A stretch of DNA of 64,000 bases from Clostridia bacterium (GTDB lineage: Bacteria > Bacillota > Clostridia > Oscillospirales > CAG-272): the NCBI GenBank assembly GCA_017463125.1, contig JAFTPV010000003.1, positions 93,190 to 157,189 on the forward strand, given 5' to 3'. Numbering within the stretch: position 1 is the first letter of the stretch; each line of letters begins with the position of its first letter. Below, piece after piece: positions 1 through 64,000 of this stretch. The translations under genes were made by a program, and so were the position numbers. A model generated the notes under the pieces. That model ran no database searches. It saw only the letters and a program-made list of their open reading frames with translations, and was not told the DNA's origin.

Positions 1-204
1 CTTTACCTTAGATATAAACTCGGGTATATGTATATTTACGGGACAGCCCGAAACGCAGGGCATATTTTTACAGTTAAGGCAGCGGAGTGCCTCGTCTATT
101 GCCATCTGTTCGGTATATCCGAGAGCAACCTCGTCAAAGTTATGCGCTCTGACGGCAGGCTCCTGCGTAGGCATAGGGTTTTTCTTAAGTGACATATTCG
201 CCAT
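1..204 (-). CDS. GltD/NfnB-like NADPH-dependent oxidoreductase, N-terminal part only (gene runs off the window start)
   Basis: Hand translation from the ATG at 204 gives MANMSLKKNPMPTQEPAVRAHNFDEVALGYTEQMAIDEALRCLNCKNMPCVSGCPVNIHIPEFI. This is the Cys-rich Fe-S N-terminus typical of GltD/NfnB. GGAGG lies upstream. The gene starts 2 nt after the stop of the NfnA-like partner. Confidence 0.6.
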   Translation of the reverse strand, partial: MANMSLKKNPMPTQEPAVRAHNFDEVALGYTEQMAIDEALRCLNCKNMPCVSGCPVNIHIPEFISKVK

Positions 205-205
205 C

Positions 206-1060
206 TTACTTTACCTCCTTATTTAAGAGATTACACGTGCTCTCGTAAGCGTGGCGTTCAAAGGAAGAATACATTCTTCCGCGCGACATAGCCTCGTCAA
301 AATCAACCTCGTAGCCGTTGAAATCAGGGCCGTCAACACAAGCGAATTTGGTAACCTTCTTACCGTCAACATTCAGGGTAAGTCGGCAGCCACCGCACAT
401 TCCCGTACCGTCAATCATAATAGGGTTCATAGAAACGTCGCAGGGTATGCCTGTAGGTCTTGTTGCCGCGACGACGAATTTCATCATAATAAGAGGGCCT
501 ATGGTTATAACCTTGTCAAATCTCTTGCCCGACTCAAACATTTCATTAAGAGGAACACAGACGTTGCCCTCTCTACCGTACGATCCGTCGTCCGTCATAA
601 CGAAAAGCTCGTCCGACACCGCTCGGAACTCGTCCTCGAGAATAAGCAAATCACGGTTTCTGAAGCCTATGATAGACGTAACCTTACAGCCCGCCTCCTT
701 GAGTGCCATAGCAACGGGGAGCGCGATAGCGCAGCCAACGCCGCCGCCTACGATGCAGACCTCCTTGAGTCCGTCAAGCTCGGTAGGCTTTCCAAGAGGG
801 CCGACGAAGTCCTCGATATACTCGCCAACACGCTTTGCGTTAAGCTTTGCCGTAGTGGCGCCTACTATCTGAAATATTATTCTTACAGTGCCGCGCTCTC
901 TGTCATAGCCAGCAACGGTAAGAGGTATCCGCTCTCCTTCACAGTCAACTCTAAGGATTATAAACTGTCCTGCCTTTGCCTTTGCGGCGACGAGCGGAGC
1001 CTCTATATCCATCATAGTTACGGTGGGATTAAGACTTTTTTTATTAACTATCCTATACAT
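206..1060 (-). CDS. sulfide/dihydroorotate dehydrogenase-like FAD/NAD-binding protein (NfnA-like ferredoxin-NADP reductase subunit)
   Basis: ORF 206..1117 trimmed to MYRIVNKK at 1060, which is preceded by AGGAG. It has the GQFIILR and GGGVGCA nucleotide-binding motifs and a C-terminal CGGC cluster motif. It is translationally coupled to the GltD-like gene. Confidence 0.7.
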   Translation of the reverse strand: MYRIVNKKSLNPTVTMMDIEAPLVAAKAKAGQFIILRVDCEGERIPLTVAGYDRERGTVRIIFQIVGATTAKLNAKRVGEYIEDFVGPLGKPTELDGLKEVCIVGGGVGCAIALPVAMALKEAGCKVTSIIGFRNRDLLILEDEFRAVSDELFVMTDDGSYGREGNVCVPLNEMFESGKRFDKVITIGPLIMMKFVVAATRPTGIPCDVSMNPIMIDGTGMCGGCRLTLNVDGKKVTKFACVDGPDFNGYEVDFDEAMSRGRMYSSFERHAYESTCNLLNKEVK

Positions 1061-1140
1061 AACAAATCTCCTGATGATTATACGAAATATGATAACACAT
1101 TTTCGGAGAATATTCAAGAGGAAAATAATGTTTTTTCAAA

Positions 1141-1950
1141 TTATTTCGACTGTTTTACGTATTCTCTGTACTTAAGAGGGCTGACACCCATCTCCGCCTT
1201 GAAAATCCTGGCAAAATTGCTGGCATCTATACCTACGCTCTCCGCAATAACAGAAATGGGAAGGGAGGTCGTTGTAAAAAGCTCGCATGCCTTTGCAATG
1301 CGTAGTGAGGTCAGGTATTTATGCGGTGATACTCCCGTATATTCCTTGAAAATAGATGAAAAATAGCAGCGTTCAAAGCCAACGGCAGCAGCAACGTCTG
1401 ACACCGTTATGCGCGAGTGATAGCCCGCTTCAAATATACCGAGTGCACGCTTAACCCATTCGTTTTTATCGGAAACGGGTTTGTTTTTCATAATTACGCC
1501 GAGCAGCTCGTATATAGAGGCGGTGCGCCTTAGGTCTGCCCCTCTGTCGTTATTGCTATTCATATCTATCATTTGAGATATTATACGAACAATATCGTCA
1601 AAGGCCTCGGGTGGCGCGTAAGGATTCTCTTCATCAATTCCCGCCTCGCTTAAAACCTGACCTACCCGCATACCTATAAGCAAGCAATAAACGCCCTTTC
1701 TCGACTCCTTTTTGTCTGCCGTATAGACCAAGCGCTGATCCGGTAGAGTTACGTAGCAGTCGCCCTTACGGATAGGATATACCTTGTCGTTTATTACAAT
1801 AGTGCCGGAGCCGGATATAATACACTCGATACAGTAAGCATCACGCACGACAGGACCGAATGACGTACCTGGCTCCACGTATTCGTCATAGGCGCAATAA
1901 AACAAAAACGGTTCGGCACCTTTATATTTTTTTGAACTCTCGTAAATCAT
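1141..1950 (-). CDS. AraC family transcriptional regulator (cupin sensor plus C-terminal HTH)
   Basis: The C-terminus (VSDVAAAVGFERCYFSSIFKEYTGVSPHKYL...IAESVGIDASNFARIFK) is a classic AraC double HTH. The ATG at 1950 follows AGGAGG by 7 nt. Confidence 0.8.
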   Translation of the reverse strand: MIYESSKKYKGAEPFLFYCAYDEYVEPGTSFGPVVRDAYCIECIISGSGTIVINDKVYPIRKGDCYVTLPDQRLVYTADKKESRKGVYCLLIGMRVGQVLSEAGIDEENPYAPPEAFDDIVRIISQMIDMNSNNDRGADLRRTASIYELLGVIMKNKPVSDKNEWVKRALGIFEAGYHSRITVSDVAAAVGFERCYFSSIFKEYTGVSPHKYLTSLRIAKACELFTTTSLPISVIAESVGIDASNFARIFKAEMGVSPLKYREYVKQSK

Positions 1951-2120
1951 AAACAATCCTCCTACTCAAACATTTTGACGAAAAAATACAACAAAATGCC
2001 GTTGCCAGCAAATATGAATTGTGATACAATCAAATATATACAATATTTTACCACAAAGCGCTGAAAAATGGAAGAGCTTTGGCTAATTTTTTGTATCAAA
2101 AATGCGAAAGAGGAAAAAAG

Positions 2121-3146
2121 ATGGAAACTAAACAGGTAAGATTTGCGGTTGTCGGCGGCGGTATGGGCAAGGCTCATATCAAAGGAATTGACGAAATCCC
2201 TGAGGCTATTCTCACCGCCTTCTGCGATATTGATGAAAACGTGGCAAAGACCGTATCACAAGAGGCTGGTCTTGATAAATATTATACCGATTATTATGAG
2301 ATGCTCCGCGACGGCGGCTTTGACTGCATCGTTCTCTGCACCCCAGACCAGATACACAGAGAGCAGTGCGTTGCGGCACTTGAGGCGGGATACCACGTTC
2401 TTTGCGAGAAGCCTCTTGCACTTACTATGGAGGACTGCCGTGCTATCGACGCTGCGGCAAAGACGGCGAAGGGTAAATTTATGGTAGGACAGATCTGCCG
2501 TAAAACACCCGGATTCATCAAGGCAAAGGAGCTTATTGACGAAGGAAGAATAGGCGAAATATTCTTCATCGAGTCCGAGTATGCACACGACTACGCACAC
2601 ATTGTTTCTCCTTGGAGATGGGATACAGTAAATCTCCGTCCCGCTATAACCGGTGGCGGCTGTCACGCGGTTGACCTTATCCGTTGGCTTGCGGGCGATC
2701 CTATCGAGGTTATGGCTTATTCCAACCACAAGTGCCTTCTAGACAAGCCCTGCGACGATGCAACGATATCTATTCTTAAGTTTGAAAACAACGTTATGGG
2801 CAAGGTATTCTGCTCTATCGGCTGTAAGAGATATTACACTATGAGAACGGTTATCTACGGCACGAAGGGTACTATCATCTGCGACAACCGCTCCCCCGAG
2901 ATCACACTCTACGAAATGGGCGAGCTTGACGATAACGGACACGAGAAATATCCCGCAAAGCCCTTCCCCGTTGACATCAATCACCACAACGCAACGGGCG
3001 AAATCAAGGATATGTGCGACATAATTCTCGGTGACCTTCCCGTAGAAATCACCGCTGCTGAGGGCGCTAACACCGTTGCAGTATGCGAGGCAATTCTCAA
3101 ATCCTGCGAAACGGGCAAACCCACCGCTCCGGAATACATAAAGTGA
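2121..3146 (+). CDS. Gfo/Idh/MocA family oxidoreductase
   Basis: N-terminal Rossmann motif VRFAVVGGGMGKAH and the EKPLA motif. The start was moved to the ATG at 2121 (METKQ). Confidence 0.8.
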   Translation: METKQVRFAVVGGGMGKAHIKGIDEIPEAILTAFCDIDENVAKTVSQEAGLDKYYTDYYEMLRDGGFDCIVLCTPDQIHREQCVAALEAGYHVLCEKPLALTMEDCRAIDAAAKTAKGKFMVGQICRKTPGFIKAKELIDEGRIGEIFFIESEYAHDYAHIVSPWRWDTVNLRPAITGGGCHAVDLIRWLAGDPIEVMAYSNHKCLLDKPCDDATISILKFENNVMGKVFCSIGCKRYYTMRTVIYGTKGTIICDNRSPEITLYEMGELDDNGHEKYPAKPFPVDINHHNATGEIKDMCDIILGDLPVEITAAEGANTVAVCEAILKSCETGKPTAPEYIK

Positions 3147-3167
3147 TGTTTTGACTATACTAGTTTA

Positions 3168-3207
3168 CAAAAATCGGCAGTTTGAAGCTTCAAACCGCCG
3201 ATTTTTC
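3168..3207. terminator. bidirectional intrinsic terminator shared by the oxidoreductase gene and the cotJ operon
   Basis: About 17-bp near-perfect palindrome aaatcggcagtttgaag/cttcaaaccgccgattt, with T-runs on both strands. Confidence 0.7.
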
Positions 3208-3233
3208 TGTTTTACAGATGCTTGTTTTTTGAT

Positions 3234-3382
3234 TTAATCGCCCTGCAAAATCCTCATAGCTTCGCCGAAGCGCTGGAAGTGAACTACCTCGCGCTGACGG
3301 AGGAATTTTATGGCGTCGTTCACGTCAGGGTCGTCAGAAAGCCTAAGAATAGCGTCGTACATTGCTCTCGCCTTTTGCTCTG
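3234..3382 (-). pseudogene. cotJC: cotJC 3' fragment (manganese-catalase-family spore coat protein, C-terminal 47 codons plus crossover core)
   Basis: Translation gives EQKARAMYDAILRLSDDPDVNDAIKFLRQREVVHFQRFGEAMRILQGD. This matches the conserved CotJC/Mn-catalase C-terminus (B. subtilis ...EEKARATYQWLIDISDDPDLNDSLRFLREREIVH). There is no start codon or N-terminal domain here. Confidence 0.85.
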
Positions 3383-3478
3383 TTACTATCACGTATTCGC
3401 AACAAAATTGAGTCTTGCTAAAGTGCGAAAAATCCTTATATTTCAAGGGCTTTCGGCACTTTTGAAGTTGACGATTTT

Positions 3479-5038
3479 TCAAAAATTCCAGTGAATTTCG
3501 ATAGGTACGTTTCGTGTCCCCGGAATACGCTTTCCGACCATGATTTTGTCGATCAAAATCTCCACCATTTCCCGTGTCAGATGCTCTACCTTGACGTATT
3601 TTTCGATCAATTCTCGGCGGTTGTCACCCACTGCAATTTTGACGTTTATCTCTGCAATTTGCTTTTGACATTCCAGCACCTGTGATTCAAGACGTTCTTT
3701 TTGCGAAGTGAAGTCCTTTGACAGCTCGATGAAATCTGCCTCACAAATCAAGCCCTTCACCTTGTCAAGATAAAGGTCACGTACGCCTTTGGAAAACTGA
3801 TTGATCTTGCCTTGATAGGTGGCGATTTCGGCTTCAATTTCTTGCTTTTGCTCCAAAAGATCAGCGTTAAACTGTACCTTGCGTTCCAACTCATCCATAT
3901 CAAGATATTCGGCATTGAGTCGCCGCAGTTCGTCAATCACCATTCTTTCAAGTCTGTTGACCGAAATAAACGCACCCTCGCAAGCACCCTTAGCGTAGTG
4001 TCGATTGGGGCATTGCAGGAAATGTCTGCCACCCGATTTTGACGAGCGCATGACGTATCCGCAGGACGCGCACCGCACCTTTTTGGCAAAAAGACCAATC
4101 GTACCGACCTTAAACGGCTTGGCTCGCTCGGCGATCATCTTCTGCACTCTGTCCCACAGGGTGCGGTCAATGATCGGCTCGTGAGTGCCTTCCACCCGAA
4201 ACCATTGTTCCTTGGGGCGTGGGCGGTTTATACTCGTTTTATACGAAATACTCTCGTATTTTCCTTGCACGAGATTGCCGATGTAGGTCTCGTTGGTCAG
4301 CATATCCGAAATGGCGAAATACTTCCACAGAGTGCTGTTCTTGCTCGGCGGCAGACTGAAACGAAGCCCCTGCATCCGCTTGTACTCGGTGGGGTTGGGT
4401 ATCCCTCGGTCGTTGAGCATTCGCGCGATCGCCGTCTTGCCGTAGCCTTGTGAAAAGAGGGTAAAGACCTCTCGCACCACGGCGGCGGCTTCCTCGTCGA
4501 TGATCAGATGACCTTTCAGGTCGGGATCCTTCTTGTAGCCGTAGAGCGCAAAGGAGCCGATGTGAAAGCCGTTTTTGCGGCGGCTGTCCAACGCAGATTT
4601 GATGCTATCCGACATATCCTCCAGATACCACTCGTTGACAAGACCGTTGATCTGACGGCTTTTTTTGTTGCCTTTGTTGGCAGTGTCGGCATTGTCCACA
4701 ATGCTGACGAAACGGATACCCCAAATCGGAAACAGACCGTGTATGTACCTCTCCACCAATTCAAGCTCACGGGTAAATCTCGATTGCGTTTTGCAGAGGA
4801 TAATGTCAAATTTTCTCGCCTGCGCATCGGCAAGTAACCGCTTGAACTCGGGACGGTTGCGATCCGAGCCTGCGTAGTCGTCGTCGCTGTAAATGCCGTA
4901 AAGCTCCCACCCCATGCGGTCGGCGTAGTCACGGAGCATCGCCTTTTGATTCTGAATACTGCCCGAATCATCGGTGGCGTTCTGCTTGTTTTTGTCCTCC
5001 TCGGACAGTCTGCAATAGATTGCTACTTTTTCTCTCAT
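3479..5038 (-). CDS. large serine recombinase (SpoIVCA/TndX-like)
   Basis: 519 aa. The N-terminal resolvase catalytic domain is AIYCRLSEED...SIQNQ. It also has a recombinase domain, a Cys-rich zinc ribbon (CASCGY...CPNRH) and a C-terminal coiled coil. It has the same orientation as cotJ. Confidence 0.9.
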   Translation of the reverse strand: MREKVAIYCRLSEEDKNKQNATDDSGSIQNQKAMLRDYADRMGWELYGIYSDDDYAGSDRNRPEFKRLLADAQARKFDIILCKTQSRFTRELELVERYIHGLFPIWGIRFVSIVDNADTANKGNKKSRQINGLVNEWYLEDMSDSIKSALDSRRKNGFHIGSFALYGYKKDPDLKGHLIIDEEAAAVVREVFTLFSQGYGKTAIARMLNDRGIPNPTEYKRMQGLRFSLPPSKNSTLWKYFAISDMLTNETYIGNLVQGKYESISYKTSINRPRPKEQWFRVEGTHEPIIDRTLWDRVQKMIAERAKPFKVGTIGLFAKKVRCASCGYVMRSSKSGGRHFLQCPNRHYAKGACEGAFISVNRLERMVIDELRRLNAEYLDMDELERKVQFNADLLEQKQEIEAEIATYQGKINQFSKGVRDLYLDKVKGLICEADFIELSKDFTSQKERLESQVLECQKQIAEINVKIAVGDNRRELIEKYVKVEHLTREMVEILIDKIMVGKRIPGTRNVPIEIHWNF

Positions 5039-5064
5039 GTTCTTATCTCCTCCACGATAAGAAC
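5039..5064 (-). promoter_or_regulatory. perfect 9-bp hairpin or palindrome abutting the recombinase start codon, with the SD in its loop
   Basis: The mRNA sense strand reads GUUCUUAUC-GUGGAGGA-GAUAAGAAC-AUG. Confidence 0.4.
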
Positions 5065-5108
5065 AAGCTGTTTTCTTGCCTTTATTTTACCATAAAAACG
5101 GCTGTTTT

Positions 5109-5270
5109 TCATTGATTTGGAGAAAAATTTACACTTTTTCTGCGTTCTAACGTTGAGATCAGTTTTAACCATATATTCGTGTAATCCTCCTTCGTCAAAA
5201 TTCCGCTCTTAAAAACACTTGTACAAATTTCGTTTTTCATATCATTTCTTTCGGCTTTTTCTTTTGCCAT
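5109..5270 (-). CDS. small hypothetical protein (53 aa) immediately upstream of the recombinase
   Basis: Hand translation gives MAKEKAERNDMKNEICTSVFKSGILTKEDYTNIWLKLISTLERRKSVNFSPNQ. GGGAGGA lies 7 nt upstream of the ATG. The ORF is below the length cutoff of the ORF track. Confidence 0.45.
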   Translation of the reverse strand: MAKEKAERNDMKNEICTSVFKSGILTKEDYTNIWLKLISTLERRKSVNFSPNQ

Positions 5271-5333
5271 AGCATTCCTCCCTTCGTTTTTGAAATAAAT
5301 ATATGAAAAATAGCAAGTCCGCTATTACAGCGT

Positions 5334-5472
5334 AGCACCCCGCACCGAGCCATTTCCTTTGCTCGCCTTTCGACCAAGTATGTCAGGCGGTACTGTGTAC
5401 GATTTCAGTTATGGGTGCGCTCATATCGTGGCGGCACTGTCCATAACGCCTGTATCACTCTCGGCTGGGGCT
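5334..5472. ncRNA. candidate structured RNA or leader (nested helices), orientation unknown
   Basis: Nested complementary segments: 5334-5349 with 5460-5472, 5384-5389 with 5447-5452, and 5409-5414 with 5441-5446, plus a local hairpin at 5390-5400. It lies in a 330-nt stretch with no convincing ORF. Confidence 0.25.
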
Positions 5473-5560
5473 ATTCAATTGGTGACGGACTTTTTTGTCC
5501 CTTCACCTATGAAATACGCCCGAGATTGCGATTTTCTGCAAAAAAGTTAAAAATTTTTTT

Positions 5561-5616
5561 GAAAAATTTAAAAACGCACCTTGTCGGCGGTAAAAATCCG
5601 CTTTCGGAGTGCGTTT
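5561..5616 (-). terminator. intrinsic terminator downstream of the oxidoreductase gene
   Basis: Stem aaacgcac/gtgcgttt with inner stem gcgg/ccgc, followed on the minus strand by a U-rich tract. Confidence 0.55.
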
Positions 5617-5626
5617 GAGAGTATAT

Positions 5627-6925
5627 TTACATCTTTTTGTCATCGGTTGCGGGGTTGTCGATAAGCTGACCGTCTTCAGTAAAGCGTGAGCCGTGGCAGG
5701 GGCAATCCCAAGTGTGTTCAGCTTTATTGTATTTGAGGGCACAGCCGAGGTGTGGGCATCGGGGTGCAGTGGGGGTAAAAATACCTACCGTCGATTCAAA
5801 AGCGTTGACGGCAAGCTGTGGGCGCAGGACGGTGCGCGATGGATCGAAAACGGCGGCGTAGGGACTGTTTTTGCCTTGCACAAGGTCGCAGAGAATATCG
5901 GCGGCGACCATAGCGTTTGTCATACCCCACTTGTTAAAGCCCGTCGCCACAAACACATCGGACGTGGACTTGGCGTACTGTCCGATATAGGGAACGTCGT
6001 CCAGCGTTATACAGTCCTGCGTTGCCCATTTGCCGACGATCTCGGCGTTTTTGTAGTGCTTGCGAGAAAAATCTTCAAGCTCTTGCCAACAGCCGCCCTC
6101 CTTGCCTGTGCGGTGTCCGCCACCACCGAGGAGCAGAAGGTCGCCGTAGCTTCGGAAGGATAGCCCCGAATCCGATTCGTCTACGTACATACCGCCGACG
6201 TTCTGAGCGTTTTTGAGAGCAATGACATAGGAACGGTGCTGATAGAGCTTTAAGGAATACAATCCGTGCTTGTTGAGCATCGGTAAATGGGTTGCGATAA
6301 TCAACTTTTTGTAGGTGATCTCGTCACGGTTGGTTTTCGCCTTGTTTGGCATTACTTCTGTGACCTTGGTATGCTCGTAGATTGGCAGATCTTTTGTGAT
6401 AGTGTATAGAAATTTCAATGGGTGAAACTGCGCTTGATCTTTGACGCACACTGCACCTGCGACAGAAAACGGAAGCTCTTTTGCATCCGAAAACTCGGCT
6501 TTGACACCGATACGGTTGAGTGCAGCTACTTCTTTTTCAATCTTCTTACGGTCATTGAGAGAATACACGTAGTTATCCCGTGTTTCAAAATCGCAGTCGA
6601 TATTCTCGCAAAATTGCGCGTACTCCTGAATTGCCTTGCTCTGCGCCTCCGCATACAACCGTGCCTTGTCCTCGCCAAAACGGCGAGTCATTTTATCGTA
6701 GATCAAACCGTGCCCCAAAGTGATCTTCGCCGTTGTATTCTTTGTAATGCCTTCACAGATTTCGTCTGCCTCCACGAGCATACAATCCACGCCCGCATTT
6801 TTGAGCTTATAGGCGCATAAAATCCCCGCAATCCCGCCGCCGATGATCAAAACGTCGGTCTTTTTATTCCCACCAAGCGCGTCAAACCGTGGCTTTGACG
6901 ATGTTTTTAACCATATTGAGTCCAT
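5627..6925 (-). CDS. FAD-dependent oxidoreductase with C-terminal Rieske 2Fe-2S domain
   Basis: N-terminal dinucleotide fold DVLIIGGGIAGILCAYKL. The C-terminal Rieske motif is CPHLGC...CPCHGSRF. Confidence 0.75.
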   Translation of the reverse strand: MDSIWLKTSSKPRFDALGGNKKTDVLIIGGGIAGILCAYKLKNAGVDCMLVEADEICEGITKNTTAKITLGHGLIYDKMTRRFGEDKARLYAEAQSKAIQEYAQFCENIDCDFETRDNYVYSLNDRKKIEKEVAALNRIGVKAEFSDAKELPFSVAGAVCVKDQAQFHPLKFLYTITKDLPIYEHTKVTEVMPNKAKTNRDEITYKKLIIATHLPMLNKHGLYSLKLYQHRSYVIALKNAQNVGGMYVDESDSGLSFRSYGDLLLLGGGGHRTGKEGGCWQELEDFSRKHYKNAEIVGKWATQDCITLDDVPYIGQYAKSTSDVFVATGFNKWGMTNAMVAADILCDLVQGKNSPYAAVFDPSRTVLRPQLAVNAFESTVGIFTPTAPRCPHLGCALKYNKAEHTWDCPCHGSRFTEDGQLIDNPATDDKKM

Positions 6926-7000
6926 AATCTATCCTCCGAATCTTAATAGGATTAGTGTTTACACGGAAACGAATAATATGTGTTAATTCGAGAGCTATTA

Positions 7001-7029
7001 TTTACTTTTGCATAGAAATGTGGTATAAT
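7001..7029 (+). promoter_or_regulatory. candidate sigma-A type promoter for the EEP gene
   Basis: TTTACT, 17 nt, then TATAAT preceded by an extended TG (tggTATAAT). Confidence 0.4.
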
Positions 7030-7062
7030 AAAAAATATAAAAACATCAAAGGAAGTCATAAC

Positions 7063-7848
7063 ATGAGAATAGTTAACTGGAATATATCATGGAGCAATAA
7101 AACAGACAATAAAGCCGCTTATTTAAGAAGTTTAATTGAGGGAAAGTCGTTTGTAATTATCTTGCAAGAAGTAAAAATGTTTGCTTATGAGGCATTAAAG
7201 CAGTCCTTGGGAGATATAGCTAATATTGAGTATTCGTTGGACTATCGTATTCCCGGCAAATTTGATATAGATTCAAGAAAACTTGGTGTTGCTATATTAG
7301 TAAGCAAAGACTTGAAGATTACAAATTCACAAGCATTGAGCCGAGCTCTTATGCCGGATAGAACAATAATGGTTGACATAGAGTACAATAATGAACCTTT
7401 GCGAATTTTGGGATTACATTCGGTGACGGGCTGTCACCACTTAAAAGCGAAGGAAATACAGTTTTTCTCCTTTGCAGAGGCAGTGGATGAGTACAAACCC
7501 GATGTTGTAGGTATAGATGCCAATGAGCCTCAGTATGACCATTATGAAATTAGCAAAATGAAATTTTTTGATAATTATAATAAGGGAAATGGATGCAAAA
7601 CATTTTTTGAAACAATGCAAGCCAACGGTATGGCTGATTCATTTGTAAAAGACTATGATATAGAAAAATACATAGAGGGTGAGTACCTTACAACATCTCA
7701 TATAATCAAACGAGGACACAAAAAGGTACGTTACGATTTTTTGTTTGTCAATAATGAGAAAATTCGTAATTACCATTGTTCCTATGACTATGACAATGCA
7801 GTTGAGGCTGGTAGCGACCACGCCGCAGTAATAGTAGATGTGGAATAA
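7063..7848 (+). CDS. endonuclease/exonuclease/phosphatase (EEP) family protein
   Basis: Begins MRIVNWNISW, has LQEV (catalytic Glu context) and GIDANEP, and ends with the SDH motif. The start was moved to the ATG at 7063. The gene is very AT-rich. Confidence 0.6.
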   Translation: MRIVNWNISWSNKTDNKAAYLRSLIEGKSFVIILQEVKMFAYEALKQSLGDIANIEYSLDYRIPGKFDIDSRKLGVAILVSKDLKITNSQALSRALMPDRTIMVDIEYNNEPLRILGLHSVTGCHHLKAKEIQFFSFAEAVDEYKPDVVGIDANEPQYDHYEISKMKFFDNYNKGNGCKTFFETMQANGMADSFVKDYDIEKYIEGEYLTTSHIIKRGHKKVRYDFLFVNNEKIRNYHCSYDYDNAVEAGSDHAAVIVDVE

Positions 7849-8065
7849 TCAATAACAAATAAAGGGGCTGAGCTTCTTGCTTTACTAAAATGCAGTTGAC
7901 TCATCCTTTTTATTTTGAAAAAAGTTTCGGCTAATTTATATAAATTCTTAAAAACAGCCGAAAAATGCTTTTAATTCTTTGCTTTTCGTATTTTTATACC
8001 TTCGACCATATATTCTCATTCGTTTTGGGAAATAATAACGGTGAATACAAAAAACGGAGGTATAT

Positions 8066-8728
8066 ATGTTCAAACACGAAAAAATGTTATTTCATCCCGT
8101 AGAGGTAGAGAGACCCAATCCGCAGTATGCCGTTTTGCTTCAAGAGCAGCTTGGCGGTGGGAACGGCGAGCTCAAGGCGGCAATGCAGTATATGTCGCAG
8201 AGTTTTCGCATCAAGGATCCCGAGATCAAGGATCTTTTCCTCGATATTGCCGCGGAGGAGCTGGGACACATGGAAATGGTGGCGCAGACCATCAATCTGC
8301 TCAACGGTCACGATGTGGATGCAACCAAGGTGCAGGCGGGCGAGGTGCAGACGCACGTTCTGCTTGGTCTCAATCCCGGACTGATCAATTCCTCGGGGTA
8401 TTCTTGGACGGCGGATTACGTTACCGTAACGGGCGACCTGTGCGCCGACTTGCTCTCTAATATCGCGTCCGAGCAGAGAGCCAAGGTGGTTTACGAATAT
8501 CTCTACCGTCAGATCGAGGACAAGAAGGTACGCGAAACTATAGACTTTCTTCTCAACCGCGAGGAAGCGCACAACCAGATGTTCCGTGATGCCTTTAACA
8601 AGGTACAGGAAACAGGCTCGAACCGCGATTTTGGCACGACGAAAGCGGCGAAGATGTATTTCTCTATGTCAAACCCCGGACCGAATACGTTTGCGACAGG
8701 TGAGAGTCACGCACCGTCGTTTAAGTAA
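8066..8728 (+). CDS. manganese catalase family protein (YdbD-like)
   Basis: MFKHEKMLFHPVEV...GGNGELKAAMQYMSQSF...AAEELGHMEMV...ASEQRAKVVYE...LNREEAHNQMF are the di-Mn ligand motifs of the family. GGAGG RBS present. Confidence 0.8.
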   Translation: MFKHEKMLFHPVEVERPNPQYAVLLQEQLGGGNGELKAAMQYMSQSFRIKDPEIKDLFLDIAAEELGHMEMVAQTINLLNGHDVDATKVQAGEVQTHVLLGLNPGLINSSGYSWTADYVTVTGDLCADLLSNIASEQRAKVVYEYLYRQIEDKKVRETIDFLLNREEAHNQMFRDAFNKVQETGSNRDFGTTKAAKMYFSMSNPGPNTFATGESHAPSFK

Positions 8729-8743
8729 CAGTAACGATGATAC

Positions 8744-8790
8744 GGCAGAGGCGGCGGACAAATCTTGTCCGCCGCCTCTGCCGTTTTTTA
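8744..8790 (+). terminator. intrinsic terminator after the Mn catalase gene
   Basis: 19-bp stem cggcagaggcggcggacaa/ttgtccgccgcctctgccg followed by TTTTTT. Confidence 0.85.
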
Positions 8791-8947
8791 CCCCACTTTT
8801 TTAAACTCGGGTAAGAAACCACATGCTGTTTATTCTGAAAGCCTTGTTTTGCAAGGAATTGAAAGCTTTTATGGGTGTCGTAAAAAAATATCGGAAAAAT
8901 GCAAAAAAGCCGATACTGATTTTAGGCTTATTTTTGATTTCCGGACA

Positions 8948-9142
8948 TTTGAGAAAACAGCTTGTCCTTATCGATTTTTTAATAAATTAAGCTAAATTTT
9001 GGTAAAATTAAGTGTTGTTGCTCTTATATGATATCAGGATGGCAATTTTTGAGCGTTTTGCCGAAGTGTGAAAAATCCTTGTATTTCAAGGCTTTTCGGC
9101 GTTTTTTTGATAAAGGTTGCTCTTGCAGTATTGCAGCATCTG
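8948..9142 (+). repeat. internal diverged copy of the element's right arm, ending in the TCTG core
   Basis: Aligns to 17110..17305 in direct orientation. My hand alignment gives about 14 substitutions over about 185 nt. The sequences diverge completely immediately after TCTG (9139..9142). Confidence 0.85.
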
Positions 9143-9262
9143 ACATATCTTCTATGAAGTCGGTACGCTTAAATTGTGGATTGGAATCACAGAAAAACGG
9201 AGGGGATAAACTCGCGTTAATGAGGATAAAATGACAAATAATTAAAAATTACCCTGGATAAC

Positions 9263-9291
9263 TTGACGTTATCTTAAAAACGTGCTATAAT
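9263..9291 (+). promoter_or_regulatory. strong sigma-A type promoter for the ATPase gene
   Basis: TTGACG, 17 nt, then TGcTATAAT (extended -10). Confidence 0.6.
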
Positions 9292-9320
9292 GTTGATGAA
9301 CCAAGAAAGGAGTACCTACG

Positions 9321-10562
9321 ATGAACAAAAAGATTTACACAAGACAGTATTATATTGATAAAATTCGTGGCTTTTATAACAGTGACCTTATTAAAGTAGT
9401 CACAGGTATCCGCCGTTGCGGTAAATCCTGCTTCCTTTTGTCTGTGATGGAAGATCTAAAATCCCAGGGCGTTAAGGAAAAAGACATTTTGTACCTCAAC
9501 CTCGATAAGCGCGGTTATCGTAAGATCAAAACGCCGGACGCACTTGAAGCTGCAGTTGAAACGCTAATTACCGATGACGATTATAAATATCTATTCATTG
9601 ACGAGGTGCAAAACGTAGACGGTTTTGAAGAGGTCATCAACGGATTCAGGGAAGACGGAAACTTTTCCATTTTTATCACCGGCTCCAATTCCTACCTTCT
9701 GAGCGGTGAGCTTACGACAAAGCTGACCGGTCGTTATATTGAAATCGAGATGTTTACCTTGAATTTTCGTGAATATCTTGAAATGAAATCATTTTTCGGC
9801 AATGAGATAAAATCCAATAAGACAGAAGAATTTAACGAGTATATCCGTTTTGGTGGTTTCCCTAAGGTACTTGAGTTTGACGACCCCAATGACAAAGATA
9901 CCTATATTTCGGAGGTTATTTCGCAAATTCTCGAAAAAGATGTTGTAAAGCACAAAAAGATTCGCAACCGTTCGGTATTCGATAAGGTTATGACCTACGT
10001 GATCAATAACTTTGGCGCAACGGTGAGCCTTTCAAGCATTGCGGAATATTTTGAAAAGCAAGAGCATATCAGTATTCGAACCGAGACGCTCAATAATTAT
10101 TTGCAGATTCTTGAAAACGCGAAGATCATATACAGATGTCCGCGCTTCGATGTGAAATCAAAAAAGTCCTTGCGCGGAGAGCAGAAATATTATCTTGCAG
10201 ATCTCGGTATCTATTTCTCTCGCAATGTGGACGCGCGTATCAACTATGGTCCCGTGCTTGAAAATATCGTATATACCTATCTGTCTGCAAAGAATTATAA
10301 GATCAGCGTCGGTCGCATCGGCAAGCTGGAGTGCGATTTTATTACCCGTGTAAGCGACGAGTACAGATATATCCAAGTGGCAATGACGATTATGAGTCCC
10401 GAGACCGAGGAACGCGAATACAAGCCTTTCACTATGATACGGGATAATTACCCCAAATATCTGCTTACCATCGATCCACTGCTCCAAAAGCGTGATGGTG
10501 TGATACACAAAAATATTATTGAGTTCATTGCAAATGATGAAAGCTTGTCATCAGTGGTTTGA
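9321..10562 (+). CDS. AAA-type ATPase with C-terminal DUF4143-like domain
   Basis: Walker A GIRRCGKS and Walker B LFIDEVQ, followed by about 200 aa typical of the ATP-binding protein family AAA_14/DUF4143. Confidence 0.7.
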   Translation: MNKKIYTRQYYIDKIRGFYNSDLIKVVTGIRRCGKSCFLLSVMEDLKSQGVKEKDILYLNLDKRGYRKIKTPDALEAAVETLITDDDYKYLFIDEVQNVDGFEEVINGFREDGNFSIFITGSNSYLLSGELTTKLTGRYIEIEMFTLNFREYLEMKSFFGNEIKSNKTEEFNEYIRFGGFPKVLEFDDPNDKDTYISEVISQILEKDVVKHKKIRNRSVFDKVMTYVINNFGATVSLSSIAEYFEKQEHISIRTETLNNYLQILENAKIIYRCPRFDVKSKKSLRGEQKYYLADLGIYFSRNVDARINYGPVLENIVYTYLSAKNYKISVGRIGKLECDFITRVSDEYRYIQVAMTIMSPETEEREYKPFTMIRDNYPKYLLTIDPLLQKRDGVIHKNIIEFIANDESLSSVV

Positions 10563-10568
10563 TAAAAC

Positions 10569-10682
10569 AAAAAAGACCTCCGAAGAGGTCAATTTTGCAC
10601 ACACTGTGCGATCGGACAATCCGACGATTTGAGAATTCTTTTATTTGAACTCGTAGTGTAATTTATAAGGGATATAAACTAC
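10569..10682 (-). ncRNA. tracrRNA
   Basis: The minus-strand sequence UCCCUUAUAAAUUACACUACGAGUUCAAA pairs with the CRISPR repeat GUUUGAGAGUAGUGUAAUUUUAUAAGGGA, with the usual internal bulge. Three hairpins follow (TCGGA/TCCGA, GCACA/TGUGC, GACCUC-UUCG-GAGGUC) and then UUUUUU. A consensus promoter lies upstream. Confidence 0.8.
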
Positions 10683-10688
10683 ACTTGT

Positions 10689-10717
10689 ATTATAATACAA
10701 AAAGGAGTAATTGTCAA
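10689..10717 (-). promoter_or_regulatory. consensus sigma-A promoter driving the tracrRNA, overlapping the cas9 translation initiation region
   Basis: On the minus strand TTGACA (10717..10712), 17 nt, then TATAAT (10694..10689). The cas9 ATG is at 10719. Confidence 0.65.
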
Positions 10718-10718
10718 T

Positions 10719-13700
10719 ATGAAAAAACAAAATTATTTCATTGGACTTGATATAGGAACTGATTCCGTTGGTTATGCGGTGACAGACGAGGAATATAATT
10801 TGTGCAAATTTAAGGGCGAACCTATGTGGGGAGTGACCCTTTTCGATGAAGCGCAGCTTTCCGTGGAGCGCAGAGGCTTCCGTACAGCTCGTAGGCGTTT
10901 AGATCGCAGACAGCAACGTGTTCAATTGATACAAGAGCTATTTGCACAAGAAATCAACAAGGTTGACAAAGGTTTTTTTATAAGAATAAAGGAAAGCTAT
11001 CTCTATCCCCAAAAAGAGGAGGACAAGATACGTTTATTTGATACGTATGAAATGCAAAAAGAATACTTAACGAAGTATCCGACGATCCATCACCTTATCG
11101 TGGAATTGATGGAAAATGCAGTTCCACACGACGTAAGACTGGTGTATCTTGCCTGTGCCTGGTTGGTAGCTCACAGGGGGCACTTCCTGAGCGAGGTGGA
11201 CAAGCATAATATTGCTGCGGTTACCGATTTCAAAACTGTTTATGAAAAGCTTGTAAGCTATATTACACGTGATGAATATACTTTGCCATGGAAAACAGAT
11301 GTGGATCTCGAAGTAATTCAAAATGCTTTGAAGGCTAAATCAGGAATTCAAAGGAAGTCAAAAGCATTAACGGAAGCATTTTTTGGTACAGTGAAGGCTC
11401 CGAAGATCGTTAATGAGCATTATGAATATAATTATGAATGTATTATTAAATTACTGTGCGGCGGCAAGGTTAATTTAAGTGATTTGTTCGCAAAGGATGA
11501 ATATGCCGAACTTGAAGAAAAGGCTATTGCTTTGAATATGGACGATGAAAAGCTTGTAGCTATTATGCAAAGTATCGGTGACGATGCCGAGCTGATCTCT
11601 GCGTTGAAGGAGATTTACGACTGGTCCGTATTGGTTGACGTATTGAAGGGGCAGGATACCATTTCCAAAGCCAAGGTTGCAGTTTACGAGCAGCACAAGC
11701 GCGATTTGACCACCTTGAAATATTTTGTGAAAAAATATGCACCGAGTAAATATAACGAAATTTTTCGATCTGACAAGACAAATAACAACTACGTAGCCTA
11801 CATAGGAAAGAATCAAACGGGGAATGACAGTCGGAAGGTAAAGAAGGCAGGCAAAAAAGAAGAACTTTGCAAGTATGTTCTTTCTGTCGTTAAAAGCATT
11901 CTTCCGGACGAAAGTGATTTGGAAAAATACAGCGATATGGTCACTCGATTGGAAACGTACGACTTTCTTCCCAAGCAGGTGGACGGGGACAACCGAGTGA
12001 TTCCGTATCAGCTATATTGGTATGAGCTGAACATAATTCTTGAAAATGCCGAGCGTTACATCCCGTTTATTTCCGAAGTTGATGAAGACGGCATTTCGGG
12101 TAAAAATAAAATACTGTCGGTATTTGAATTCAGAGTTCCTTATTACGTAGGACCGCTGAAAGGAAAAAGCAATTGCAGATACAATTATTGGATGGTCAGA
12201 AAAGCAGAGGGAAGGATTTTTCCGTGGAAGTTTAATAGAATGGTCGATCTTGACGAAAGCGAAAATGCCTTTATTGCAAGAATGACAAATTCTTGTACGT
12301 ACCTGCCAGGGGAAGACGTGCTTCCCAAGAACTCGCTTGTCTACTGCTCGTTTGAGGTGCTGAATGAGATAAACAATATCAGAATCAATGGTAACGAAAT
12401 TCCTGTTGTTTTAAAACAAGGAATATACAACGATTTGTTTATGCGAAACAGCAAGGTTACGCCGAAGAAAATTTGCGAATACCTCATTTCCAACAATTAT
12501 ATGTGTGAATCCGATGTCTTGTCTGGAATTGATATCACGGTAAAATCATCACTCAAGCCGTTTTTGCAGTTTAAAAATCTTGTAAACAGGAAGATGCTGA
12601 CCTATACCGATGTTGAGAAAATTATCCACAGAGCCACCTATTCCGAGGATAAAGCAAGATTTAAAAAATGGCTCAGTGAACAGTATTCCGACCTTCCCGA
12701 GAGCGAAATCACTTATATTTCCGGTTTGAAGTTCAAGGATTTTGGAAGGCTATCCCGAAAGCTTTTGTGCGGTATTGAGGGCGTGAATACGCAAACAGGC
12801 GAAGTTTATTCCTCAATCATTCGCGCTATGTGGGAAACCAATTATAACCTGATGCAACTTTTATCCGACAACTTTAATTTCGAGAAAAGCATAGACGAAA
12901 TCGTTAGAGAATATTATGATGTAAATCCCAAAAGCATTTCGGATAGGCTTGACGAAATGTACGTTTCCAATGCAGTCAAACGTCCTATTATCCGTACTCT
13001 TGATATTTTAAAGGATGTTGTTAAGGTGCAAGGATGCGCGCCCGAAAGAATCTTTATTGAAATGGCGCGCGGTACAAGTGAGGGGCAAAAAGGCAAGCGA
13101 ACGGTTACACGTCTCAAACAGATTCAGGAACTGTACGAAAAAGTCAAAGATGAGGATGTTCGTGAACTGCAAAGCGTTCTTGATGAATGGGGTGATGCGG
13201 CACATAATAAGCTGCAAAGCGATAAGATTTTCCTGTATTTTATTCAGCTTGGTAAGTGCTTGTATACCGAAAAAAGCATTGATTTGGAATCGGTTATTTC
13301 CGGCGACGGTACCTATAATATTGAACACATATATCCCCGTAGCTTTGTAAAAGACGATAGCATTATCAACAACAAGATTCTCGTCGATTCAAAAGTGAAC
13401 GGAGATAAGAGCGACAAGTATCCGATTGATCCTGATATTCAGGAAAAAATGCGTGGATATTGGATTCGCTTGAATAAGATTGGCTTGATCAGTGATGAAA
13501 AATTCAAACGCCTGATAAGAACGACAGGCTTTACAGAAGAAGAAAGATTTGAATTTATCAACCGTCAGCTTGTTGAAACAAGACAATCAACCAAAGCCGT
13601 GACGGCATTGTTGAAAGAACTGTATCCCAATACGGAAATCGTTTACGTAAAGGCGGGGCTGGTTTCGGAATTCAGACAGACGTTCGATATTTTGAAATCC

Positions 13701-14807
13701 AGAGCAGTGAACGATCTTCATCACGCAAAGGATGCGTATTTGAATATCGTTGTTGGTAACGTATGGCATTCCAAATTCAGCAGACCGTTTTGGAATGCAG
13801 ATAAAAATTACAGTATCAGACCTGAAATTGTGTTTACTCGCTCCGTTATATGCGGTGGCAAAACGGTTTGGAACGGCGGTTCCGATAAAGATCGCGTAAT
13901 CAAGATTGCAAGAAAAAACACAGCGCATATGACGAAATATTCCTTCTGCCGCAAGGGGGGATTCTTTGACCAGATGCCAATTTCGGCATCAAAAGGATTG
14001 ATTCCTCGCAAGAAGGATATGCCTACGGAAATTTACGGTGGATATAACAAGTCAACTGCTTCCTTCTTTGCTTTGGTAAGATATAAGGTTGCGAAAAAGC
14101 AGGATATTATGGTAATGCCCGTAGAACTGTTATATGCAGATCATTTTCTTGGTAACGGTACGTTTGCCGAGGAATATGCAAGAAAGACCATCGGAGAGAT
14201 TATCAATAAGGAAGTGGTTGAAGTGGAATTTCTTTTGAACAAGCGTATTCTGAAGGTTAATACAATGCTATCCTTGAACGGATTGAGGGTATGCATAACA
14301 GGAAAGGCGAGCGGCGGAAAGGTTATCGGAGTTTCTGTTATGGATTCTTTCAAAACGTCTGCCGATAACGAGGTGTATATTAAAAAGCTGGAATCCTTCA
14401 AAAATAAGAAAAAGAAGAATTCCGGTATCGTTTACAATGAATTGCACGATGGCATCAATAAAAACAAAAATCTTGAAATATATGACTGCTATATCGAAAA
14501 GCTACAGCAAGCACCGTATAGTTACCGTCCCGCTAATCCTGCCAATACGCTACTAACAGGCAGGGAAAAATTCATTACTTTAACTTGTGAAAATCAAGTG
14601 GACGTATTATTGGACGTTTTAGGTTTGTTTGGTAGAATACAAAGTGCGGATCTGACTCCAATTGGTGGAGTTGCAAAAGCAGGCGTCGCAACACTGTCAT
14701 CAATGCTTTCCAACTGGAAAAAGAATTATACCGACATTCGTATAATTGACCAATCAGCCTCGGGACTTTTTGAAACGGTTTCCGATAATCTTTTGGAATT
14801 GTTATGA
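10719..14807 (+). CDS. cas9: type II CRISPR endonuclease Cas9 (1362 aa)
   Basis: RuvC-I IGLDIGTDSVGYAV, an Arg-rich bridge helix RRGFRTARRRLDRRQQR, an HNH region YNIEHIYPRS...NKILVDSKVNGDKSD, and RuvC-III HHAKDAYLN. Confidence 0.95.
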   Translation: MKKQNYFIGLDIGTDSVGYAVTDEEYNLCKFKGEPMWGVTLFDEAQLSVERRGFRTARRRLDRRQQRVQLIQELFAQEINKVDKGFFIRIKESYLYPQKEEDKIRLFDTYEMQKEYLTKYPTIHHLIVELMENAVPHDVRLVYLACAWLVAHRGHFLSEVDKHNIAAVTDFKTVYEKLVSYITRDEYTLPWKTDVDLEVIQNALKAKSGIQRKSKALTEAFFGTVKAPKIVNEHYEYNYECIIKLLCGGKVNLSDLFAKDEYAELEEKAIALNMDDEKLVAIMQSIGDDAELISALKEIYDWSVLVDVLKGQDTISKAKVAVYEQHKRDLTTLKYFVKKYAPSKYNEIFRSDKTNNNYVAYIGKNQTGNDSRKVKKAGKKEELCKYVLSVVKSILPDESDLEKYSDMVTRLETYDFLPKQVDGDNRVIPYQLYWYELNIILENAERYIPFISEVDEDGISGKNKILSVFEFRVPYYVGPLKGKSNCRYNYWMVRKAEGRIFPWKFNRMVDLDESENAFIARMTNSCTYLPGEDVLPKNSLVYCSFEVLNEINNIRINGNEIPVVLKQGIYNDLFMRNSKVTPKKICEYLISNNYMCESDVLSGIDITVKSSLKPFLQFKNLVNRKMLTYTDVEKIIHRATYSEDKARFKKWLSEQYSDLPESEITYISGLKFKDFGRLSRKLLCGIEGVNTQTGEVYSSIIRAMWETNYNLMQLLSDNFNFEKSIDEIVREYYDVNPKSISDRLDEMYVSNAVKRPIIRTLDILKDVVKVQGCAPERIFIEMARGTSEGQKGKRTVTRLKQIQELYEKVKDEDVRELQSVLDEWGDAAHNKLQSDKIFLYFIQLGKCLYTEKSIDLESVISGDGTYNIEHIYPRSFVKDDSIINNKILVDSKVNGDKSDKYPIDPDIQEKMRGYWIRLNKIGLISDEKFKRLIRTTGFTEEERFEFINRQLVETRQSTKAVTALLKELYPNTEIVYVKAGLVSEFRQTFDILKSRAVNDLHHAKDAYLNIVVGNVWHSKFSRPFWNADKNYSIRPEIVFTRSVICGGKTVWNGGSDKDRVIKIARKNTAHMTKYSFCRKGGFFDQMPISASKGLIPRKKDMPTEIYGGYNKSTASFFALVRYKVAKKQDIMVMPVELLYADHFLGNGTFAEEYARKTIGEIINKEVVEVEFLLNKRILKVNTMLSLNGLRVCITGKASGGKVIGVSVMDSFKTSADNEVYIKKLESFKNKKKKNSGIVYNELHDGINKNKNLEIYDCYIEKLQQAPYSYRPANPANTLLTGREKFITLTCENQVDVLLDVLGLFGRIQSADLTPIGGVAKAGVATLSSMLSNWKKNYTDIRIIDQSASGLFETVSDNLLELL

Positions 14808-15673
14808 GCTGGAGGACGATCGTTATAACGTCACGCTGCAAGCTGGATTATAAGATGGGCTTTATGGTGGTGCGCGCCGAGGAAACAAAAAAGATTTTTT
14901 TGGATGAGATTGCCGTATTGCTCATCGAGAATCCTGCCGTATCACTGACCGGTTGTTTGTTGGAGGTCTTAACAGAAAAGAAGATACGGGTGATTTTTTG
15001 TGATGCAAAGCGAAATCCCAACGCCGAGCTTGTGCCATATTTCAATTCTTATGATTGCTCCCGCAAAATCAAGGTTCAAATTGCTTGGTCAGATGATTTG
15101 AAGGGAGCAGTCTGGGCGGATATCGTTGCGGAGAAAATACGAAAGCAAGCGGATTTTCTTGAAGAACTTGAAAAAATTAATGAAGCGGGTCTTTTACGCT
15201 CCTATTTATATCAAATAGAACCTCACGATATCACGAATCGAGAGGGACACGCCGCAAAGGTTTATTTCAACGCGCTTTTTGGAATGGATTTTACAAGAAG
15301 TGAGGAGAATATCACTAACGCCGCACTGAATTATGGGTACAGCATTATTTTGTCGGCATTCAATCGTGAGATCGTAGCTCACGGGTATCTGACGCAGCTT
15401 GGGATTTTTCACGATAATATGTTCAATCATTTTAATCTGAGCTGTGATTTGATGGAGCCGTTTCGTATTTTGGTTGATCGTAAGGTGAAGGAAATGAATT
15501 TTACCGATTTTACAAGCGAGGAAAAACATATACTTGTAAACGTTCTGAATAAAACCGTTATGATCAATCAAACCAAGCAAACGGTGTTAAATGCAGTTAA
15601 ATATTATACCAGAAGCGTTTTCGACGCATTAAACGAGGGCGATCTTTCGCTTATACAATTTTATTCATTATGA
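14804..15673 (+). CDS. cas1: CRISPR-associated endonuclease Cas1 (type II)
   Basis: Motifs NREGHAAKVYF, NAALNYGYSI and FHDN...CDLMEPFR. The start overlaps the cas9 stop (ATGA). Confidence 0.95.
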   Translation: MSWRTIVITSRCKLDYKMGFMVVRAEETKKIFLDEIAVLLIENPAVSLTGCLLEVLTEKKIRVIFCDAKRNPNAELVPYFNSYDCSRKIKVQIAWSDDLKGAVWADIVAEKIRKQADFLEELEKINEAGLLRSYLYQIEPHDITNREGHAAKVYFNALFGMDFTRSEENITNAALNYGYSIILSAFNREIVAHGYLTQLGIFHDNMFNHFNLSCDLMEPFRILVDRKVKEMNFTDFTSEEKHILVNVLNKTVMINQTKQTVLNAVKYYTRSVFDALNEGDLSLIQFYSL

Positions 15674-15990
15674 GTTACAGATTTATAAGAATGTTGGTAT
15701 TTTTTGATCTTCCCACCGAAACGCTTGAAAACAAGCGCGAGTATAGAAAATTTCACAAACTACTCATTAAGAACGGCTTTTTGATGATGCAGGAATCCGT
15801 GTATTGCCGTATGCTGATTACGCCAAGTGCGGGTAAGGCGGTTTTGGACGTGATACGCAAAAACCGCCCCGCAGACGGCATTGTGCAAGTTATGACCGTG
15901 ACTGAAAAGCAATTTGCTGGGATGGAATATATTACGGGAGAGCATCACAGCGAGGTGATAGAAAGTGACGAGAGGTTGATTATATTATGA
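15670..15990 (+). CDS. cas2: CRISPR-associated endoribonuclease Cas2
   Basis: 106 aa. Begins MLVFFDLPTE and contains QESVY. It overlaps the cas1 stop and the csn2 start by 4 nt each. Confidence 0.9.
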   Translation: MSYRFIRMLVFFDLPTETLENKREYRKFHKLLIKNGFLMMQESVYCRMLITPSAGKAVLDVIRKNRPADGIVQVMTVTEKQFAGMEYITGEHHSEVIESDERLIIL

Positions 15991-16652
15991 AACTGATATA
16001 TAAGAATATGGGGCATGTTTTGCGTTTTGATAAAGGATATATCAATGAGCTCGTTGTTGAAAACAGAAAAATGTTTCTTGACCTCGTAAGCACTATGATA
16101 CGTCAGGCAGAGGGCGAACACGGAGACTGTATATTATCAATAGCGGAAAAACCGGTGGAGTTTAGCAAATGTGCGGACGTTACCGTACAGTTTGCGCCGT
16201 TTCAGCTCAATCGCAAAAGCTTACTGACAAAGCTTTGCTCCGCATTAGAGCAAAGGGCTCTGCTTGCGGAAAATTACGTAAAAACAGGAGAATTGGTTAG
16301 TGAAATAGAGCGATATATTCTGTATCTTGCCGAGGATCTTCCGTTTGAAATCGATTGTCAAAAGCTTACGATAGGCCCAATTATCAAGGCAGTATCACCT
16401 GAGATCGAGGAAGCCGATAAGGGTACATTGGAGAAAATATTTGCATATATGGAGCTTGTGCGTGAGTTGGATCGTGATCGCTTGTTTATTATGATCAATA
16501 TGAGAACGTATTTTTCGGATGAAGAAATGGAACGATTTGCGGAAAGTGTCTGCTTACATGATTTCAAGGTTCTTTTGCTGGAAAGCTCATCTCTTTCAAA
16601 ATTAAAACACTCAAAAAGATATACGGTGGATGTTGACTTGTGCGAATTTTGA
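15987..16652 (+). CDS. csn2: Csn2 (type II-A signature adaptation protein)
   Basis: 221 aa, in the canonical position after cas2 and directly before the leader and array. The size and acidic, helical character fit short Csn2. No motif-level proof without a search. Confidence 0.7.
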   Translation: MKLIYKNMGHVLRFDKGYINELVVENRKMFLDLVSTMIRQAEGEHGDCILSIAEKPVEFSKCADVTVQFAPFQLNRKSLLTKLCSALEQRALLAENYVKTGELVSEIERYILYLAEDLPFEIDCQKLTIGPIIKAVSPEIEEADKGTLEKIFAYMELVRELDRDRLFIMINMRTYFSDEEMERFAESVCLHDFKVLLLESSSLSKLKHSKRYTVDVDLCEF

Positions 16653-16653
16653 C

Positions 16654-16682
16654 TTGATTTTTCTTGTTAATTGTGATATAAT
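16654..16682 (+). promoter_or_regulatory. pre-crRNA promoter in the CRISPR leader
   Basis: TTGATT, 17 nt, then TGaTATAAT (extended -10), about 70 nt upstream of repeat 1. Confidence 0.6.
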
Positions 16683-16750
16683 ATAAGCTACCACTCCCTG
16701 TACATTGCTCTCTGCAATTCGTAGTATTGTTGCTCAAATGTTGATTTGAG

Positions 16751-17050
16751 GTTTGAGAGTAGTGTAATTTTATAAGGGACTCAAACCAGAAGAAAGTGAG
16801 TTACAATCACCAAAAGGTTTGAGAGTAGTGTAATTTTATAAGGGACTCAAACTTTTGCGTTAAAATCTTCAACGCTACCACCGTTTGAGAGTAGTGTAAT
16901 TTTATAAGGGACTCAAACTCTTAGCATAACGAAAAGAAAGAACAGTATGTTTGAGAGTAGTGTAATTTTATAAGGGACTCAAACTTTTTTGCGCCTTGCT
17001 ATTATTGCACCATCGTTTGAGAGTAGTGTAATTTTATAAGGGACTACATT
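16751..17050 (+). CRISPR. CRISPR array with 5 repeats and 4 spacers
   Basis: The 36-nt repeat GTTTGAGAGTAGTGTAATTTTATAAGGGACTCAAAC occurs at 16751, 16817, 16883, 16949 and 17015. The last copy is degenerate at its 3' end (..GGGACTACATT). Spacers are exactly 30 nt. The leader ends in ATTTGAG. Confidence 0.97.
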
Positions 17051-17073
17051 TTCTTGACAATTCCAAAATAAAA

Positions 17074-17106
17074 AACGATGCACCGTACTTTGGGGCATCG
17101 TTTTTC
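17074..17106 (+). terminator. intrinsic terminator after the CRISPR array
   Basis: Stem acgatgc/gcatcgt followed by TTTTT. Confidence 0.6.
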
Positions 17107-17109
17107 TAT

Positions 17110-17305
17110 ATTTGGAGAAACAGCTTGTCCTTATCGATTTTTTAATAAATTAAGCTAAATTTTGGTAAAATTACGTGTTGTTGCTCTTATATGATAGCAG
17201 GGTGGCGATTTTTGAGCGTTTTGCCGAAGTGCGAAAAATCCTTGTATTTCAAGGGGTTTCGGCGATTTTTCAATAAAGGTTGCATTTGCGTTATTGCAGC
17301 ATCTG
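17110..17305 (+). repeat. right arm of the element (attachment-site arm) ending in the TCTG core at the cotJC junction
   Basis: Direct-repeat partner of 8948..9142. It contains GGTTGC 18 nt from the core, mirrored by GCAAC 16 nt from the core in the left arm. Confidence 0.85.
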
Positions 17306-17708
17306 CCGCGAGGTCCTCGTGAATATCGGCAAGGGGATCACCTTTGGAGGCTATTGCCATAGCGTCAAAGGGCACGCCTGCCGCCGAGCAGGGATAGATA
17401 CCTACGCCGTGATCAACGTAGTATTTATCAAAGCCCGCTGCTTTTATTTCATCATGGGTAAGGTTTCTGGTAAGCTGATGGACGATAGAGGCCACGATCT
17501 CCATGTGCCCAAGCTCCTCACTGCCTACGTCCGTTAATATACCTATCACTCTGCCATCGGGCATATTATATCTTTGGTTGAGGTAACGGGTAGCCGCAGC
17601 GAGCTCGCCGTCAGGTCCTCCAAGTGCTGTGATTATCATACCTGCAAGCTTGGGGTTGGGGGTTTCTATCTTTACAGGATATTGCAATTTTTTCTCGTAT
17701 ATCCACAT
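17302..17708 (-). pseudogene. cotJC: cotJC 5' fragment (N-terminal 135 codons of the manganese-catalase-family spore coat protein)
   Basis: MWIYEKKLQYPVKIETPNPKLAGMIITALGGPDGELAAATRYLNQRY...SEELGHMEIV...DIHEDLAA is near-identical in pattern to B. subtilis and C. difficile CotJC. After the junction the frame reads element DNA for 38 codons, to a stop at 17187. Confidence 0.85.
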
Positions 17709-17709
17709 A

Positions 17710-18009
17710 TTAGTTCATTCCTCCCTGACGATTATTCGGTGCGCCGTTACCCATCTGCCAAGGCCAAGGCTCGTTTACCCAACTCCAGCCCTTAGTCGTA
17801 TCGGTGCCTATTGCGGTGAGGGGCCCGGTCGTGCCCTCGTACTCCTCGACAAGATCCTTTAGCTCTTCTACGGTTTTATAATAGTAGTCAAGAGCCGCGC
17901 AGCAGTCGGGGTGAGTGTCAAGATAAAGCTCAAGCTCGGTTTTCACAAAGCTCAAGGCGCGGATTTTTTCAAGTAAGGGAGTATCTGCTCCCATCATTCG
18001 ATTATTCAT
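17710..18009 (-). CDS. cotJB: spore coat protein CotJB
   Basis: Contains LLEKIRALSFVKTELELYLDTHPD and the C-terminal PWPWQ motif. The ATG overlaps the cotJA stop (ATGAATAA). Confidence 0.85.
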   Translation of the reverse strand: MNNRMMGADTPLLEKIRALSFVKTELELYLDTHPDCCAALDYYYKTVEELKDLVEEYEGTTGPLTAIGTDTTKGWSWVNEPWPWQMGNGAPNNRQGGMN

Positions 18010-18322
18010 TACCGTAGACCTCCATCGGCTTGTATAACTGCTCGAAAAGTGTGCCGTGAGCAAGGGCGTCAGGAGCCGAATACAGCATACAGAATTTTTG
18101 ACTGGGTGCGTATAGGTACGCGGGTTTGAAATTATCTACGCAGCTTCCGCCGCCACAACCGCAGCCACCCTCGGTGACTCCGCCAACGGTGCCGCCATTT
18201 CCGTTACTGTTACCGTTACCGCCGGGAGTCACAGGAGCACTGTTGTTAAAGGTGGGGGCAAAGCCCGCAGCAGCCATCTGTGCGCATCTATCGGTCGGAT
18301 AACCGTTTTCATTCTTTCTCAT
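18002..18322 (-). CDS. cotJA: spore coat-associated protein CotJA
   Basis: The C-terminal pattern YLYAPSQKFCMLYSAPDALAHGTLFEQLYKP matches the CotJA family. It is first in the operon. The start was chosen at MRKNENG (18322). Confidence 0.7.
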   Translation of the reverse strand: MRKNENGYPTDRCAQMAAAGFAPTFNNSAPVTPGGNGNSNGNGGTVGGVTEGGCGCGGGSCVDNFKPAYLYAPSQKFCMLYSAPDALAHGTLFEQLYKPMEVYGNE

Positions 18323-18437
18323 TTGTTCTGTCCTTTTGTTTTTTGTGGTGCTATACGCCACTACAACCATTATATGCCTAACTCATAAAGCTGTGAATAT
18401 TTTTCGACAATATGCAACTGTAACGGCAAAAAAGCAC

Positions 18438-18466
18438 TTGACTAAAACTTATGTATGTCGTATAAT
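18438..18466 (+). promoter_or_regulatory. sigma-A type promoter for the DUF4416-like gene
   Basis: TTGACT, 17 nt, then TATAAT. Confidence 0.6.
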
Positions 18467-18493
18467 AAATACATAATTTTTTCGGAGGTTACT

Positions 18494-19063
18494 ATGGGAG
18501 CTGTTTACGATTTTGAAGAGGAGAAGCTGATAGTCGGCGTTATTTACAGTGACAAGGAGCTACTCGATAGAGCCTTAGATATGCTGGTTAAGGATTTCGG
18601 AGAGTGGGACGCGGTATCCGAGGAGTTTTCTTTTTCTGCCGAATTTTCCGACTACTACGACGAGGAGCTTGGCGGTGAAGGGCTAAGACGTATTTACAGC
18701 TTCAAGAAAACGGTTGATCCCTCAAGACAGGCAGAGATAAAGGAGAGGACAAACGAGATAGAAATAACACTGTCCGTTGACGGCAAGCGGCACGTAAACC
18801 TCGACCCCGGATTTATCAATCACGGAAGGCTGCTTCTTGCTACAACGAAAAAGGCGGGCTTTAGAATACCGCTCGAGCGCGGCATATACACCGAGATGAC
18901 TCTCTATTACGCACGAGGAGGGTGGCACAAGCTCCCCTGGACATACAGAGATTATCAATCCGAGAGAGTTCAGAAATTCATCACCAAGGTAAGACACGAT
19001 TATCTTCTCGAGAGGCGTAAAAAAGAGAAGGAAAAATGTGAATTATTAAAGAAAAAAGTCTAG
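18494..19063 (+). CDS. DUF4416-like hypothetical protein
   Basis: ORF trimmed to MGAVYDF after a GGAGG RBS. The pattern NLDPGFI...LLLATTK...RIPL is what I recall for DUF4416. This is a weak call. Confidence 0.45.
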   Translation: MGAVYDFEEEKLIVGVIYSDKELLDRALDMLVKDFGEWDAVSEEFSFSAEFSDYYDEELGGEGLRRIYSFKKTVDPSRQAEIKERTNEIEITLSVDGKRHVNLDPGFINHGRLLLATTKKAGFRIPLERGIYTEMTLYYARGGWHKLPWTYRDYQSERVQKFITKVRHDYLLERRKKEKEKCELLKKKV

Positions 19064-19129
19064 AAACCACCGAATAAATGGTAGTTTTCAAAAATTACGA
19101 ACTGTATTTCGGCTTTTTTCGCGTTTTAC

Positions 19130-19158
19130 TTGACAAAAGCGCTGTTATATAGTATAAT
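19130..19158 (+). promoter_or_regulatory. sigma-A type promoter for glyA
   Basis: TTGACA, 17 nt, then TATAAT. Confidence 0.65.
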
Positions 19159-19198
19159 ATAATCGCAAAATATTTTTTACTAAAAGGAATTTACTTAA

Positions 19199-20443
19199 AT
19201 GAGAGATTACAAGCTGCTTGAAAAATGCGACCCCGAGCTTTACTCTGCTGTTATGGCGGAAACGTCAAGACAGAGAAACAAGATAGAGCTTATCGCCTCC
19301 GAGAACTTTGTTTCCGAGGTGGTTATGGAGGCAAACGGCACAACGCTAACCAACAAATACGCAGAGGGCTACCCCTCAAAAAGATACTACGGCGGATGTG
19401 AGCACGTGGATGTTGTGGAAACGATTGCCATCGATAGAGCTAAAAAGCTCTTTGGAGCAGGTTACGCTAACGTACAGCCCCATTCCGGAGCGCAGGCTAA
19501 TATGGCGGTATTCTTTGCCCTGCTTGAGCCGGGCGAAACCGTTCTCTCAATGAACCTTGCTCACGGAGGTCACCTTTCTCACGGCTCGCCCGTTAATATG
19601 TCGGGTAAATACTGGAACATCGTTCCCTACGGTGTATCCGAGGCTGACGGTAGAATTGATTACGACGAGGTTGAAAGGCTCGCTACCGAGTGTAAGCCCA
19701 AGCTCATTCTCGCAGGTGCCTCGGCATACCCCAGAATCATTGATTTCAAGAGATTTCGTGAGATAGCAGACAAGGTTGGTGCGTATCTTATGGTAGATAT
19801 GGCGCACATTGCGGGACTTGTTGCAACAGGCGCGCACCCATCGCCCGTCCCCTACGCTCACGTTACAACTACCACAACTCACAAAACCTTAAGAGGTCCG
19901 AGAGGCGGTCTTATCCTCACAAACGACGAGGAGCTTGCGAAGAAAATCAACAAGGCTATTTTCCCCGGTATTCAGGGAGGACCCCTCATGCACACGATTG
20001 CGGCAAAGGCAGTTTGCTTTGGCGAGGCTCTGAAGCCTGAGTTCAAGGCGTATGCAGAGCAGATAGTTAAAAATGCGGCAGCACTTGCCGAAGGTCTGCT
20101 TGAAGAGGGCTTCAAGCTCGTTTCCGGCGGTACGGACAACCACCTTATGCTTGTTGACCTGACCGGAATGAAGGTTGACACAGGCAAGGAGGCGGAGCAC
20201 CTTCTCGACGAGATAGGCATTACCTGTAACAAAAACGCTATCCCCTTTGATACACAGAAGCCCTTTGTCACAAGCGGTCTGCGCCTCGGCACAGCGGCGA
20301 CCACGACTCGCGGCTTTGTAGAAGAGGATATGAAGGAAATAGCAAAAATCATCGGTATGACGCTTAAGGACTTTGATAAAAATGCTGACGAAGCAAAAAT
20401 AAGAGTTAAGGCTCTGTGCGATAAGTACCCACTGTATGAATAA
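19199..20443 (+). CDS. glyA: serine hydroxymethyltransferase
   Basis: Contains LIASENFVS, the PLP-lysine context [14 protein letters not shown], and GIQGGPLMH. Confidence 0.95.
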
Positions 20444-20448
20444 AAATC

Positions 20449-20486
20449 AAGCACCGAATGAAAAAACAACTCATTCGGTGCTTTAC
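20449..20486 (+). terminator. hairpin terminator after glyA
   Basis: 13-bp stem aagcaccgaatga/tcattcggtgctt. The T-tract is weak. Confidence 0.55.
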
Positions 20487-20491
20487 TATAT

Positions 20492-20523
20492 AAAAAAACG
20501 ACCACAGCAGGGTGGTCGTTTTT
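20492..20523. terminator. bidirectional terminator (serves rplL on the minus strand)
   Basis: Stem acgaccac/gtggtcgt flanked by an A-run and a T-run. Confidence 0.65.
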
Positions 20524-20541
20524 ACTTTTTGGGAGATGAAA

Positions 20542-20919
20542 TTACTTAACTTCAACCTCTGCGCCAGCAGCCTTGAGCTGCTCTGCGATCTTGTCAGCCT
20601 CTTCCTTAGCAACTGCCTCTTTAACAGTCTTGGGAGCTGCCTCAACGAGATCCTTAGCGTCCTTAAGGCCAAGGCCGGTGATCTCACGAACAACCTTGAT
20701 AACGTTAAGCTTAGAAGCGCCTGCGTTCTTAAGAACAACGTCGAACTCGGTCTTCTCCTCTGCTGCGGGAGCTGCTGCGCCTGCGCCGGGAGCTGCTGCA
20801 ACTGCTACGGGAGCTGCAGAAACGCCGAATTCCTCCTCAAGTGCTTTAACGAGATCTGCGAGTTCAAGAATGGTAAGACCCTTAACAAGCTCAAGGATCT
20901 GAGTAGACTTTTCGTTCAT
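20542..20919 (-). CDS. rplL: 50S ribosomal protein L7/L12
   Basis: Begins [29 protein letters not shown], has an Ala/Pro hinge, and ends [21 protein letters not shown]. Confidence 0.95.
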
Positions 20920-20974
20920 TTTTTAATCCTCCGAAATTTTCGTATTTTTTATTTAATAATGTAGTGTGCAGAAA

Positions 20975-21520
20975 TTAAGCCTCTGCGGGAGCTTCTGCGG
21001 GAGCTGCGTCCGTCTCGGGAGCTGCTTCTCCGTCTTTGTCGATAATAGCCTGAAGTACATAAGCAAAGCTGTAAAGGGACGACTGAAGACTGCCCATCAT
21101 CTTGCCGATGAGAACTTCCTTGCTAGGTGTAGCTGCAAGAGCCTCTACGCCTGCCTGATCAAGAACACCGCCGTCAACGAAACCTGCTTTGATCTCAAAG
21201 CAATCAATCTTGTCAGCGAACTGCTTCATGATCTTTGCGGGAGCGAGGGGATCGTCCTGGCTGATTGCGATAGCGGTCATACCAGAAAGGTACTGCTTCA
21301 TATCAGCGAGGCCTGCGATGTCACACGCTCTGCCCGTAAGGGTATTCTTCATAACGGTGTACTCTACACCAGCCTTACGAAGAGCCGCACGAAGCTCTGT
21401 GTCTTCAGAAACCTTAATGCCTTCGTACTTTACGAGAACGCCAGCCTGTGCAGACTGCATCTTAGCGGCGAGTGTCTCAACGACTTGCTTCTTCTCTTCA
21501 AGAATCTTATTGCTTGGCAT
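20975..21520 (-). CDS. rplJ: 50S ribosomal protein L10
   Basis: Located upstream of rplL. It has a typical L10 N-terminus after trimming to MPSNKILEEKK, preceded by GGAGG. Confidence 0.9.
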   Translation of the reverse strand: MPSNKILEEKKQVVETLAAKMQSAQAGVLVKYEGIKVSEDTELRAALRKAGVEYTVMKNTLTGRACDIAGLADMKQYLSGMTAIAISQDDPLAPAKIMKQFADKIDCFEIKAGFVDGGVLDQAGVEALAATPSKEVLIGKMMGSLQSSLYSFAYVLQAIIDKDGEAAPETDAAPAEAPAEA

Positions 21521-21680
21521 TGTTTCACCTCCATAAAAAATCAATAAAAAACATCCTTTTCCGCAAAAGGCATACTACCTCCGAGAAAAAGGACAACTAA
21601 AATACAAAAAATATTTAAGTTTTCTTCACCTCGGCAGGAAAGCTACGCGCTTTTACCGGAACCTGCTGTCTTAGGATACC
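21521..21680 (-). promoter_or_regulatory. rplJ 5' leader (L10-leader-type autoregulatory attenuator)
   Basis: About 160-nt untranslated leader between a consensus promoter and rplJ. It ends in the terminator-like hairpin CCUUUU-GCGG-AAAAGG plus a U-run (21545..21570). Assignment to the L10 leader family is by position and architecture only. Confidence 0.55.
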
Positions 21681-21686
21681 TATGGT

Positions 21687-21715
21687 ATTATATCAGATAA
21701 ATTACTGTTTGTCAA
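21687..21715 (-). promoter_or_regulatory. consensus sigma-A promoter of the rplJL operon
   Basis: On the minus strand TTGACA (21715..21710), 17 nt, then TATAAT (21692..21687). Confidence 0.7.
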
Positions 21716-21817
21716 GAGGTTTTTGAAAGTTTTTTTATTTTTCAAGAAATATTGTAATAAAGCAGTCTATCCGGTGGTCATGACTAACCTTACAAAAATT
21801 CAAATTGCACATATCTC

Positions 21818-21936
21818 GGACAGTCGAGGCGCCTGTCCCTACAGTTGTATGTTCAAATTGCGATAAGGATTTGTATTTACTAACAACTCGTTTTCACAAA
21901 ATGAACACGCTATTTGTAGGGACAGGCGCCTCTGTC
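21818..21936. repeat. inverted-repeat element: two GC-rich arms of about 25 nt flanking about 70 nt of AT-rich DNA
   Basis: The arms are ggacagtcgaggcgcctgtccctaca (21818..21843) and tgtagggacaggcgcctctgtc (21915..21936). Each arm is also internally palindromic (ggacag..ctgtcc). Confidence 0.6.
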
Positions 21937-21986
21937 TGTTCGCATAATATGAACAATCAAATTTATCCGAAACGCAATTAAGATAA

Positions 21987-22020
21987 CAAGGCTCCGACGA
22001 ATCGGAGCCTTGTGTTTTTT
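21987..22020. terminator. hairpin terminator downstream of the LamG-like gene
   Basis: 11-bp stem caaggctccga/tcggagccttg. There is a T-run on the plus strand and a partly U-rich tail on the minus strand. Confidence 0.55.
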
Positions 22021-22047
22021 GTTTTGCAATAGATATTTAGTTTAAGA

Positions 22048-24870
22048 TTATTCAGCCTCTACGAGAACTACGATAAGGTTATCCATATAGTTCTGTACCT
22101 TAGGACAGTTGCTCTTAAGGTTGAGATAAATCTGATTTATCTTCTGTAAATATTCATTGCTCGTTGAGCTTTGAGCCAGAATCTTCGCATCGTCTATATA
22201 AAGCGTTCTGGTGTACTCGTATGCGTTACCGTCACCGTCCGTATCAGTACCGTATTCCGTAATTTCGATTTCCATACGGATCTTGTACCATACGTCCTTA
22301 CTCAACTTAGTTGCCGGAGCAGCGTTATTAAAGAGTACGTTTGTCGAATCTGTAACAGAAGCGCCGCACGCAGCGAGGTACATAGCCGCTATCGAGCTAC
22401 CATTTCCATGATATACATTTACGTTTCCGTACCAATTGTTAGTACCGTAAGTGGTTATAGGTTCCATACCGCCAAACTTGTAATCAAATTCAACAACCCA
22501 TTTATCACCAACTCCTGCGCCCTCGAGTCCAACGACTATTCTTGAGTGCTTATCAACAGCCGCGTTCTGTCCCCAAGTAAGAACACCATCCTCTGCTACT
22601 ATGTAGGTTTCTGCGGTTGTATCTGTTTTGCTAGCAAAGCCGTTATCTATCAGTTCGGGAAGAGTATCAAAATCGTAAGCCTTATACTTACCCTCGGTAA
22701 GAGTACCTGCCTCGTACTGTTCCCAATACGTAGGATCGGGAGCTGTATTTATATTGTCAAATACAAGGTTATCAATGCAGTAGGAATAACCATTTCTCGT
22801 TGCACTATGTTCAAGGTAGAGCTTGAATCCATCGGTATAACCGGTTGATAATGCGTCACTATACATTGTAACGTTACCTACAAGAGCATTATCAACGTAG
22901 AGTACGCCCACAGTATCGGTTATTTCTATACGGATATTATACCATACGTCTTTTTTAAGTTGCTTACTGCTGCTTATAGTAGCGTAATCGTCGTACGCAC
23001 TCCAACCAACATAACCAATATCGTTAGAGCCCGTATATATTTTAATATAACCCTGCGAGCCGGTAGTAGCGCCGGGTGCCTTGAACATATAGTCGAACTC
23101 GATGATGGCAGTTTCACCGGCAGCCGTCGTAACAGCCGTATTGTTTATTGCATAAACATTCCAACCAGTATTTTCTACGACGGTGCTAAAAATGCCGTCT
23201 GCTACCGTAATGTTTGTCTTACCCGCTGTATAATTGTTCACAACAGCACCGTTTAGGTTAGTTATATTTGACGTGATGGAGGTATTGGAGAAATCATAAA
23301 CGGTAGCGCCGGTTCTATTATTAAGACTTTCGTTATAATATTTACCCTGGCCGCGTCTTACTCCGGTCTCACCCTCGAGATAGTTGTAATAATAGAAATT
23401 ATCAAAGGCATATTCCTGATCGGAATCGCTCTTTACCATCCAGAAATAGAATGCTTCAGGCGCATAAGCCTTTGTAGTAGATACCGAATATTCCTCGATA
23501 CCGTTGATGAATACCGTGAGCACCGCCGCGCTCTCGCCCGTTATTTCATATTCAAGGCGAATATCATACCACTCGTTAAGCAAAACGGGAATTCCCGCAG
23601 TCGCGTCGATATAATAAGATAATTCTCCGCTGGACGTAGGATAAACGCAAGGATTTTTAACAAGCAGATTGCTTGTACCATTTCTAATATCATCTGTTAA
23701 ATAAGCAAGATTTAAGCGAAGCTGTTCAGCATCATTATTAAGCTTTTGTCCGGTTTTAATCATCTTAAAATCGAAATCGACAACATAGGTTCTTCCGATC
23801 TCCGCTTCATTGGCTCCGTCGTTTGCATCAATCCACCAATACGTAGTGGCTGTATTAGCTTTATTTCCGGTAATAAGAACCTTATTATCAGAATCGTCAC
23901 CTACATAAAGATAACTATGTTGTGTAGTAGTATCATAATTCTTATTAAGGTCAACATAAGCATAATCTTCAAACGCCGCAGGAGCTCCACCTTCAAAGAG
24001 CTTTTTAACATCGGTCAGATTTTCAAAATCTTGGAAATTACCGCTATTAACGTAATAAACGTCATACTCCTGCACACCGGGAGCCGCAACGGTGGAAATT
24101 CTAGTTGCGTCACCGGCTTTCGTCATCTTGAGGAATGCTGCACCGTTATACCACTCGCCGAGATTTACGACACTGTATCTACCCTCACTGTCAACGAGGT
24201 TTATAGCACGCTCATTGTTCGAGGAGATAACCGTATCGGTCTTTTCACCGTCTACGTAAACGTTTGCAGTAGTTTTGTAATAAGCATCAGCCCAGCCGTA
24301 CTCTTCGATGTCAGCTGCGACCTCTGCATTATTTGCAGCAAAAACTGCCTGAACTGCCGCACCGTAGTCAAGAAGAGCCTTGTAAAGAGTTACCTGGTCC
24401 TCTGTGGGAGCTTTAGAGAAGCGATTCATCGCGTACTCGTAGATGCTGTACGTCTTTTCTTCCGTCGCGGAGATGGTTGTACCGTCGCCGTTATCTATAT
24501 ACGCCTTTGCGGTAACGGTCTTTGTCATATCCTTGGGAGCTATGCCTTTAGAATAGACTATGTAATAGGTCTGTCCGCTGATGGTTGCGGTCATATAAGA
24601 GCCGTCCTCGTTAGTCGCTACGGTCTTGGTATAAACCTCATCATCGCCGAGTTGAAGGTCGATTTTTATCGTCTGATTCTCGGAGAGGCCGTCAGCTTTT
24701 ACATAATATAGTATCTGAGGTGCGCCCTCATAGGAAATGTTCTGACCCGCTATGGCAATTTCGGTAGCGGCCGTATCAGCTGCTGAAACGGTGATACCAA
24801 TTGCGGCTCCGATAAGGAGAAGCGCGGTCAAGGTAAGAGTTACTATTTTAGCAAATCTTTTCGTTTTCAT
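22048..24870 (-). CDS. large secreted protein with repeated LamG/concanavalin-A-like lectin modules
   Basis: Signal peptide MKTKRFAKIVTLTLTALLLIGAAIGITVSA. The module signature recurs at least three times: NEWYDIRLEYEI...VFINGIE, DVWYNIRIEITD...LYVDNALVG, and DVWYKIRMEIEI...LYIDDAKI. Confidence 0.6.
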   Translation of the reverse strand: MKTKRFAKIVTLTLTALLLIGAAIGITVSAADTAATEIAIAGQNISYEGAPQILYYVKADGLSENQTIKIDLQLGDDEVYTKTVATNEDGSYMTATISGQTYYIVYSKGIAPKDMTKTVTAKAYIDNGDGTTISATEEKTYSIYEYAMNRFSKAPTEDQVTLYKALLDYGAAVQAVFAANNAEVAADIEEYGWADAYYKTTANVYVDGEKTDTVISSNNERAINLVDSEGRYSVVNLGEWYNGAAFLKMTKAGDATRISTVAAPGVQEYDVYYVNSGNFQDFENLTDVKKLFEGGAPAAFEDYAYVDLNKNYDTTTQHSYLYVGDDSDNKVLITGNKANTATTYWWIDANDGANEAEIGRTYVVDFDFKMIKTGQKLNNDAEQLRLNLAYLTDDIRNGTSNLLVKNPCVYPTSSGELSYYIDATAGIPVLLNEWYDIRLEYEITGESAAVLTVFINGIEEYSVSTTKAYAPEAFYFWMVKSDSDQEYAFDNFYYYNYLEGETGVRRGQGKYYNESLNNRTGATVYDFSNTSITSNITNLNGAVVNNYTAGKTNITVADGIFSTVVENTGWNVYAINNTAVTTAAGETAIIEFDYMFKAPGATTGSQGYIKIYTGSNDIGYVGWSAYDDYATISSSKQLKKDVWYNIRIEITDTVGVLYVDNALVGNVTMYSDALSTGYTDGFKLYLEHSATRNGYSYCIDNLVFDNINTAPDPTYWEQYEAGTLTEGKYKAYDFDTLPELIDNGFASKTDTTAETYIVAEDGVLTWGQNAAVDKHSRIVVGLEGAGVGDKWVVEFDYKFGGMEPITTYGTNNWYGNVNVYHGNGSSIAAMYLAACGASVTDSTNVLFNNAAPATKLSKDVWYKIRMEIEITEYGTDTDGDGNAYEYTRTLYIDDAKILAQSSTSNEYLQKINQIYLNLKSNCPKVQNYMDNLIVVLVEAE

Positions 24871-24902
24871 ACCTTTTTATCCTTTCGTTTATTCAGCCGC
24901 TT

Positions 24903-25436
24903 TTAATTAAAAAGACCGGAAGCGGCGTTGCCATAAGCAAGAACCTTGTTATAAAGGTTTGCGTGAGCTTCATCGGGGTTCTGAGTAAGCTTTGTTTCAG
25001 CCCAGCTCTTTACGCTGTAAAGCGCGGGAGTGGATAGCAGAGTTACTTCATTACCGTTCTTTTCAACAACGGCTATATAATAGTCTGTGTTGATATTCTT
25101 TGCGGCAATTGCCTGGCTTGCGTAATAATAAGTGGGTTCTTCTGCCATGTCGGAGTGCAAAGCATAGGAGGAGTAGATGCTGTTTTCAGCAGTACAGTCG
25201 GTAGTAGCGCTCTCCCATACCATAATTCCTACAGCGCCGCTAACGGCTGCCTCGTCATATTCAACCTTAACAGCGAGGTGCATCATTTCTCTGTGCTCTA
25301 CATTTACGGAAGCGATTTTTGCGGTCTCTGTCGCTGTACCATCTTCTGCCGAAACACCTATACACGCCAGCACGCCAAAGGCGAGTGTCAGCGCCAAGAT
25401 AAGTGCGGCAAGCTTTGTAAATCTTGTTTTAATCAT
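24903..25436 (-). CDS. secreted protein paralogous to the N-terminal domain of the 940-aa protein
   Basis: It has a signal peptide. It shares the pattern YY..S..IA.K...T...A....NG......S....YS...A......P......LY...L.YG.A....F with residues about 35-180 of the downstream protein. Confidence 0.6.
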   Translation of the reverse strand: MIKTRFTKLAALILALTLAFGVLACIGVSAEDGTATETAKIASVNVEHREMMHLAVKVEYDEAAVSGAVGIMVWESATTDCTAENSIYSSYALHSDMAEEPTYYYASQAIAAKNINTDYYIAVVEKNGNEVTLLSTPALYSVKSWAETKLTQNPDEAHANLYNKVLAYGNAASGLFN

Positions 25437-25480
25437 TTCTCTCTGTTCCTTTCGTATTTTTTAGTTTTTTCCAAGAAACG

Positions 25481-25609
25481 TCAGTTCCAGTCAACAGCAC
25501 CTTGGTCAACGTTGTCCCAAGACTCGCCGGACGTGGCTATGACATCCTCTCCGGAAATTGCGACAACCTCGAGTTCCGCGTTGTCATAAGGTAGTTTTTT
25601 CGTTTTCAT
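25481..25609 (-). CDS. candidate 42-aa peptide gene at the head of the secreted-protein operon
   Basis: Hand translation gives MKTKKLPYDNAELEVVAISGEDVIATSGESWDNVDQGAVDWN. It lies 44 nt upstream of, and on the same strand as, the next gene. The RBS is only moderate (GAAAGGAAA, about 11 nt upstream). Confidence 0.35.
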   Translation of the reverse strand: MKTKKLPYDNAELEVVAISGEDVIATSGESWDNVDQGAVDWN

Positions 25610-26001
25610 CCTTTTCTCATTTCCTTTCTTGAATTAATATCTACTTTTCGGTTTTGCGTCAGAGACCGTATAGGACGCTCGCCCAAAAATATATATTCTA
25701 CCTGTATTTTACTCCTATTTTTTCCAAAATCAATAGACTTTTATTACTTTTGTATATTTTGACGAAAAAGTTCTACTTTATTACCATAGTCAATAAATCC
25801 AAGAAATTTCTCCTAAATAGTGCTTTTTTTGATTTTTTCTTGACTTTATTGAACCACAAAAAACTTAAAAAAATCGAGGTTTAGGAGGTGTTTTTTGTGA
25901 TTTATCAACAAATTTTGGCATATTAAATTTGTTTACGTTGGGTGTTTTTCACAATTGGCATTCTTCAAAAATTGAACTATCTTCGTTTTTTTCGCAAAAA
26001 A

Positions 26002-26026
26002 GAAAAAAACCGCCTAGCAGGCGGTT
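26002..26026 (-). terminator. intrinsic terminator after the 245-aa gene
   Basis: Stem aaccgcc/ggcggtt followed by a U-run on the minus strand. Confidence 0.7.
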
Positions 26027-26029
26027 CTT

Positions 26030-26767
26030 TCAGTAGTCAAAAAGCTTTGCGTTTTTAAGCTTTCCGCATTCGTGTATTATACCTATATTTACTAAAGCGC
26101 GCAGGGCGTAATACGCCGTTCTGCCGCGATGTCCTATCAGCTTATAAAACTGCTTTGCGGTGAAGGGGTGCGGCAGGCTATCAGACAAAAGACACACACA
26201 ATCCTCCCGTGTCCTTACTGTAACGGTGGTGTCGATTGACGAGGGGATACGGTCAAGCTTCGTTGCACCGCGTTTTTTTGATTTATCCCAGCCGTCAAGC
26301 AGCTTGTATTCGTCACCCTTTAAGAATATCAGCTCTATTGAAAAGCCGGGTCTTTCTAAAAATTCAAGGAGCTTGTATATCTCTATCAGGGCATCGGCAG
26401 GTGTGGCACGCTTCGGTGAGCGGCGAGGGGGTGTCAGCTCTCCTGTTTGCTTATCAAACCAGATTACGTTTTTCTCTGAAAAGAGGGGGTAAACCACCGT
26501 TACTGGAGATTTTTCAAGAAATTTTTCGAGTTTGGGGACAAGGCGCTCTAGGGAGCGGGTCTGTATTTCAAATATCCCCTCCCCGTTTATAACGTCGGCA
26601 ACCGAGCCAAGATACTCTATCTCGTGATTATTTTCATCGGGGTCGATATAGTATTTTAGTATCCTGTGAAGCAGCTTTTCACCAAGTGTGCCTATTCCGA
26701 GCGACTCCGTATTTTCAGATAGAGCTCTCACTCTTGCCTCGGTGAATCTTGCGTCATTTATTCTCAT
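26030..26767 (-). CDS. hypothetical protein, possibly a PD-(D/E)xK-like nuclease fold with a C-terminal winged helix
   Basis: The N-terminal pattern LHRILKYY...HEIEY...VADVINGEGIFEIQTRS resembles the H/E...D...E-x-Q/K core of restriction-endonuclease-like folds. The C-terminus YYALRALVNIGII looks wHTH-like. This is a weak call. Confidence 0.35.
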   Translation of the reverse strand: MRINDARFTEARVRALSENTESLGIGTLGEKLLHRILKYYIDPDENNHEIEYLGSVADVINGEGIFEIQTRSLERLVPKLEKFLEKSPVTVVYPLFSEKNVIWFDKQTGELTPPRRSPKRATPADALIEIYKLLEFLERPGFSIELIFLKGDEYKLLDGWDKSKKRGATKLDRIPSSIDTTVTVRTREDCVCLLSDSLPHPFTAKQFYKLIGHRGRTAYYALRALVNIGIIHECGKLKNAKLFDY

Positions 26768-26903
26768 CTATACTCCCCCTTTCTTCATTATATTATAGAA
26801 TTCTTTTTACCGGTTGTCAAGCAGAGTTTTTTTCACACCGCACGAATAAAGCGCCCTTTGTCTGTTAAAAATACCTTTAGCTTAGAAAAGGAAGGTTTTA
26901 GGT

Positions 26904-28148
26904 TTGAAGAAAATTATAGGTATTATTTTGACTTTGGTTCTTACGGTCTCGGCGGTCTGCTTCTCTGCCTCGGCGCTGTTCGGAACCGGGGGAACCATCG
27001 TTGCCTCCGACGTGAAGATGGTAAAGACGGGCCTAATCGGGCAGAAGGTAACATTTACCGATTCGGATTTCAAGTCTGCACTGTGTATCAGCGACTTTGA
27101 CACTCTGAAGATTACGAAGATTCCCTCTTCTCTTGAAGGAACACTCCTGCTCTCCGGCAGGCGTGTGGGTGAAGGGCGCGAGATACGCCGAAAGAATATC
27201 GGCGGGCTTGTTTTTGTCCCTGCTACGAATGCGGTTTCCGAATGCGCGTTTTCATTCACTGTTGACGGAGGGCACGAGATAGAGTGCGTGCTGAAATTTA
27301 TTGACAAGGTGAACTATGCTCCCGAGGCAGAAGCGATAAGTACGGTTAAAACACAGGAGAACATTACCGTTTTCGGACAGATGGCAGCCACCGACCCCGA
27401 GGACGACGCGCTTGAATATATCATCGTTTCCTATCCCAAATACGGCTCGGTAAGCGTTTTTGAAAACGGAAAATTCTCCTACACTCCCGGCAAGGATTAC
27501 ACCGGAGAGGACAAATTTACCTACGTTGTCAGAGATGAATACGGTAATTACTCATCACCCGTAAAGGTAAGCCTTGCGGTAAACGAGAGAATGTGCCAGA
27601 CGATTTACGCCGATATGGAGGAGCGCGCCGAATATAATGCAGCAGTTACGCTGACGGCTATGGGAATTATGGGCGGTCAGATTCTGGGCGACGACGTATA
27701 TTTCAACCCCGACGTTGAGATAACGAAGGCTGAGTTTGTTACACTGCTGATGAAAAGCGAGGGGATAAAGGCTAACGGGAACCTATATTCGACCTATTTT
27801 GACGATGACGCAGATATTCCGCTATCCTTAAAGCCCTACGTTGCAACAGCACAGAGAATGGGAATCATAAACGGTGATTTTGAGGGCGGAAAGTTGCTCT
27901 TCAACCCTAACGACACAATAACCAGATACGAGGCGGCAAAGATTATGGCGACGCTTCTCGAGGTAGATGAGGCGAGCGAGGACGAGATATACGAAACTGA
28001 TGAAAACGCGCCCGTTTGGGCAAGAGCGGGACTCTCTGCTATGTATTCGCTAGGCATCTTTGACACCGATGACGCAGTTGAGTCAGGCGCAAGCGTGACG
28101 CGCGCCGACGCGGCAGAATACCTCTATCGAATAATGAACATTGAATAA
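26904..28148 (+). CDS. S-layer homology (SLH) domain cell-surface protein with an Ig/cadherin-like domain
   Basis: It has a signal peptide. The module DPEDDALEYIIVSYPKYGSVSV...YTPGKDYTGEDKFTYVVRDEYGN is cadherin/VCBS-like. Three C-terminal SLH-like repeats follow. The start codon is TTG with an AAGGAAGG RBS. Confidence 0.7.
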   Translation: MKKIIGIILTLVLTVSAVCFSASALFGTGGTIVASDVKMVKTGLIGQKVTFTDSDFKSALCISDFDTLKITKIPSSLEGTLLLSGRRVGEGREIRRKNIGGLVFVPATNAVSECAFSFTVDGGHEIECVLKFIDKVNYAPEAEAISTVKTQENITVFGQMAATDPEDDALEYIIVSYPKYGSVSVFENGKFSYTPGKDYTGEDKFTYVVRDEYGNYSSPVKVSLAVNERMCQTIYADMEERAEYNAAVTLTAMGIMGGQILGDDVYFNPDVEITKAEFVTLLMKSEGIKANGNLYSTYFDDDADIPLSLKPYVATAQRMGIINGDFEGGKLLFNPNDTITRYEAAKIMATLLEVDEASEDEIYETDENAPVWARAGLSAMYSLGIFDTDDAVESGASVTRADAAEYLYRIMNIE

Positions 28149-28196
28149 AAAATACCGACTAGCCCAAAAATAGAAGTGGGTTAGTCGGTATTTTTT
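28147..28196. terminator. bidirectional terminator between the SLH gene and nnr
   Basis: Stem aataccgactagccc/gggttagtcggtatt with flanking A-run and T-run. Confidence 0.75.
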
Positions 28197-29716
28197 CAGT
28201 TTTTCTCAAGCTCCGCAATGAGTCCCGCAATCTTCTTCGGAAGATCAGAGGGGGTAACGCCAAAGGAGGAAAGCTCCTCTTCAAGCTCGTCGCCCGCCCT
28301 GCCGTGAAGATATGCCGAAAGCGCTACGGCCTCTATGGGAGATTGAGCAAAGGCCGTCATAGAAGCAATCAGCCCAGCGAGGACGTCACCGCTTCCGCCC
28401 TTTGAAAGAGCCGAGGAGCCGCTACCGTTTATATAAAGGAGCTTTCCGTCCGTAATGATAGTTCCTGCGCCCTTAAGCAAAAGAATTACGTTATATTTTT
28501 TCGCAAACGCCTTTGCGTAACCTATTCGGTTCCCTTGTATCTCGTCTGTGGAAACGCCCGATATGCGCGAGAATTCAAGAGGGTGAGGGGTAAGTATAGG
28601 CCTTTTCTTTGCTAACGAAAAGATGCTCGGGTCAGAATACTCGGCAATAGAGTTGAGTCCGTCTGCATCAATTATTATCTGCGAATCTGATTCCTTAATC
28701 ATCATTTCCGTGAGTTTTGAAATCCCCTTCGATACAGAAGAGCCACAGCCTATGAGTATAGAACTCATTTTTTCCGCTTTCTGTAAAACAATATTTACAT
28801 TTTCCTCATTTTCAATATCTAGCGGGGTATATATTGCTTCGGGGAATTTTTGTCTTAACTCAATACATAGTTCGTTTCTTGCTACAAACTCGACGATTCC
28901 ACAGCCGCCCCGAAGCGCCGCCTCGAGAGCGAGGTGAGCCGCTCCGAAATATTTTTCACTTCCGACGATGAGCATCGTTCTTCCGAAGCTGCCCTTGTTT
29001 GAATTTGCGCGTCTTTCGGGCAAGAGTCCGGCGGCAAGAGCTTTGTCGGTATAAAAGCTGTCAAACCCAATTTTTTTCTCAATTTTATCCTGCGGGAGCG
29101 ACAGGTCGCAAAGGACGATTTTGCCAACAAACTCCTTTGCGGGATAAGAGAGCAGTCCTGGCTTCACGTAAGAGAGGGATACCGTCGTATCAGCACGTAT
29201 ATGCGCCTTTTTAACCGATCCGTCACGTGCGTTTATACCAAGAGGAATATCTACCGCTACTTTGTACGCAGCCGAGGAGCTTACCGCATCGATAACCGGC
29301 AAAAGAGATGCGGGAATATCACCGTCAAAGCCCGTTCCGAAAACGGCGTCAACTATACAGTCTGCGGTCTTTATTATAGAAATAGTATCTAAACTGTATG
29401 GTATTATATTTACACCGCTCCCCTTTGCTTCGCCGAGCCAAAATTTGCCCGACTCAGAGCGCTGTCCTGCTGAAAATACGTCGATTACGGTAACCCTATA
29501 ATTATCAGCAAGCAGCGCACCTGCCGCATAGCCGTCACCGCCGTTGTTCCCCTTACCCGCAAGGATCACAACAAGGCTTCCTTTTTCGGTAGCTTCACGA
29601 ACCGCCAAAGCAACTGCTTCACCGCTGCGCCTCATAAGCTCTCTCTCCGGTATATTCAGCACGTTTATAGCAAACTCATCAATTTTCGGTATCATATCGG
29701 GGGCTAGAAGGTTCAT
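28196..29716 (-). CDS. nnr: bifunctional NAD(P)H-hydrate repair enzyme (epimerase plus ADP-dependent dehydratase)
   Basis: The N-terminal YjeF_N motif is GKGNNGGDGY. The C-terminal carbohydrate-kinase motif is GSGDVLAG. Confidence 0.9.
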   Translation of the reverse strand: MNLLAPDMIPKIDEFAINVLNIPERELMRRSGEAVALAVREATEKGSLVVILAGKGNNGGDGYAAGALLADNYRVTVIDVFSAGQRSESGKFWLGEAKGSGVNIIPYSLDTISIIKTADCIVDAVFGTGFDGDIPASLLPVIDAVSSSAAYKVAVDIPLGINARDGSVKKAHIRADTTVSLSYVKPGLLSYPAKEFVGKIVLCDLSLPQDKIEKKIGFDSFYTDKALAAGLLPERRANSNKGSFGRTMLIVGSEKYFGAAHLALEAALRGGCGIVEFVARNELCIELRQKFPEAIYTPLDIENEENVNIVLQKAEKMSSILIGCGSSVSKGISKLTEMMIKESDSQIIIDADGLNSIAEYSDPSIFSLAKKRPILTPHPLEFSRISGVSTDEIQGNRIGYAKAFAKKYNVILLLKGAGTIITDGKLLYINGSGSSALSKGGSGDVLAGLIASMTAFAQSPIEAVALSAYLHGRAGDELEEELSSFGVTPSDLPKKIAGLIAELEKN

Positions 29717-29877
29717 ATAATTTCCTCTTTTGGAATTTTTTCACAATTATTTTACCATAAAAATGTACAGTTTTCAATATTTTTTATCAGAAATGTCATA
29801 AAGTATCCACAAATCTATTTACAAATCATTTGAATTTTGCTATAATTATATCAGCAAATTTTCAAAGGAGAATCATT

Positions 29878-30504
29878 ATGTCGAAAAAGATTATCATTAC
29901 GATTGCACGTCAATACGGAAGCGGCGGCAGAGAGATTGGAGAAAGAGTTGCCGAGCTTCTCGGAATTCCCCTCTACGACAAGCAGATAATTACAGACGCT
30001 GCGGCAAACGGCAGCCTCAACGAAGAGGTAATAAAAACGGCTGACGAGTCTGCGACAAACAGCCTGCTTTACACTCTGGCTATGGGCTCTAACGTTCTTG
30101 GCACCACGATGCATTTCGGATATAAAATGCCTCTTAACGACAAGCTCTTTATCCTCCAGTCCGAGCTTATCAGAGAGTTTGCAAAGGATAGCTGCGTCAT
30201 CATCGGCAGATGCTCCGACTACGTTTTGAGAAATGAGGAAAACGTTCTCAGGCTCTTTATTTACGGCGATCTTGATCACAGGAAGGAGAGAGTTGCCTCA
30301 AGGCACCCAGAGCTTAAGTCCTCGCAGATAATAGACGTTATAAACAAGACCGATAAGCGCCGCTCCTCTTACTATAATTTCTACACGGGAAACAAGTGGG
30401 GAAAATACGACAACTATGATATGGCTATCAACTCCTCTACTCTCGGCATTGAAGGCACGGCGCAGATAATAGTTGCCTCTGTAAAAAGGTTAATGGAAGA
30501 GTAA
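29878..30504 (+). CDS. cytidylate kinase-like family protein
   Basis: Begins IITIARQYGSGGREIGERVAELLGIPLYDKQ, the signature of the AAA/cytidylate-kinase-like family. The start was moved to MSKKI. Confidence 0.7.
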   Translation: MSKKIIITIARQYGSGGREIGERVAELLGIPLYDKQIITDAAANGSLNEEVIKTADESATNSLLYTLAMGSNVLGTTMHFGYKMPLNDKLFILQSELIREFAKDSCVIIGRCSDYVLRNEENVLRLFIYGDLDHRKERVASRHPELKSSQIIDVINKTDKRRSSYYNFYTGNKWGKYDNYDMAINSSTLGIEGTAQIIVASVKRLMEE

Positions 30505-30516
30505 GTTTCCGTCTAT

Positions 30517-30562
30517 AAAAAACCGAGTTTTGCAAATAAAAGTGTGCAAAACTCGGTTTTTG
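30517..30562. terminator. bidirectional terminator
   Basis: 16-bp stem aaaaccgagttttgca/tgcaaaactcggtttt. Confidence 0.75.
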
Positions 30563-30566
30563 TTAC

Positions 30567-31832
30567 TTATATAATTTTAATGCTTTTTCCTTCGTTATGG
30601 ATTTTTGTCGAATAAAATTCCAGCAATGCTTGATACATACTATCAAGGTCCTTGAGCGCCATAGTTTCGTTTGAGGAGTGCATAGCGAGCTGTGCAATAC
30701 CTATATCAACAGCCGGTACGCTGACCTTCGTGCCTGCGATCTGACCTAGAGTTGAGCCTCCGGGGAGGTCTGCCCTATTCGTATAGGTCTGTACCTTTAC
30801 ACCCGCGCGCTTGCATACCGTGCGGAATATGGCGTCCGAGCGCGCGTCCGTTGTGTACTTCTGATTTGCGTTATATTTGATTACCACCCCACCGTCAAGT
30901 AGCGGAGAATTGTCTGGGTCGGAAAGTTCCGGGTGATTTGGGTGAGCCGCGTGAGCGTTATCCGCGCTCACAAGGAAGCTGTCTGTAAGCATTTCAAGAT
31001 ATTTCTCCTCACTCCCCGCTATACGAAGAAGGGTATCGTGAAGGAAGGTTGAGGCCGCGCCCTGCTTCGTAGAAGAGCCTACCTCCTCGTTGTCAAATAC
31101 TGCAAGAACGTTAACACCCTTAGGCTTTGCCGAGATGAACGCCTCCGTAGACGCAAATACGGAGGAAAGGTCGTCAAGCCTTGGGGAAAGTATAAGCTCA
31201 CCGTTATTCCCTATAATCCTCGGCTCCTCGCGCAGATAGAGGTAAAGGTCGTGGGAAATTACCTCGTCGGGATTTATTTCAAGGTGCTCTGCGATTATAT
31301 CTGCAAGAGTGCAGCTCCCACCAAGCGCGATGATAGGGAGCATATCCTTTGCGGGATTAAGCTTAACTCCGTCGTTCACCGTGCGGTTCATGTGTATCGC
31401 AACGCTTGGGATAACCGCAATATCTCTATCAATATTAACGAGCTTCATCTCGGCGCCGCTATCCGCCTCGACCCCTACCCTTCCCGCTATGGATAAAGGA
31501 CGGTCAAGCCAGGAATAATATATTAATCCTCCGTAAGGCTCTACTGCGAGGCTCGCGTATTTTTCGCCCCTTGTATTCTTTACCTTAAAGGTGGGCGAGT
31601 CGTTATGCGAGGCACATATCATAAATCCGGAGTCGCGAGAGCTTCCCGAGAAGGCAATTATAGACGAGTCACGGATAACGAAATGCTTACCGCCGTCGGA
31701 GAAGGCGCGTGTGTCACGCTCTGAAATTTCAGTAAAGCCTTTTTCCAAAAGCGCGTTTTTTATCTCCTCGGTTACATGATACTGGCTGGGAGATTTCTTT
31801 ATAAATTCAAAAAATTTTTCTGTATTAATCAT
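30567..31832 (-). CDS. M18 family aminopeptidase
   Basis: Contains SHNDSPTFKVK, LAVFDNEEVGS and GIAQLAMHS, typical of M18 aspartyl aminopeptidases. Confidence 0.85.
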   Translation of the reverse strand: MINTEKFFEFIKKSPSQYHVTEEIKNALLEKGFTEISERDTRAFSDGGKHFVIRDSSIIAFSGSSRDSGFMICASHNDSPTFKVKNTRGEKYASLAVEPYGGLIYYSWLDRPLSIAGRVGVEADSGAEMKLVNIDRDIAVIPSVAIHMNRTVNDGVKLNPAKDMLPIIALGGSCTLADIIAEHLEINPDEVISHDLYLYLREEPRIIGNNGELILSPRLDDLSSVFASTEAFISAKPKGVNVLAVFDNEEVGSSTKQGAASTFLHDTLLRIAGSEEKYLEMLTDSFLVSADNAHAAHPNHPELSDPDNSPLLDGGVVIKYNANQKYTTDARSDAIFRTVCKRAGVKVQTYTNRADLPGGSTLGQIAGTKVSVPAVDIGIAQLAMHSSNETMALKDLDSMYQALLEFYSTKIHNEGKSIKII

Positions 31833-31965
31833 TTTATTTCCCCAAAAGCTATATTCGTTTTATATATTTTACAACTTTTACTATAAAAAGTCAACTTACT
31901 GCTTGAAAAATTACTCATTTTATTGTAAAATATTGGGTGAATGAATTTTCTTGGAGGAAATCCTT

Positions 31966-33384
31966 ATGATTAATATTACGGAATCTAAAGGTGCGGGGAA
32001 GGTTTTCGACTTTTTCTCCGAAATATCAAAGATACCGCGCGGCTCGGGTAATACCAAGGGTATAGCCGATTATTTAGTCAGCTTTGCAAAGGCACGCTCG
32101 CTCGACTTTGTTCGTGACGAGGCGGATAATGTTATCATAAAAAAGAAAGCAACCTCGGGATACGAGAGCCGACCTGCCGTAATTTTTCAAGGACACACCG
32201 ACATGGTGCTGAATAAAGCGGAGGGTGTCAGCTATGATATGGAAAAGGAGGGCGTTAAGCTCATCGTTGACGGTGACCTCATCCGTGCAGATGGCACGAC
32301 TCTCGGAGCTGATAACGGAATTGCCGTAGCTTATGCGCTGGCTATACTCGACTCTGACGATATTCCCCACCCTGATTTTGAAGCAGTCTTTACATCAGAT
32401 GAGGAAATAGGGCTTATCGGTGCTACGGCGCTGGATTGCTCGTCGCTTAAAGGAAGGCTGATGATAAACCTCGATTCCGACGCTGAAGGAATCTTCACCG
32501 CAGGCTGCGCGGGGGGCAGAAGAGTTGATATCTCCCTGCCGCTTGAATACGAGGCGGTGCGTGCGAAAAAATACACTCTTATTATTGACGGTCTTAAGGG
32601 CGGTCATAGCGGAGTTGAGATAAACAAGGGACGCACGAATGCGGTAAAACGAATTGCCGACTATCTTTACGCCTTCGGCGACACAAGGCTCGTATCTCTT
32701 GACGGTGGTGTTGCCGACAACGCTATTCCCTCGTCGGCTGTAGCAGAATTCGTATCGGAGCATAGCCTTGCCGAGCTTTCCGATATTGCGGATAAATTAA
32801 AGGCCACCTTACCCTCAGGTGCGGAGCACGAAAGCATCACTCTCGCTACGTCGGGAGAAGCTGATACGGCGCTGACAGTCAAATCAAGCAAAAATCTTGT
32901 ATCTCTGATACGCGCGCTTCCTACAGGCGTTGTCAATATGAGCCGCGATATCGAGGGACAGGTTGAAACCTCGCTGAATCTCGGAATTATAAGTCTTAAT
33001 GACTCGGCTTCCCTCTCCTTCTCTCTTCGCTCATCAAAGGACGCTGAAAAGGAGGAGCTCGCAAATCGCGTAAAGAAGATTGCGGCAGGTTACGGTGCAG
33101 AAATCTCGGAGCACGGCGACTATCCCGGCTGGGAGTATAAGAAGGACTCGTACCTGCGCGACACAATGTGCAGAGTTTATAAGGAAATGTACGGTAAGGA
33201 CGCCGAGGTCATCACCATACACGCGGGGCTTGAGTGCGGAATCTTCTCCGATAAAATTGAAGGGCTTGACTGCATTTCTATGGGACCTGACGCTTACGAC
33301 ATACATACACCAAGTGAAAGGCTCTCTGTTTCATCCACCGTCAGAGTTTGGGAATATTTACTAGAGGTACTTAAAAATATATAA
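31966..33384 (+). CDS. pepD: aminoacyl-histidine dipeptidase (M20C)
   Basis: Contains FFSEISKIPRGSGN, QGHTDMV, TSDEEIGLIGA and GLECG. The ATG at 31966 follows GGAGG. Confidence 0.9.
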   Translation: MINITESKGAGKVFDFFSEISKIPRGSGNTKGIADYLVSFAKARSLDFVRDEADNVIIKKKATSGYESRPAVIFQGHTDMVLNKAEGVSYDMEKEGVKLIVDGDLIRADGTTLGADNGIAVAYALAILDSDDIPHPDFEAVFTSDEEIGLIGATALDCSSLKGRLMINLDSDAEGIFTAGCAGGRRVDISLPLEYEAVRAKKYTLIIDGLKGGHSGVEINKGRTNAVKRIADYLYAFGDTRLVSLDGGVADNAIPSSAVAEFVSEHSLAELSDIADKLKATLPSGAEHESITLATSGEADTALTVKSSKNLVSLIRALPTGVVNMSRDIEGQVETSLNLGIISLNDSASLSFSLRSSKDAEKEELANRVKKIAAGYGAEISEHGDYPGWEYKKDSYLRDTMCRVYKEMYGKDAEVITIHAGLECGIFSDKIEGLDCISMGPDAYDIHTPSERLSVSSTVRVWEYLLEVLKNI

Positions 33385-33397
33385 AGGAAGATAAAAA

Positions 33398-34624
33398 ATG
33401 AATAAGACAAGACTCAGAAAATATGCAAATCTCATTGCGCGCTGCGGCGCAAATGTACAGAAGGGGCAGGAGGTCATAATCAATGCCGAGCTTGACCAGC
33501 CCGAATTTGTAAAAATGGTAGTCGAGGAGTGCTATAAGGCAGGCGCTGCAAAGGTATCTGTCGACTGGTCGTATCAGCCTCTTACAAAGTTGAACGTCCG
33601 TTATCAAAAGGAAAAGACTCTTGGCACTCTTGAAAAATGGCAGATTGAAAAATGGGAGCATCAGGCAGAGGTTCTTCCCTGCAAGATTTACCTTATGTCA
33701 GAGGACCCCGACGGACTTGCGGGTATTAATCAGAAAAAGTACGCAAAGGCTATGGCTTCTCGCTCAAAGACCATAAAGCCTATCAGAAACAGAATGGAAA
33801 ACAAGTATCAGTGGTGTATCGCTGCCGTACCGGGTAAGGAATGGGCAAAGAAGATATTCCCCGGTGAGAGAACGAGTACCGCTGTTGAAAAGCTCTGGGA
33901 GGCTATTCTCTCAACCTCTCGCGTTGACAACGATCCTATCGCGGCTTGGGAAGAGCACAATGCTGACCTTAAGAAGAGATACGAGTATCTCAACTCGCTC
34001 GGAATCAAGGAGCTAAAATACAAGGCGTCAAACGGTACAGATTTCAGAGTAGGACTTATCCCCGAGGGCGTATTCCTCGGTGGCGGTGAGGAAACTCAAG
34101 GAAGAGGCGTTTACTTTAACCCCAATATTCCCACAGAGGAAATTTTCACGTCTCCTAAAAAGGGTGATGCTGACGGTATAGTTTATTCTTCAAAGCCTCT
34201 CTCTTACGGCGGTCAGCTTATCGATAATTTCTGGATTAAGTTTGAAGGCGGTAAGGCTGTCGAGGTAGAGGCTGAACAGAACGAGTCGCTACTGCGCGAG
34301 CTTATCGCTATGGACGAGGGCGCGGCATACCTTGGGGAGTGTGCGCTTGTTCCCTACTCCTCTCCTATAAGAGAGTCGGGACTTCTCTTCTACAACACTC
34401 TCTTTGATGAAAACGCGGCTTGCCATCTTGCGCTTGGCAGAGGATTTACCAACCTGCTTCGCGATTATGAAAAATACACAGAAAAAGAGGCTCACGAGCT
34501 CGGCATAAACGACTCTATCGTTCACGAGGACTTTATGATTGGCACTGCGGATATGAATATCACAGCGGTTTGTGCAGACGGACGTGAGGTTGCCATTTTC
34601 AAGGACGGAGAATGGGCATTCTAA
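33398..34624 (+). CDS. M29 family aminopeptidase (AmpS/PepS-like)
   Basis: Begins LRKYANLIARCGANVQKGQEV, has EEIFTSP, and ends HLALGRGF...HEDFMIG. Confidence 0.85.
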   Translation: MNKTRLRKYANLIARCGANVQKGQEVIINAELDQPEFVKMVVEECYKAGAAKVSVDWSYQPLTKLNVRYQKEKTLGTLEKWQIEKWEHQAEVLPCKIYLMSEDPDGLAGINQKKYAKAMASRSKTIKPIRNRMENKYQWCIAAVPGKEWAKKIFPGERTSTAVEKLWEAILSTSRVDNDPIAAWEEHNADLKKRYEYLNSLGIKELKYKASNGTDFRVGLIPEGVFLGGGEETQGRGVYFNPNIPTEEIFTSPKKGDADGIVYSSKPLSYGGQLIDNFWIKFEGGKAVEVEAEQNESLLRELIAMDEGAAYLGECALVPYSSPIRESGLLFYNTLFDENAACHLALGRGFTNLLRDYEKYTEKEAHELGINDSIVHEDFMIGTADMNITAVCADGREVAIFKDGEWAF

Positions 34625-34679
34625 TATAATAAAACAATGAAAAAATGCGTAAAATCTTAAGATTTTACGCATTTTTTAT

Positions 34680-35531
34680 TTATAGCCCGATGAAAATTAT
34701 GGTTATTACACCGCAGGCGATTCCGGCATACTGCTTCATGCTCAGCTTCTCCCTGTAAAGTAAAACAGCTACGACTGCAGTTACGATAATACCGCCCGCA
34801 TTTATAAGCGGAAAAATCAGGGACATATTCATAATTGACATCAGTATCATTTTGAAAAGATTGCCTATTCCGCTGCTTGCGCCTACTGCGGCGGCAGACC
34901 AGGAGTGCTTTATACATTCCTTTATCTCTTCCCTCTCCTTTACAAAAGACATGTTGAAGAAGAATAACGACGATAACAAAAGCGCACAGAACATAAGCTC
35001 GTTTTTATAAAGGCCCTCGAAGGCTCTCTGCTGAAGTGACTGAACTACGGAGAATACTCCGTTACACACCGCCCCGAGAACGCAAAACAGCGCCCACTTG
35101 AAGCTTAACTTTTTCTCTCCCTTGGCGGTAGAATTTGTAAGAAATATACTTGCAACGAGGAATACAGCACCTATGATATAAAGCGGACTTATCGGCTCGC
35201 CGTAAAAAACTATACCGAAGGTTGTCGGTACGACTAGAGAAAACGCACCGATTAGCGAGGAAAGCGACAGTGGACCTATCGCAAAGGCTCTTATAGGAAA
35301 ATAGTTCGCTGCCGAGTATGTCACGGCAATAGCCAATGAATACGGAATAAGCTCCGGTAAAAGTTTAAGGCTGAATCCCGAAAAAATCAGAAAAGAAAGA
35401 GCTGCGGTAAACGAAAGTATACCGAGGAAAAGATAGGTACCCTTATCGTTTGTTTTTTTGTTATAATCCTTCCTTAACACGTTCTGTGCCGAGATTATAA
35501 GCACCATTAAGATTATTAAAATTGCTTGCAT
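34680..35531 (-). CDS. DMT/EamA-like membrane transporter
   Basis: About 10 predicted hydrophobic helices in two halves. No specific substrate motif. Confidence 0.55.
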   Translation of the reverse strand: MQAILIILMVLIISAQNVLRKDYNKKTNDKGTYLFLGILSFTAALSFLIFSGFSLKLLPELIPYSLAIAVTYSAANYFPIRAFAIGPLSLSSLIGAFSLVVPTTFGIVFYGEPISPLYIIGAVFLVASIFLTNSTAKGEKKLSFKWALFCVLGAVCNGVFSVVQSLQQRAFEGLYKNELMFCALLLSSLFFFNMSFVKEREEIKECIKHSWSAAAVGASSGIGNLFKMILMSIMNMSLIFPLINAGGIIVTAVVAVLLYREKLSMKQYAGIACGVITIIFIGL

Positions 35532-35542
35532 ATTCTTCCCTC

Positions 35543-37555
35543 TTATTCATCACAAAATACCGTGCCTATCGACCACGGTGCCAGAGTAGGAAGAGTAACG
35601 GTAAATTCGCCGTCGCACTCCTCGTATTCAAGCTCGCGCACTCCGCTATACTGGGAAACGAATTGGAATTTTTTCGCTCTCGGGTTTCTTATCTTTATTT
35701 TTATTCCATCGGGATATCCTACCGTGCAGTTGGTTACAGATACGCAAAGTGTTTTGCCATCATCGTCAACTCTTGGCATAATTACCGCCTGATTAGGAGT
35801 TAAAAGCCTTGCGGGGACGTATCCGAGGAAGTCGATAACGTTGAGAATCCTGTCGCGCTGGGTGGAGTGACAGGTCAGCTTCCAAAGACCGCATGCCATA
35901 ACGGCAATCTTACCGCCTGTCTTCGTGTCAGCTATTACTGCGGAGTAGCCGTGAGGTGCTTCGGGGTCATCTGTAAGTCTTGGGAGCAGGTGGTGAGGCT
36001 GGTATTTTCCAAGAACAAGTGCGCTATCCGGTATTTTCGTAATAAATCTGCTATTACCGTAGCCTCTTGAAAAAATAGCGGCGAAATTAGAATTATAATA
36101 ACCTCGGTTAATTTGAGAATCGGTGTATTCATCACGCATTACAAGCTGCTCGGTAACACTTGCCTCTCTTATCTCAAAGCCTATATCTATGCCTCTTTTC
36201 AGCATATGTTCAACGGCTTCGGCATCGGTTATAACCTTCTTTGACATAAGGGCAATAAGCTCTCGGTCAGTCATCTGACGAGCTGCCTTCGGGTGAAGGA
36301 TATATACGTCGGAATCGGTAAATGAAAGCGGAATACCAAGTCTGACAAGAGGTACACCGTCCATAAACTCCTCGTTATTGAAGTCAAATATGTCTTCACT
36401 AGGCTTCATTTCACGAAGATGCGCCTCCTTTGATAAAGCGTAGCAGACACCACCTGCTCGGCTTCTTTTCGATACATCGGAGAGTCTATCAAGATAGCTT
36501 CTCTGCTCCGAAAAGAGCTTAAAGCCGCCCTCATAAAACTCTATCGGTTCGTTATGCTCACCAAGCATGGCAAAGCTAAGGTCGGTCGCGCCGTTTGCAA
36601 GATTCATCGCCGCTTCAAGTATAGTGCCGTGCATGGTTTTACCCATCGCGGAGTGAGGAATATTCTCTATCTCGGGGTAAATATCCTTGACGTAATCGGG
36701 CAAGAGCGAACTCTGGTATGCAAGATTATACACCTTCTCCACAAGCTCGTTTGGGTCGTGGTCAACGTAAGCTCCCGCGCCCGGGCGGAACATGGGTGCT
36801 CTGCCGGTGGTCTTTAATATGGCATCAAAGATGTAGTCGTGGCCTCTGCCTGTGTAGGGGCCGTTCGGACCGTTCTCAAGTCCTATTCGCGTGTCGGGAG
36901 ATGCCGCCTTCGCGGCTTCGCAAATTTCGGTCATAAGCGAGGCGAGACCTTCCCTTATAAACTCTATGTACTCGGCTCTTACGTTTATTTTTCCGTGAAG
37001 AAATTCCTCAACGAGCGTTTCTCTTGAATAGCTGTATGAGTGCTTTTCATTAAACCTTTTGATACAATCGTCACAATAGCAGCCGAAGCTTACGGGGTCG
37101 TGATTCCATGCTCTGAAATCATCGTCTATCCAAAGGGCATGGGGCTTTATCTCGGATAGATATATTTTTACCGTTTCGGTTATATATTTTCTGACAAATT
37201 CTCCCCACCAGCAAAATGCATAGTGGCAAGTTGTGCCGTCGTGACCGACGATATCTTTAACGGGCGAGCCGTCGTATACAAGACCACTGTTATCCCTAAT
37301 CATCTTGTATTGACCGTGACCTATGGTGCTGAGAAGCTCCACCGATACCTCAATTCCAGCGTCACGCAGCTTTTCTGCCGCTGACGCGTATTCCTTCGCA
37401 ACCGCTCTGTGCCTTTCAAGAGTCGGAAATCCCGTTTCCGTAGTGAGCCACACCTCGTCAAACGCGCCCTCGTGCTTTTTTCTACGCTCGATAAGGTTAT
37501 CCATTTTTTCGCCGTTTACGGCTGAAACTATCCTCTGCACTATTTTCATTTTCAT
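35543..37555 (-). CDS. uncharacterised 670-aa cytoplasmic protein (possibly a TIM-barrel glycoside-hydrolase-like enzyme)
   Basis: Long ORF trimmed to MKMKIVQ after GGAAAGGAAA. It contains WIDDDFRAWNH and a CYCDDC motif. I recognise no family. Confidence 0.5.
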   Translation of the reverse strand: MKMKIVQRIVSAVNGEKMDNLIERRKKHEGAFDEVWLTTETGFPTLERHRAVAKEYASAAEKLRDAGIEVSVELLSTIGHGQYKMIRDNSGLVYDGSPVKDIVGHDGTTCHYAFCWWGEFVRKYITETVKIYLSEIKPHALWIDDDFRAWNHDPVSFGCYCDDCIKRFNEKHSYSYSRETLVEEFLHGKINVRAEYIEFIREGLASLMTEICEAAKAASPDTRIGLENGPNGPYTGRGHDYIFDAILKTTGRAPMFRPGAGAYVDHDPNELVEKVYNLAYQSSLLPDYVKDIYPEIENIPHSAMGKTMHGTILEAAMNLANGATDLSFAMLGEHNEPIEFYEGGFKLFSEQRSYLDRLSDVSKRSRAGGVCYALSKEAHLREMKPSEDIFDFNNEEFMDGVPLVRLGIPLSFTDSDVYILHPKAARQMTDRELIALMSKKVITDAEAVEHMLKRGIDIGFEIREASVTEQLVMRDEYTDSQINRGYYNSNFAAIFSRGYGNSRFITKIPDSALVLGKYQPHHLLPRLTDDPEAPHGYSAVIADTKTGGKIAVMACGLWKLTCHSTQRDRILNVIDFLGYVPARLLTPNQAVIMPRVDDDGKTLCVSVTNCTVGYPDGIKIKIRNPRAKKFQFVSQYSGVRELEYEECDGEFTVTLPTLAPWSIGTVFCDE

Positions 37556-37749
37556 TTTCCTTTCCGGACGGTGAAGCCGTCTTTTCTCTATTATAGCAGA
37601 GAAGGTATAAAAATCACACTGCCATTTTTGCGCTTTTATTCCCAAAAATTTTGCTATTGCAAATATGGAAAAAATCTGCTATAATAAATATAAAAAGACA
37701 GATATGAATTTATATAATATACAAATTTTACGATTTGCAGAGGTAAAAT

Positions 37750-38562
37750 ATGATATACCAAAATATGATACTTGGAATAAAGCCGTACGTCGTAATTGTA
37801 AACCGAAATACGAGCTACCCCGCCCACGCTCATTACGAAACAGAGCTTATATATTGCTTAAAGGGGCTTATCATAATGGTGGTGGACGGAGAAAGATATG
37901 AGATAAAAGAAGGCGAGGCTATCTGCATCGGCGGTATGGCAACTCATCTGTGCGAAGAGAGTCCGTGCGAGAGTGAGCAGCTTATAATAGAGCTTGGACC
38001 CATATTCGTCGGTGACGAATATAAATATTTTACCGAAAATCCATTCAGCGCCATAGTTTACAAAAACACCTCGGAAAACAGAGAATTGTTAAACACCGCA
38101 ATCAATATTTATAAGGCGAAATCAAGTGAGGAAAAGCTCTCAAGCCTAACGGTGAAGAGTGAGCTTTACCATCTCTTTTCATTAATTATAAAAAGCTCCT
38201 CTTGCGGTACTGAAAATATCACGTCAAGAAGCTGTAATCTGAAAATTGACAAGGCGCTGGAGCTTGTGGGACGAAGCTACTCCGATGATATAACCGTAAA
38301 CGATGCGGCGGCTGCATGCGGATACGGCGTAAGCGTTTTCTGCAATAGCTTTAAGAAGGCGACGGGAGTTGGCTTTCACGAATATCTTAACACCCACAGA
38401 ATCGAAGTGGCAAAATATATGCTATCCGATTCGGAGGCTACTGTAAAAAAAATAGCACTTTGCGTTGGATTTTCGGACTCAAAATCTTTTTGCAGAGCGT
38501 TCAAAAGAATTTGCGGCATCTCACCCGGAGAATACAGAAAAACCTATTATTTCAAGGAATAA
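37750..38562 (+). CDS. AraC family transcriptional regulator
   Basis: Cupin N-terminus and a C-terminal double HTH (VNDAAAACGYGVSVFCNSFKK...IALCVGFSDSKSFCRAFKR). Confidence 0.8.
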   Translation: MIYQNMILGIKPYVVIVNRNTSYPAHAHYETELIYCLKGLIIMVVDGERYEIKEGEAICIGGMATHLCEESPCESEQLIIELGPIFVGDEYKYFTENPFSAIVYKNTSENRELLNTAINIYKAKSSEEKLSSLTVKSELYHLFSLIIKSSSCGTENITSRSCNLKIDKALELVGRSYSDDITVNDAAAACGYGVSVFCNSFKKATGVGFHEYLNTHRIEVAKYMLSDSEATVKKIALCVGFSDSKSFCRAFKRICGISPGEYRKTYYFKE

Positions 38563-38605
38563 TAGGTAAAATATCAATAATTATTTACATATTTTCAACA
38601 AAAAG

Positions 38606-38636
38606 CAGCCTTCCCAAATGGGAAGGCTTATTTTTC
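38606..38636. terminator. bidirectional terminator overlapping the rsgA stop
   Basis: Stem agccttccc/gggaaggct with flanking A-run and T-run. Confidence 0.7.
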
Positions 38637-39572
38637 ATAATCCTTTTTATCCTTTAAGACTCTGTAAATCGAGCGATATGAGTCGAGGCGGCTTTTTGCG
38701 ATTTTACCTTCCTGTGCGGCTCTGGCTATGGCACATTCGTCCTCACCCTCGCCGAAGTGGGCGCAATCGGCATAACGGCACTCACCGAGGTAGGGTGTAA
38801 AGTCGCGGAAGGTTGGCAAAAGCTCGTCAAGCGAGAAGAAATCAAAGCGCGCGAAATCTATAAGAGAGAAGCCGGGGGTATCCGCGAGGAAGCCCGTTTC
38901 GGCACCATCCTCGATATCAAATATCTCAACGTGGCGGGTAGTGTGCCTGCCGCGCTCTATTTTTCTTGAAATCTCAGCAGTTGCGAGGGAGAGCCCCGGG
39001 AAAAGAGCGTTCATAAGCGTGGATTTACCTACGCCCGAAGCTCCCGCAAAGGCTGCGGTTTTTCCGTTTTTCACTTCCTTCTTTATGTAAGAGGCAAGCT
39101 CGGAGAGTCCTTCGCCCGCTTCGGAGGAGGTGATGAAGGTGGGAATTCCTACAAGGCGGTATATCGCCGCATATTCCTCACTCGCGTCACAGGAGAGGTC
39201 GGATTTCGTTATAACTATAACGGGGGTTATAGAGTTATGCTCGGCTATGGATATAAGCTTATCCACAGTTTCTATAACGGGTGATGGCTTTACCGCCGCA
39301 AAAACGATAAAGAGATAGTCAAGGTTAGCAAGAGGAGGGCGGATAAGCGAATTTTTTCGGCTTTCTATCTCGGAGATAACCACACCGTCGGGGGTGGAGT
39401 CGTCTTGCGTGATTTTTACGTTATCACCCACAAGCACCTTTTCCTCGTCGCGCTTGAGTATTCCCTTTGCCCGACATTCAAGACGCTCTACAGCACCGTC
39501 CGGCAGGATTATTCTTGTTTCATAAAGTCCGCCAAGGCCCTTTACGACCTTGCCGTATTTCGTAATTATCAA
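38628..39572 (-). CDS. rsgA: ribosome small-subunit-dependent GTPase A
   Basis: Circularly permuted GTPase: ITKSDL, then GASGVGKSTLMNAL, then RGRHTTRHVE. The C-terminal zinc motif is CRYADCAH. Confidence 0.85.
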   Translation of the reverse strand: MIITKYGKVVKGLGGLYETRIILPDGAVERLECRAKGILKRDEEKVLVGDNVKITQDDSTPDGVVISEIESRKNSLIRPPLANLDYLFIVFAAVKPSPVIETVDKLISIAEHNSITPVIVITKSDLSCDASEEYAAIYRLVGIPTFITSSEAGEGLSELASYIKKEVKNGKTAAFAGASGVGKSTLMNALFPGLSLATAEISRKIERGRHTTRHVEIFDIEDGAETGFLADTPGFSLIDFARFDFFSLDELLPTFRDFTPYLGECRYADCAHFGEGEDECAIARAAQEGKIAKSRLDSYRSIYRVLKDKKDYEK

Positions 39573-39581
39573 ATCATTACC

Positions 39582-40652
39582 TCAACTTTGTTCGGATTGT
39601 GACTTCATTGCGGAGCGTCTTAACTGACCGCAGGCGGCATTTACATCAGCACCAAGTCTTCTGCGCACGGTTGCGACAACTCCTTGCTTTTCCAGCACCT
39701 TAGCAAAATTATTCGCCGACTCGGCAGTTCCCTTCTTAAAACCGGTTTCCTTGACCTCGTTTACTCTTATCAAATTTACGTGTATAGGTGCGCCCGAACC
39801 CTTAAAGGCATTTTTAAGAAGAGATGCAAGCTCTCTTGCGTCGGATTCAGTATCATTTTTGCCTGATATGAGCGTATATTCAAACGAAATGCGTCTGCCA
39901 GTAACCTTATAGTAATCAACGCAGGCTGAAAGGAGCTCGGCTATCTTCCACTTTTTGTTTACCGGCATAATTTCAGTACGCTTTTCGTCATTTGACGCGT
40001 GAAGAGAAATTGATAGGGTTATAGGAATATCAACCTCTGCCAATTTATATATTCCCGGCACGACGCCACAGGTTGAAAGTGAGATATGGCGGTAGCCGAT
40101 GTTTAAGCCATCAGGATGGTTTACAAGACGCAAAAACTTTATTACGTTATCAAAGTTATCAAGAGGCTCGCCAATACCCATCATTACTATATTGGAGATA
40201 CGCTCGCCGGAGTCCTTCTGCGCCGCGATAATCTGCCCGAGAAGCTCGGAGGGATAGAGGTCGCGAACCTTGCCTCCGATGGTGGACGCGCAGAACTTAC
40301 AGCCCATATAACAGCCGACCTGGCTGGATATGCAAAGGGTATTTCCGTGCTTGTATTTCATAAATACGCTCTCGATACAAGAGCCGTCGTGGAGGCGGAA
40401 GAGGTATTTTACCGTGCCGTCAATTTTAGATACGAGCTTTTCCTCAACAGTCGGAAGAGTGTCAACCGTTTCAGCCAAGAGGCGCTCGCGCAGGGACTTC
40501 GACAGGCTTGTGATATCAGAAACACCGTCACCGGTGGCAAGGCGCGAGAACACCTGCTTTGCTCTGAATTTAGGCTCTCCGATAGATATAAAATACTTTT
40601 CAAGCTCCTCGGGAAGCATAGAATAAAGGTCTATCTTTTCGGTCATTTTCAT
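39582..40652 (-). CDS. rlmN: 23S rRNA/tRNA adenine-C2 methyltransferase RlmN (radical SAM)
   Basis: Contains FRAKQVF, the radical SAM motif CYMGCKFC, MGIGEP and ACGQL. Confidence 0.9.
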   Translation of the reverse strand: MKMTEKIDLYSMLPEELEKYFISIGEPKFRAKQVFSRLATGDGVSDITSLSKSLRERLLAETVDTLPTVEEKLVSKIDGTVKYLFRLHDGSCIESVFMKYKHGNTLCISSQVGCYMGCKFCASTIGGKVRDLYPSELLGQIIAAQKDSGERISNIVMMGIGEPLDNFDNVIKFLRLVNHPDGLNIGYRHISLSTCGVVPGIYKLAEVDIPITLSISLHASNDEKRTEIMPVNKKWKIAELLSACVDYYKVTGRRISFEYTLISGKNDTESDARELASLLKNAFKGSGAPIHVNLIRVNEVKETGFKKGTAESANNFAKVLEKQGVVATVRRRLGADVNAACGQLRRSAMKSQSEQS

Positions 40653-41956
40653 TTCCTTTTCAGCTTCGCCATAAAGAAGCCGTCCGTTTTATGTATATGT
40701 GGAATAAGGGTAAGGCGGCCATTCTTTGACGAAAGTCCTCCCACCTCAAAATCAACAGCATAAAAGTCGCCGTTTTCCTCGAGGAAGGCTCTTACGACCT
40801 CCTCGTTTTCTTTAGGGTTAAGAGTACAGGTGGAGTACAGCAGAACTCCGCCGTCCTTCAGATATTTTGCCGACTCTGTAAGTATTTTAAGCTGAAGAGC
40901 AGGCAGCTCCGCTATCAATTCCTCGCTCTTGTATCTTAGGTCGGGCTTTTTAGAAAGCACGCCAAGTCCCGAGCAGGGTACGTCGCAGATTACCTTATCC
41001 GCTCTGCCGAAAAGCGCGGTGTCGGGGTTCAGGGCATCGCGGCAGGAGACGGTGAGAGACTTAAGTCCGAGGCGGTCTCTGCCGCCCTCTATCAAGGATA
41101 GCTTACTCTCGTGAAGGTCAAAGGAATGTATCTCGCCGCAGTCGCCCATAAGGATAGCTGCCGCAAAGCTCTTGCCTCCCGGAGCCGAGCAAACGTCAAC
41201 CAGAACGTCACTTGGTGATGGCGAGAGGACTCTCGCCGCTATGGCAGATGCCGTATCCTGAATGAAAAATCTACCGTTTCTGAACCCATCGATATTTTCG
41301 GGGTTGAAGGAGCGGTCGGTACGAAGGGTGAGACCTGTATCTATATGAATGTATACGTCAAGACCGTGTGACAAAAGCTCGTCCTTTACCTCCTCGGGTG
41401 TAGTTTTTATCCTATTAACCGTGATATCCGTGTATTTTGAGGTATTATAGAAATGAAGAAGCGCATCAAGCTCTTCTTCGCCCACAACGTCGGAGAGCAG
41501 CTTTACTATCCACAAGGGGAACGAATGCTTTACCGATAGGTATCTTCTGTAATTTTTCTCCTTCGGGGGCATTGGCATATCGTCCTTTTTTCTGACGGCG
41601 GCGCGGAGCACGCCGTTGACGAATGAGCGCTCGCCTCGACCTTTAGCGAGCTTGACGGTTTCGTTCACGGCGGCAAAGTCCGGGATCGAGTGCATATCAA
41701 GTATCTGACAAAGGCCGAGCCTGAGTATATTTCTCGTAGTGAGATTTATATCGGAAATGCTTCTGCCCGAAAGGGCGGCGATATAATAATCGTAACGCAG
41801 CTTTTGCTCAACGGTGGTGTAAAGCAGGGCCGTGAGTGCCGAGGATTCACTCGTCGTGAGGCTGTCGGTTATATGAGAGGAGAGGGCTAAATTAACGTAC
41901 TTACCTCCCGCCTCGTATCCCTCAAGAAGCGAGAGAGCAATTTCTCTTATATTCAT
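40649..41956 (-). CDS. rsmB: 16S rRNA cytosine-C5 methyltransferase RsmB
   Basis: NusB-like N-terminal domain. SAM-methyltransferase motifs DVCSAPGGKS, DVPCSG and YSTCT. Confidence 0.85.
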   Translation of the reverse strand: MNIREIALSLLEGYEAGGKYVNLALSSHITDSLTTSESSALTALLYTTVEQKLRYDYYIAALSGRSISDINLTTRNILRLGLCQILDMHSIPDFAAVNETVKLAKGRGERSFVNGVLRAAVRKKDDMPMPPKEKNYRRYLSVKHSFPLWIVKLLSDVVGEEELDALLHFYNTSKYTDITVNRIKTTPEEVKDELLSHGLDVYIHIDTGLTLRTDRSFNPENIDGFRNGRFFIQDTASAIAARVLSPSPSDVLVDVCSAPGGKSFAAAILMGDCGEIHSFDLHESKLSLIEGGRDRLGLKSLTVSCRDALNPDTALFGRADKVICDVPCSGLGVLSKKPDLRYKSEELIAELPALQLKILTESAKYLKDGGVLLYSTCTLNPKENEEVVRAFLEENGDFYAVDFEVGGLSSKNGRLTLIPHIHKTDGFFMAKLKRK

Positions 41957-42657
41957 CTTCTTCTGTTTCCTGTAAATCTGACTATCAGTCTTAAAAGCTG
42001 GAGTATAGAGGTAAGGAATGCGGCAACGTAGGTAAGAGCCGCCGCTCTCAAGGTTTTAGACGCGGCAGAAAGCTCGGACTCGGTATACCAGCCGGAGCCT
42101 CGAAGAGAGGCCATTGCGCGCCTTGACGCATCAAATTCGCATGGCAGTGTGACGAGCTGGAAAAGAGTAGTCACAGCAAAAAGTCCTATTCCCAAAAGCA
42201 AAATATTTTGCCCTAAAATAGCGTCGGTTGCGCTATAAAGCACTCCCAGAAAAATAACTATCCAAGAAAATCTTGACGCAAAGCTTGTCACGGGAACGAG
42301 CCTTGAGCGAATGACTATCGGCATATATCTTCTCGCGTGCTGGATAGCGTGACCTGCCTCGTGCGCGGCAACACCTATGGCGGCGGCGGAGGCGTTATCA
42401 TAAGTGCTGTCAGAAAGACGCAGAACGTTAGCTCTCGGGTCGTAGTGGTCGGTAAGCGAGCCGCCTACCCTCTCAACTCTCACATTAGTAAGCCCGTTTT
42501 GGTCAAGAATCATTCTGGCAACCTCTGCCGCAGTCCGTCCTCTTCCCGTTTGGGTTCGAGAAAACTTATTAAAGGTAGTCTTTACCTTTATCTGTGCTCC
42601 CAGAGCGAGAAATATCGAAAGTATACAAAGGATATAAAGCGCGGTATCAAGCCACAT
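41953..42657 (-). CDS. membrane zinc metallopeptidase (PF04298-like)
   Basis: Contains HEAGHAIQH and flanking TM helices. Confidence 0.7.
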   Translation of the reverse strand: MWLDTALYILCILSIFLALGAQIKVKTTFNKFSRTQTGRGRTAAEVARMILDQNGLTNVRVERVGGSLTDHYDPRANVLRLSDSTYDNASAAAIGVAAHEAGHAIQHARRYMPIVIRSRLVPVTSFASRFSWIVIFLGVLYSATDAILGQNILLLGIGLFAVTTLFQLVTLPCEFDASRRAMASLRGSGWYTESELSAASKTLRAAALTYVAAFLTSILQLLRLIVRFTGNRRR

Positions 42658-43589
42658 TATTCTAGTATATCTCCTAATTTGATTTTTCTGCCGCGAATAA
42701 AGTCACCGGCAGACATTCTGCCCTTGCCCTCCGGAATAACGGAGGTTATAAGAAGAGCGCCCTCGCCGCAAGCAACGGTTATAGAGCCCTCGCCCTTATC
42801 GTCAAGAGAGATGACCTTGCCTGCCTGCCCCGACTTATCCACGACCTTAGCCTTATTTATCTTTAGCATTTTGCCGCCAAGATATGCAAAAGCCCCGGGG
42901 ATAGGAGTAACTCCTCTTATCTGAAAATCTAGTTTTTGGGCAGATAAAGTAAAGTCAAGTTTACAATCTTCCTTTTCGACCTTCTTTGCATACGTTGCAA
43001 GAGAGTCATCTTGCTTTTCTCTTTTTACATTTCCATCTTCAATATCAAAGATGGTTTTGGAGAGAAGGGCCGAGCCTATATCGGCAGACCTATCGTGTAC
43101 CTTCTCAAAATCATCATCGTCAAGTATCGGGAAAACCTCTCTTGCGATAATGTCACCCGTGTCAAGTCCCTCGTCCATATACATTACGGTAACGCCTGTT
43201 TCACGCTCGCCCTCCATTATCGCTCTCTGCATAGGAGCGGCGCCTCTGTATTTCGGAAGAAGAGAAACGTGAAGATTTATACAACCGTATTTTGGGAAAT
43301 CTATTACGTTTTTCGGCAGTATTTTGCCGTATGCGACAACCACTATAAGCTCAGGAGAAAGCTCTGCGAGCAGTTGCTCAAAGCCTTCGTCACGAAGAGT
43401 TTTTGGAGTATATACGGGAATATCATTTTCAAGTGCCAAAGTCTTTGTCGGGGTCGGCATCATAACGTTGCCGCGTCCTCTCGGCTTATCCTCTCGGCTT
43501 ATAACGGAAGTTACGGTGTGGCCGTCGGATATGAGTCTTTTCAAGCAGGTTGCCGATATTTCGGGCGTGCCCATAAACATTATCTTCAT
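42657..43589 (-). CDS. fmt: methionyl-tRNA formyltransferase
   Basis: Begins MKIMFMGTPEIS and contains INLHVSLLPKYRGAAP. Confidence 0.95.
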   Translation of the reverse strand: MKIMFMGTPEISATCLKRLISDGHTVTSVISREDKPRGRGNVMMPTPTKTLALENDIPVYTPKTLRDEGFEQLLAELSPELIVVVAYGKILPKNVIDFPKYGCINLHVSLLPKYRGAAPMQRAIMEGERETGVTVMYMDEGLDTGDIIAREVFPILDDDDFEKVHDRSADIGSALLSKTIFDIEDGNVKREKQDDSLATYAKKVEKEDCKLDFTLSAQKLDFQIRGVTPIPGAFAYLGGKMLKINKAKVVDKSGQAGKVISLDDKGEGSITVACGEGALLITSVIPEGKGRMSAGDFIRGRKIKLGDILE

Positions 43590-43599
43590 AAAACTCTCC

Positions 43600-44067
43600 T
43601 TAAGAAAGCTCCTCGGGAGTCAGTGGGCGTATCTGTACGTCGGTATACAGCTTTCCGTCAAGGTGGTCGCACTCGTGGCAGATGGCTCTTGCAAGAAGGT
43701 CTGTTCCCGTCAGCTCGTACTCCTTACCGTGTCTGTCGGTAGCCTTGACGGTGACGGCCTTCGGGCGCTTCGTAATACCGTAATTTCCGGGGTTGGAAAG
43801 GCATCCCTCGTTATCCTGCTGCTCACCTGCGAAGGCAACGATCTTCGGGTTAATCATAACGTAGACCTTGCCCTCCTCTACCTCGATAACGACTATTCTG
43901 CGGAGAACGCCTACCTGCACCGCCGCAAGACCGCAGCCACCGGCATCTCTCATCGTTTCTATCATATCGTCAATGAGAGTCTGTATTCTCGGTGTTATTG
44001 TGTCAACCGGACGCGACACCTTGCGAAGCATTGGGTCGCCGAATTTTACTATCTTTAATTTTGCCAT
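43600..44067 (-). CDS. def: peptide deformylase
   Basis: Motifs GLAAVQVG, EGCLS and HECDHLDG. The start was trimmed to MAKLKIV. Confidence 0.95.
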   Translation of the reverse strand: MAKLKIVKFGDPMLRKVSRPVDTITPRIQTLIDDMIETMRDAGGCGLAAVQVGVLRRIVVIEVEEGKVYVMINPKIVAFAGEQQDNEGCLSNPGNYGITKRPKAVTVKATDRHGKEYELTGTDLLARAICHECDHLDGKLYTDVQIRPLTPEELS

Positions 44068-44083
44068 ATTCGTTTTTCCTTTT

Positions 44084-46324
44084 TTATATTGATAGCGGAT
44101 TAAGGTCAATAGCCAGACTGACGTTACGCATAAGCGAAAACTCGCATAACAGCTCGTGGAAAAGGCGCCTTGAGTCCTTTGTAAGCCTGCACTTAACGAC
44201 CATTCTCATCCTATATTTTTCATTTACCTTATAAACCTGCGCTTCAAATGGACCGTAAACCATAAACGGTAGCCTTGAGTACTCACCCTTCAGCTTTTCA
44301 ACTATCCTGTCGTGAAGCTGCTTTGAGGAAACGAAGAGCTGCTGCTCATCGTCGGAGGTGAGAGTGAGCTGTACCATATCGCAAAACGGCGGATAAGTAA
44401 GCTCGCGTCTTACAGCAATTTCGCCCTCGTAGAATTTCTCGTAATCCTGAAGGCAGGCAAGCCTTATTACCTCGTTCTTCGGCGCAAAGGTCTGTATCAC
44501 GGCAACGCCGCCGTTCTCCGCTCTTCCCGCTCTGCCGATTACCTGCGTGAGAAGAGAGAAGGTTCTCTCCGCCGCTCTGAAATCACTGACGTAAAGAGAA
44601 GTATCCGCAAGGGCTACGCCCACGAGCGTCACCTTCGGGAAATCGTGTCCCTTAGCAACCATCTGCGTACCGAGTAGAATATCTGCCTTCTGCGCTCTGA
44701 AATCCTCGAGCATTCTGTCGTACGCCATCTTACCGCCTGTGGTATCAGCGTCCATACGCATAACCGTCATATTCGGAAGATATTTTTCAAGCTCGCTCTC
44801 AAGCTTCTGCGTTCCGTAGCCTAAAAAAGAGAGCTTATCAGAGCTGCACGAGGGACATAATCTTGGTGGCTTTTCACTATATCCGCAAAGGTGGCAGAGC
44901 AGCTTTCCGCCGTCAGAGCTCGCGTGATAGGTAAGCGTGACCGAGCAGTGCGGACAGGTTATAACGTCGCCGCACTCCTTGCAGGATATTTGAGTAGAAT
45001 ATCCGCGCCTATTTAAGAAAATTATTGCCTGCTTTTCGTTCTCATAAACGTTCTCGAGCGATGAATGAAGCCTGTTGCTTATCGGCGAGGTGTTACCCTG
45101 TCTGAGCTCCTCACGCATATCGACTATCACAGCCTCGGGCAGCTTGACGCCGCCGTATCTTGTGCGAAGTGTGATAAGCTCATACACCCCTTGCTTTGCT
45201 TTATAAAAGCTTTCAAGAGATGGTGTAGCAGAGGCTAAAAGCATCAGCGCTCCCGCCTTACCGCAACGGTATGCGGCAATATCTCTGGCATGATACTTCG
45301 GGTCGGACTCTGACTTATAGGTATGCTCATGCTCCTCGTCTATGACTATCATACCTATATTTTCAAGAGGAGCGAATATTGCCGAGCGAGTTCCTATAAC
45401 CAAATCAACCTCGCCGCGCTTTATCCTGCGCCACGCGTCAAGCCGCTCCCCCTTCGAGAGCGAGGAATGTATTACGGCTACCCTATCTCCGTATCTTGTG
45501 CAGAATATATCAACGGTCTGGGGCGTCAGGGAAATTTCGGGCACGAGCATTATTACCGTCTTGCCGTCGGCAACAGTCCTGTCAATAGCCCGCATTATGA
45601 CCTTGGTTTTTCCGCTGCCCGTAACGCCGTAAAGCAGGGCGGCCCTTGCCTCAGGACTCTCGTAAAGCGACTCTATCGTCTGATAAGCCACCGTCTGCTC
45701 CTCACTGAGTATTATAGGCGATGTATTTCTGCGGCTTGCATAATCGGCATAAGGATTTCTTACCGACTCGTATTCAAATATCTTGATTATACCCTTATCG
45801 GCAAGCGCCTTTATATGCGTCGGGCTTACACCTAAAATATCTCTCACCAGCTCCATATCCGCAGAGCCTATATCCATAAGATATTTTATTATTTCTCTCT
45901 GTCCTTCGCTCCTAATACCCGCTCTGCCCGTTGCCGCAAGGAGCGCCTCACACTCATCTTTTGAAAGAGTAAGCGCCACAGTCTTTTTATACTTAATGTT
46001 AAGGATCTCTGACAGCGCGCCAGGAGGCAAAACGCTCCTTGCTGCCTCACCGAAGGTGCAAAGCGTATATTCCTTCAAAAACAGACACAGCCCGAGCATC
46101 TCCTCGGAAAGAGAATATCGGTCAGAGGATACCGAATGCACGGGCTTTAGGCTCTCGCTATCGGTGGAGGACTTTACAAGAGAAACAACTCCCTGACGTA
46201 GCTTATTTGCCTTACCAAACGGGACTCTGACGATGCTCCCGACCTTTAGCGTATCATCACATAAATAGTCAAAGGGGCGGTCTATATGATATGGCGCATC
46301 AAAAAGATATACCTCACAATACAT
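44084..46324 (-). CDS. priA: primosomal protein N' (replication restart helicase PriA)
   Basis: Walker A GVTGSGKT, DEEH box, a Cys4 zinc region (CKECG...CPHC...CHLCG...CPSC), and QVIGRAGR. Confidence 0.95.
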   Translation of the reverse strand: MYCEVYLFDAPYHIDRPFDYLCDDTLKVGSIVRVPFGKANKLRQGVVSLVKSSTDSESLKPVHSVSSDRYSLSEEMLGLCLFLKEYTLCTFGEAARSVLPPGALSEILNIKYKKTVALTLSKDECEALLAATGRAGIRSEGQREIIKYLMDIGSADMELVRDILGVSPTHIKALADKGIIKIFEYESVRNPYADYASRRNTSPIILSEEQTVAYQTIESLYESPEARAALLYGVTGSGKTKVIMRAIDRTVADGKTVIMLVPEISLTPQTVDIFCTRYGDRVAVIHSSLSKGERLDAWRRIKRGEVDLVIGTRSAIFAPLENIGMIVIDEEHEHTYKSESDPKYHARDIAAYRCGKAGALMLLASATPSLESFYKAKQGVYELITLRTRYGGVKLPEAVIVDMREELRQGNTSPISNRLHSSLENVYENEKQAIIFLNRRGYSTQISCKECGDVITCPHCSVTLTYHASSDGGKLLCHLCGYSEKPPRLCPSCSSDKLSFLGYGTQKLESELEKYLPNMTVMRMDADTTGGKMAYDRMLEDFRAQKADILLGTQMVAKGHDFPKVTLVGVALADTSLYVSDFRAAERTFSLLTQVIGRAGRAENGGVAVIQTFAPKNEVIRLACLQDYEKFYEGEIAVRRELTYPPFCDMVQLTLTSDDEQQLFVSSKQLHDRIVEKLKGEYSRLPFMVYGPFEAQVYKVNEKYRMRMVVKCRLTKDSRRLFHELLCEFSLMRNVSLAIDLNPLSI

Positions 46325-46360
46325 ACCGCACTCCCTCTGCTCTTTTTCTGATTTAATAAA

Positions 46361-46630
46361 TTATTTCGCTCCCTCGGGGCGTACCATCTGGAATCTGCCC
46401 TCCTCGAGCTTGGCAATTGCAATTTTTACAGCCTTCTTGTCCTTGTATTCGGGGTCGATAAGGGAGGCAAGGGGCTTCTCGGTTTCGTGATTATCAATCA
46501 TCTTCTGCGCCTTGTTACGCATATCAATATACTCGTCGGTAACGATACGCGCGCATTTTGCAACACCGACAACGAGCTCGTAGCGGTTAAATTCACCTTT
46601 TGTAAGTTCTTCAATAGTAGGATAGATCAT
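46361..46630 (-). CDS. rpoZ: DNA-directed RNA polymerase subunit omega
   Basis: Trimmed to MIYPTIEELTKGEFNRYELVVGVAKCARIV after GGAG. This is typical of Firmicute omega. Confidence 0.8.
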   Translation of the reverse strand: MIYPTIEELTKGEFNRYELVVGVAKCARIVTDEYIDMRNKAQKMIDNHETEKPLASLIDPEYKDKKAVKIAIAKLEEGRFQMVRPEGAK

Positions 46631-46673
46631 TTTTATCTCCGTTCTGCCGTAATGGCAAAAATTTTTACTTAAA

Positions 46674-46943
46674 TTATTCGATGTCAGAATCGTCCGACTC
46701 ATCCCCGTCATCATTAGATAGACGGTTGGTTATTGTTTCTGCCTGAATGGCAGAAAGTATTACGTGCTCGGAATCGGTAACTATTACCGCTCTGGTTCTT
46801 CTGCCGCAGGAAACGTCAATTACTCTGCCCTCCTCCTTTGCATCACGCACGAGCCTCTTTATCGGCTCGGAGTCGGGAGATGCTATGGCAACTATTCGTC
46901 CTGCGGAGACCATATTTCCGAAGCCTATGTTTATAAATTTCAT
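46674..46943 (-). CDS. remA: RemA/DUF370 family regulator
   Basis: Begins [30 protein letters not shown] and contains [16 protein letters not shown]. Confidence 0.85.
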
Positions 46944-47078
46944 ATTTTTTCCTTTTCAACAATATTCAAAGTGAGGCACACAAAACGCGAAGAAATTTGG
47001 ATGGAGTGCAAAGATTTTCGTGTTGCCAGCCATAGAAACCTACGGCAAAACCGAAAATTCTGAAGCAATCCGCTAAAT

Positions 47079-47963
47079 TTATTCGATGTTTTGTACCTGC
47101 TCTCGAATTTTTTCGAGTTCGCCTTTCATATTAACGACTATGCGGGCAATTTTTGCATTATTGCACTTGGAGCCTATGGTGTTGGTTTCACGGTTAAGCT
47201 CTTGCATCAGGAAATCAAGCTTTCTGCCCGAGGGCTCGCTTGACGCCGCTATCTCGTAGAAGGCGCCAAAATGGGAGCGGAGCCTTACAAGCTCCTCGTC
47301 AATAGCTATTTTATCCGCCCAGATAGCGCACTCTGTAAGCAGGCGGTTTTCGTCTATCTCAACATCGACCTCGCCTATTATGGCACGTATCCTTGCTTCA
47401 AGCTTGTCGCGGTAGCCTACGGTATCCTCCCTGGAAATAGCCTCAACCTCGTCAGCATACGTGCGTACCAGCTCAATTTTAGCCTTAATGTCACGCTCGG
47501 CACACTCGCCCTCGCGCTCGCGCATAGCCGTGTATCCGGCTAGCGCCTCATCTAAAACCTCGCGGAAGGTCTGCCACTCTGCCTCAAGATCCTCCTCGTC
47601 CTTGTTAAAGGTGAAGATGTCTTGATTTCTTGCAACGCTCATAACGCTGATGTCGTTACGAAGAGAAAACTCTGTTGCCAGTGTGTTAAGAGCGGCAATA
47701 TAGCTCTCAGCATAAGCTCTGTCAATGCCTACGTTGCCAACGCCTGCCGTGTGGTTATCAACAGTAACGAAAACGTCAACCTTCGCTCTTGTAACAAACT
47801 GCTTAACGTACTCCTTTATTCTCTCCTCGAGGAAGATATATGCTCTCGGAAGCTTTACATTACAGTCAAAGAAGCGCGAGTTTACGCTCTTTATCTCAAT
47901 GGTAATATCCTTAAGCTCGCTCTCGTGCTTTGCTCTGCCGAAGGCGGTCATGCTCTTTATCAT
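47079..47963 (-). CDS. YicC/YloC family endoribonuclease
   Basis: Begins MIKSMTAFGRA, has ELKSVNSRF-type motifs, and ends LNRETNTIGSK...ELEKIREQVQNIE. Confidence 0.85.
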   Translation of the reverse strand: MIKSMTAFGRAKHESELKDITIEIKSVNSRFFDCNVKLPRAYIFLEERIKEYVKQFVTRAKVDVFVTVDNHTAGVGNVGIDRAYAESYIAALNTLATEFSLRNDISVMSVARNQDIFTFNKDEEDLEAEWQTFREVLDEALAGYTAMREREGECAERDIKAKIELVRTYADEVEAISREDTVGYRDKLEARIRAIIGEVDVEIDENRLLTECAIWADKIAIDEELVRLRSHFGAFYEIAASSEPSGRKLDFLMQELNRETNTIGSKCNNAKIARIVVNMKGELEKIREQVQNIE

Positions 47964-48430
47964 TTCTTACCTCCCAGCGCCCCGGATTTTTTAGACGAGA
48001 GGCTCTTAATTTCATTCATAAAGGAATCAACGTCCTTAAACTCTCTGTAAACCGAGGCAAATCTGATATACGAAACAATGTCTATTTCCTTGAGTCTTGT
48101 GAGAACCATCTCGCCAATGCTCTTTGACGAAATCTCGGTGACGATGGAGTTCTGAAGCTCTGTTTCAATAGAGGCGGCTATTTCCTCCGCGTTCACAGGT
48201 CTTTTTTGACAGGCGCGCTCTATACCTAAAATGAGCTTATGCTTGTCGAAGAACTCGCGTCTGCCGTCGCGCTTAACTACGGCGATGGGAACGGTATCTA
48301 CTACCTCGTAGGTTGTAAATCTTTTTCCGCAGACGGGACATTCGCGGCGGCGCTTTATGCTGGCGCCGTCATCTATAGGACGGGAGTCAAGAACTCTGGA
48401 ATCTTGAGAATTACAAACGGGACATTTCAT
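47960..48430 (-). CDS. nrdR: transcriptional repressor NrdR
   Basis: Begins MKCPVCNSQDSRVLDSR, contains RRRECPVCGKRFTTYE, and has an ATP-cone domain. Confidence 0.95.
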   Translation of the reverse strand: MKCPVCNSQDSRVLDSRPIDDGASIKRRRECPVCGKRFTTYEVVDTVPIAVVKRDGRREFFDKHKLILGIERACQKRPVNAEEIAASIETELQNSIVTEISSKSIGEMVLTRLKEIDIVSYIRFASVYREFKDVDSFMNEIKSLSSKKSGALGGKK

Positions 48431-48527
48431 AAAATATACTCCGAGGATTATTATTCATATTATTTTATCATAAATATTTGTAAAAGTAAAGGGGTAAAAG
48501 GAAAAAACTCGGTAATTTATTTATAAT

Positions 48528-48558
48528 TAAAAAAACGGTCGGCTTTTTTGCCGACCGT
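48528..48558 (-). terminator. intrinsic terminator after the PAP2 gene
   Basis: Stem acggtcggc/gccgaccgt followed by a U-run. Confidence 0.75.
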
Positions 48559-48568
48559 GCGTAAAGTA

Positions 48569-49573
48569 TTATTTGTCTTTTCCGACAAGTGCTCTAATCT
48601 TATCGCTGAATTTATCAAGAGGTGCTATGCGAAGCTCGGAGAACCACTTAAAAGTAAGAGGCCAAACCGCTCCTGCAAATGCAACTATAAGGAAATATCT
48701 CACTATTCTTGCCACGTACTCGTTGCCGAAAAGGGCTGTAAGAGGAGAAGAGAGTCCTGCCTTGATAAGCATTACTATGCCGAAGCCTACTGCGGCTTTG
48801 ATTATCTGGGCATACCATTTTGCCTTCGTATCAAAATTGATAAACATCGTATCAACCACAAAGACGAGAACCAGCCCAACGGTGCAACCGAGAAGCGTGC
48901 AGGCGTTTTTTAGAGCGCTGTGGTAATTCTCCGGGTCAACAGAGGCGTCCGAGGAAACAGAAAGAACGAAAGCGACGAACAAAAACGACGCTATAGCAGA
49001 TATGATAACTATTTTAGGATATGCCCTGTTAAATTTTTCTTCAGTTTCAAACCAAGGACGCATCAGCATTACAAGCGCTGCGGATATAGCAAGCGACGTA
49101 ACCACGTCAAGAGGAGTATGTACACCAAGATACATACGTGAGAAGGAAACAAGCGCAATAACCGTAAGAGAAACGGCTACTACCCATCTTTTCTTTCTGT
49201 TGTATGCGGCTACACATCCAAGGGTGGTGGCGATATTCTGCGTATGTCCAGAGGGAAAGGAGTAACCTGTCGCTTCTATTTTAGAATTACCTATCGGTTG
49301 AAATTCAGGGTCTATTACCCAAGGTCTTGGAACACGGCACGCGAGCTTTACCGCTTGATTAAAAAGAGTGCCGAGAAGTCCCGTGAGCAAAATATAATAC
49401 CCCTCCCGTTTGTTCACGCACCAGAAGAAAACTATTGAAATTACAAGGAAGACCGTTTCCTCACCGAGATGAGTCACGGTTTCAAAGATGAAATCAAATA
49501 CAGGGTTGCCGATGTCACGAAGAAAATAAAGAAAAGGCATACACCACTCGGCAACAGATGTTAAAAATTCCAT
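48569..49573 (-). CDS. PAP2 family phosphatase fused to extra transmembrane segments
   Basis: Motifs RPW....SFPSGHT....SRMYLGVHTPLDV. Confidence 0.7.
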   Translation of the reverse strand: MEFLTSVAEWCMPFLYFLRDIGNPVFDFIFETVTHLGEETVFLVISIVFFWCVNKREGYYILLTGLLGTLFNQAVKLACRVPRPWVIDPEFQPIGNSKIEATGYSFPSGHTQNIATTLGCVAAYNRKKRWVVAVSLTVIALVSFSRMYLGVHTPLDVVTSLAISAALVMLMRPWFETEEKFNRAYPKIVIISAIASFLFVAFVLSVSSDASVDPENYHSALKNACTLLGCTVGLVLVFVVDTMFINFDTKAKWYAQIIKAAVGFGIVMLIKAGLSSPLTALFGNEYVARIVRYFLIVAFAGAVWPLTFKWFSELRIAPLDKFSDKIRALVGKDK

Positions 49574-49597
49574 AAAATCTCCTTAGGATATTAAAAT

Positions 49598-50389
49598 TCA
49601 AGCCAAATAAATATACATATATATACCTATCCACTGCACGACAGCACCGGCAAACACGAAGAAATGCCATATAAAATGCGACGCCTTAAGCTTTATCGTG
49701 AAGGGAATGATACCAAGGGTGTATATGATGCCTCCAAGCAGTATCCACGTTGCCATATTAGCCGCTCCTCCGAGCACCATAAACGGCAAAAGCGCAAGAG
49801 CGCTCCACCCCAGAATTACGTATAGCGGAATATGCAGGAAGCGGAGCCTTGACGGACCAAAAACGGCGACGAAGGTTATACCCGCTGCAATAACAGCCCA
49901 CTGAACAGCAAAGAATATCCAGCCGAATATATTGTTAAAATAACAAATAAGAACCGGAGCAAACGTGGCACCTATGAGAAGATAGATGCCCGAATAGTCA
50001 AACCTGCGGAAAAGTCTCTTGACCGCAGAGCCGTAAGCAAAGGCATGATACAGGCAGCTCATAGTAAACATGCAGAAAAGTCCTGCAAAATAAATAACAG
50101 CCGATATATATTCCTCGGCAGTATTCGCTGAGATAAGCATTAAGATAAGAGCCACAACAGCAAAAATGCTGCCCAAGCCGTGAGTTACGGAGTTACCGAT
50201 CTCCTCAAGAAGTGAGCGCTTCGGAGGATCCTTTGGTGCCGGCTTCCCTTCACTCTCATAGAGCTTTGAAAGCTCGCGCTTATATATTTCTTCAGCCTCA
50301 ACGCACTCACTGACAAAGCGCCCCTTTGCCAAGGCGAGAGCCGACTTGTATTCTGATTTAATTTGTTTTTTCGTTTTCATATCCATCAT
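49598..50389 (-). CDS. hemolysin III/PAQR family membrane protein
   Basis: Seven TM segments. The motifs NSVTHGLG and the C-terminal HFIWHFFV are typical of the family. Confidence 0.8.
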   Translation of the reverse strand: MMDMKTKKQIKSEYKSALALAKGRFVSECVEAEEIYKRELSKLYESEGKPAPKDPPKRSLLEEIGNSVTHGLGSIFAVVALILMLISANTAEEYISAVIYFAGLFCMFTMSCLYHAFAYGSAVKRLFRRFDYSGIYLLIGATFAPVLICYFNNIFGWIFFAVQWAVIAAGITFVAVFGPSRLRFLHIPLYVILGWSALALLPFMVLGGAANMATWILLGGIIYTLGIIPFTIKLKASHFIWHFFVFAGAVVQWIGIYMYIYLA

Positions 50390-50549
50390 ATTACGGTTCG
50401 TTCTGATAAAATTTAAGTAAAAAATGCTTTCTGTATTTTTTTGAATTTATAAGCGTATTTGTGATTTTTAACGGTTTTTGTAAATAAATATTGTCAAAAT
50501 CAAGGTTTGGCGCACTTCCACATTTGGCAGTGCGCCATCTTTTCACATA

Positions 50550-51188
50550 TTACTTAAGAAGCTTTTCCACCGCTGCTTTGATCTCAGGGCACTTGCAGTT
50601 AGCGAAGAAGTACTCCTGGAACTTGGGGCCTGCGATAGCACCCTTCACAAGATCTCTGTCAAGGTTCTCAAGGATATAAACCATATCGGTATGAGTTACC
50701 TTCTTAACCTCGTCAAGTATTTTCTTGTTTCTCTGCTCGGGAACTGCTCTCTCACGAGGATAGCCAAGACCCCACTCGGAAACGAAGAGCTTCTCGAAAA
50801 CATACTGAAGGTTGAGCTCGCAGCCCCAGCCCCAGCCCTTTGCAAAAGGCATAGCGATAGCGTTACCGTTATTTACCTGGGTGAACTGGTATGCATCAGT
50901 GGGATCAACAACGTGACCGCAAAGAACGCCGGGGAATGAGTTACAAGCGAGCATTGCGCCCTCGCCCGTGCCGCAGCCTGTGATAACAAGGTCGCAAGCA
51001 CCGGAGTTAAGAAGGATAGCCGAAAGGATACCGATCTGAACGTATGTAAGCTGCTCCTTGTCCTCTGCGGAGTACATTCCGTAGTTGTAAACCTCATGGC
51101 CGAGAGGCTCTACAACGCTCTTTAAGGTGTTGCAGATAAGCTCGTTTTTAGCCGCCTGGCTGTTTTCATTGATAAGTGCGATTTTCAT
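50550..51188 (-). CDS. RpiB/LacA/LacB family sugar-phosphate isomerase (long form)
   Basis: Contains LVITGCGTGEGAMLACNSFPGV. Confidence 0.65.
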   Translation of the reverse strand: MKIALINENSQAAKNELICNTLKSVVEPLGHEVYNYGMYSAEDKEQLTYVQIGILSAILLNSGACDLVITGCGTGEGAMLACNSFPGVLCGHVVDPTDAYQFTQVNNGNAIAMPFAKGWGWGCELNLQYVFEKLFVSEWGLGYPRERAVPEQRNKKILDEVKKVTHTDMVYILENLDRDLVKGAIAGPKFQEYFFANCKCPEIKAAVEKLLK

Positions 51189-51207
51189 AATTTTTCTCCT
51201 ATATATT

Positions 51208-53202
51208 TTATTTTTTTAATTTTGGTAAATTATAAAGAGTAAGATTTCCGTGCATATCCGTAACAATCAGCGTATCTTTTACGATTTTTGGAGTAGTGAT
51301 TATCGGTGTACCTACCCCTATAATTGCAAGAGGCTCACCTTTATCAATATCATAAAAGTAGACGTTACCGTCACTTGATGCAAACATTATTACTCCGTCA
51401 TAGACTTCGGTCACCTCTCCAACAGCTATATGAGCCGAGTGATCAAGATACGGGCAGATAGCCATAAGAGATTTTGACGTTTTATAACTATACTTTACAT
51501 TTAACGCATGTTTTTCAAAGGCTATTACACCCGAGTCAGACGTTGCTACGAATATAAGGTCGTTTATTATAAGCGGGCGCGAGGGGGTATCGAATGTACT
51601 GTCGGGGAATTTTTCTGTTTTTGCAACAACCTCACCCGCTTCAAGATCAAGTCTGTAAAGAGTTGTTCCCGACGGCACGTAAAGATTATTATTTTCAATA
51701 ATCGGCGTTGCTATCGCATCCTTGATCTTGTCGTTATGCCACAATGGCTCTCCATTCTCAGAAAGAACCGTCAAGCGTCCCCACTGTGACGGAAAAACTA
51801 TTCTTCCGTCCTGCTTTAGTATCGGGGCTGACTTATATCCGTTTTTATTATTTTCATAAGTGAATTTAAGCTCACCACAAGCTTTGGAATAAGCGCAAAG
51901 TGATGCTCCTGCGTGAACGTAAAGAAGATTTCCGTCCTCTATAAGTCCGCCCTTATGATAATTCAATGCTGCGTACGGAACGGTCACCGACCATAAAATT
52001 TCACCGTCTATTGCGCGATATGCCGTCAAACTTCCGCGTGTGTCGAATACGAAGAGCGCACCGTCGCTATAAACAGGCTCGCATTTTACACCGTCACCAA
52101 GGTCTATCTTATAAATAATGTCACCGCTTTCGGCATCAAGGGAGTAAAGCGCGCAGGATTTAGGAAATCCGTCGTCTGCACTCACCGCGTATATGCGCCC
52201 GTCAGAATAGATAGGAGAGGTGAAAAACGGTGCGCCAAGCTTTTTTCTGTAAACGAAGGGAGTTAAATCACCCTCGTATTTTCTCTCGTTATAGATGATT
52301 TTGCTGGTTAAGTCACCGCCTGCAATCTCAACTATTCTGATAGAAGCCGGTGAGAGATCTATACCTCCCTGGTCTGGGCGAGCAGTTGAAATATTAAAAG
52401 CATCGCACTCGGTTTTGTTGCAGAAATTTATGTGAAGATGCCCGAATATCCAAGCAAGGATACCGTGCTCCTTCAAGTCAACAGACTCCTCGCCACCATA
52501 AACGAAATCCTCCTCCGACTCGTGACAGTAGGTGTGCGAGAATACCACGACACGCTTGTCGCGCTCAACAGTTGCAAGGTCGTTTTTGAGCCATCTGACC
52601 GAATCGAGAGGATCGTATAGGCCTGCCGTCTCTCCTTTTCTGATTGGGAGAACAACGTAATGCGTGCCGCCAAAGTCAAAGGAATAATATACTGGGCCGT
52701 AAAGGCGCTCGAAGGTATATTCTCCATACTTATCGTTCACATAATCATGGTTACCGATAGTGTATCTAACGGGAATGCCCAGCGTATGATAGTTAAGCTC
52801 TCTGTAATGCGCCTCAAGACCTCTTACACGGCAAATATCACCGGTGTGTATAAGGAAATCACACCCCTCGGTAAATACGCTCTGCCTTGCAAAGTCTATC
52901 CACTTATCAACACTCGCATTATCAAGAAATATTTCGGTATCCGATACGTGAGCAAAGCGGCTGGAATCCTTCTCCGGTGCCGGAGAAATATAGAAATCAT
53001 ATACGCTGTGCTCGCGGTCAATATACCTGAACCAATCGTCGTGATAAAGTGTAAGAGCACCAACCGAAATAACGTTTGCACGCTCCCAACCGGCAAGAGA
53101 GTAAAAGCCGTCCTCGTCGGTAAAAGATATATTTAATCCGTCTGTAACCTTGATATCTTTAAGCGGTGTTCCGTCATACAGATAAACGTGACCTGTATAC
53201 AT
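51208..53202 (-). CDS. calcineurin-like metallophosphoesterase fused to a PQQ-like beta-propeller
   Basis: Phosphoesterase motifs SDTE, GDI, GNHD and GHLH, then repeated propeller blades of the YAVS.DG..Y..D...G type. The start is uncertain: the ORF extends to 53268 and I chose the Met at 53202. Confidence 0.6.
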   Translation of the reverse strand: MYTGHVYLYDGTPLKDIKVTDGLNISFTDEDGFYSLAGWERANVISVGALTLYHDDWFRYIDREHSVYDFYISPAPEKDSSRFAHVSDTEIFLDNASVDKWIDFARQSVFTEGCDFLIHTGDICRVRGLEAHYRELNYHTLGIPVRYTIGNHDYVNDKYGEYTFERLYGPVYYSFDFGGTHYVVLPIRKGETAGLYDPLDSVRWLKNDLATVERDKRVVVFSHTYCHESEEDFVYGGEESVDLKEHGILAWIFGHLHINFCNKTECDAFNISTARPDQGGIDLSPASIRIVEIAGGDLTSKIIYNERKYEGDLTPFVYRKKLGAPFFTSPIYSDGRIYAVSADDGFPKSCALYSLDAESGDIIYKIDLGDGVKCEPVYSDGALFVFDTRGSLTAYRAIDGEILWSVTVPYAALNYHKGGLIEDGNLLYVHAGASLCAYSKACGELKFTYENNKNGYKSAPILKQDGRIVFPSQWGRLTVLSENGEPLWHNDKIKDAIATPIIENNNLYVPSGTTLYRLDLEAGEVVAKTEKFPDSTFDTPSRPLIINDLIFVATSDSGVIAFEKHALNVKYSYKTSKSLMAICPYLDHSAHIAVGEVTEVYDGVIMFASSDGNVYFYDIDKGEPLAIIGVGTPIITTPKIVKDTLIVTDMHGNLTLYNLPKLKK

Positions 53203-53326
53203 ATTTATGACTATTCCTTTCTTAGTGAGGTCGTTTGTCTCCGGTTTCCGCGAGGAAATTCGTTCCATACCCTACGGAACGAAAGGCACAAACGACGATT
53301 TATTTTCAAACTTTTCTCCTAAAATA

Positions 53327-54619
53327 TTACGGGGTAAGTCTATTCGGGCCTCGGAAGAGGAACTGAACCTCCTTGATTGAAAGACCGAGGAACAGCATTG
53401 TAAGACGGTCGATACCAAGTCCGAAGCCGCCGTGAGGAGGACAGCCGTATTTGAAGAACTCGAGGTAGAACTTAACGTCCTCGGCAAGTCCCTTCTCCTC
53501 TGCCTGTGCCTTAAGAATATCGTATCTATGCTCACGCTGTGCGCCTGTGGTTATCTCAACACCGCGCCAAATAAGGTCATAGCCGCAGGGTACGCCGCGC
53601 TCATCTCTCATATGATAGAAGGCACGCTCTGCCGCCGCGTAATCGGTGATAAAGAGGAACTCGTGGCCAAACATATCCTTTGTAAGCTGCTTTGTCATTC
53701 TCTCAGCCTCGGTGGTAAGGTCACCCTTGAGCTCGTCGGGAACGGTGTAGCCGTATCTCTTCTCAAGCTCGGCATAAACGTCAGCGAGCTTCATTCTGGG
53801 GAATGGAAGAGTAGGAACTACTACCTCATACTCCTCACCGAAGAGGGCTACTATCTCATCACCGTGTTTTTCCTTAACCTTGGTGAGAGCGTAGGCAAGA
53901 AGCTCCTCCTCCATTTTCATAACGTCCTCGAAGGAGTCGATGTAGGAGAATTCAAGGTCAAAGCCTGTAAACTCGGTTGCGTGCTTGTTTGTATAGGATT
54001 TCTCCGCTCTGAATACGGGGCCTGTTTCAAAAATTCTCTCAAGACCAGAAGCCATAGCCATCTGCTTATAGAACTGGGGGGACTGTGCAAGGTATGCATT
54101 TGTATCAAAATACTTAACCTCAAAGACGTCAGAGCCGGACTCGGAAGCCGCGCCGATAAGCTTAGGGGTATGGATTTCAACAAAGTTACGTTCGACGAGA
54201 AATTCACGCATAGCAGCCGTAAGGGTTGTCTGAACACCAAGCATAAGATGATTTTTCTCACGGCGGAGGTCTATCCAACGGTAGTCCATACGCACGTCGA
54301 TATCAGAGTCGTCCTTAATTGGCAAAGCGTCAGCAACAGACTCTATTTTCATAGTATCAGGATACATCTCCTTACCGCCCATCTTTACGTACTCGCTCAG
54401 CACTACCTCACCCTCAAAGGTGACAACCGAGTGAATGGTTAGCTTGTCAAGCATTTCTGTAAATTCGGGGTGCTTTTCCTTCTCGATTGTTACCTGAAGC
54501 TTGCCCGTAGCATCCTTAACGACGATGAACGCCATAGTTCTCTTGTTGCGAAAATTCTCAACAAATCCCTGAACACGACGGACACCGGGGGTTATGTCTT
54601 TAATATAAGTTCTTTCCAT
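53327..54619 (-). CDS. aspS: aspartate--tRNA ligase, short archaeal/eukaryal type
   Basis: 430 aa. It has an OB-fold N-terminus and class II motifs FRAEKSYTNKHATEF and GGFGLGIDRL. It lacks the bacterial insertion domain. Confidence 0.8.
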   Translation of the reverse strand: MERTYIKDITPGVRRVQGFVENFRNKRTMAFIVVKDATGKLQVTIEKEKHPEFTEMLDKLTIHSVVTFEGEVVLSEYVKMGGKEMYPDTMKIESVADALPIKDDSDIDVRMDYRWIDLRREKNHLMLGVQTTLTAAMREFLVERNFVEIHTPKLIGAASESGSDVFEVKYFDTNAYLAQSPQFYKQMAMASGLERIFETGPVFRAEKSYTNKHATEFTGFDLEFSYIDSFEDVMKMEEELLAYALTKVKEKHGDEIVALFGEEYEVVVPTLPFPRMKLADVYAELEKRYGYTVPDELKGDLTTEAERMTKQLTKDMFGHEFLFITDYAAAERAFYHMRDERGVPCGYDLIWRGVEITTGAQREHRYDILKAQAEEKGLAEDVKFYLEFFKYGCPPHGGFGLGIDRLTMLFLGLSIKEVQFLFRGPNRLTP

Positions 54620-54634
54620 TTTTATATTTCCTTT

Positions 54635-55447
54635 TCAGTTTTTTCTCAAATTAGTTATCCAAAGAGCAACATCGTCAATCCATTTCTCTATAACAGGGTC
54701 CTCCAAAGCCAAGTTGCCAAGGGATGTAAATTTGTTTGCCAGAGAAATTCCGTGCGGACCGTAGGGATAGACCCTTAAAGAGACGGGCTTACCAAGTGAT
54801 ATGTACTTATTAGCAACAGCAAAGCTGCCGTCAAGAGGAACAGACTTATCCTCGGATGTGTGCCAAATATATGCGGGGGGTGAATTTTCGTTTATATGGG
54901 TTTCTACGGAGAGGCGCTCACGCTCGCGGATATTCAACTCATCATACGACTTACCCGCAAGACGAACAAAGGAATTCTGGTGAGTTGACATAAGTGCCGA
55001 GATGACGGGATATGAGAGTATAACACCGGCAATAGTAAGCTCAGATTTATCAACGCCAAGAGTTTCGTATGCTTCCGGGCGTGTGTCAACAGTGGCAAGA
55101 GTTCCTGCAAGATGGCCACCGGCAGAAAATCCAACCACAAAGACTCTATCGGGGTTTATATTATATTTTTCCGCATTTTTCTTTATATGAAGGAGAGCGC
55201 GTGATGCATCTATCAGTTGGTTCGGGTATCTGTCATCATCACCCGTTCTGTAATTTAAGACAAAGGCGTTAAATCCCTTTGCGACGAAGGCGAGAGCAAC
55301 AGGCTCTGCCTCTCTTTCCGAGCAATAGGAATAACCACCACCGGGAAGAACCAACATTGCATCGCATACTACGCTTCTATTATCTTTTACGTAAGTGTCA
55401 AGATAAGCACGCTTATCATCGGTTAAGTATATTCTTTCGGTCAACAT
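54635..55447 (-). CDS. alpha/beta hydrolase (esterase)
   Basis: Contains LPGGGY and the nucleophile elbow GFSAGGH. Confidence 0.65.
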   Translation of the reverse strand: MLTERIYLTDDKRAYLDTYVKDNRSVVCDAMLVLPGGGYSYCSEREAEPVALAFVAKGFNAFVLNYRTGDDDRYPNQLIDASRALLHIKKNAEKYNINPDRVFVVGFSAGGHLAGTLATVDTRPEAYETLGVDKSELTIAGVILSYPVISALMSTHQNSFVRLAGKSYDELNIRERERLSVETHINENSPPAYIWHTSEDKSVPLDGSFAVANKYISLGKPVSLRVYPYGPHGISLANKFTSLGNLALEDPVIEKWIDDVALWITNLRKN

Positions 55448-55588
55448 AGTTTTTTGCTCCTACGTTATTCTGATACACATTCGTGTACTATTATATTATA
55501 ACATTTTATATAGAAAAAAACAAGATATTTTACGTTTTTTACTAGCTTATTTTATAAAAAAAGGGCCGCCGGAGCAGTCCTTTCTGAA

Positions 55589-56929
55589 TTATATTACGAC
55601 AAGTCTTACGAGGTATGTGGTATAGAGCGGCATATCAAGATAGAGCGCGATATTTCCCGACTCAAATATCTCATTGCGGATGCACTCAAGGTCGTGCGTG
55701 TCATCAAGAACGAGAACCTCCGCCTTGATTTTTTCTCCCTCTTTTAAGTGTAGATTTTGAAGGTTTAACTTTATTTTCTTATATTTTTCAGCATCGTCCG
55801 ACTCGTTGAAGTAAGTGAGGAGAACAGCAGATCTTTCGCCATTTGTAGCCGCTGCAGAGTAAAGATAATCATCACACTCAGTCTTAACTGCACCACCTAT
55901 GTCACGAAGCTCGGAGAACGCAAGGAAGGGATAATAGCCCTTGTGAAGACGATAGGTGTAGCTGTCCCAAAGGCCGCAGAAGCCAGAAGGTCTTCCCTCG
56001 TAATACATCATCATATCAATCTTCTCGTATTGGAGAGCGCACATAACGCCTGTGGTAAAAGAGGCGCCCTTAAGACCCTTGATTGAATCTATCGTATGTA
56101 TAAAGTTCTCTGCCTGCCAGCCTCTGACGTAGTTCCACTCGTTGTAGTGTGTTTCAACGTCGCCGTAGCCGTATTTTTCAAGCCACTCGTTTGCCTTATG
56201 TACCGACTCCTTGAAGTCTTCAACGGTCTTGCCGTAGCGGTGGTAGGAGATAAAGTCGGGAGTTATTCCCGCGTTTCTTATTGAGGAGAAGAACAGCTCA
56301 CAGAAATCCTCGTGCCAAACAGTTGCAATTGCAGGTCCGCCAATTTTGAGATGAGGGAATTTCTCCTTCAGATACTTAAATACTGTGACGAAGAACTCAC
56401 AGAACTCGGGCATTGTCCCCTGCCAGCAGGGATAATCTGTCGGAGAATTCGTGCAATCGGGCTCGTTCCAAATTTCCCAATACTCGATGTCCATATAGTA
56501 ACCGTCAGCCCAGCCCTGTGTGTAGTGACGGATAATATGCTCACAAATGCGCGCCCATTTGAGATTATCTTTCGGGGGAATTGTGCCGTATCTGTATCCG
56601 TGCTCGATAGCTGCACCGAGTCGATAGTACACCTTCGTTCCTGCCGCCTCAACGTTCTGTAAATATATATCCGTAGGGCCGAAAACATAGTTTTTAGGAT
56701 CGTTTTCATCCGCGTCAAAGTCGCGGAAAATTCTATGTACGTCAACTAGCCATTCACCTGCAAAGGAAGTGTCGTGAAGTCTTGCAAAGGGAATTTTTGC
56801 CGCAGAATAGGCGTCAAAGTTCGACGTTTTACGTACTCTCGAGCCCGCAGGACCGTTGTTAAGTGCATTCATCGGTTTTATTTTGCCGCAACTTTTAGCA
56901 AAATCTACTGTAACTCTTTCCATTTTCAT
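55589..56929 (-). CDS. glycoside hydrolase, GH39-like clan GH-A enzyme
   Basis: Contains ARLHD and the acid/base motif YWEIWNEPD. The family assignment is tentative. Confidence 0.5.
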   Translation of the reverse strand: MKMERVTVDFAKSCGKIKPMNALNNGPAGSRVRKTSNFDAYSAAKIPFARLHDTSFAGEWLVDVHRIFRDFDADENDPKNYVFGPTDIYLQNVEAAGTKVYYRLGAAIEHGYRYGTIPPKDNLKWARICEHIIRHYTQGWADGYYMDIEYWEIWNEPDCTNSPTDYPCWQGTMPEFCEFFVTVFKYLKEKFPHLKIGGPAIATVWHEDFCELFFSSIRNAGITPDFISYHRYGKTVEDFKESVHKANEWLEKYGYGDVETHYNEWNYVRGWQAENFIHTIDSIKGLKGASFTTGVMCALQYEKIDMMMYYEGRPSGFCGLWDSYTYRLHKGYYPFLAFSELRDIGGAVKTECDDYLYSAAATNGERSAVLLTYFNESDDAEKYKKIKLNLQNLHLKEGEKIKAEVLVLDDTHDLECIRNEIFESGNIALYLDMPLYTTYLVRLVVI

Positions 56930-57131
56930 TACCTCTCGTATAGGACCGAAGGCTTTTCACATTTCAAGCGTTGTAAAAGCTATTTCAATTATAGTCGATG
57001 CACGCTTTTTTGTCAATAGAATCGAAAAAACTCAGTAAAAAAGTCCACGCGGTTAAGAAAAAAATCCACCGTTTTTACATAACAAAATAAAGAGGCTGAC
57101 CCGCAAGAGTCAGCCTCAAGTTATGCAAAAA

Positions 57132-59723
57132 TTATTCTTCCTCGGAAACAACTTCAACCATTACGAATTTGTTGCAGTCGTCACAGATGAACTTGCCGCT
57201 CACCCCGTCAGAAGAGAGGATAAGTCCCTCGGTATCCGAAGGAAGCTTCCCACTCACAAGAAGAGTGGTATAATCAACACCGTTCAAATGGTGATTTCCC
57301 TTCTCGGTAGTAGCAACAAATTTCTGTCCATTACCGTTATCGGTAACAGTTATTTCCGCAACACCCGCCTCACAACAGGTAGCAGCCTTAACAACCTTAA
57401 TGTCGGAAGGGGTGATGCCGCTATATATAGTAACATCATCGCACACACCGCAGGTAGCTGTCAGAGTGTAAGTGCTACCATTATCTGTAAGAGTTGCTTT
57501 ATAAGTATGTCCGGTAGCCGAAACAGGCTCGACAACCTTATACTCACATCCTTCATACTCACAGGTTGTAACCTTCTCACCCGCCTCTGTGCAAGTGGGA
57601 TTCTTTGTGATATTAGTAACCGTTTTATGAGCCTTATAAACCTCGGTAGTCTGTACCTTGCCGCACTCACTACAAGTATACGTAGCTACGTATGTGTTAC
57701 CGCAAGAGGTTGTTACATTCTCCTTAAGTGCAACGTCACCCGAGAGAACGTACTCATAACCGAGCTTGCCATCAACAAGAAGGTTATCAACATTTACGCC
57801 GTTAAGCGAATGGCTATATGCGCCAATCTCGGCTGTAACAGTGCAAATCTGACCGTCTCTTTCATGAGTGTAGAGGATCTCGCCCTTCTCGCTACAGGTA
57901 GGATATTTCGTAACCTTGGAGGAAACGGAAACGTTCTTGTAATGCTGCTCACTGTCACAGCCCTCGTAAGAGCACTTTCCGTGAAGAGCAAATGGCGCAT
58001 ACTCAGAAGAGGTATCAACATTCTGCTCTATCATAAGCTCCCATATATAATTATGAGGAACTGTAGGAATTTCCACATCGCGAGTGCCGTCGCAGTTTTC
58101 CTCTGTGCAGGTGTAATGTGTATTACCGGCCGCCTGGCAGGTAGGAGTCTTGGTTACAACTCCCGCATCCCAGCTGTGATCGCGGTAAACCTTTGCGAAC
58201 ACTATTTCATCTCCTTCGCAGCATACATCGCAAGCATAATAGCCGTTAACGCTCTCACCGCAGATAAGCTCCTTGGTTTCAAAGAGGTATACGTTAGGAA
58301 TATTATGGTTGAATGAGCCGTCAGGATTCTGAAGGGTAGACGCGCGAACTCCATTGAGGAAATGTCCTGTTCTTGTGACGACGTCAAGCGTCACAGTCAT
58401 TGAAGAATCCTTGTAGGTGTATCTGATGATGTCGTCCACAGCGCAAGTATCGGAGATTATCTCCTCCGTCTTAACCTGAACGTCCTTTATCACCATTCTA
58501 TAATTATCACAACCGTCCTGCTCACAAGGAATGACAACGCTGAATTCGTTACCCACCTTAAGAAGCTCGTAATTACCGTCAACGTAAGTATGACGTCCGG
58601 TCGCCTTGATCTGCCTTGTAATTTCCTTTTCTCCGCAAGCGGAGCACGCGTGGAGAATTTGTTCACCTGCGGAATAGCAGGTAGGCGTTTTTACGGTCTG
58701 CCACTCGCCAACATGAGGCTGGGCAACTGATATATCGATGTATTCTTTACATTCTTCACATTTGAAGGCGCCGGACACAGTAGTACCGCAGGCAACCTCT
58801 TCGTCCTCGGCATAAAGACGAACCTCGGAAAGAATGTGAGGGTAATTGATCTCGTCGTATACTTTGGAGAGATCTATAAACTCACCCGCAACGTTATGAC
58901 CGAGAGGATTTATAGAAAATACCTCTGTTTCAAACGCGCTGCCAAATGCCGAGTAAATATATTTAACCTCGCCCTCATCCACACAAGTCGGCTGCTTCAA
59001 AACCTTCTCCGTAACCAAAACGTCGATAACGGAAACAGGCTTCTCACACAATGAACAATAACCGCTGAAATCAAATTTCTCGCCGTTCTTTGTCAAAGTT
59101 GCCGAGGTGAACTTATGGGCGTTATTATCAATCGGAATAGTAACTGTTAATTTATAAATTTCAGGAAGCTTTTTGTTACATACGCAACAGAATGCTACCT
59201 CTTCATAAGAGCCCTCTTCCTCGCAGGTTGCGGGCTTTATGTTTATCTGTTTTTTGTAAATTTCGGTAGTTGCTTTAGGATGGTCGTCGTTGATAGGAAT
59301 TATCGCACTTTCCATCTCTCTTTTACAGATGGTGCAGCTCTTATACTGTCTGCCCTCATCCTTACAAGTGGGTAAGGTGTCGATTTGCCACTCTCCTGCA
59401 ACGCAGGTGTGTAACTCGTCCACTATCCATTTAGCATAAAGATCGGTATCCTTACTGATAGGATTCGTTACCATATAGTCGGCGGTATATTTTACAGTAA
59501 AGTTCTCGTCTAAATACCAGCCGTCAAATATGTAGCCTTCTTTTTCAGGGTCGATCGGAGGGTTTATTCTTGAAGCTCCGTTCGTTGTACGAGAATGATA
59601 AACTTCACCGTCAACTATAAAGTTCAACTGATACTGCTCTGTTGCCGGAACACACGCGGTTATACTAAAAGCGAGTATTCCGATGCAACATAACAGTATG
59701 AGTTTCAGTAAATGCTTTTTCAT
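57132..59723 (-). CDS. Cys-rich repeat lipoprotein (863 aa) with an N-terminal Listeria-Bacteroides-type repeat
   Basis: Lipobox LAFSITAC. GYIFDGWYLDENF is the Flg_new-type repeat. Many modules of the form H..W....PTC...G....C..C....(A)TGH follow. Confidence 0.65.
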   Translation of the reverse strand: MKKHLLKLILLCCIGILAFSITACVPATEQYQLNFIVDGEVYHSRTTNGASRINPPIDPEKEGYIFDGWYLDENFTVKYTADYMVTNPISKDTDLYAKWIVDELHTCVAGEWQIDTLPTCKDEGRQYKSCTICKREMESAIIPINDDHPKATTEIYKKQINIKPATCEEEGSYEEVAFCCVCNKKLPEIYKLTVTIPIDNNAHKFTSATLTKNGEKFDFSGYCSLCEKPVSVIDVLVTEKVLKQPTCVDEGEVKYIYSAFGSAFETEVFSINPLGHNVAGEFIDLSKVYDEINYPHILSEVRLYAEDEEVACGTTVSGAFKCEECKEYIDISVAQPHVGEWQTVKTPTCYSAGEQILHACSACGEKEITRQIKATGRHTYVDGNYELLKVGNEFSVVIPCEQDGCDNYRMVIKDVQVKTEEIISDTCAVDDIIRYTYKDSSMTVTLDVVTRTGHFLNGVRASTLQNPDGSFNHNIPNVYLFETKELICGESVNGYYACDVCCEGDEIVFAKVYRDHSWDAGVVTKTPTCQAAGNTHYTCTEENCDGTRDVEIPTVPHNYIWELMIEQNVDTSSEYAPFALHGKCSYEGCDSEQHYKNVSVSSKVTKYPTCSEKGEILYTHERDGQICTVTAEIGAYSHSLNGVNVDNLLVDGKLGYEYVLSGDVALKENVTTSCGNTYVATYTCSECGKVQTTEVYKAHKTVTNITKNPTCTEAGEKVTTCEYEGCEYKVVEPVSATGHTYKATLTDNGSTYTLTATCGVCDDVTIYSGITPSDIKVVKAATCCEAGVAEITVTDNGNGQKFVATTEKGNHHLNGVDYTTLLVSGKLPSDTEGLILSSDGVSGKFICDDCNKFVMVEVVSEEE

Positions 59724-59813
59724 TTTTCCCTCCTATTAATTAATATACTGCACCGTTTCACACTTGGCACAGTTTTTTACCATAACGCAACTTCTTATAA
59801 AAGTCATTAGCAA

Positions 59814-59836
59814 GGCGGTCGCGCCAGGCGACCGCC
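59814..59836 (-). terminator. GC-rich hairpin between the two lipoprotein genes (possible terminator, no clear U-tract)
   Basis: Stem ggcggtcgc/gcgaccgcc with loop gccag. Confidence 0.35.
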
Positions 59837-59920
59837 CGCCTTAAATAAGAAGTGGAGGAATGGAGAAATTACTTCACTCGAATTTTTTGACTTTTACTTT
59901 TAAGTAATCAGTCTTTCCTA

Positions 59921-61741
59921 TTACTGAGCGTCGTCCTGAACAAGCTCAGCAGGAGTATTATCCTTGTAAGCCTCATCGGTAGAAACCCAAACGAGAACCT
60001 TGGTAGGACCACCTTCATGGTTAGCAGTGTGAATGCACTCGAAGTAACCAACAGGTGCAGGCTCAGTGCCTACTTCCTTACCGGTGAAGATGATGATGAT
60101 GTCATCAGTAGCATCGTTCTCAGCACCGATGAAATCGTAGTAGTAGTAAACCGTTGCTTCCTGAAGAGTCTGATCTTCGCTACCACCAACAATTACAACC
60201 TCTTTGTCACCAACCTTGATTGCGTGACCGGTAGGAGCAACAGTCTTAACACCCTCTACAGGCTTGTCGTCGTGAGTAGTGTAAGTAACCTTGTACTGAC
60301 CGGGATTTACACAGTCAACCTTGGAAATAACCTCGGTATCGCTGAAGTTCTTAACATACTGCTTGTCGGGAACACCACACTCGTTACCGCAAGTACCGTA
60401 GTAGAAGTAATTGTTCTTCTCTGCGTCCCAAGTAAGATTGCCGTACTGGTTGTTAGTGCCGTACTCGTAAGCGTATGTATAGTCATGACCGGTTGCCTTG
60501 AGAACCTCGGTGTATACCTTATCACAAGAGGTGCACTGCCAATTCTGGAAGCCATTCTCTGTGCAGGTCTCTTCCTTGTAGTTGTCAGCACCGGTAAGCT
60601 TTGTCTCATATACGTGACCGCGAACTGCATAAACGTCAACAACGCCGCAACACTGCTCACCGTAATCATTTACGCCCTCGCAGATGTAGTATGCAAGAGT
60701 AGCCTCTTCATTCTTGCAAGAATTGATGTGGTTGCCAATGAACTCCTCGATAGCAGTCCACTCGTCAACAGAGTAGATCCAGCCCTTCTCGATAGTAGCA
60801 GCAAGAGTAGGAAGCGCAGAGTGGATCTCTACGAAGTCACCGTCTGCATTCTTAAGGCCGTGAGTTGTACCGGGACGAGTTACATAGTATACCTCACCGG
60901 TAGCATTGTGAGTATAAGAATCCTTACCCTCATCGCTGCAATGCTCCTTGTATACCTCGATTTTCTTGGTGTATGCGGAATTGGTTACTTCCTCACCGTC
61001 CTTGTCCTCAACAAGAGCAGGTACATCAAGCTCAACAACCTTGCCGCAGTTGTCGCATACGCCGGAAACCTTACCAGCAGCGTCAAGAGTGGGAGCATTG
61101 ATAGTAGCCCAATCGGTTACAGTGTGCTGCCCGTCGAATACATCAACAGGATTGTTGGTATCAACAACAACAGAAGCAGCGGTATCGGTCTCGTATGCAT
61201 CGCAATCCTCGCAGTAACGGTACCTAACTCCACCATCTTCGCAAAGGTTCTCGCCATCATTAACGATGAAATCGCCCCATTCGCCATAGGTGTGACCGGT
61301 AGCTGCCTGGATGTCGGTCTTCTCGGAAGCAAGACCGCAAACGGTGCAGTACTGAGCTGTGGTGTAGCCATCTTCGGTACAGGTAGGATCTACTGTAACC
61401 GTGCCGTCAGCCCAAACGTGATCCTGGTTGTAGTCAAGCTTTGCCCAACCGCAGTCGTCACAAACAAGAAGTGTAACGCCGTTTGCAGTCTGGGTGTGCT
61501 CCTCAAGCACGTAGTTCGCGAGATTGAGATGCTCGCAATCTGCTGCTGCAGGAAGCTCTACTGTCTGAGTAGAGTTGTCAGTGTAGGTAACAACAAGATT
61601 GCCATCGTTATCGAAAGCAACGCTCGAGATACCCTTAACGTCAGCGTCAGTCTCTGCTTCGCCACAAGCAACAAGAGCAGCGCCGATCAAAAAGCACATT
61701 GCAAAAACTGCCAAGAGTTTTATAAGTGTGTTCTTTCTCAT
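59921..61741 (-). CDS. Cys-rich repeat lipoprotein (606 aa), paralog of the downstream gene
   Basis: Trimmed to MRKNTLIKLLAVFAMCFLIGAALVAC (lipobox) after a GGAG RBS. It carries the same PTC...G....C..C and ATGH.Y modules. Confidence 0.65.
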   Translation of the reverse strand: MRKNTLIKLLAVFAMCFLIGAALVACGEAETDADVKGISSVAFDNDGNLVVTYTDNSTQTVELPAAADCEHLNLANYVLEEHTQTANGVTLLVCDDCGWAKLDYNQDHVWADGTVTVDPTCTEDGYTTAQYCTVCGLASEKTDIQAATGHTYGEWGDFIVNDGENLCEDGGVRYRYCEDCDAYETDTAASVVVDTNNPVDVFDGQHTVTDWATINAPTLDAAGKVSGVCDNCGKVVELDVPALVEDKDGEEVTNSAYTKKIEVYKEHCSDEGKDSYTHNATGEVYYVTRPGTTHGLKNADGDFVEIHSALPTLAATIEKGWIYSVDEWTAIEEFIGNHINSCKNEEATLAYYICEGVNDYGEQCCGVVDVYAVRGHVYETKLTGADNYKEETCTENGFQNWQCTSCDKVYTEVLKATGHDYTYAYEYGTNNQYGNLTWDAEKNNYFYYGTCGNECGVPDKQYVKNFSDTEVISKVDCVNPGQYKVTYTTHDDKPVEGVKTVAPTGHAIKVGDKEVVIVGGSEDQTLQEATVYYYYDFIGAENDATDDIIIIFTGKEVGTEPAPVGYFECIHTANHEGGPTKVLVWVSTDEAYKDNTPAELVQDDAQ

Positions 61742-62057
61742 TGTAATTTTTCTCCTTAGTCTCTTCTTTTGATATTTTTTTGGAAATTGCACATCAAGAA
61801 ACGACCAAAGGCGGTTCCCGGTCAAGCTCGGTTTTCGAGAAAAGTGGCGATGAATCTCAAAAACGCAAGTCACCGAAGTTTTCACCAAATAGGTAAAAAG
61901 CCTATAGTTATCCCAAAGTGTGCATTCTCTTCTAGAATTATACAACTTTTGTAGTAAAAAGTCAATAGTTTTTTAGAAATATTTGTTTTTTTTTAGATTT
62001 TTTTTATTATAAATAATAAATATATGTTTTATGTTACGTTTTTTTGAATAAATCGTA

Positions 62058-62104
62058 TAAAAAGAGGAAAAGCACCGCGAGAGCAGATGACTGCTCGCGG
62101 TGCT
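62058..62104 (-). terminator. intrinsic terminator after pnp
   Basis: Stem agcaccgcgagagcag/ctgctcgcggtgct followed by a U-rich tract on the minus strand. Confidence 0.75.
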
Positions 62105-62131
62105 ATAAACGGCTGTGCAAAGCCTCAAAAA

Positions 62132-64000
62132 TTATTTATCTGCGTCACGCATGGAGAGGTTCTGTCTGCCCTTCTCGTCCGTTCCGAGATATTTTACTCT
62201 TACGGTATCGCCAACAGCTACTACGTCCTCAACCTTCTCGGTTCTCTTATCCTGAAGCTTGGAAATGTGAACCATGCCCTCCTTGCCGGGAGCATATTCA
62301 ACGAATGCACCGATAGGGATAATACGGGTAACAGTTCCCTCGTAGGTTTCGCCAACGGTGGGCTCAAATACGATAGCGTCGATTATGGCCTTTGCCCTAT
62401 CCGCGCTGTCGCGCTCAACCGCAGCAATAAATACGGTTCCGTCATCGTTTATATCTATCTTCGCACCGGTGTCAGCAACGATCTTCTGAATAACAGCGCC
62501 GCCCTTACCGATAACCTCACGGATCTTGTCAGGGTCGATAGTCATAGAAATCATCTTGGGTGCATATCTCGAAACCTCTGCTCTGGGCTCGGGAATAGCG
62601 GCAAGGATAACCTTGTCTATAATCTCGTTTCTGCCCTGGTGGGTGGTTTCAAGAGCCTGCTTTATAATCTCGGGAGTAAGACCGTCTACCTTAAGGTCCA
62701 TCTGGATAGAGGTAATTCCCTTTTTGGTACCTGCTACCTTGAAGTCCATATCACCGTAGAAGTCCTCAAGTCCCTGAATGTCTATCATAGTATCCCAAGA
62801 GCCGTCCTCCGCAGTGATAAGACCGCAGGAAATGCCTGCAACGGGAGCCTTGATCGGAACACCCGCGTCCATAAGCGCGAGAGTAGAGCCACAAACCGAG
62901 CCCTGCGAGGTAGAACCGTTAGAGGATACGACCTCGGAAACAAGGCGGATAGCGTAGGGGAACTCTTCTTCCGAAGGAAGAACGGGAACGAGAGAGCGCT
63001 CGGCAAGAGCACCATGTCCTATCTCGCGGCGGCCGGGAGAGCGAAGAGCCTTCGCCTCACCTGTAGAGTAGCCGGGCATATTATAATGGTGCATATATCT
63101 CTTATTGGTTTCATCGTCAAGTCCCTCGAGCTTCTGCGCGTCAGAAAGAGTTCCAAGCGTAGCAATAGTAAGAACCTGAGTCTGACCTCTGGTGAAAAGA
63201 CCGGAGCCGTGTACTCTCGGAATTACGCCAACCTCGGACGCAAGAGGACGGATCTCGTCCATACGTCTGCCGTCAACGCGCTTCTTGTCAACAAGGAGCC
63301 AGCGGCGAACGATCTTCTTCTGTATTTTATAGATAAGCTCGGGGAGAACAACCTTGATATCCTCGTACTTTTCTTCAAAGGTAGCAACGATATCGTCCAT
63401 AATGGGCTGCATCTTTGCATCTCTGATCGTTTTATCATCGGTGTCAAGAGCCTCCATAACGCGCTCTTCACAGTAAGCAAATATCTCGTCGAACATATCG
63501 TGATCAAGCTCACCCGATGCATAAGCAAACTTAGGCTTACCAATCTCGGCAACGATGCCGTTAATGAACGTAACGACGCCCTTGCACTCCTCGTGAGCCT
63601 TCATAATAGCGTCGTACATAACCTCGTCCGAAACCTCGTTAGCACCTGCCTCAATCATAACGACCTTACCTTCAGATGCAGCAACGGTAAGCTCAAGATC
63701 GGATACCTTACGCTGCTCTGCGGTGGGGTTTACAACTATCTCACCGTCAACAAGTCCCATAAATACGCCCGCGATAGGTCCGTTCCAGGGAATGTCGGAA
63801 ATAGAAAGAGCGATAGATGCACCGATCATAGCGGTGATCTCGGGAGAGCAGTCGGGGTCAACCGACATAATAGTAAGAAGGAGGGATATGTCGTTACGAA
63901 GATCCTTAGGGAACAGGGGTCTTACGGGTCTGTCGATAACGCGTCCTGCAAGAACCGCCTTCTCGGAGGGCTTGCCCTCTCTCTTAAGGAAGCCGCCGGG
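62132..64000 (-). CDS. pnp: polyribonucleotide nucleotidyltransferase (PNPase), N-terminus beyond the window end
   Basis: It has RNase PH domains, KH and S1 (GETYEGTVTRIIPIGAFVE). The frame stays open upstream of the listed Met (LAGRVIDRPVRPLFPKDLRNDISLLLTIMSVDPD), so the gene continues past 64000. Confidence 0.95.
   Translation of the reverse strand, partial: PGGFLKREGKPSEKAVLAGRVIDRPVRPLFPKDLRNDISLLLTIMSVDPDCSPEITAMIGASIALSISDIPWNGPIAGVFMGLVDGEIVVNPTAEQRKVSDLELTVAASEGKVVMIEAGANEVSDEVMYDAIMKAHEECKGVVTFINGIVAEIGKPKFAYASGELDHDMFDEIFAYCEERVMEALDTDDKTIRDAKMQPIMDDIVATFEEKYEDIKVVLPELIYKIQKKIVRRWLLVDKKRVDGRRMDEIRPLASEVGVIPRVHGSGLFTRGQTQVLTIATLGTLSDAQKLEGLDDETNKRYMHHYNMPGYSTGEAKALRSPGRREIGHGALAERSLVPVLPSEEEFPYAIRLVSEVVSSNGSTSQGSVCGSTLALMDAGVPIKAPVAGISCGLITAEDGSWDTMIDIQGLEDFYGDMDFKVAGTKKGITSIQMDLKVDGLTPEIIKQALETTHQGRNEIIDKVILAAIPEPRAEVSRYAPKMISMTIDPDKIREVIGKGGAVIQKIVADTGAKIDINDDGTVFIAAVERDSADRAKAIIDAIVFEPTVGETYEGTVTRIIPIGAFVEYAPGKEGMVHISKLQDKRTEKVEDVVAVGDTVRVKYLGTDEKGRQNLSMRDADK

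Follow-up and report, generated by a model that had tools for sequence, protein, structure and literature searches.

How does a sporulation gene come to lie in two pieces 13.9 kb apart, and might it be made whole again? In the stretch of clostridial DNA analysed here (the window, 64,000 nucleotides), this question is raised by cotJC. A first-pass annotation had proposed that an element with a large serine recombinase (LSR) splits the gene and that recombination at a shared 4-nt core would restore it, and both parts are borne out by collinear orthologues and by an empty site in a related genome. On balance, we favour the reading that the insert, a composite integrative island, belongs to a cotJC-specific LSR clade and would be excised in the mother cell to rebuild cotJC.

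The divided cotJC gene and its junctions

The cotJ genes lie on the minus strand in the order cotJA (18002..18322; Pfam CotJA and sequence, with the ATG at 18322 as the likely start), cotJB (17710..18063; Pfam CotJB, E=1e-27) and cotJC, which is broken after codon 135 (17306) and continues at 3378. The 5' part (17306..17708), comprising codons 1-134 and the first base of codon 135, covers positions 1-151 of the Pfam Mn_catalase profile and is collinear with intact orthologues; the 3' part (3234..3378), comprising codons 136-183 and the stop, encodes EQKARAMY...ILQGD* and is followed on the same strand by an inverted repeat with a T-run that resembles an intrinsic terminator (3169..3206). Both halves are free of frameshifts and stops, and joined they yield an in-frame CotJC of 183 aa. 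Uninterrupted orthologues (183-185 aa, up to 93% identical) span 99-100% of this rebuilt protein and run continuously through HEDLAAEQKARAMYD across the join position. At the DNA level, the uninterrupted locus L001 matches both window flanks with an overlap of exactly 4 nt. Neither a second cotJC nor a second LSR is found elsewhere in the 64-kb window.

Upstream of the operon, we read a σK-type promoter, AC-N16-CATATAAT (18369..18394, minus strand), after the published consensus, in which σE promoters have ATA and σK promoters AC at -35; the same paper describes cotJB-cotD operons as σK-dependent (PMC3789822). By the same kind of motif matching, 19 of 26 related loci have a σK-type and one a σE-type motif upstream of cotJ.

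The two junctions share the core TCTG on the plus strand (CAGA on the minus strand): one lies between the cotJC N-terminal part and the element (17302..17305; attR-type, B-CAGA-P'), the other, defined by junction comparison, between the element and the C-terminal part (3379..3382; attL-type, P-CAGA-B'). These positions, the core and the 183-aa join had been given exactly in the first-pass annotation, as had the attP with its imperfect dyad (GGTTGC-18nt-TCTG-16nt-GCAAC). Where codon 135 of the host is GCC or GCG, one junction reads CCGA or CGGA and the other CAGA; because such hosts depart from CAGA at one junction only, the crossover is placed at GA. The sequence thus shows an LSR element integrated by a conservative recombination, placed at this dinucleotide within codons Ala135/Glu136 of cotJC.

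A resident element and a stacked defence cassette

The insert had been taken for a single element; its internal repeats instead show it to be a composite of a resident LSR element and an accreted CRISPR/defence cassette. The type II-A CRISPR-Cas locus, an intact Mn-catalase paralogue and the internal duplicate of the right end (8947-9142) were all absent from the earlier description.

Besides the LSR and a conserved 53-aa ORF, the resident unit (3379-9142, 5.8 kb) contains genes for an oxidoreductase, an EEP nuclease and the Mn-catalase paralogue. Its left end (3383..3478, minus strand), delimited by sequence, repeat and junction comparison, consists of a 52-nt hairpin repeat (3412-3463) and the P arm GTTGCGAATACGTGATAGTAA, which at least 10 other loci have in identical form. 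The FAD-dependent oxidoreductase with its C-terminal Rieske domain (5627..6925, minus strand; Pfam) accompanies this LSR subclade and is followed by the endonuclease/exonuclease/phosphatase (EEP)-family protein (6955..7848, plus strand; a weak Pfam match) and the Mn-catalase of the CotJC family (8066..8728, plus strand; 220 aa, Pfam Mn_catalase E=1e-56). The latter shares only 33-34% identity with CotJC, and the cotJC fragments are collinear with single-copy orthologues; the idea that they are decayed paralogues is thereby rejected.

The stacked cassette (9143-17301, 8.2 kb) begins with an AAA_14/DUF4143 ATPase of the PADLOC candidate defence family PDC-S01 (9321..10562, plus strand; Pfam, PADLOC), which keeps its place beside cas9 in relatives. 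Then come a tracrRNA anti-repeat divergent from cas9 (10652..10680, minus strand), identified by local alignment to the reverse-complemented repeat and by repeat family, the type II-A genes cas9-cas1-cas2-csn2 (10719..16652, plus strand; Pfam Cas9_REC/PI/HNH/RuvC/BH, Cas1, Cas2, Csn2) and, by repeat analysis, a CRISPR array of 36-nt repeats with four 30-nt spacers and a degenerate terminal repeat (16751..17050, plus strand). Profile searches detect no phage structural genes in the window's element, and it has no relaxase or conjugation genes.

Two copies of a 196-nt element end bound the cassette (inner copy 8947-9142). The outer one (17110..17301, minus strand), a direct repeat conserved in relatives, holds the P' arm TGCTGCAATAACGCAAATGCAAC, a small hairpin, a P'-like half-site at about +105 and GGACAAGCTGTTT at about +175. 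The internal repeat (8947..9138, minus strand) is 91% identical to it, has the same P' arm as L011 and L020, and is the resident element's own end. Here, a degenerate att site (9139..9170, minus strand) has its CAGA core (9142..9139) after the decaying B-like arm ACCGACTTCATAGAAGATATGT. The cassette sits on the resident's right end, having duplicated the 196-nt end and left a decaying internal half-site. Another locus, L005, has two internal attP-like junctions.

Between about 8947 and 17045, L084, L086/87 and L088 (99% identical) are homologous to the window without a break, barring cas-gene deletions in L084 and L088, and the left neighbours of the cassette differ among these loci, as one would expect of a discrete unit. 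The genes cas1/cas2 are missing from L084, and cas9 is frameshifted in L088. In L084, the same LSR (97%) and cassette (cas9 91%) occur in a different host, with 57% identity in the CotJC N-fragment (residues 62-136); the composite has thus moved between hosts recently and as one unit.

The recombinase, its upstream module and its clade

The 519-aa LSR (3479..5038, minus strand) lies at the edge beside the C-terminal cotJC fragment, as had been noted by analogy with skin elements; its stop codon and the core are 96 nt apart, and its Pfam domains (Resolvase, Recombinase, Zn_ribbon_recom and DUF4368) confirm the assignment. The nucleophile motif YCRLS is intact and aligns to TnpX and TP901-1. Together with a dN/dS of 0.02-0.06 at dS 0.6-1.0, the complete domain set and this motif indicate a functional enzyme. 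The gene has a σA-type extended -10 promoter (5112..5084, minus strand) and a 10-bp hairpin enclosing its ribosome-binding site (5065..5038, minus strand), which recurs in relatives with varying stem sequences.

Nearly all clade members have a small ORF 70-100 nt upstream of the LSR. In the window it encodes 53 aa (5109..5270, minus strand) and is a candidate recombination directionality factor (RDF); its dN/dS is 0.25-0.55, and it matches no Pfam, NCBIfam or PADLOC family and has no detectable homology to known RDFs. It is preceded by a σE-type promoter, AATAG-N-CATATATT, i.e. ATA-N17-CATA (5298..5326, minus strand), which in a motif search is the sole match within the 64-kb window, with 0.18 expected. 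ATA-N16-18-CATAnnnT occurs at a fixed position in 53 of 67 distinct small-ORF upstream regions (79%), compared with 4.6% of shuffles, and a σK type in 2 of the 67. Unlike the adjacent, textbook σA promoter of the LSR, that of the small ORF lacks a σA-type -35. Since the -10 boxes of sporulation sigma factors resemble one another, its compartment is only putative.

We detected 562 relatives in species-representative genomes. In Oscillospiraceae and Lachnospiraceae, 76 loci extend far enough on the flank to be judged; in 72 of them, a cotJC fragment broken at codons 133-136 directly adjoins an LSR of this clade, and the same junction structure recurs across over 70 independent assemblies, one of them a complete isolate genome. 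Roseburia faecis JCM 17581 and Diplocloster modestus ASD4241 are among the carriers. These relatives extend from small cargo islands up to conjugative elements of the Tcp type and include a relaxase-bearing island; the type-2 relatives have Tcp/Tn916-like conjugation genes. L057, L060, L061, L062 and L079 from different genera carry near-identical elements with shared ends and differing host arms, and the ends in L068 are a few bases off. By these comparisons, the gut-Clostridia elements aimed at one cotJC codon appear to form a large, essentially undescribed family, and the window's element, for which domestication had been one suggestion, is no lone relic but part of a horizontally mobile clade with conjugative members. 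The attP arms form an imperfect dyad in its subclade and a near-perfect palindrome in the 75% clade. In L086/87, the cassette adjoins the cotJC N-terminal part with neither an LSR nor the C-terminal part within 8 kb, so loss of cotJC is tolerated in some hosts. Some cotJC N-fragments contain a second insertion.

Proposed developmental excision and its alternatives

In skinCd of Clostridioides difficile, a σA-driven recombinase and a σE/SpoIIID-driven 72-aa RDF without database similarity form a two-promoter layout that confines excision to the mother cell (PMC5025042). The σE-type small-ORF, σA-type LSR and σK-type cotJ promoters mirror this logic and make mother-cell excision of the island plausible. 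The LSR would be made constitutively at a low level, its output dampened by the hairpin sequestering the ribosome-binding site, and the 53-aa protein would act as the directionality factor; with the latter behind a mother-cell promoter, recombination of the outer attR with attL would be limited to this cell, early in sporulation. The island would leave as a circle, restoring the 183-aa cotJC, and the σK-type cotJ promoter would become active after excision. The forespore chromosome would retain the island, so that CRISPR-Cas and the other cargo would stay in the germ line. Of the earlier suggestion of developmental excision, the σE-type promoter, the clade-wide RDF-like ORF and the σK-type cotJ promoters thus speak in favour; against it, a search of public metagenome and viral contig collections turned up neither an excised circle nor an attP junction, nor was an empty site obtained from the species itself.

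These data might also, with a smaller but appreciable probability, reflect a mobile element without a developmental role, for which cotJC is a safe harbour: a highly conserved site in a gene that is dispensable and silent during growth. Carriers would then live without CotJC, and the small ORF would serve horizontal transfer as an RDF or regulator, with a 'σE-like' promoter that answers another signal. The near-identical elements across genera, the conjugative and relaxase-bearing relatives (conjugative elements need an RDF for transfer whether or not sporulation occurs), the stranded cassette of L086/87, the second insertions in N-fragments and the missing excised form all fit such an element, as does its own Mn-catalase, which could reduce the need to restore cotJC. 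What it leaves unaccounted for is the promoter pair, with ATA 16-18 nt from CATA and no σA-type -35 next to a textbook σA promoter, a layout matching the mother-cell restriction of skinCd, and the intactness of both window halves, whose product shares 93% identity with an uninterrupted orthologue.

We regard it as improbable that the window copy is an immobilised relic, in which drifted outer attR/attP arms or interference by the internal site have left cotJC permanently split. The imperfect attP dyad, the extra att-like site and the decayed versions in L084 and L088 would suit a relic, but the LSR and small ORF are intact, as are the two cores and the two arms, the P arm is shared with other loci, the LSR has a dN/dS of 0.02-0.06, and the composite in L084 points to recent transfer. 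Even more remote is an artefact, be it a mis-assembly of unrelated contigs or remnants of separate genes. Nothing beyond the general risk of metagenome assembly suggests one, and the recurrence of the junction in independent assemblies, the exact complementarity of codons 1-135 and 136-183 around a common core and the lack of another cotJC or LSR in the window refute this and the paralogue-decay reading as far as sequence can show.

Returning to the excisable island that we favour, parallels exist among several known systems. Of the Tn4451/Tn5397-type clostridial transposons (TnpX/TndX), TnpX provides the closest solved catalytic domain (2mhc, E=7e-15); they further resemble our elements in the DUF4368 C-terminal domain and in the conjugation genes of type-2 relatives, whereas the window's clade is strictly specific for the single cotJC site and its element lacks such genes. 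SCCmec-type islands likewise stack cargo units in tandem at one site with att-like repeats between them, as at the window's internal site and in L005, and may carry defence systems; the window's target, however, lies within a coding sequence that excision would restore, and its candidate RDF and sporulation promoter are further differences. Nor is the window LSR a Ccr: CcrB is its top NCBIfam match, with 112 bits against a cut-off of 900.

SPβ, a 134-kb phage in spsM of Bacillus subtilis (SprA/SprB), combines horizontal transfer with a mother-cell excision that rebuilds a spore-envelope gene, as we propose here. SprA (9dxh) is among the PDB sequence matches of the window LSR; the best phage match among GenBank LSRs has less than 43% identity, and the window's relatives comprise cargo and mobilizable islands as well as conjugative elements. 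Another parallel is gin in gerE of Bacillus cereus, a small non-prophage element in a late sporulation gene, with the LSR GirC and a tiny RDF without conserved motifs, the 42-aa GirX (PMC5595907). The window's element also lacks phage structural genes, but differs in host class, target gene and LSR lineage, and neither CRISPR-Cas cargo nor stacked composites are known for gin.

The target itself has precedents, of which the first-pass annotation was not aware: cotJC is on the list of interrupted sporulation genes of Abe et al. 2013, as cited in bioRxiv 10.1101/2021.11.22.469490, and a cotJC 'skin-like element' is named for Laceyella sacchari (bioRxiv 10.1101/2022.02.25.481979). Compared by description, these are recombinase-bearing elements in the same gene; they are one-line mentions from Bacilli that give no att sites, clade, regulatory module or CRISPR cargo. 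A further parallel is skinCd in sigK (LSR CD1231, RDF CD1234), with its LSR at the edge beside the 3' gene fragment, its σA-type recombinase promoter and small orphan protein behind a σE-type promoter (PMC5025042), and an excision that rebuilds a mother-cell gene. Whereas skinCd interrupts a regulator, the window's element interrupts a structural coat or enzyme gene; it has its candidate RDF immediately upstream of the LSR, comes from a horizontally mobile clade, would be excised by analogy, and carries a CRISPR-Cas/defence cassette along with metabolic genes.

Split cotJC and its recombination sites

The cotJ operon of the window lies on the minus strand, with cotJA at 18322..18002 and cotJB at 18063..17710 (Pfam CotJA and CotJB), followed by the N-part of cotJC, which starts at 17708, matches Pfam Mn_catalase and runs up to ...PLADIHEDLAA. 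Beyond this point the frame enters unrelated sequence and the Mn_catalase match ends; the C-part (EQKARAMY...ILQGD and stop) is found at 3378..3234 on the minus strand, next to a terminator-like hairpin. Either junction carries CAGA (plus-strand TCTG, 3379-3382 and 17302-17305), and fusing the halves at this core in silico yields a 183-aa CotJC in frame. The first-pass annotation had proposed that cotJC is split by a large serine recombinase (LSR) element, and this is borne out by the in-frame join and by collinear orthologues: uninterrupted proteins of 183-185 aa match the restored CotJC with up to 93% identity at 99-100% coverage and contain HEDLAAEQKARAMYD without a gap. It had also called for a comparison with uninterrupted relatives. 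Such a locus, L001 (handles L001-L088 denote related loci from other genomes), with the gene order DUF4416, cotJA, cotJB, cotJC, is collinear across both flanks, its DNA aligning to window 18121..17302 and 3382..3238 with an overlap of exactly 4 bases. The 64-kb window contains no other cotJC and no other LSR. On these alignments, we conclude that the split cannot be a matter of chance.

The locus has structural hallmarks of the intervening elements of sporulation genes. The coding sequence of a mother-cell gene is interrupted (a cotJA-cotJB-cotJC operon by Pfam, with a σK-type promoter motif), a site-specific recombinase is encoded at the edge, the LSR gene (3479..5038, minus strand) ending 96 nt from the core, and precise excision would, as judged in silico, leave an intact ORF. 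The restored cotJC site, attB, would read CACGAGGACCTCGCGGCAGAGCAAAAGGCGAGAGC and the circle junction of the window's element, attP, GCGAATACGTGATAGTAACAGATGCTGCAATAACGC; an alternative junction via an internal site, giving a circle of the resident unit alone (3379-9142), would read GCGAATACGTGATAGTAACAGATGCTGCAATACTGC. As in LSR att sites, the arms form dyads and only 4 nt are common to both sites. In hosts with GCC or GCG as codon 135, CCGA or CGGA stands at the N-side junction and CAGA still at the C-side one (L016, L058; junction table), so that the 2-bp crossover can be placed at GA.

A recombinase clade that targets cotJC

The 519-aa LSR comprises Resolvase, Recombinase, Zn ribbon and DUF4368 domains (with Pfam PF00239, PF07508 and PF13408), and its YCRLS nucleophile motif aligns to TnpX and TP901-1. 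Its exact sequence has no record in the assembly collection, and no deposited phage carries an LSR more than 43% identical to it. Scanning one genome per species gave at least 562 relatives. Among the best 80 of these, 20 are 92-98% identical and come from ruminant-gut Oscillospiraceae and Clostridia MAGs; the other 60, at 73-78% (the 75% clade), include cultured Roseburia faecis, Blautia difficilis, Diplocloster modestus, Clostridium fessum and Anaerotignum lactatifermentans as well as cultured Laedolimicola, Pseudoflavonifractor and Flintibacter. Carrier strains in culture are R. faecis JCM 17581 (L067), D. modestus ASD4241 (L062), B. difficilis M29 (L064), C. fessum SNUG30386 (L079), A. lactatifermentans DSM 14214 (L037), Pseudoflavonifractor sp. 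524-17 (L058) and Flintibacter muris DSM 110149 (L081).

Among the 76 loci of the best 80 relatives with enough flank, 72 have a cotJC fragment adjoining the 3' end of the LSR gene, broken at codons 133-136. In four loci with adequate flank (L026, L041, L051, L073), no cotJC fragment was detected after the LSR; these may be inner members of tandem arrays or users of alternative sites. In type-1 elements (55 loci, the window being of this kind), cotJC-C lies downstream of the LSR; in type-2 elements (16 loci), LSR and cotJC-N are on opposite strands, with the LSR directed towards cotJC-N. The LSR-side arm of type-2 is that of type-1, and the central dinucleotide is flipped relative to the gene, which by the established LSR mechanism explains the inverted insertion. 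In the 75% clade, attP is a near-perfect palindrome (GTTGTTCTTATATGATTGCA..GA..TGCAATCATATAAGAACAAC), whereas that of the window is an imperfect dyad. Identical or nearly identical element ends sit beside different host arms in six genera (L057, L060, L061, L062, L068, L079), and LSR identity (92-98%) is far above host CotJC identity (57-78%); the clade thus moves horizontally.

A second insertion hotspot in cotJC lies at codons of about 62-65, in the SEELGH metal-ligand motif (in L056, L066 and L068, matches to cotJC_N begin at 62-65), and is used by another LSR lineage, 23-25% identical. In L084, a relative of the window's composite, an LSR of this hotspot lies in a phage-like region (15499-17254; M78 peptidase, HTH, Phage_rep_org_N), and cotJC is in three pieces because of this second insertion.

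Composite build and cargo of the island

Read in the cotJ direction, and with domain calls from Pfam, the 13.9-kb island begins with a conserved 196-nt element end (outer copy, 17301..17110), followed by a CRISPR array (36-nt repeats, four 30-nt spacers) and csn2, cas2, cas1 and cas9, which together with a tracrRNA anti-repeat (10652-10680) make up a complete type II-A system, and by an AAA_14/DUF4143 ATPase assigned by PADLOC to the candidate defence family PDC-S01 (E=7e-143). The 196-nt end then recurs (9142..8947; 91% identical to the outer copy, with the CAGA core included) and opens the resident unit, which holds an intact Mn-catalase paralogue (8066-8728; 220 aa, 33-34% identical to CotJC), an EEP-family protein, an FAD oxidoreductase with a Rieske domain, a 53-aa ORF (5109..5270, minus strand) and the LSR. 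The G+C content is 39.7% in the cassette (9143-17301), 44.8% in the resident unit and about 46% in the flanks. None of the four spacers has an exact match in viral contigs, Rfam has no match over the element, and its ORFs include no relaxase or type IV secretion gene. Capsid, tail, terminase and lysis genes are absent from this and the surveyed complete elements, for which reason we rejected a prophage.

Several smaller features accompany these genes. A CATATATT box at 8005-8015, with no clear -35, precedes the Mn-catalase paralogue. A 52-nt repeat that contains a hairpin is found only three times in the window, always in direct orientation, once at either element end and once in the internal end copy (3412-3463, 17218-17269, 9055-9106); by its score it is a weak terminator, which may shield the element from cotJ read-through. 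About 175 nt inside the right end, GGACAAGCTGTTT is conserved (window 17118-17136 and 8952-8973; L016, L017, L020, L058, L078), and an inverted copy lies at 5055-5076 in the LSR 5' UTR, just past the σA -10 box. It resembles the B. subtilis SpoIIID consensus and could be a regulator box or an accessory site. A reading of the GGACAAGC motifs as SpoIIID boxes is a lead only, their agreement with the C. difficile consensus KRTAACARK being partial (PMC5025042). A second P'-like half-site (P and P' being the element-side att arms, B and B' those of host cotJC), CTGCTATCATATAAGAGCAAC, lies about +105 from each junction inside the right end (17175-17198, 9012-9035) and in L078, L016, L017 and L020; it matches the palindromic attP arm of the 75% clade and is either an older attP fossil or an accessory binding site. 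Outside the island, GC-rich CGGGAGCTGC... units form short tandem repeats with periods of 21, 12 and 18 (20766-21035), apparently between or within ORFs near 20.4-22 kb.

Across relatives, the cargo is diverse. Complete type-1 elements measure 5.7 to 13.9 kb and carry MatE and Trk transporters, a two-component system, Macro and ADP-ribosylglycohydrolase proteins, GmrSD- and Schlafen-like proteins, a signal peptidase or an LRR protein; the type-1 locus L058 has a MobA/MobL relaxase with RepA_N. Type-2 elements of Lachnospiraceae isolates carry TcpC, a VirB4-like AAA_10 ATPase, a lysozyme/NlpC-P60 hydrolase, a topoisomerase and σ70-region-4/HTH regulators, together a Tcp/Tn916-type conjugation module. 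In some residents, an RNase III paralogue with two dsRBDs adjoins the right end (L020:6172-7179, L088:263-1240), in L088 directly next to a type II-A CRISPR cassette; RNase III is the host factor for tracrRNA:crRNA processing.

The island is a composite. The single elements L020, L015, L016, L011 and L013, with their Mn-catalase, oxidoreductase and LSR set, match window 3379-9142 and end in the right end of the internal copy, with a P' arm identical in L011 and L020. In the closest Cas9 relatives, a discrete block, made up of degenerate arm, ATPase, cas9 and array, spans from one right-end copy (internal) to the other (outer). Homology to the window is unbroken over about 8947-17045 in L084, L086/87 and L088 (99% identical), save for cas-gene deletions in L084 and L088. 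The left neighbours of the block differ, namely Mn-catalase remnants in L084, restriction-modification genes and YjbR in L086/87, and RNase III in L088. Since the bounds recur while the neighbours differ, the CRISPR-Cas/PDC-S01 block is a discrete unit. For the same reason, and because an LSR is missing from the cassette, the internal repeat does not mark two whole elements in a simple tandem dimer. None of these contexts shows variation in the TCTG core or the P' half of the internal site. The arm on the other side has diverged; in the window and L088 it is similar to a cotJC B arm of Lachnospiraceae type, elsewhere it is more degenerate, and it is probably a half-site in decay. A remnant of an LSR C-terminus was rejected as the weaker match for this arm, which by hand alignment agrees with the L066-type cotJC arm at 16/21 positions versus 8/21 for P arms.

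L084 has the same resident-plus-cassette composite in a host with a CotJC N-fragment of only 57% identity, from which it follows that resident and cassette are transferred together via the outer sites. In L017, by comparison, a single element carries CRISPR-Cas as part of its ordinary cargo. L005 (1900-7650) is a case of genuine tandem stacking with two different LSRs, in which an E1-type LSR (97%), an intact attP-like junction at 1962, an oxidoreductase and a second attP-like junction at 3940 precede a 55%-identical LSR that adjoins cotJC-C; the same codon is therefore also a target of a more distant LSR lineage. The cassette may have been stacked either by a recombinase acting on a pair of attR-type sites or by Campbell-type crossover within the 196-nt homology. 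In L086/L087 (1200-18950), a cassette with a long array (about 2.5 kb) adjoins cotJC-N and cotJB. On its other side are restriction-modification genes and a second PDC-S01-like ATPase, and neither an LSR nor cotJC-C was found there within 8 kb. Apparently, the defence island is stranded and fixed here, and cotJC is permanently broken.

Regulatory module, proposed excision and known systems

Almost every clade member has an ORF of about 50 aa with the motif C-SVFKSG...FT-KWIELIN-LEK, 70-100 nt upstream of the LSR. In the window, this is the 53-aa ORF, a candidate recombination directionality factor (RDF) for which Pfam, NCBIfam and PADLOC hold no curated family. In 31 aligned upstream regions, three features are conserved amid otherwise unalignable sequence: AATAG-cGGACTTGCc-TTTCATATAgT (ATA-N17-CATATA) before the small ORF, TGACAA-N17-TG-TATAAT between it and the LSR, and, where the LSR begins, AAACAGCTTGT and then a hairpin that reaches up to the start codon and has the Shine-Dalgarno sequence inside it. 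This hairpin recurs with changed stems (UUAUC/GAUAA, UUGCC/GGCAA, UCGUC/GAACGA; mean z-score -2.6 from per-sequence folds of 26 distinct sequences). A σE-type motif (ATA-N16-18-CATAnnnT) stands upstream of the small ORF in 53 of 67 distinct regions, compared with 4.6% of shuffles, always 236-320 nt and mostly 260-290 nt before the LSR start; in the window it is the single match in 64 kb, with 0.18 expected. We rejected σA and σK for this candidate promoter, which has no TTGACA-like -35 and shows AC at the spacing of the σK-type motif (AC-N16/17-CATAnnnT) in 2/67 regions. Upstream of the host cotJ operons the counts are reversed, with σE-type motifs at 1 and σK-type motifs at 19 of 26 loci, the window among the latter (ACAGCTTTATGAGTTAGGCATATAAT). 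In C. difficile, σE and σK share a -10 box and differ in the -35 (ATA versus AC), and operons of the cotJB-cotD type depend on σK (PMC3789822).

Given that the module is laid out as in skinCd, and given the precedent of GirX, we infer that the whole island would be excised in the mother cell in an RDF-dependent, σE-timed manner, that the restored cotJC would next be expressed by σK, and that the forespore copy of the chromosome would retain the island. Against this stands that the attP junction was not found in assembled public contigs: metagenome contigs gave no match to the window's exact attP junction or to the palindromic-clade attP, and viral contigs none to a degenerate attP pattern. Furthermore, the promoter assignment is motif-based, ICEs require an RDF for transfer whether they respond to sporulation or not, L086/87 suggest that hosts tolerate a stranded cassette and the permanent disruption of cotJC, and the element-borne Mn-catalase could lessen the importance of restoration, perhaps compensating for the split CotJC. 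Several of these points would suit the main rival, a mobile element that uses cotJC as a safe harbour and has no developmental role; with the σE-type motif and the skinCd-like layout on the other side, we consider it a possible but somewhat unlikely explanation. An immobilised relic is quite improbable. Purifying selection on the LSR is strong (dN/dS 0.02-0.06), and the 53-aa ORF shows moderate constraint (0.25-0.55). Hardly credible is an artefact or paralogue decay: the intact Mn-catalase gene might make the two cotJC pieces appear as decayed paralogues, but it is only 33-34% identical and the collinearity of the pieces is exact. Beyond mother-cell excision itself, we offer as speculation, itself doubtful, that the CRISPR-Cas/PDC-S01 block is an LSR-less hitchhiker that would pass from one resident cotJC island to another when a recombinase exchanges attR-type sites, in an LSR-based accretion akin to that of integrons or SCC, with the σE-timed RDF removing the whole stack from the mother-cell chromosome, so that defence cargo would be kept in the germ line only and the coat gene rebuilt in the soma.

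If mother-cell excision holds true, developmentally timed gene reconstitution would no longer be a peculiarity of C. difficile and some Bacilli; it would be common, found in hundreds of species of gut Clostridia and exploited equally by conjugative elements, mobilizable islands and defence cassettes. Recombinase toolkits could draw on a testable family of candidate RDFs, serving a large LSR clade whose att sites are simple and in part perfectly palindromic. In addition, there would be a natural demonstration that a flipped central dinucleotide reverses insertion polarity, and an example of CRISPR-Cas9 spread as sporulation-linked island cargo. As several carriers are cultured strains, the proposal can be tested by experiment now.

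Sporulation genes known to be rebuilt by LSRs are sigK, spsM, spoVFB, spoVR, gerE and yabG. In full-text literature searches, we found no description of the cotJC-targeting clade, its att sites, its regulatory module or its CRISPR cargo. The target itself is not new: cotJC appears among the interrupted genes of Abe et al. 2013 as cited in bioRxiv 10.1101/2021.11.22.469490, and a skin-like element in Laceyella sacchari cotJC is mentioned in bioRxiv 10.1101/2022.02.25.481979. In skinCd, the recombinase CD1231 is driven by σA and present in vegetative cells, and the σE/SpoIIID-driven CD1234, a 72-aa orphan RDF, confines excision to the mother cell (PMC5025042); by promoter motifs, the candidate layout is alike here, with a 53-aa ORF behind a σE-type motif. 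The gin element likewise has a small RDF, the 42-aa GirX (PMC5595907). The recombinases of SCC (CcrA/B/C) differ, as the window's LSR reaches 112 bits against the NCBIfam CcrB cut-off of 900. Compared with ICEs and mobilizable elements, transfer genes are absent from the window's element and present in relatives (MobA/MobL in L058; TcpC and AAA_10 in type-2). Consequently, the system is of no new kind and extends a known principle; as a variant, it is distinct in its cotJC-specific LSR clade across cargo islands, mobilizable islands and conjugative elements, in a conserved candidate RDF behind a σE-type promoter motif, in an insertion polarity apparently set by the central dinucleotide, and in the tandem accretion of a CRISPR-Cas9/PDC-S01 cassette.

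Follow-up and report, generated by a model that had tools for sequence, protein, structure and literature searches.

The cotJC locus analysed here raises the question of why an element which splits a sporulation gene should carry, in its interior, a second copy of its own right attachment arm. The window, i.e. the entire 64,000-nucleotide stretch of Clostridia bacterium contig JAFTPV010000003.1 that was analysed, contains a 13.9-kb insert in cotJC which is probably one composite gene-intervening element of the skin/SPbeta/gin kind, served by one large serine recombinase. The following features were identified at this locus (strand in brackets, with a dot where none is assigned).

3234..3382 (-): cotJC 3' fragment (B side) including the left core TCTG (3379-3382); the called 70-aa product matches PF05067 (Mn_catalase)
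3383..3478 (.): left arm P', comprising a hairpin/terminator of 52 nt (3412-3463) and, proximal to the core, the recombinase half-site TTACTATCACGTATTCGCAAC
3479..5038 (-): large serine recombinase, 519 aa (Resolvase, Recombinase, Zn_ribbon_recom and DUF4368 domains; PHROG 95 integrase, E=9e-100)
5039..5112 (-): recombinase promoter/leader, with extended -10 TGGTAAAAT, conserved box AGAAAACAGCTTGTTCTTATCG (5055-5076) and a hairpin over the RBS and AUG
5109..5270 (-): ORF of 53 aa upstream of the recombinase, conserved in leader alignments and called in L164, L172 and L177
5627-6925 (-): DAO/Rieske oxidoreductase, module 1 cargo
6955-7848 (+): Exo_endo_phos protein (weak match), module 1 cargo
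8066-8728 (+): element-borne Mn catalase, 220 aa, module 1 cargo
8742..8784 (+): terminator with a perfect 20-bp stem, downstream of the Mn catalase gene
8947..9142 (.): internal arm copy P1 with the internal core TCTG (9139-9142) at its end, from the repeat search and the arm profile (E=6e-59)
9143..9215 (-): X, putative decayed right half of the former target of module 1, best matched by the core-adjacent end of the cotJC 5' fragment
9216..10562 (+): AAA_14/DUF4143 ATPase cassette with its own promoter (9263-9291; PADLOC E=6.6e-143)
10563..10718 (-): tracrRNA region, with a perfect promoter (10717-10689), anti-repeat and terminator (10590-10575)
10719..16652 (+): cas9, cas1, cas2 and csn2 (type II-A)
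16751..17054 (+): CRISPR array with four 30-nt spacers between five 36-nt repeats, of which the last is degenerate
17110..17305 (.): terminal right arm P2 with the right core TCTG (17302-17305) at its end, from the repeat, arm profile and consensus
17302..17708 (-): cotJC 5' fragment (B' side), from Pfam, with cotJB (17710-18009) and then cotJA (18002-18370) upstream

Based on Pfam matches across the cotJC 5' fragment, cotJB and cotJA (PF05067, PF12652 and PF11007), fragments of cotJC flank the insert on both sides, downstream of cotJA and cotJB. Joining the minus strand in silico (17708..17302 plus 3378..3234) gave an unbroken 183-aa Mn-catalase/CotJC ORF, so that precise deletion at the short common core would leave an intact ORF. 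The three TCTG cores delimit modules of 5760 and 8163 bp within a total of 13923 bp, which on recomputation agree with the sizes given in the original prediction. The insertion point in cotJC is identical in dozens of genomes, and of the 80 loci kept from 562 recombinase relatives, nearly all adjoin a cotJC fragment. The recombinase gene lies 96 nt from the left core, and the left arm was assigned from the repeat family, a match to the arm profile at profile positions 35-90 and the P' consensus. The right-hand module (9143-17305) is free of recombinase genes and has att-type repeats at both bounds (P1-core and P2-core); P2 with the right core is the working right junction. In cotJC elements attP is an imperfect inverted repeat around a central dinucleotide, the sequence around the core being TTGCAG-CA-[TC]-TG-CTGCAA in elements with a type-2 P' arm, while type-1 elements have GCAAC about 23 nt from the TC centre in both arms.

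Compensatory changes in four relatives (L016, L018, L011 and L015) were observed in the hairpin of the recombinase leader. The box is common to arm and leader across the family, and it fits the SpoIIID consensus. No Pfam, PHROG or PADLOC match was obtained for the 53-aa ORF (5109-5270), the product of which is a candidate directionality factor.

The cargo of module 1 (5627..8728) is also present in the single elements L017, L012, L013 and L016. In the second module the cas9, cas1, cas2 and csn2 genes, the tracrRNA anti-repeat and the repeat array together constitute a type II-A CRISPR-Cas system. The ATPase is, judging from its sequence, a candidate single-gene defence system (PDC-S01), and its cassette (9216-10542) was also located in unrelated contexts (L081-L088), where its own promoter travels along.

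Self-comparison of the window revealed that 8947-9142 and 17110-17305 form an ungapped direct repeat of 196 nt with 17 mismatches by direct count (91.3% identity), the longest identical stretch being 56 nt (8955-9010). The repeat extends up to and includes the core and then stops abruptly, as had been predicted, although the predicted count of about 14 substitutions in about 185 nt has to be revised; the flanks match at chance level (12/40 before the repeat and 7/40 beyond the core). A third, partial copy of 52 nt just inside the left end (3412-3463; 83-87%) corresponds to the hairpin/terminator part of the arm. P1 was also found in L177, where it ends at the internal core near 8431, and in L181 (8200-8398). 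Among L001-L080 an arm-profile search identified full arms only next to the cotJC 5' fragment.

The two halves of the composite were both identified in relatives as one-module elements at cotJC, a comparison which had been proposed with the original prediction. The recombinase/DAO/Mn-catalase type occurs alone in L017 (~5.7 kb), L012, L013 and L008, while the CRISPR-Cas9 type occurs in L014, L184 and L188, where it has one arm and a recombinase of its own with 94-97% identity; both parent types are whole elements inserted at the same cotJC codon. Since both halves exist as separate complete elements, the element in the window is read as a fusion of two related elements. Of the two origins originally proposed, fusion or accretion in tandem, the former is thus upheld, while site-specific tandem accretion does not fit an internal junction of the form P-core-X rather than P'-core-P. 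Homology to the CRISPR block begins at window position 10552-10557 in L014, L184 and L178.

Two further composites were recovered. Window 8931-14816 is collinear with L177 8220-14098 through the internal junction at 89.1% nucleotide identity; L177 has both outer junctions and a recombinase 97% identical to that of the window, in a host in which the 3' part of CotJC has 70.6% protein identity and a flanking host gene 68% DNA identity. In a third host, L181/L183 are collinear with window 8732-17045 at 77.8% and have both arms, the left end of L181 not having been recovered; collinearity with L181 starts just upstream of the Mn-catalase terminator. The host genes have thus diverged far more than the element. 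Conserved in three hosts, the composite is likely to be old, to have had a single origin and to move between gut bacteria as a unit.

The nature of the internal site depends on X. Its cotJC-like stretch runs from 9143 to about 9192 and lacks one GCA unit (3 nt) relative to cotJC 5' fragments; on the minus strand it reads ..TDFIEDM-SD versus ..TDLHEDMAAD in other hosts. Against B' sites X gave a local score of 13 (8.75+/-1.31 for shuffles, the score being reached in 2/300), while against P' arms there was no signal (0.46 of shuffles reach the score). A B' profile matches 9165-9144 on the minus strand, with E=4 in a whole-window nhmmer search. The resemblance to B' rests on about 20-45 nt and is modest without the positional argument, and it is undetectable in the more decayed copy of X in L177. 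The B' half of the internal site is out of register, with four of 18 defined consensus positions in register and ~13/21 after a 3-nt shift. Among the three composites X differs by indels, with 1-nt indels in L177 and most of it replaced in L181. Since X looks like the cotJC side of a right junction that has lost 3 nt and is in decay, a fossil right junction is the best reading of the internal site.

Site patterns in the arms, counted as concerted:orthologous:cross in the composite comparisons, were 6:0:0, 11:4:1 and 10:2:0, and in a neighbour-joining tree the arms pair by element and not by position. This clustering indicates that the two arms undergo gene conversion, and the 9% divergence between them is therefore not a clock. 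The earlier view that the arm copies are not a recent duplication is supported, but its use of arm divergence as a measure of age is distorted by gene conversion.

The most probable account overall is a fusion of two elements with a fossil internal right junction, the whole 13.9 kb now moving as a unit. An element with recombinase, oxidoreductase and Mn-catalase genes would have become joined to a related element with recombinase and CRISPR-Cas9 genes. The first would have kept its right junction, i.e. arm P1, the crossover core and a few dozen bases of its cotJC, and the join presumably lies at about 9193-9215, to the right of this old junction and adjoining the ATPase cassette. Such a join would have arisen by non-site-specific recombination and not by recombinase action, either through a homologous crossover in the common recombinase region together with an illegitimate join, or through nested integration followed by a deletion between the two recombinase genes. 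As the target half of the internal site is 3 nt out of register and decaying, the recombinase would in all likelihood bring together just two sites, the left junction (3379-3382) and the outer right junction (17302-17305). This reaction would remove all 13,923 bp and restore cotJC, presumably in the sporulating mother cell, and the same reaction would move the whole composite between hosts. Although serine recombinases can tolerate imperfect sites, the internal site is probably inactive. The similarity of about 90% between internal and outer arms would be due to gene conversion between the copies. Homology between the arms could occasionally delete the 8.2-kb ATPase and CRISPR block, a loss which is possible and was not seen in about seven near-clonal samples. 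An excision junction, whether restored cotJC or a circle, was observed for no form.

Retention of the internal arm for a function, as a terminator/insulator, promoter or regulator-binding module and not as a passive fossil, seems unlikely. The whole arm of about 190 nt is conserved across elements with differing cargo, well beyond the ~25 nt needed for a serine recombinase half-site, and within it lie a hairpin with a T run after it, an extended -10-like TGGTAAAAT and the box in common with the recombinase leader; between composites P1 is about 89-90% conserved, like the flanking coding DNA, while X is not. Gene conversion from the working outer arm, however, explains this conservation without function. 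In addition, the arm had no Rfam match, its plus-strand ORF is broken in L177 (ATG TGA), and the ATPase is served by the promoter which accompanies its cassette elsewhere. It is rather improbable that the ~190-nt arm is a control module coupling recombinase expression or excision to mother-cell gene expression, the internal copy being selected as a second working site through which the defence module could be shed or kept. The parts proposed for such a module are a bidirectional terminator, a promoter-like element and the box common to the recombinase leader.

One reading proposed originally, a true tandem with a live internal site, in which the second element has lost its recombinase and either 5.8 kb or 13.9 kb can be excised, is decidedly improbable. 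The repeat does end exactly at the core, on its P side the internal site is intact and fits the family consensus, and tandem arrays do arise among cotJC elements: L002 is a true tandem of the same family. The internal junction of L002, however, is P'-core-P (P'-CAGA-P), and a P' arm and a recombinase gene would be expected to the right of the internal core in the window as well; X is not P'-like, and the junction does not combine the arms of two elements. That the 5.8-kb module alone is excised is also unlikely in view of the 3-nt displacement of X from the B' consensus, its indels between composites and the intact state of the composite in three hosts. The window's own population had the full composite only, in about seven samples with at least 98.7% identity (most contigs 99.5-100%), and separate modules were not found in this lineage; since these samples are few and close to clonal, partial forms at low frequency would have escaped notice. 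The pattern named with the original prediction as refuting it, full-length forms only, thus holds within this near-clonal population but not across relatives, among which single-module elements are common.

Duplication of the right arm in place, by unequal crossing-over or slippage, with later divergence of the copies and with the CRISPR block as ordinary cargo, is very improbable. It would account for the two arms of each composite being mutual closest relatives, but a duplication of this kind would not be expected to stop right at the crossover core, followed by a target-like half-site. Each of the two halves is also found as a complete element of its own, and the surviving orthologous patterns (4 and 2 sites) fit one old junction with gene conversion. 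A chimeric contig joined at the repeated arm can be dismissed, for although several metagenome contigs are cut off within or close to the arms (L164 stops at 9083, L162 begins at 9093, and L169 and L170 stop in P2), independent contigs span the internal junction (L165, L161, L167 and L168, all with at least 99.9% identity) and the diverged copies L177 and L181 keep the same order.

The fused element can be compared with several known systems. Skin in sigK, SPbeta in spsM and gin in gerE are sporulation gene-intervening elements with a large serine recombinase, and a skin-like element has been reported in cotJC of Laceyella sacchari (PMC5595907, PMC4191935, PMC5025042, bioRxiv 10.1101/2022.02.25.481979). 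Like these, the cotJC element splits a mother-cell-expressed sporulation gene, the ORF of which is restored by joining at a short core, and like gin it is small and not phage-like. It differs in its target, cotJC of gut Clostridia, in its internal fossil junction, in that excision is predicted from sequence, and in its cargo of anti-phage defence (a complete type II-A CRISPR-Cas9 system and the candidate PDC-S01 ATPase). The C. difficile skin element also holds CRISPR material, an orphan type I-B array in sigK-skin (PMC4556805), whereas the cotJC element has a full cas9-cas1-cas2-csn2, tracrRNA and array locus. Composite SCC islands of staphylococci, e.g. SCCmec-ACME, which are moved by CcrAB large serine recombinases, likewise have two adjacent modules at one target gene with a serine recombinase in only one of them, direct-repeat site sequences at both ends and at the internal boundary, and the capacity to move as a whole; in these the internal repeat is a working integration site and the modules excise separately at measurable rates (PMC7029739, PMC3026799), while in the cotJC composite the target half of the internal site is degenerate and partial forms were not seen. 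Tandem accretion of streptococcal integrative elements with cis-mobilizable elements (CIMEs) also places a recombinase-less module beside a complete element, with a common repeated attachment sequence, to hitch-hike on the neighbour's recombinase. Those systems use tyrosine integrases and their internal att site is the direct product of site-specific integration (PMC5704250, PMC7563491), whereas the arm-core-target remnant of the cotJC composite points to a non-site-specific join and differs from the true tandem of its own family, L002.

The locus would thus be a record of element growth, in which two elements competing for one target gene fused, left a fossil junction as a trace of the event, and later reached several gut Clostridia as one unit. 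For annotation, the end of an internal repeat at a crossover core does not by itself make it a usable site, and for dating, the divergence of repeats within mobile elements is distorted by gene conversion. Serine-recombinase elements interrupting cotJC are very common in gut Clostridia, and what they carry is for the most part anti-phage defence (Cas9 systems, AbiH, GmrSD, restriction-modification genes and the PDC-S01 ATPase); a single passing mention of skin-like elements in cotJC was found in the literature. If excision takes place in the mother cell, as for skin and SPbeta, the mother-cell chromosome would lose the defence genes, which the spore lineage would keep. This wider context of cotJC elements and their defence cargo may matter more than the fusion itself.

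The right arm of the composite element (3379-17305) is present twice as an ungapped direct repeat of 196 nt, 8947-9142 (internal arm, P1) and 17110-17305 (outer arm, P2), confirming the repeat of the original prediction. Direct counting gave 17 mismatches (91.3% identity) with a longest identical run of 56 nt (8955-9010), and outside the repeat matching fell to chance level (12/40 positions to the left, 7/40 to the right). Both copies terminate in the core TCTG (9139-9142 and 17302-17305), the left end is formed by one more TCTG (3379-3382), and the module sizes given previously, 5760 and 8163 bp, were correct. Joining of 17708..17302 and 3378..3234 (minus strand) in silico resulted in an uninterrupted Mn-catalase/CotJC ORF of 183 aa, with cotJB and cotJA upstream of cotJC. 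Part of the arm (52 nt), consisting of a hairpin and a subsequent T run, recurs just inside the left end (3412-3463), where it had been overlooked.

Features of the two modules
3479-5038, minus strand: large serine recombinase, 519 aa (module 1)
5109-5270, minus strand: conserved 53-aa ORF immediately preceding the recombinase gene (module 1)
5627-6925, minus strand: DAO/Rieske oxidoreductase (module 1)
6955-7848, plus strand: Exo_endo_phos protein, weak match (module 1)
8066-8728, plus strand: Mn catalase, 220 aa (module 1)
9321-10562, plus strand: AAA_14/DUF4143 ATPase (module 2)
10563-10718, minus strand: tracrRNA with anti-repeat (module 2)
10719-16652, plus strand: cas9, cas1, cas2 and csn2 (module 2)
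16751-17054, plus strand: CRISPR array of five 36-nt repeats, of which the final one is degenerate (module 2)

The ATPase matched the PADLOC candidate defence system PDC-S01 (E=6.6e-143). The 53-aa ORF is conserved across the recombinase family, had no match in Pfam, PHROG or PADLOC, and is a candidate recombination directionality factor. The four 30-nt spacers (16787-17014) were identical in the whole-array contigs L161, L167 and L168; no match was found for them in the fetched loci, nor in IMG/VR for three of the four, searched with their 3' 20 nt. In elements of the module 1 type the element's own 220-aa Mn catalase adjoins the arm on the opposite strand; its identity to the CotJC interrupted by the same element is approximately 33%, and the gene was also found in L008, L010, L012, L013, L016 and L017.

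A genome scan with the recombinase revealed 562 confirmed relatives, of which 80 loci were kept; nearly all of these adjoin a fragment of a cotJC gene that is interrupted at one and the same codon. Serine-recombinase elements interrupting cotJC are thus very common in gut Clostridia. In twenty loci the recombinases are 92-98% identical whereas the host CotJC proteins are only 55-90% identical, indicating horizontal movement of the element. Approximately 190 nt of the P arm beside the cotJC 5' fragment are conserved among elements with differing cargo. For the most part this cargo serves anti-phage defence: type II-A CRISPR-Cas9, AbiH, GmrSD, the PDC-S01 ATPase, a methylase with ResIII helicase, and Methylase_S. 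A second insertion hot spot lies near codon 62 of cotJC (L177, 15385-17254; L065, 2014-4014); in L177 it holds a prophage-like element whose recombinase has 505 aa, and the two elements cut cotJC into three pieces.

The proposal that two related elements had fused was supported, both halves existing elsewhere as whole elements. Locus L017 is a single element of approximately 5.7 kb with the order cotJC5'-arm-Mn catalase-DAO-recombinase-P'-cotJC3', and L012, L013 and L008 are similar in layout. In the single elements L014, L184 and L188 a CRISPR-Cas9 block lies between one arm and the element's own recombinase region (94-97% identical), the position of the ATPase being taken by other defence genes (AbiH, GmrSD). 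In these three and in the chromosomal locus L178 the CRISPR block is homologous to the window from 10552-10557 onwards. The ATPase cassette (9216-10542) also occurs alone in unrelated contexts; as a metagenome anchor for composites the ATPase was rejected, its close relatives (86-93%) lying in unrelated contexts without arms. The arm profile detected no other internal arms in L001-L080, for which 10-kb flanks were covered. CRISPR-Cas9 relatives L178/L179 and L180 (Cas9 83-88% identical) lie in ordinary chromosomal surroundings, with neither arms nor cotJC; L180 retains the final 65 nt or so of the ATPase gene, indicating that the CRISPR block moves between element and chromosome.

Contigs from approximately seven samples, a small and clonal set, were at least 98.7% identical (most 99.5-100%) and all carried the full composite with identical spacers, giving no support for partial forms. 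Samples in which this strain occurs are ERZ28018951, ERZ27256818, the XIEF21-1 set and SRR12529365/67. An assembly artefact was excluded by independent assemblies spanning the internal junction. Neither a P' arm nor a recombinase gene follows the internal core on its right side. The sequence there (X, from 9143) reads ..CDSNPQFKRTDFIEDM-SD on the minus strand, and cotJC 5' fragments in other hosts end ..KGDPITDLHEDMAAD; some of the differences are synonymous, and X lacks one GCA unit. Against 27 B' half-sites (the cotJC 5' side of the target) the best local score of X was 13, compared with 8.75+/-1.31 for shuffles, 2 of 300 of which reached 13. A B' profile matched at 9165-9144 (minus strand), abutting the core, with a whole-window E of only 4, by our own estimate roughly 1e-4 for that single position. 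As a remnant of a P' arm, X gave no signal against 56 such arms (0.46). Because the repeat ends exactly at the crossover point, it must have been made by the recombinase, and X is therefore interpreted as the target half remaining from a former right junction, most likely derived from another cotJC.

A clean tandem accretion, with alternative excision of the 5.8-kb module or of the whole 13.9 kb, had also been proposed. Such a tandem does exist: L002 consists of two different cotJC elements with recombinases 97% and 55% identical to that of the window, and its internal junction (1866-2004) is attP-like, P'-CAGA-P, the P arm being that of the element with the 55% identical recombinase. The junction in the window is P-core-X, unlike that of L002, and this part of the proposal is probably not correct. 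The outer circle junction, searched for in viral-contig scans and fetched loci, was found only in L002. Aligned in register, X shares 4 of the 18 positions defined in the B' consensus; after a 3-nt shift it shares approximately 13 of 21. Half-site register matters for binding by large serine recombinases, and the internal site appears to be crippled. The pattern TTGCAG-CA-[TC]-TG-CTGCAA, found in elements carrying a second P' type, points to TC, at the start of TCTG, as the probable crossover dinucleotide. The two core-proximal P' sequences, TTACTATCACGTATTCGCAAC and CTGCAACCTCAAAAGCACAAGC (arms of L010, L012 and L014 versus window 3383-3410), are unrelated and accompany recombinases 94-97% identical, which is odd if one and the same protein reads this half-site.

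Two further composites were identified in other hosts. L177, located via its 91% identical Cas9, has the order cotJC3'-P'-recombinase (97%)-53-aa ORF-other cargo-Mn catalase remnant-P1-TCTG-X, followed by ATPase (94%)-tracr-cas9-(cas1/cas2 lost)-csn2'-array-P2-TCTG-cotJC5'. L177 8220-14098 aligns collinearly with window 8931-14816 (89.1% identity); the host is distinct in its CotJC 3' part (70.6%, protein), flanking gene (68%, DNA) and neighbouring genes. L181/L183, from yet another host, has both arms, and its alignment with window 8732-17045 is likewise collinear (77.8%). X carries 1-nt indels in L177, where it gave no signal against B' sites and is probably too decayed, and is recognisable for only approximately 20 nt in L181. 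These copies argue that the fusion is older than the splits between them, and that the composite is old and travels whole, the outer junctions being those used for transfer.

In a neighbour-joining tree P1 and P2 paired by element, not by position, and the informative sites were distributed as follows.

Informative sites in P1 and P2 (concerted : orthologous : cross)
Window versus L177, 6 : 0 : 0
Window versus L181, 11 : 4 : 1
L177 versus L181, 10 : 2 : 0

Given a single origin of the junction, this pairing indicates that P1 and P2 exchange sequence by gene conversion, so that their 9% divergence is no measure of age. Homologous recombination between the arms is real. The predicted loop-out by an arm crossover would remove exactly the 8163-bp block; such a product was not seen.

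Two routes to the fusion both fit the data. DNA that included a module 1 element, the right junction of that element and adjacent cotJC sequence may have recombined with a resident CRISPR-type element; two events would be needed for this, homologous crossing-over in the recombinase region common to both and illegitimate joining at approximately 9193-9215. Alternatively, a module 1 element may have integrated into a cotJC-like site within a CRISPR-type element, after which homologous recombination would have deleted the duplicated recombinase region.

The arms had no Rfam match in a scan of 3000-18500 (E<=1), which returned only a chance CsrC match on a terminator. As coding sequence the arm was rejected on both strands: in L177 a stop codon interrupts the plus-strand reading frame (9028-9234; ATG TGA), and the minus strand is merely the tail of truncated CotJC. 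The recombinase gene is preceded by a strong promoter of the extended -10 type and by a leader (together 5039-5112, minus strand). The leader contains a conserved box, AACAGCTTGTTC, and a hairpin that masks RBS and AUG; compensatory changes are present in L016, L018, L011 and L015. The box recurs inverted (GATAAGGACAAGCTG, recombinase-sense strand) at the end of every P arm (8952-8973 and 17115-17136) and fits the B. subtilis SpoIIID consensus, WWRRACAR-Y. Pairing of arm RNA with the leader to free the RBS was considered, the arm box being complementary to the leader at 21/22 nt; co-variation is perfect only in L015 (17/17), and L017 and L013, with changed leaders and unchanged arms, make this explanation weak. 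A protein-binding box appears more likely.

In SCCmec-ACME islands and ICE/CIME accretions a module without recombinase rides on its neighbour. The composite resembles these but differs in its internal junction of arm, core and target remnant, which is apparently dead. It belongs with intervening elements of the skin/SPbeta/gin type, among which the C. difficile skin element carries an orphan CRISPR array (PMC4556805). Skin-like elements in cotJC were found in the searchable literature in one passing mention only, for Laceyella sacchari (bioRxiv 10.1101/2022.02.25.481979). Of greater note than the composite is a by-product of this analysis, the broad family of cotJC elements that carry defence genes.

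Follow-up and report, generated by a model that had tools for sequence, protein, structure and literature searches.

A Type II-A CRISPR-Cas9 Cassette within a Composite Recombinase Element That Splits the Spore-Coat Gene cotJC

Results

The window, a 64,000-nucleotide stretch of a Clostridia bacterium genome (contig JAFTPV010000003.1), contains at 9143-17305 a type II-A CRISPR-Cas locus made up of tracrRNA, cas9, cas1, cas2, csn2, a leader, and an array. An earlier note on this DNA had placed all of these, with five repeats in the array, inside an inserted element, and each is present at the position it gave. The operon lies on the forward strand: cas9 (10719..14807) is followed by cas1 (14804..15673; Pfam PF01867), cas2 (15670..15990; PF09827), and, in fourth place, the type II-A signature gene csn2 (15987..16652). 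All four ORFs are full length, and neighbors overlap by 4 nt at their stop and start codons. That the fourth gene encodes a Csn2 homolog, which had been a point of doubt, is confirmed by Pfam (PF09711, 2.7e-24) and by the PADLOC Csn2 models, which match the full-length protein (residues 1-221, 1.1e-63). Cas9 has the reported 1362 aa and carries the Pfam domains Cas9_REC, Cas9_PI, HNH_4, Cas9_RuvC, and Cas9-BH (bridge helix). Its catalytic motifs were rightly described as intact, and they can be read by eye: RuvC-I IGLDIGTDS, RuvC-II IEMARG, HNH NIEHIYPRS...N, and RuvC-III HHAKDAYLN.

The leader (16653..16750, + strand) contains, at 16654-16682, a promoter (TTGATT-17-TATAAT, preceded by TG) and is conserved in two related loci, L022 and L024. 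The array (16751..17050, + strand) has five 36 nt repeats and four 30 nt spacers with a 66 nt periodicity; the repeats start at 16751, 16817, 16883, 16949, and 17015, and the last is degenerate over its final 5 nt. The repeat length, array promoter, and degenerate terminal repeat of the note all hold. On the opposite strand, at approximately 10569..10682, lies the tracrRNA, with an anti-repeat and three 3' hairpins including a terminator, behind a perfect consensus promoter (TTGACA-17-TATAAT, 10717-10689). It had no Rfam match at the gathering threshold. In silico, the anti-repeat:repeat duplex has an energy of -31.3 kcal/mol, compared with -10.5 +/- 2.8 for shuffled sequences. Just upstream of the cas locus, with its own promoter at 9263-9291, is an AAA_14/DUF4143 ATPase gene (9321..10562, + strand) that matches the PADLOC candidate defense gene PDC-S01 over its full length (6.6e-143). 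Judged by its components, the CRISPR part is an ordinary type II-A system, predicted to be capable of interference, in which Cas1, Cas2, and Csn2 would serve adaptation and the array and tracrRNA would each be transcribed from their own promoter.

The four-spacer array is static, being identical across independent samples. A spacer search, proposed in the note as a route to targets and the PAM, yielded nothing: there is no protospacer for the four spacers in GenBank phages, PLSDB, or IMG/VR, and likewise none was found for 74 spacers from related arrays. These zero counts say little, because the databases lack phages of this uncultured host. The closest solved structure to the window Cas9 is FrCas9 (PDB 9JWK), which aligns colinearly over residues 2-1359 with 725 bits, and among species representatives the best relative shows 76% identity; IMG/VR contained no relative. 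The protein is a distinct ortholog. Its alignment with SpCas9 is restricted to residues 1-1022, implying that the PAM-interacting domain diverges.

The insert that contains this locus splits a gene in two. On the reverse strand, 3234..3382 holds codons 136-183 and the stop codon of a manganese catalase gene, and 17302..17708 holds codons 1-135, in an ORF that continues for 38 codons into the element, to 17187. The two products cover complementary stretches of the Pfam Mn_catalase profile (positions 147-196 and 1-151, respectively). Because cotJB (17710-18009, - strand; Pfam) and cotJA (18002-18370, - strand; Pfam) lie directly upstream, we identify the split gene as cotJC of the spore-coat operon. 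The insert is 13,923 bp long and falls at codon 135/136; its host is an uncultured Clostridium from the gut, similar to Oscillospiraceae/Ruminococcaceae. Its junctions share the core TCTG, or CAGA on the gene strand, at 3379-3382 (attR) and 17302-17305 (attL). When the halves are joined at CAGA, the result is a 183-aa CotJC that is colinear over its whole length with intact CotJCs (83-93% identity); across the joint, EDLAAEQKARAMY does not vary. In a sister species (L030-L032), whose CotJC is 89% identical, cotJC is uninterrupted (183 aa), the synteny is the same, with SHMT, DUF4416, cotJA, and cotJB on one side and a DHODB Fe-S protein on the other, and the 13.9 kb is missing. Its attB reads GCGGCAGA|GCAAAAGG, so that CAGA is common to attL, attR, and attB. 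The cas locus is therefore not simply chromosomal DNA beside a smaller insertion, an outcome for which the earlier note had allowed: the cotJC halves flank it, and the sister species is without the entire insert.

For the window species, the predicted attB is GACCTCGCGGCAGAGCAAAAGGCGAGAGC and the predicted attP is GATAGTAACAGATGCTGCAATAACGC. Neither excision product occurs in any contig: the best intact cotJC is 93% identical and none reaches 100%, and a search for the attP junction found none. The element is present in all same-species contigs, and excision was never observed. Both cotJC fragments are undecayed, and across EQKARAMYDAILRLSDDPDVNDAIKFLRQREVVHFQRFGEAM the 3' part shows no difference from close intact orthologs.

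The insert is a composite of two units, a 5.8 kb recombinase element that we call E1 (3383-9138) and an 8.2 kb cas cassette without a recombinase, E2 (9143-17301). E1, an autonomous element, centers on a large serine recombinase (LSR) of a cotJC-specific family (3479..5038, - strand; 519 aa), with 97 nt between its stop codon and the att core. The enzyme carries all four LSR domains (Pfam Resolvase, Recombinase, Zn_ribbon_recom, and DUF4368) and matches PHROG integrase. The other E1 genes encode a 53-aa ORF, a FAD-dependent oxidoreductase with a Rieske domain (5627..6925, - strand; Pfam), an endonuclease/exonuclease/phosphatase (EEP)-family protein (6955..7848, + strand; weak Pfam match), and a second Mn-catalase (8066..8728, + strand), a CotJC paralog with about 32% identity to the first 134 codons of cotJC. 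The oxidoreductase is conserved cargo, adjoining the recombinase in four further loci (L013, L014, L033, and L115). E2 contains the PDC-S01-type ATPase, the tracrRNA, the cas operon, the leader, the array, and an end of its own. The note had described the cas genes as cargo of the recombinase element; they do lie within the cotJC insert, but the LSR belongs to E1 and the cas genes to the separate E2. As the note had also stated, there are no phage structural or conjugation genes among the element ORFs scanned. PHROG matched only the LSR (integrase/invertase), and not the ATPase, the EEP protein, or the small ORF. A prophage was considered and rejected, since capsid, tail, terminase, and lysis genes are lacking among the ORFs scanned.

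The 196-bp P' end of the family occurs once in each unit. The interval 9143-17305 corresponds precisely to one period of a 196-nt direct repeat whose copies, L at the end of E1 (8947..9142, + strand) and R at the end of E2 (17110..17305, + strand), are 91% identical and stop exactly at the crossover core, at 9142 and 17305. The core of the inner junction, TCTG, lies at 9139-9142. At the far side of the insert, the P end (3383..3478, - strand) holds a 52-nt hairpin (3412-3463) that recurs in both P' copies, and a sibling element without cas genes (L115) is closed by the same end, of about 193 nt. E2 has a complete P' end, and its inner joint lies on the core; its opposite arm, X (9143-9170, on the E2 side of the junction), has no P-arm or hairpin homology. 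Copies R and L differ at 4 of the first ~25 core-proximal positions. The exact placement of the inner joint on the crossover core implies that it was made by site-specific recombination. LSR-catalyzed recombination at the core would have joined E1 and E2, by tandem accretion or by capture at an existing att site. The joint is seen in independent assemblies (L001/L003, L004, and L002).

The regulatory region of E1 lies upstream of the LSR gene, on the same strand. An extended -10-like element of the form TGnTA(T/A)AAT, TGGTAAAAT, is at 5084..5092, and just beyond it the conserved 53-aa ORF (5109..5270) is a candidate recombination directionality factor. This ORF is also found in L008, L013, L014, L116, and L117 and is conserved in alignment; it has no family match in Pfam, PADLOC, or PHROG, and directionality factors are not known to share a common fold. 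Upstream of it, TAATAGC-15-CATATATT (5298..5327) resembles the textbook SigE consensus, and we class it as a putative SigE-like promoter on that match. Its -10, CATA(C/T)A.T, is conserved upstream of the small ORF in 8 of 10 family members, together with an ATA-type -35.

Among relatives of the LSR (73-86% identity), 70 of 80 adjoin a cotJC fragment truncated at codon 134/135, and the att arms of the family are near-palindromic (TTGCAGCA-GA-TGCTGCAA). Cas genes are absent from all 80 loci, which makes them a rare cargo. The claim that CRISPR-Cas on an LSR-excised element is unusual holds to this extent, but it has a precedent in the type III-A system of SCCmec (PMC10434264). The cotJC gene is a multi-site hotspot, entered at no fewer than three codons, in both orientations, and by at least two recombinase families, and the interrupted halves are intact across many species.

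The cas unit has also spread between species. In L022, which comes from another species (CotJC 60% identical) with different neighboring genes, the cas operon adjoins the same P' end, and its Cas9 is 76% identical to ours. The two loci share the leader, the P' end (83-85% nucleotide identity), and the junction AAD|AAITQ, corresponding to copy R. That two species carry this cas-plus-end unit at one and the same codon implies that it is mobile, in line with the portable Cas9 cassette envisaged in the earlier note. L022 retains one degenerate repeat, and in L024 cas9 and cas1 are deleted; in other relatives, the arrays comprise 8-37 repeats and the spacers are diverse. The suggested survey for cas operons at cotJC was productive: about 10 relatives of this Cas9 were informative, and in 4 of them, as in the window, no more than 3 kb separates cotJC from the cas locus. 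These cotJC-linked loci show three architectures and two recombinase families, which share just 25% identity. In Lachnospira hominis, the cotJC halves are inverted near the cas locus.

Discussion

We think it likely that the composite insertion, E1 and E2 together, is excised whole by its own LSR in the mother cell, with the Cas9 system included. The outer sites, attL (cotJC-5'|P' copy R) and attR (P|cotJC-3'), would form a canonical excision pair. The SigE-like promoter would drive the 53-aa ORF in the mother cell; the LSR and this candidate directionality factor would then remove the composite and restore the 183-aa CotJC, and the forespore genome would retain the element. The timing is suggested by the conserved SigE-like promoter and the candidate factor. 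In C. difficile, the skin element combines a constitutive recombinase with a sporulation-controlled directionality factor (PMC5025042; PMC5595907), an arrangement that the layout of E1 mirrors.

Other readings of the structure have to be weighed against this one. That the composite is an assembler's chimera across the 196-nt repeat is scarcely credible: several short-read contigs (L005, L006, and L008) do break within repeat copies, but contigs of separate samples bridge both copies and reach unique sequence beyond each end. L001/L003 and L004 extend from E1-specific sequence or copy L through the ATPase, cas genes, and array to copy R, cotJC, cotJB, cotJA, and SHMT, and L008 covers the left flank, E1, and the stretch from the Mn-catalase into copy L. 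If the structure is real, E1 might still excise alone, stranding E2, so that cotJC would be permanently inactive and the Cas9 locus fixed in the chromosome. The full P' end next to E1 at the inner junction, the X arm that is not P-like, and the differences of copy R from copy L near the core all fit such a reaction, and the Mn-catalase paralog on E1 might make cotJC dispensable. We nonetheless regard it as quite unlikely. A reaction of the inner X|P' with attR would be non-canonical, because X is neither B-like nor P-like, and in dyad symmetry with the P arm copy R (15 of 24 positions) is no worse than copy L (13 of 24). The undecayed cotJC fragments, with the 3' identity across EQKARAMYDAILRLSDDPDVNDAIKFLRQREVVHFQRFGEAM, and the cas-plus-P' unit at the same codon in L022 also argue against it.

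Excision might also have nothing to do with sporulation, with cotJC serving as a landing pad for a general integrative element and no germ-line/soma logic involved. Hotspot use at several codons, in both orientations, and by more than one recombinase family fits a permissive target, and the inverted halves in Lachnospira hominis mean that there the cas locus would not be removed. This view seems to us unlikely, however, given the SigE-type -10 conserved across the family upstream of the small ORF/recombinase operon, the intact interrupted halves in many species, which argue for selection on reconstitution, and the sporulation-linked excision known for skin, SPbeta, vfbin, and gin (PMC5595907, PMC4191935). 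Similarly improbable is that the CRISPR-Cas9 locus is an inactive relic, intact in appearance but incapable of acquisition or interference. Four spacers identical in independent samples, the lack of spacer targets, and the decay of L022 and L024 would be expected of a relic. Against this stand the full-length, overlapping cas ORFs with conserved catalytic motifs, the consensus promoters kept for tracrRNA and array, and the long, diverse arrays of other relatives; missing matches carry little weight when host phages are absent from the databases.

A broader and distinctly doubtful proposal starts from the nearness of cotJC to the cas locus in the window and in 4 relatives: gut Clostridia would repeatedly link their II-A Cas9 cassettes to cotJC rearrangement under recombinase control, by excision in the Oscillospiraceae-like lineage and inversion in Lachnospira hominis, with cotJC as a sporulation-gated safe harbor and the cassettes no random passengers. 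If so, the cassette would be inherited through the spore and leave or flip only in the terminal mother cell, and it would hitchhike between species as a recombinase-less satellite of cotJC-specific elements.

Each ingredient of this arrangement is known, and their combination, a complete Cas9 system within a cotJC-splitting recombinase element, has not previously been described. The Cas9 resembles FrCas9 of Faecalibaculum rodentium (PDB 9JWK; PMC12926199) in its colinear full-length match. It shares with both FrCas9 and SpCas9 an SpCas9-like size, identical domain order, a csn2-type operon, 36-nt repeats, and 30-nt spacers, and is an ortholog distinct from both. The element as a whole resembles the LSR-excised sporulation-gene intervening elements skin (sigK), SPbeta (spsM), vfbin, gin (gerE), and yin (yabG) (PMC5595907, PMC4191935, PMC5025042, PMC10747680). 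Shared features are a precisely interrupted mother-cell sporulation gene, an LSR gene at one end, a short crossover core with imperfect inverted repeats, and a small upstream ORF as candidate directionality factor; gin likewise has non-phage content and carries defense genes (restriction-modification). The window element differs in its target, cotJC, in its cargo of a complete II-A CRISPR-Cas9 system and PDC-S01 ATPase, and in being a two-unit composite with a duplicated end, whose excision is predicted. The only precedent that we found for cotJC as the interrupted gene is a skin-like element of Laceyella sacchari, reported in a single sentence and a supplementary table (Galperin et al., bioRxiv 10.1101/2022.02.25.481979); it belongs to a different class (Bacilli), and cas cargo is not reported there.

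CRISPR content inside a serine-recombinase-excised, sigK-intervening element is known from C. difficile, where skin and prophages hold type I-B arrays, none of the prophage-borne ones with an associated cas operon (PMC4556805). In the window, by contrast with such arrays alone, effector, adaptation genes, and tracrRNA travel with the array. SCCmec integrates in orfX/rlmH and is excised by the Ccr enzymes, which are large serine recombinases. [quoted passage not shown] Described cases of site-specific accretion and of cis-mobilizable elements (CIMEs) mostly involve tyrosine integrases and long identical cores. E2 may be a module of this kind, lacking a recombinase, closed by an att-type end, and placed in tandem with an autonomous element at one target (reviewed in PMC5704250), and its defense cargo has counterparts on other chromosomally integrated mobile elements (PMC10201445); it differs in the enzyme involved, an LSR that crosses over at 2 bp, and in the inner site, where one arm is not recognizably att-like.

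Results

The spore-coat gene cotJC is split in the window. Its 5' piece lies in a minus-strand ORF (17708 to 17187) that reads as CotJC until ...HEDLAAD and as foreign sequence thereafter, with cotJB and cotJA directly upstream; its 3' piece lies in an ORF (3482 to 3234) that turns into CotJC at ...EQKARAMY and runs to the stop. The two pieces cover positions 1-151 and 147-196 of the Mn_catalase profile. On the gene strand, the junctions between cotJC and the element read GCGGCAGA joined to TGCTGCAATAACG (attL) and GTAACAGA joined to GCAAAAGGCG (attR), with a common crossover core at 17302-17305 and 3379-3382. Rejoining the halves at this core gives a 183-aa protein that aligns end to end with intact CotJCs at 83-93% identity, and EDLAAEQKARAMY is invariant across the joint in this alignment. 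In a sister species whose CotJC is 89% identical, genes for SHMT, DUF4416, cotJA, cotJB, an intact cotJC and a DHODB Fe-S protein stand in the order of the window's flanks, the window having two additional genes (AraC and Gfo/Idh) on the left. Nothing separates the cotJC halves there, and the empty site, attB, reads GCGGCAGA joined to GCAAAAGG. The empty site and the rejoinable halves lead us to conclude that the entire 13,923 bp, including the cas locus, is an insertion. The cas locus therefore lies within the element, as the earlier note had claimed, rather than being chromosomal and flanking a smaller insertion. Right of the cotJ operon, a ribosomal protein L10 leader (21538-21693, minus strand; Rfam RF00557, 53 bits) upstream of rplJ-rplL marks ordinary chromosomal context.

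The stretch 9143-17305 is one period of a 196-nt direct repeat, whose copies L and R (8947-9142 and 17110-17305) are 91% identical. Both copies stop exactly at the crossover core (plus-strand TCTG, 9139-9142 and 17302-17305). A ~193-nt version of the repeat forms the cotJC-5'-side end of a cas-less sibling element (L115), whose recombinase is 92% identical, and the repeat sequence likewise closes the cas-bearing unit of another species (L022). Because the copies end at the core and recur as ends in these two loci, we take the repeat to be the P' end of the element family, present twice in the window. The first unit, E1 (3383-9138), holds the recombinase, a conserved 53-aa ORF, an FAD/Rieske oxidoreductase, an EEP protein and an Mn-catalase paralogue; the second, E2 (9143-17301), holds an ATPase, a tracrRNA, the cas operon and its array, and is without a recombinase. 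GC content is 0.40 in E2, 0.45 in E1 and 0.45-0.47 in the flanks.

Could this architecture have arisen otherwise? Homologous recombination or random duplication would also leave a direct repeat, and we reject both on the exact ends of the two copies: the boundary of the duplication is the crossover point, implying that the inner joint between E1 and E2 was made by the recombinase. The E2-side arm at this joint (X, 9143-9170) has no homology to the opposite element end, P. Nor is the composite an artefact of assembly, because loci from other samples (L001/L003, L004) span E1-specific sequence or copy L, then cas, then cotJCBA and beyond. A further contig (L008) extends from the left flank across E1 and reaches copy L.

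Several other features of the insert deserve mention. The E1 Mn-catalase (8066-8728), a CotJC paralogue, shares ~32% identity with the split cotJC over the latter's 5' 134 codons and might stand in for the interrupted coat protein or complement it. The FAD-dependent oxidoreductase with a C-terminal Rieske domain (5627-6925) is kept beside the recombinase in four related loci (L013, L014, L033, L115), unlike the remaining cargo, which varies among the closest sibling elements. Inside each P' copy (~8997-9022 and 17160-17185) is a relic arm, GTTGTTGCTCTTATATGATAGCAGG, resembling the human-gut-type arm AAGTTGTTCTTATATGATTGCAGCA, which suggests past rounds of insertion at the same end.

E2 encodes five plus-strand genes within 9143-17305: an ATPase with AAA_14 and DUF4143 domains (9321-10562, upstream of the tracrRNA), cas9 (10719-14807), cas1 (14804-15673), cas2 (15670-15990) and csn2 (15987-16652). 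The array (16751-17050) comprises five 36-nt repeats (GTTTGAGAGTAGTGTAATTTTATAAGGGACTCAAAC) at 66-nt spacing, the fifth and terminal one degenerate, and four 30-nt spacers; its leader contains a promoter, TTGATT-17-TATAAT with TG upstream. On the minus strand between the ATPase gene and cas9 lies a tracrRNA of ~114 nt (10682 to 10569). A perfect TTGACA-17-TATAAT promoter (10717-10689, minus strand) precedes its anti-repeat, which pairs with the repeat at -31.3 kcal/mol, compared with -10.5 +/- 2.8 in shuffles, and three hairpins follow, the last being the terminator. Rfam did not recognize this RNA at gathering thresholds. The PADLOC Csn2 models match Csn2 along its entire length (1e-63), and the ATPase is a full-length match to the PADLOC candidate defence gene PDC-S01 (6.6e-143), making E2, with its Cas9 system alongside, a two-system defence cassette. 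The 1362-aa Cas9 has Pfam REC, PI, HNH, RuvC and bridge-helix domains; its catalytic motifs (IGLDIGTDS, IEMARG, NIEHIYPRS...N, HHAKDAYLN) are legible and align with those of FrCas9 from Faecalibaculum rodentium (9JWK), the closest solved structure (725 bits, residues 2-1359). This FrCas9-like orthologue, comparable to SpCas9 in size, is so far uncharacterised. The earlier reading of the locus as a complete II-A system was correct in every particular, from tracrRNA, cas genes and leader to the 5-repeat array, as were its assignment of the fourth gene to Csn2 and its view that the RuvC and HNH motifs look intact.

By sequence reading, all II-A parts are intact in the window; two relatives (L022, L024) show visible decay. 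The array is short, and independent samples carry it in identical form. The proposed search of phage and plasmid databases for targets yielded no protospacer: the only match of the four spacers to GenBank phages was a chance-level 22/23 nt (E = 2), and PLSDB plasmids gave nothing. A 3'-seed search of IMG/VR returned a lone 21/30 match between a low-complexity spacer and an unrelated viral contig, which we judged to be chance. The 74 spacers of related arrays had no match among GenBank phages, and no spacer has a second match within the window. These searches gave no usable target, so no PAM could be inferred. IMG/VR also contained no relative of the window Cas9.

The large serine recombinase (519 aa; 3479-5038, minus strand) lies at the cotJC-3' end of the insert and has Resolvase, Recombinase, Zn-ribbon and DUF4368 domains; no database record holds an identical protein. 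A metagenome scan with it produced 80 loci (L033-L112) at 73-86% identity. In 70 of the 80, the recombinase adjoins a cotJC fragment ending at codon 134/135, half of these (35) beside the 3' part, as in the window, and the other 35 beside the 5' part in opposite orientation. We considered whether the latter might be inversion switches. The family's arms are near-perfect inverted repeats, TTGCAGCA-GA-TGCTGCAA, and the central dinucleotide on the recombinase strand is GA or TC, which accounts for the two orientations; because the 35 loci have TC instead of GA between near-palindromic arms, we dropped the switch and regard them as opposite-orientation insertions. Insertions in cotJC also occur at no fewer than two additional positions, codon ~30 (L045, L049, L082, L100, L103, L107, L108, L111) and codons ~61-65 (L068, L076, L081, L085, L091, L102, L104, L021, L025), and some genes carry double insertions. 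A second recombinase family, 25-27% identical, is associated with insertion at codons 61-65. In gut Clostridia, cotJC acts as a hotspot for elements of the large-serine-recombinase type. None of the 80 loci has cas genes, including 24 whose sequence covers 5.7 kb or more of the element interior, so CRISPR-Cas is a rare cargo of this recombinase family.

Two side observations concern the family. An arm-like motif, AACAGCTTGT(T/C)CTTATCG, at 5038-5076 overlaps a hairpin that sequesters the recombinase gene's ribosome-binding site and start codon, and both P' copies have it in inverted form at their distal ends (8952-8973, 17118-17136); this motif may serve as a binding site, either autoregulatory or accessory. 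In one related locus (L015, 1-9400), LacI, GH32, PfkB and ABC-transporter genes precede a sibling recombinase (86% identical) beside a cotJC 3' fragment, and sugar-utilisation genes may be among the family's cargo.

The cas unit also occurs elsewhere. L022 comes from a different species, with a CotJC 60% identical and with an alanine symporter and groES as neighbours. Nevertheless, it has the window's architecture and leader, a Cas9 76% and a Cas1 88% identical, a P' end at 83-85% DNA identity and the identical same-codon junction (AAD joined to AAITQ), implying that the cas-plus-P' unit has moved between species. A Cas9 scan of species-representative genomes gave 14 loci, ~10 with usable flanks, and in four of these (L022, L021, L024, L025) cotJC and the cas locus are no more than 3 kb apart. 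In L021 (11193-14517) and L024 (5743-9145), array or cas remnants lie outside the gene, immediately past the cotJC 3' end, and border on ordinary housekeeping genes at the other side; L024 has an intact cotJC, cas9 and cas1 deletion remnants and one repeat. No one history that we could find leads from this arrangement to the architecture of the window.

L025 (7255-17417; also L114), from the isolate Lachnospira hominis NSJ-43 (NZ_JACOPD010000001.1), has a Cas9 with only 38% identity. Next to its cotJC codons 1-65 stands a different recombinase (25% identical), and the cas operon and array come after; codons 65 to the end lie beyond the array on the opposite strand. Between the inverted halves lie cotJB, cotJA and a complete type II-A locus of ~14-15 repeats, and the non-cotJC arms form a good attP-like dyad, CATAAGTGTGCAGA-TTC-ATATGCCCACTCATG. 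Judging from this layout, cotJC would be reconstituted by inversion of the cas-containing 8.2-kb segment, not by excision. The left half of the arrangement is seen again in an independent assembly. The simplest reading of the linkage is a hotspot effect combined with a mobile cas cassette; functional coupling of CRISPR-Cas with cotJC rearrangement seems to us unlikely.

The regulatory region of E1 bears on when the insert might leave. The conserved 53-aa ORF (5109-5270), a candidate directionality factor that matches no known family, lies upstream of the recombinase gene and is preceded by TAATAGC-15-CATATATT (5327-5298). The -10, CATA(C/T)A.T, is kept in 8 of 10 aligned family members and fits the textbook consensus of SigE-type mother-cell promoters. 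The recombinase gene itself is directly preceded by an extended -10, TGnTA(T/A)AAT. The layout is like that of the C. difficile skin element, which combines a constitutive recombinase with a sporulation-controlled directionality factor (PMC5025042; PMC5595907), and on the strength of this shared arrangement of SigE-like promoter, small ORF and recombinase we propose mother-cell excision. Recombination between the outer attL and attR would remove the entire composite, with predicted junctions GACCTCGCGGCAGAGCAAAAGGCGAGAGC (attB) and GATAGTAACAGATGCTGCAATAACGC (attP). Neither product turned up in the data searched: IMG/VR and the fetched loci all lack the predicted attP, and no database record holds an intact CotJC identical to the predicted rejoined protein.

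Discussion

Sporulation-gene intervening elements were known to carry phage remnants, restriction-modification genes and orphan CRISPR arrays; these data add a whole, self-sufficient Cas9 system to that cargo. They also reveal a route by which Cas9 loci that have no phage or conjugation genes themselves can pass between Clostridia. Should excision be confined to the mother cell, this would be a natural example of adaptive immunity that the germ line keeps and the soma discards. The data further expose cotJC as a heavily used, multi-site serine-recombinase target in gut bacteria, each of whose recombinases brings its own natural attB/attP pair together with a candidate directionality factor, useful parts for genome engineering.

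Serine recombinases are well known to excise intervening elements, among them skin, SPbeta, vfbin, gin and yin (PMC5595907, PMC4191935, PMC5025042, PMC10747680). The gin element is non-phage and has restriction-modification genes aboard (PMC5595907). C. difficile skin carries a CRISPR array without cas genes (PMC4556805), whereas the window element carries a whole Cas9 system. A skin-like element in cotJC has a single earlier mention, in Laceyella sacchari (bioRxiv 10.1101/2022.02.25.481979). A complete type III-A system is excised within the SCCmec cassette of S. aureus (PMC10434264), and recombinase-less modules accreted beside autonomous elements are described as cis-mobilizable elements (PMC5704250). 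What is new here is the combination: a self-sufficient Cas9 system whose unit lacks a recombinase, has an element end of its own and lies within an element that intervenes in cotJC.
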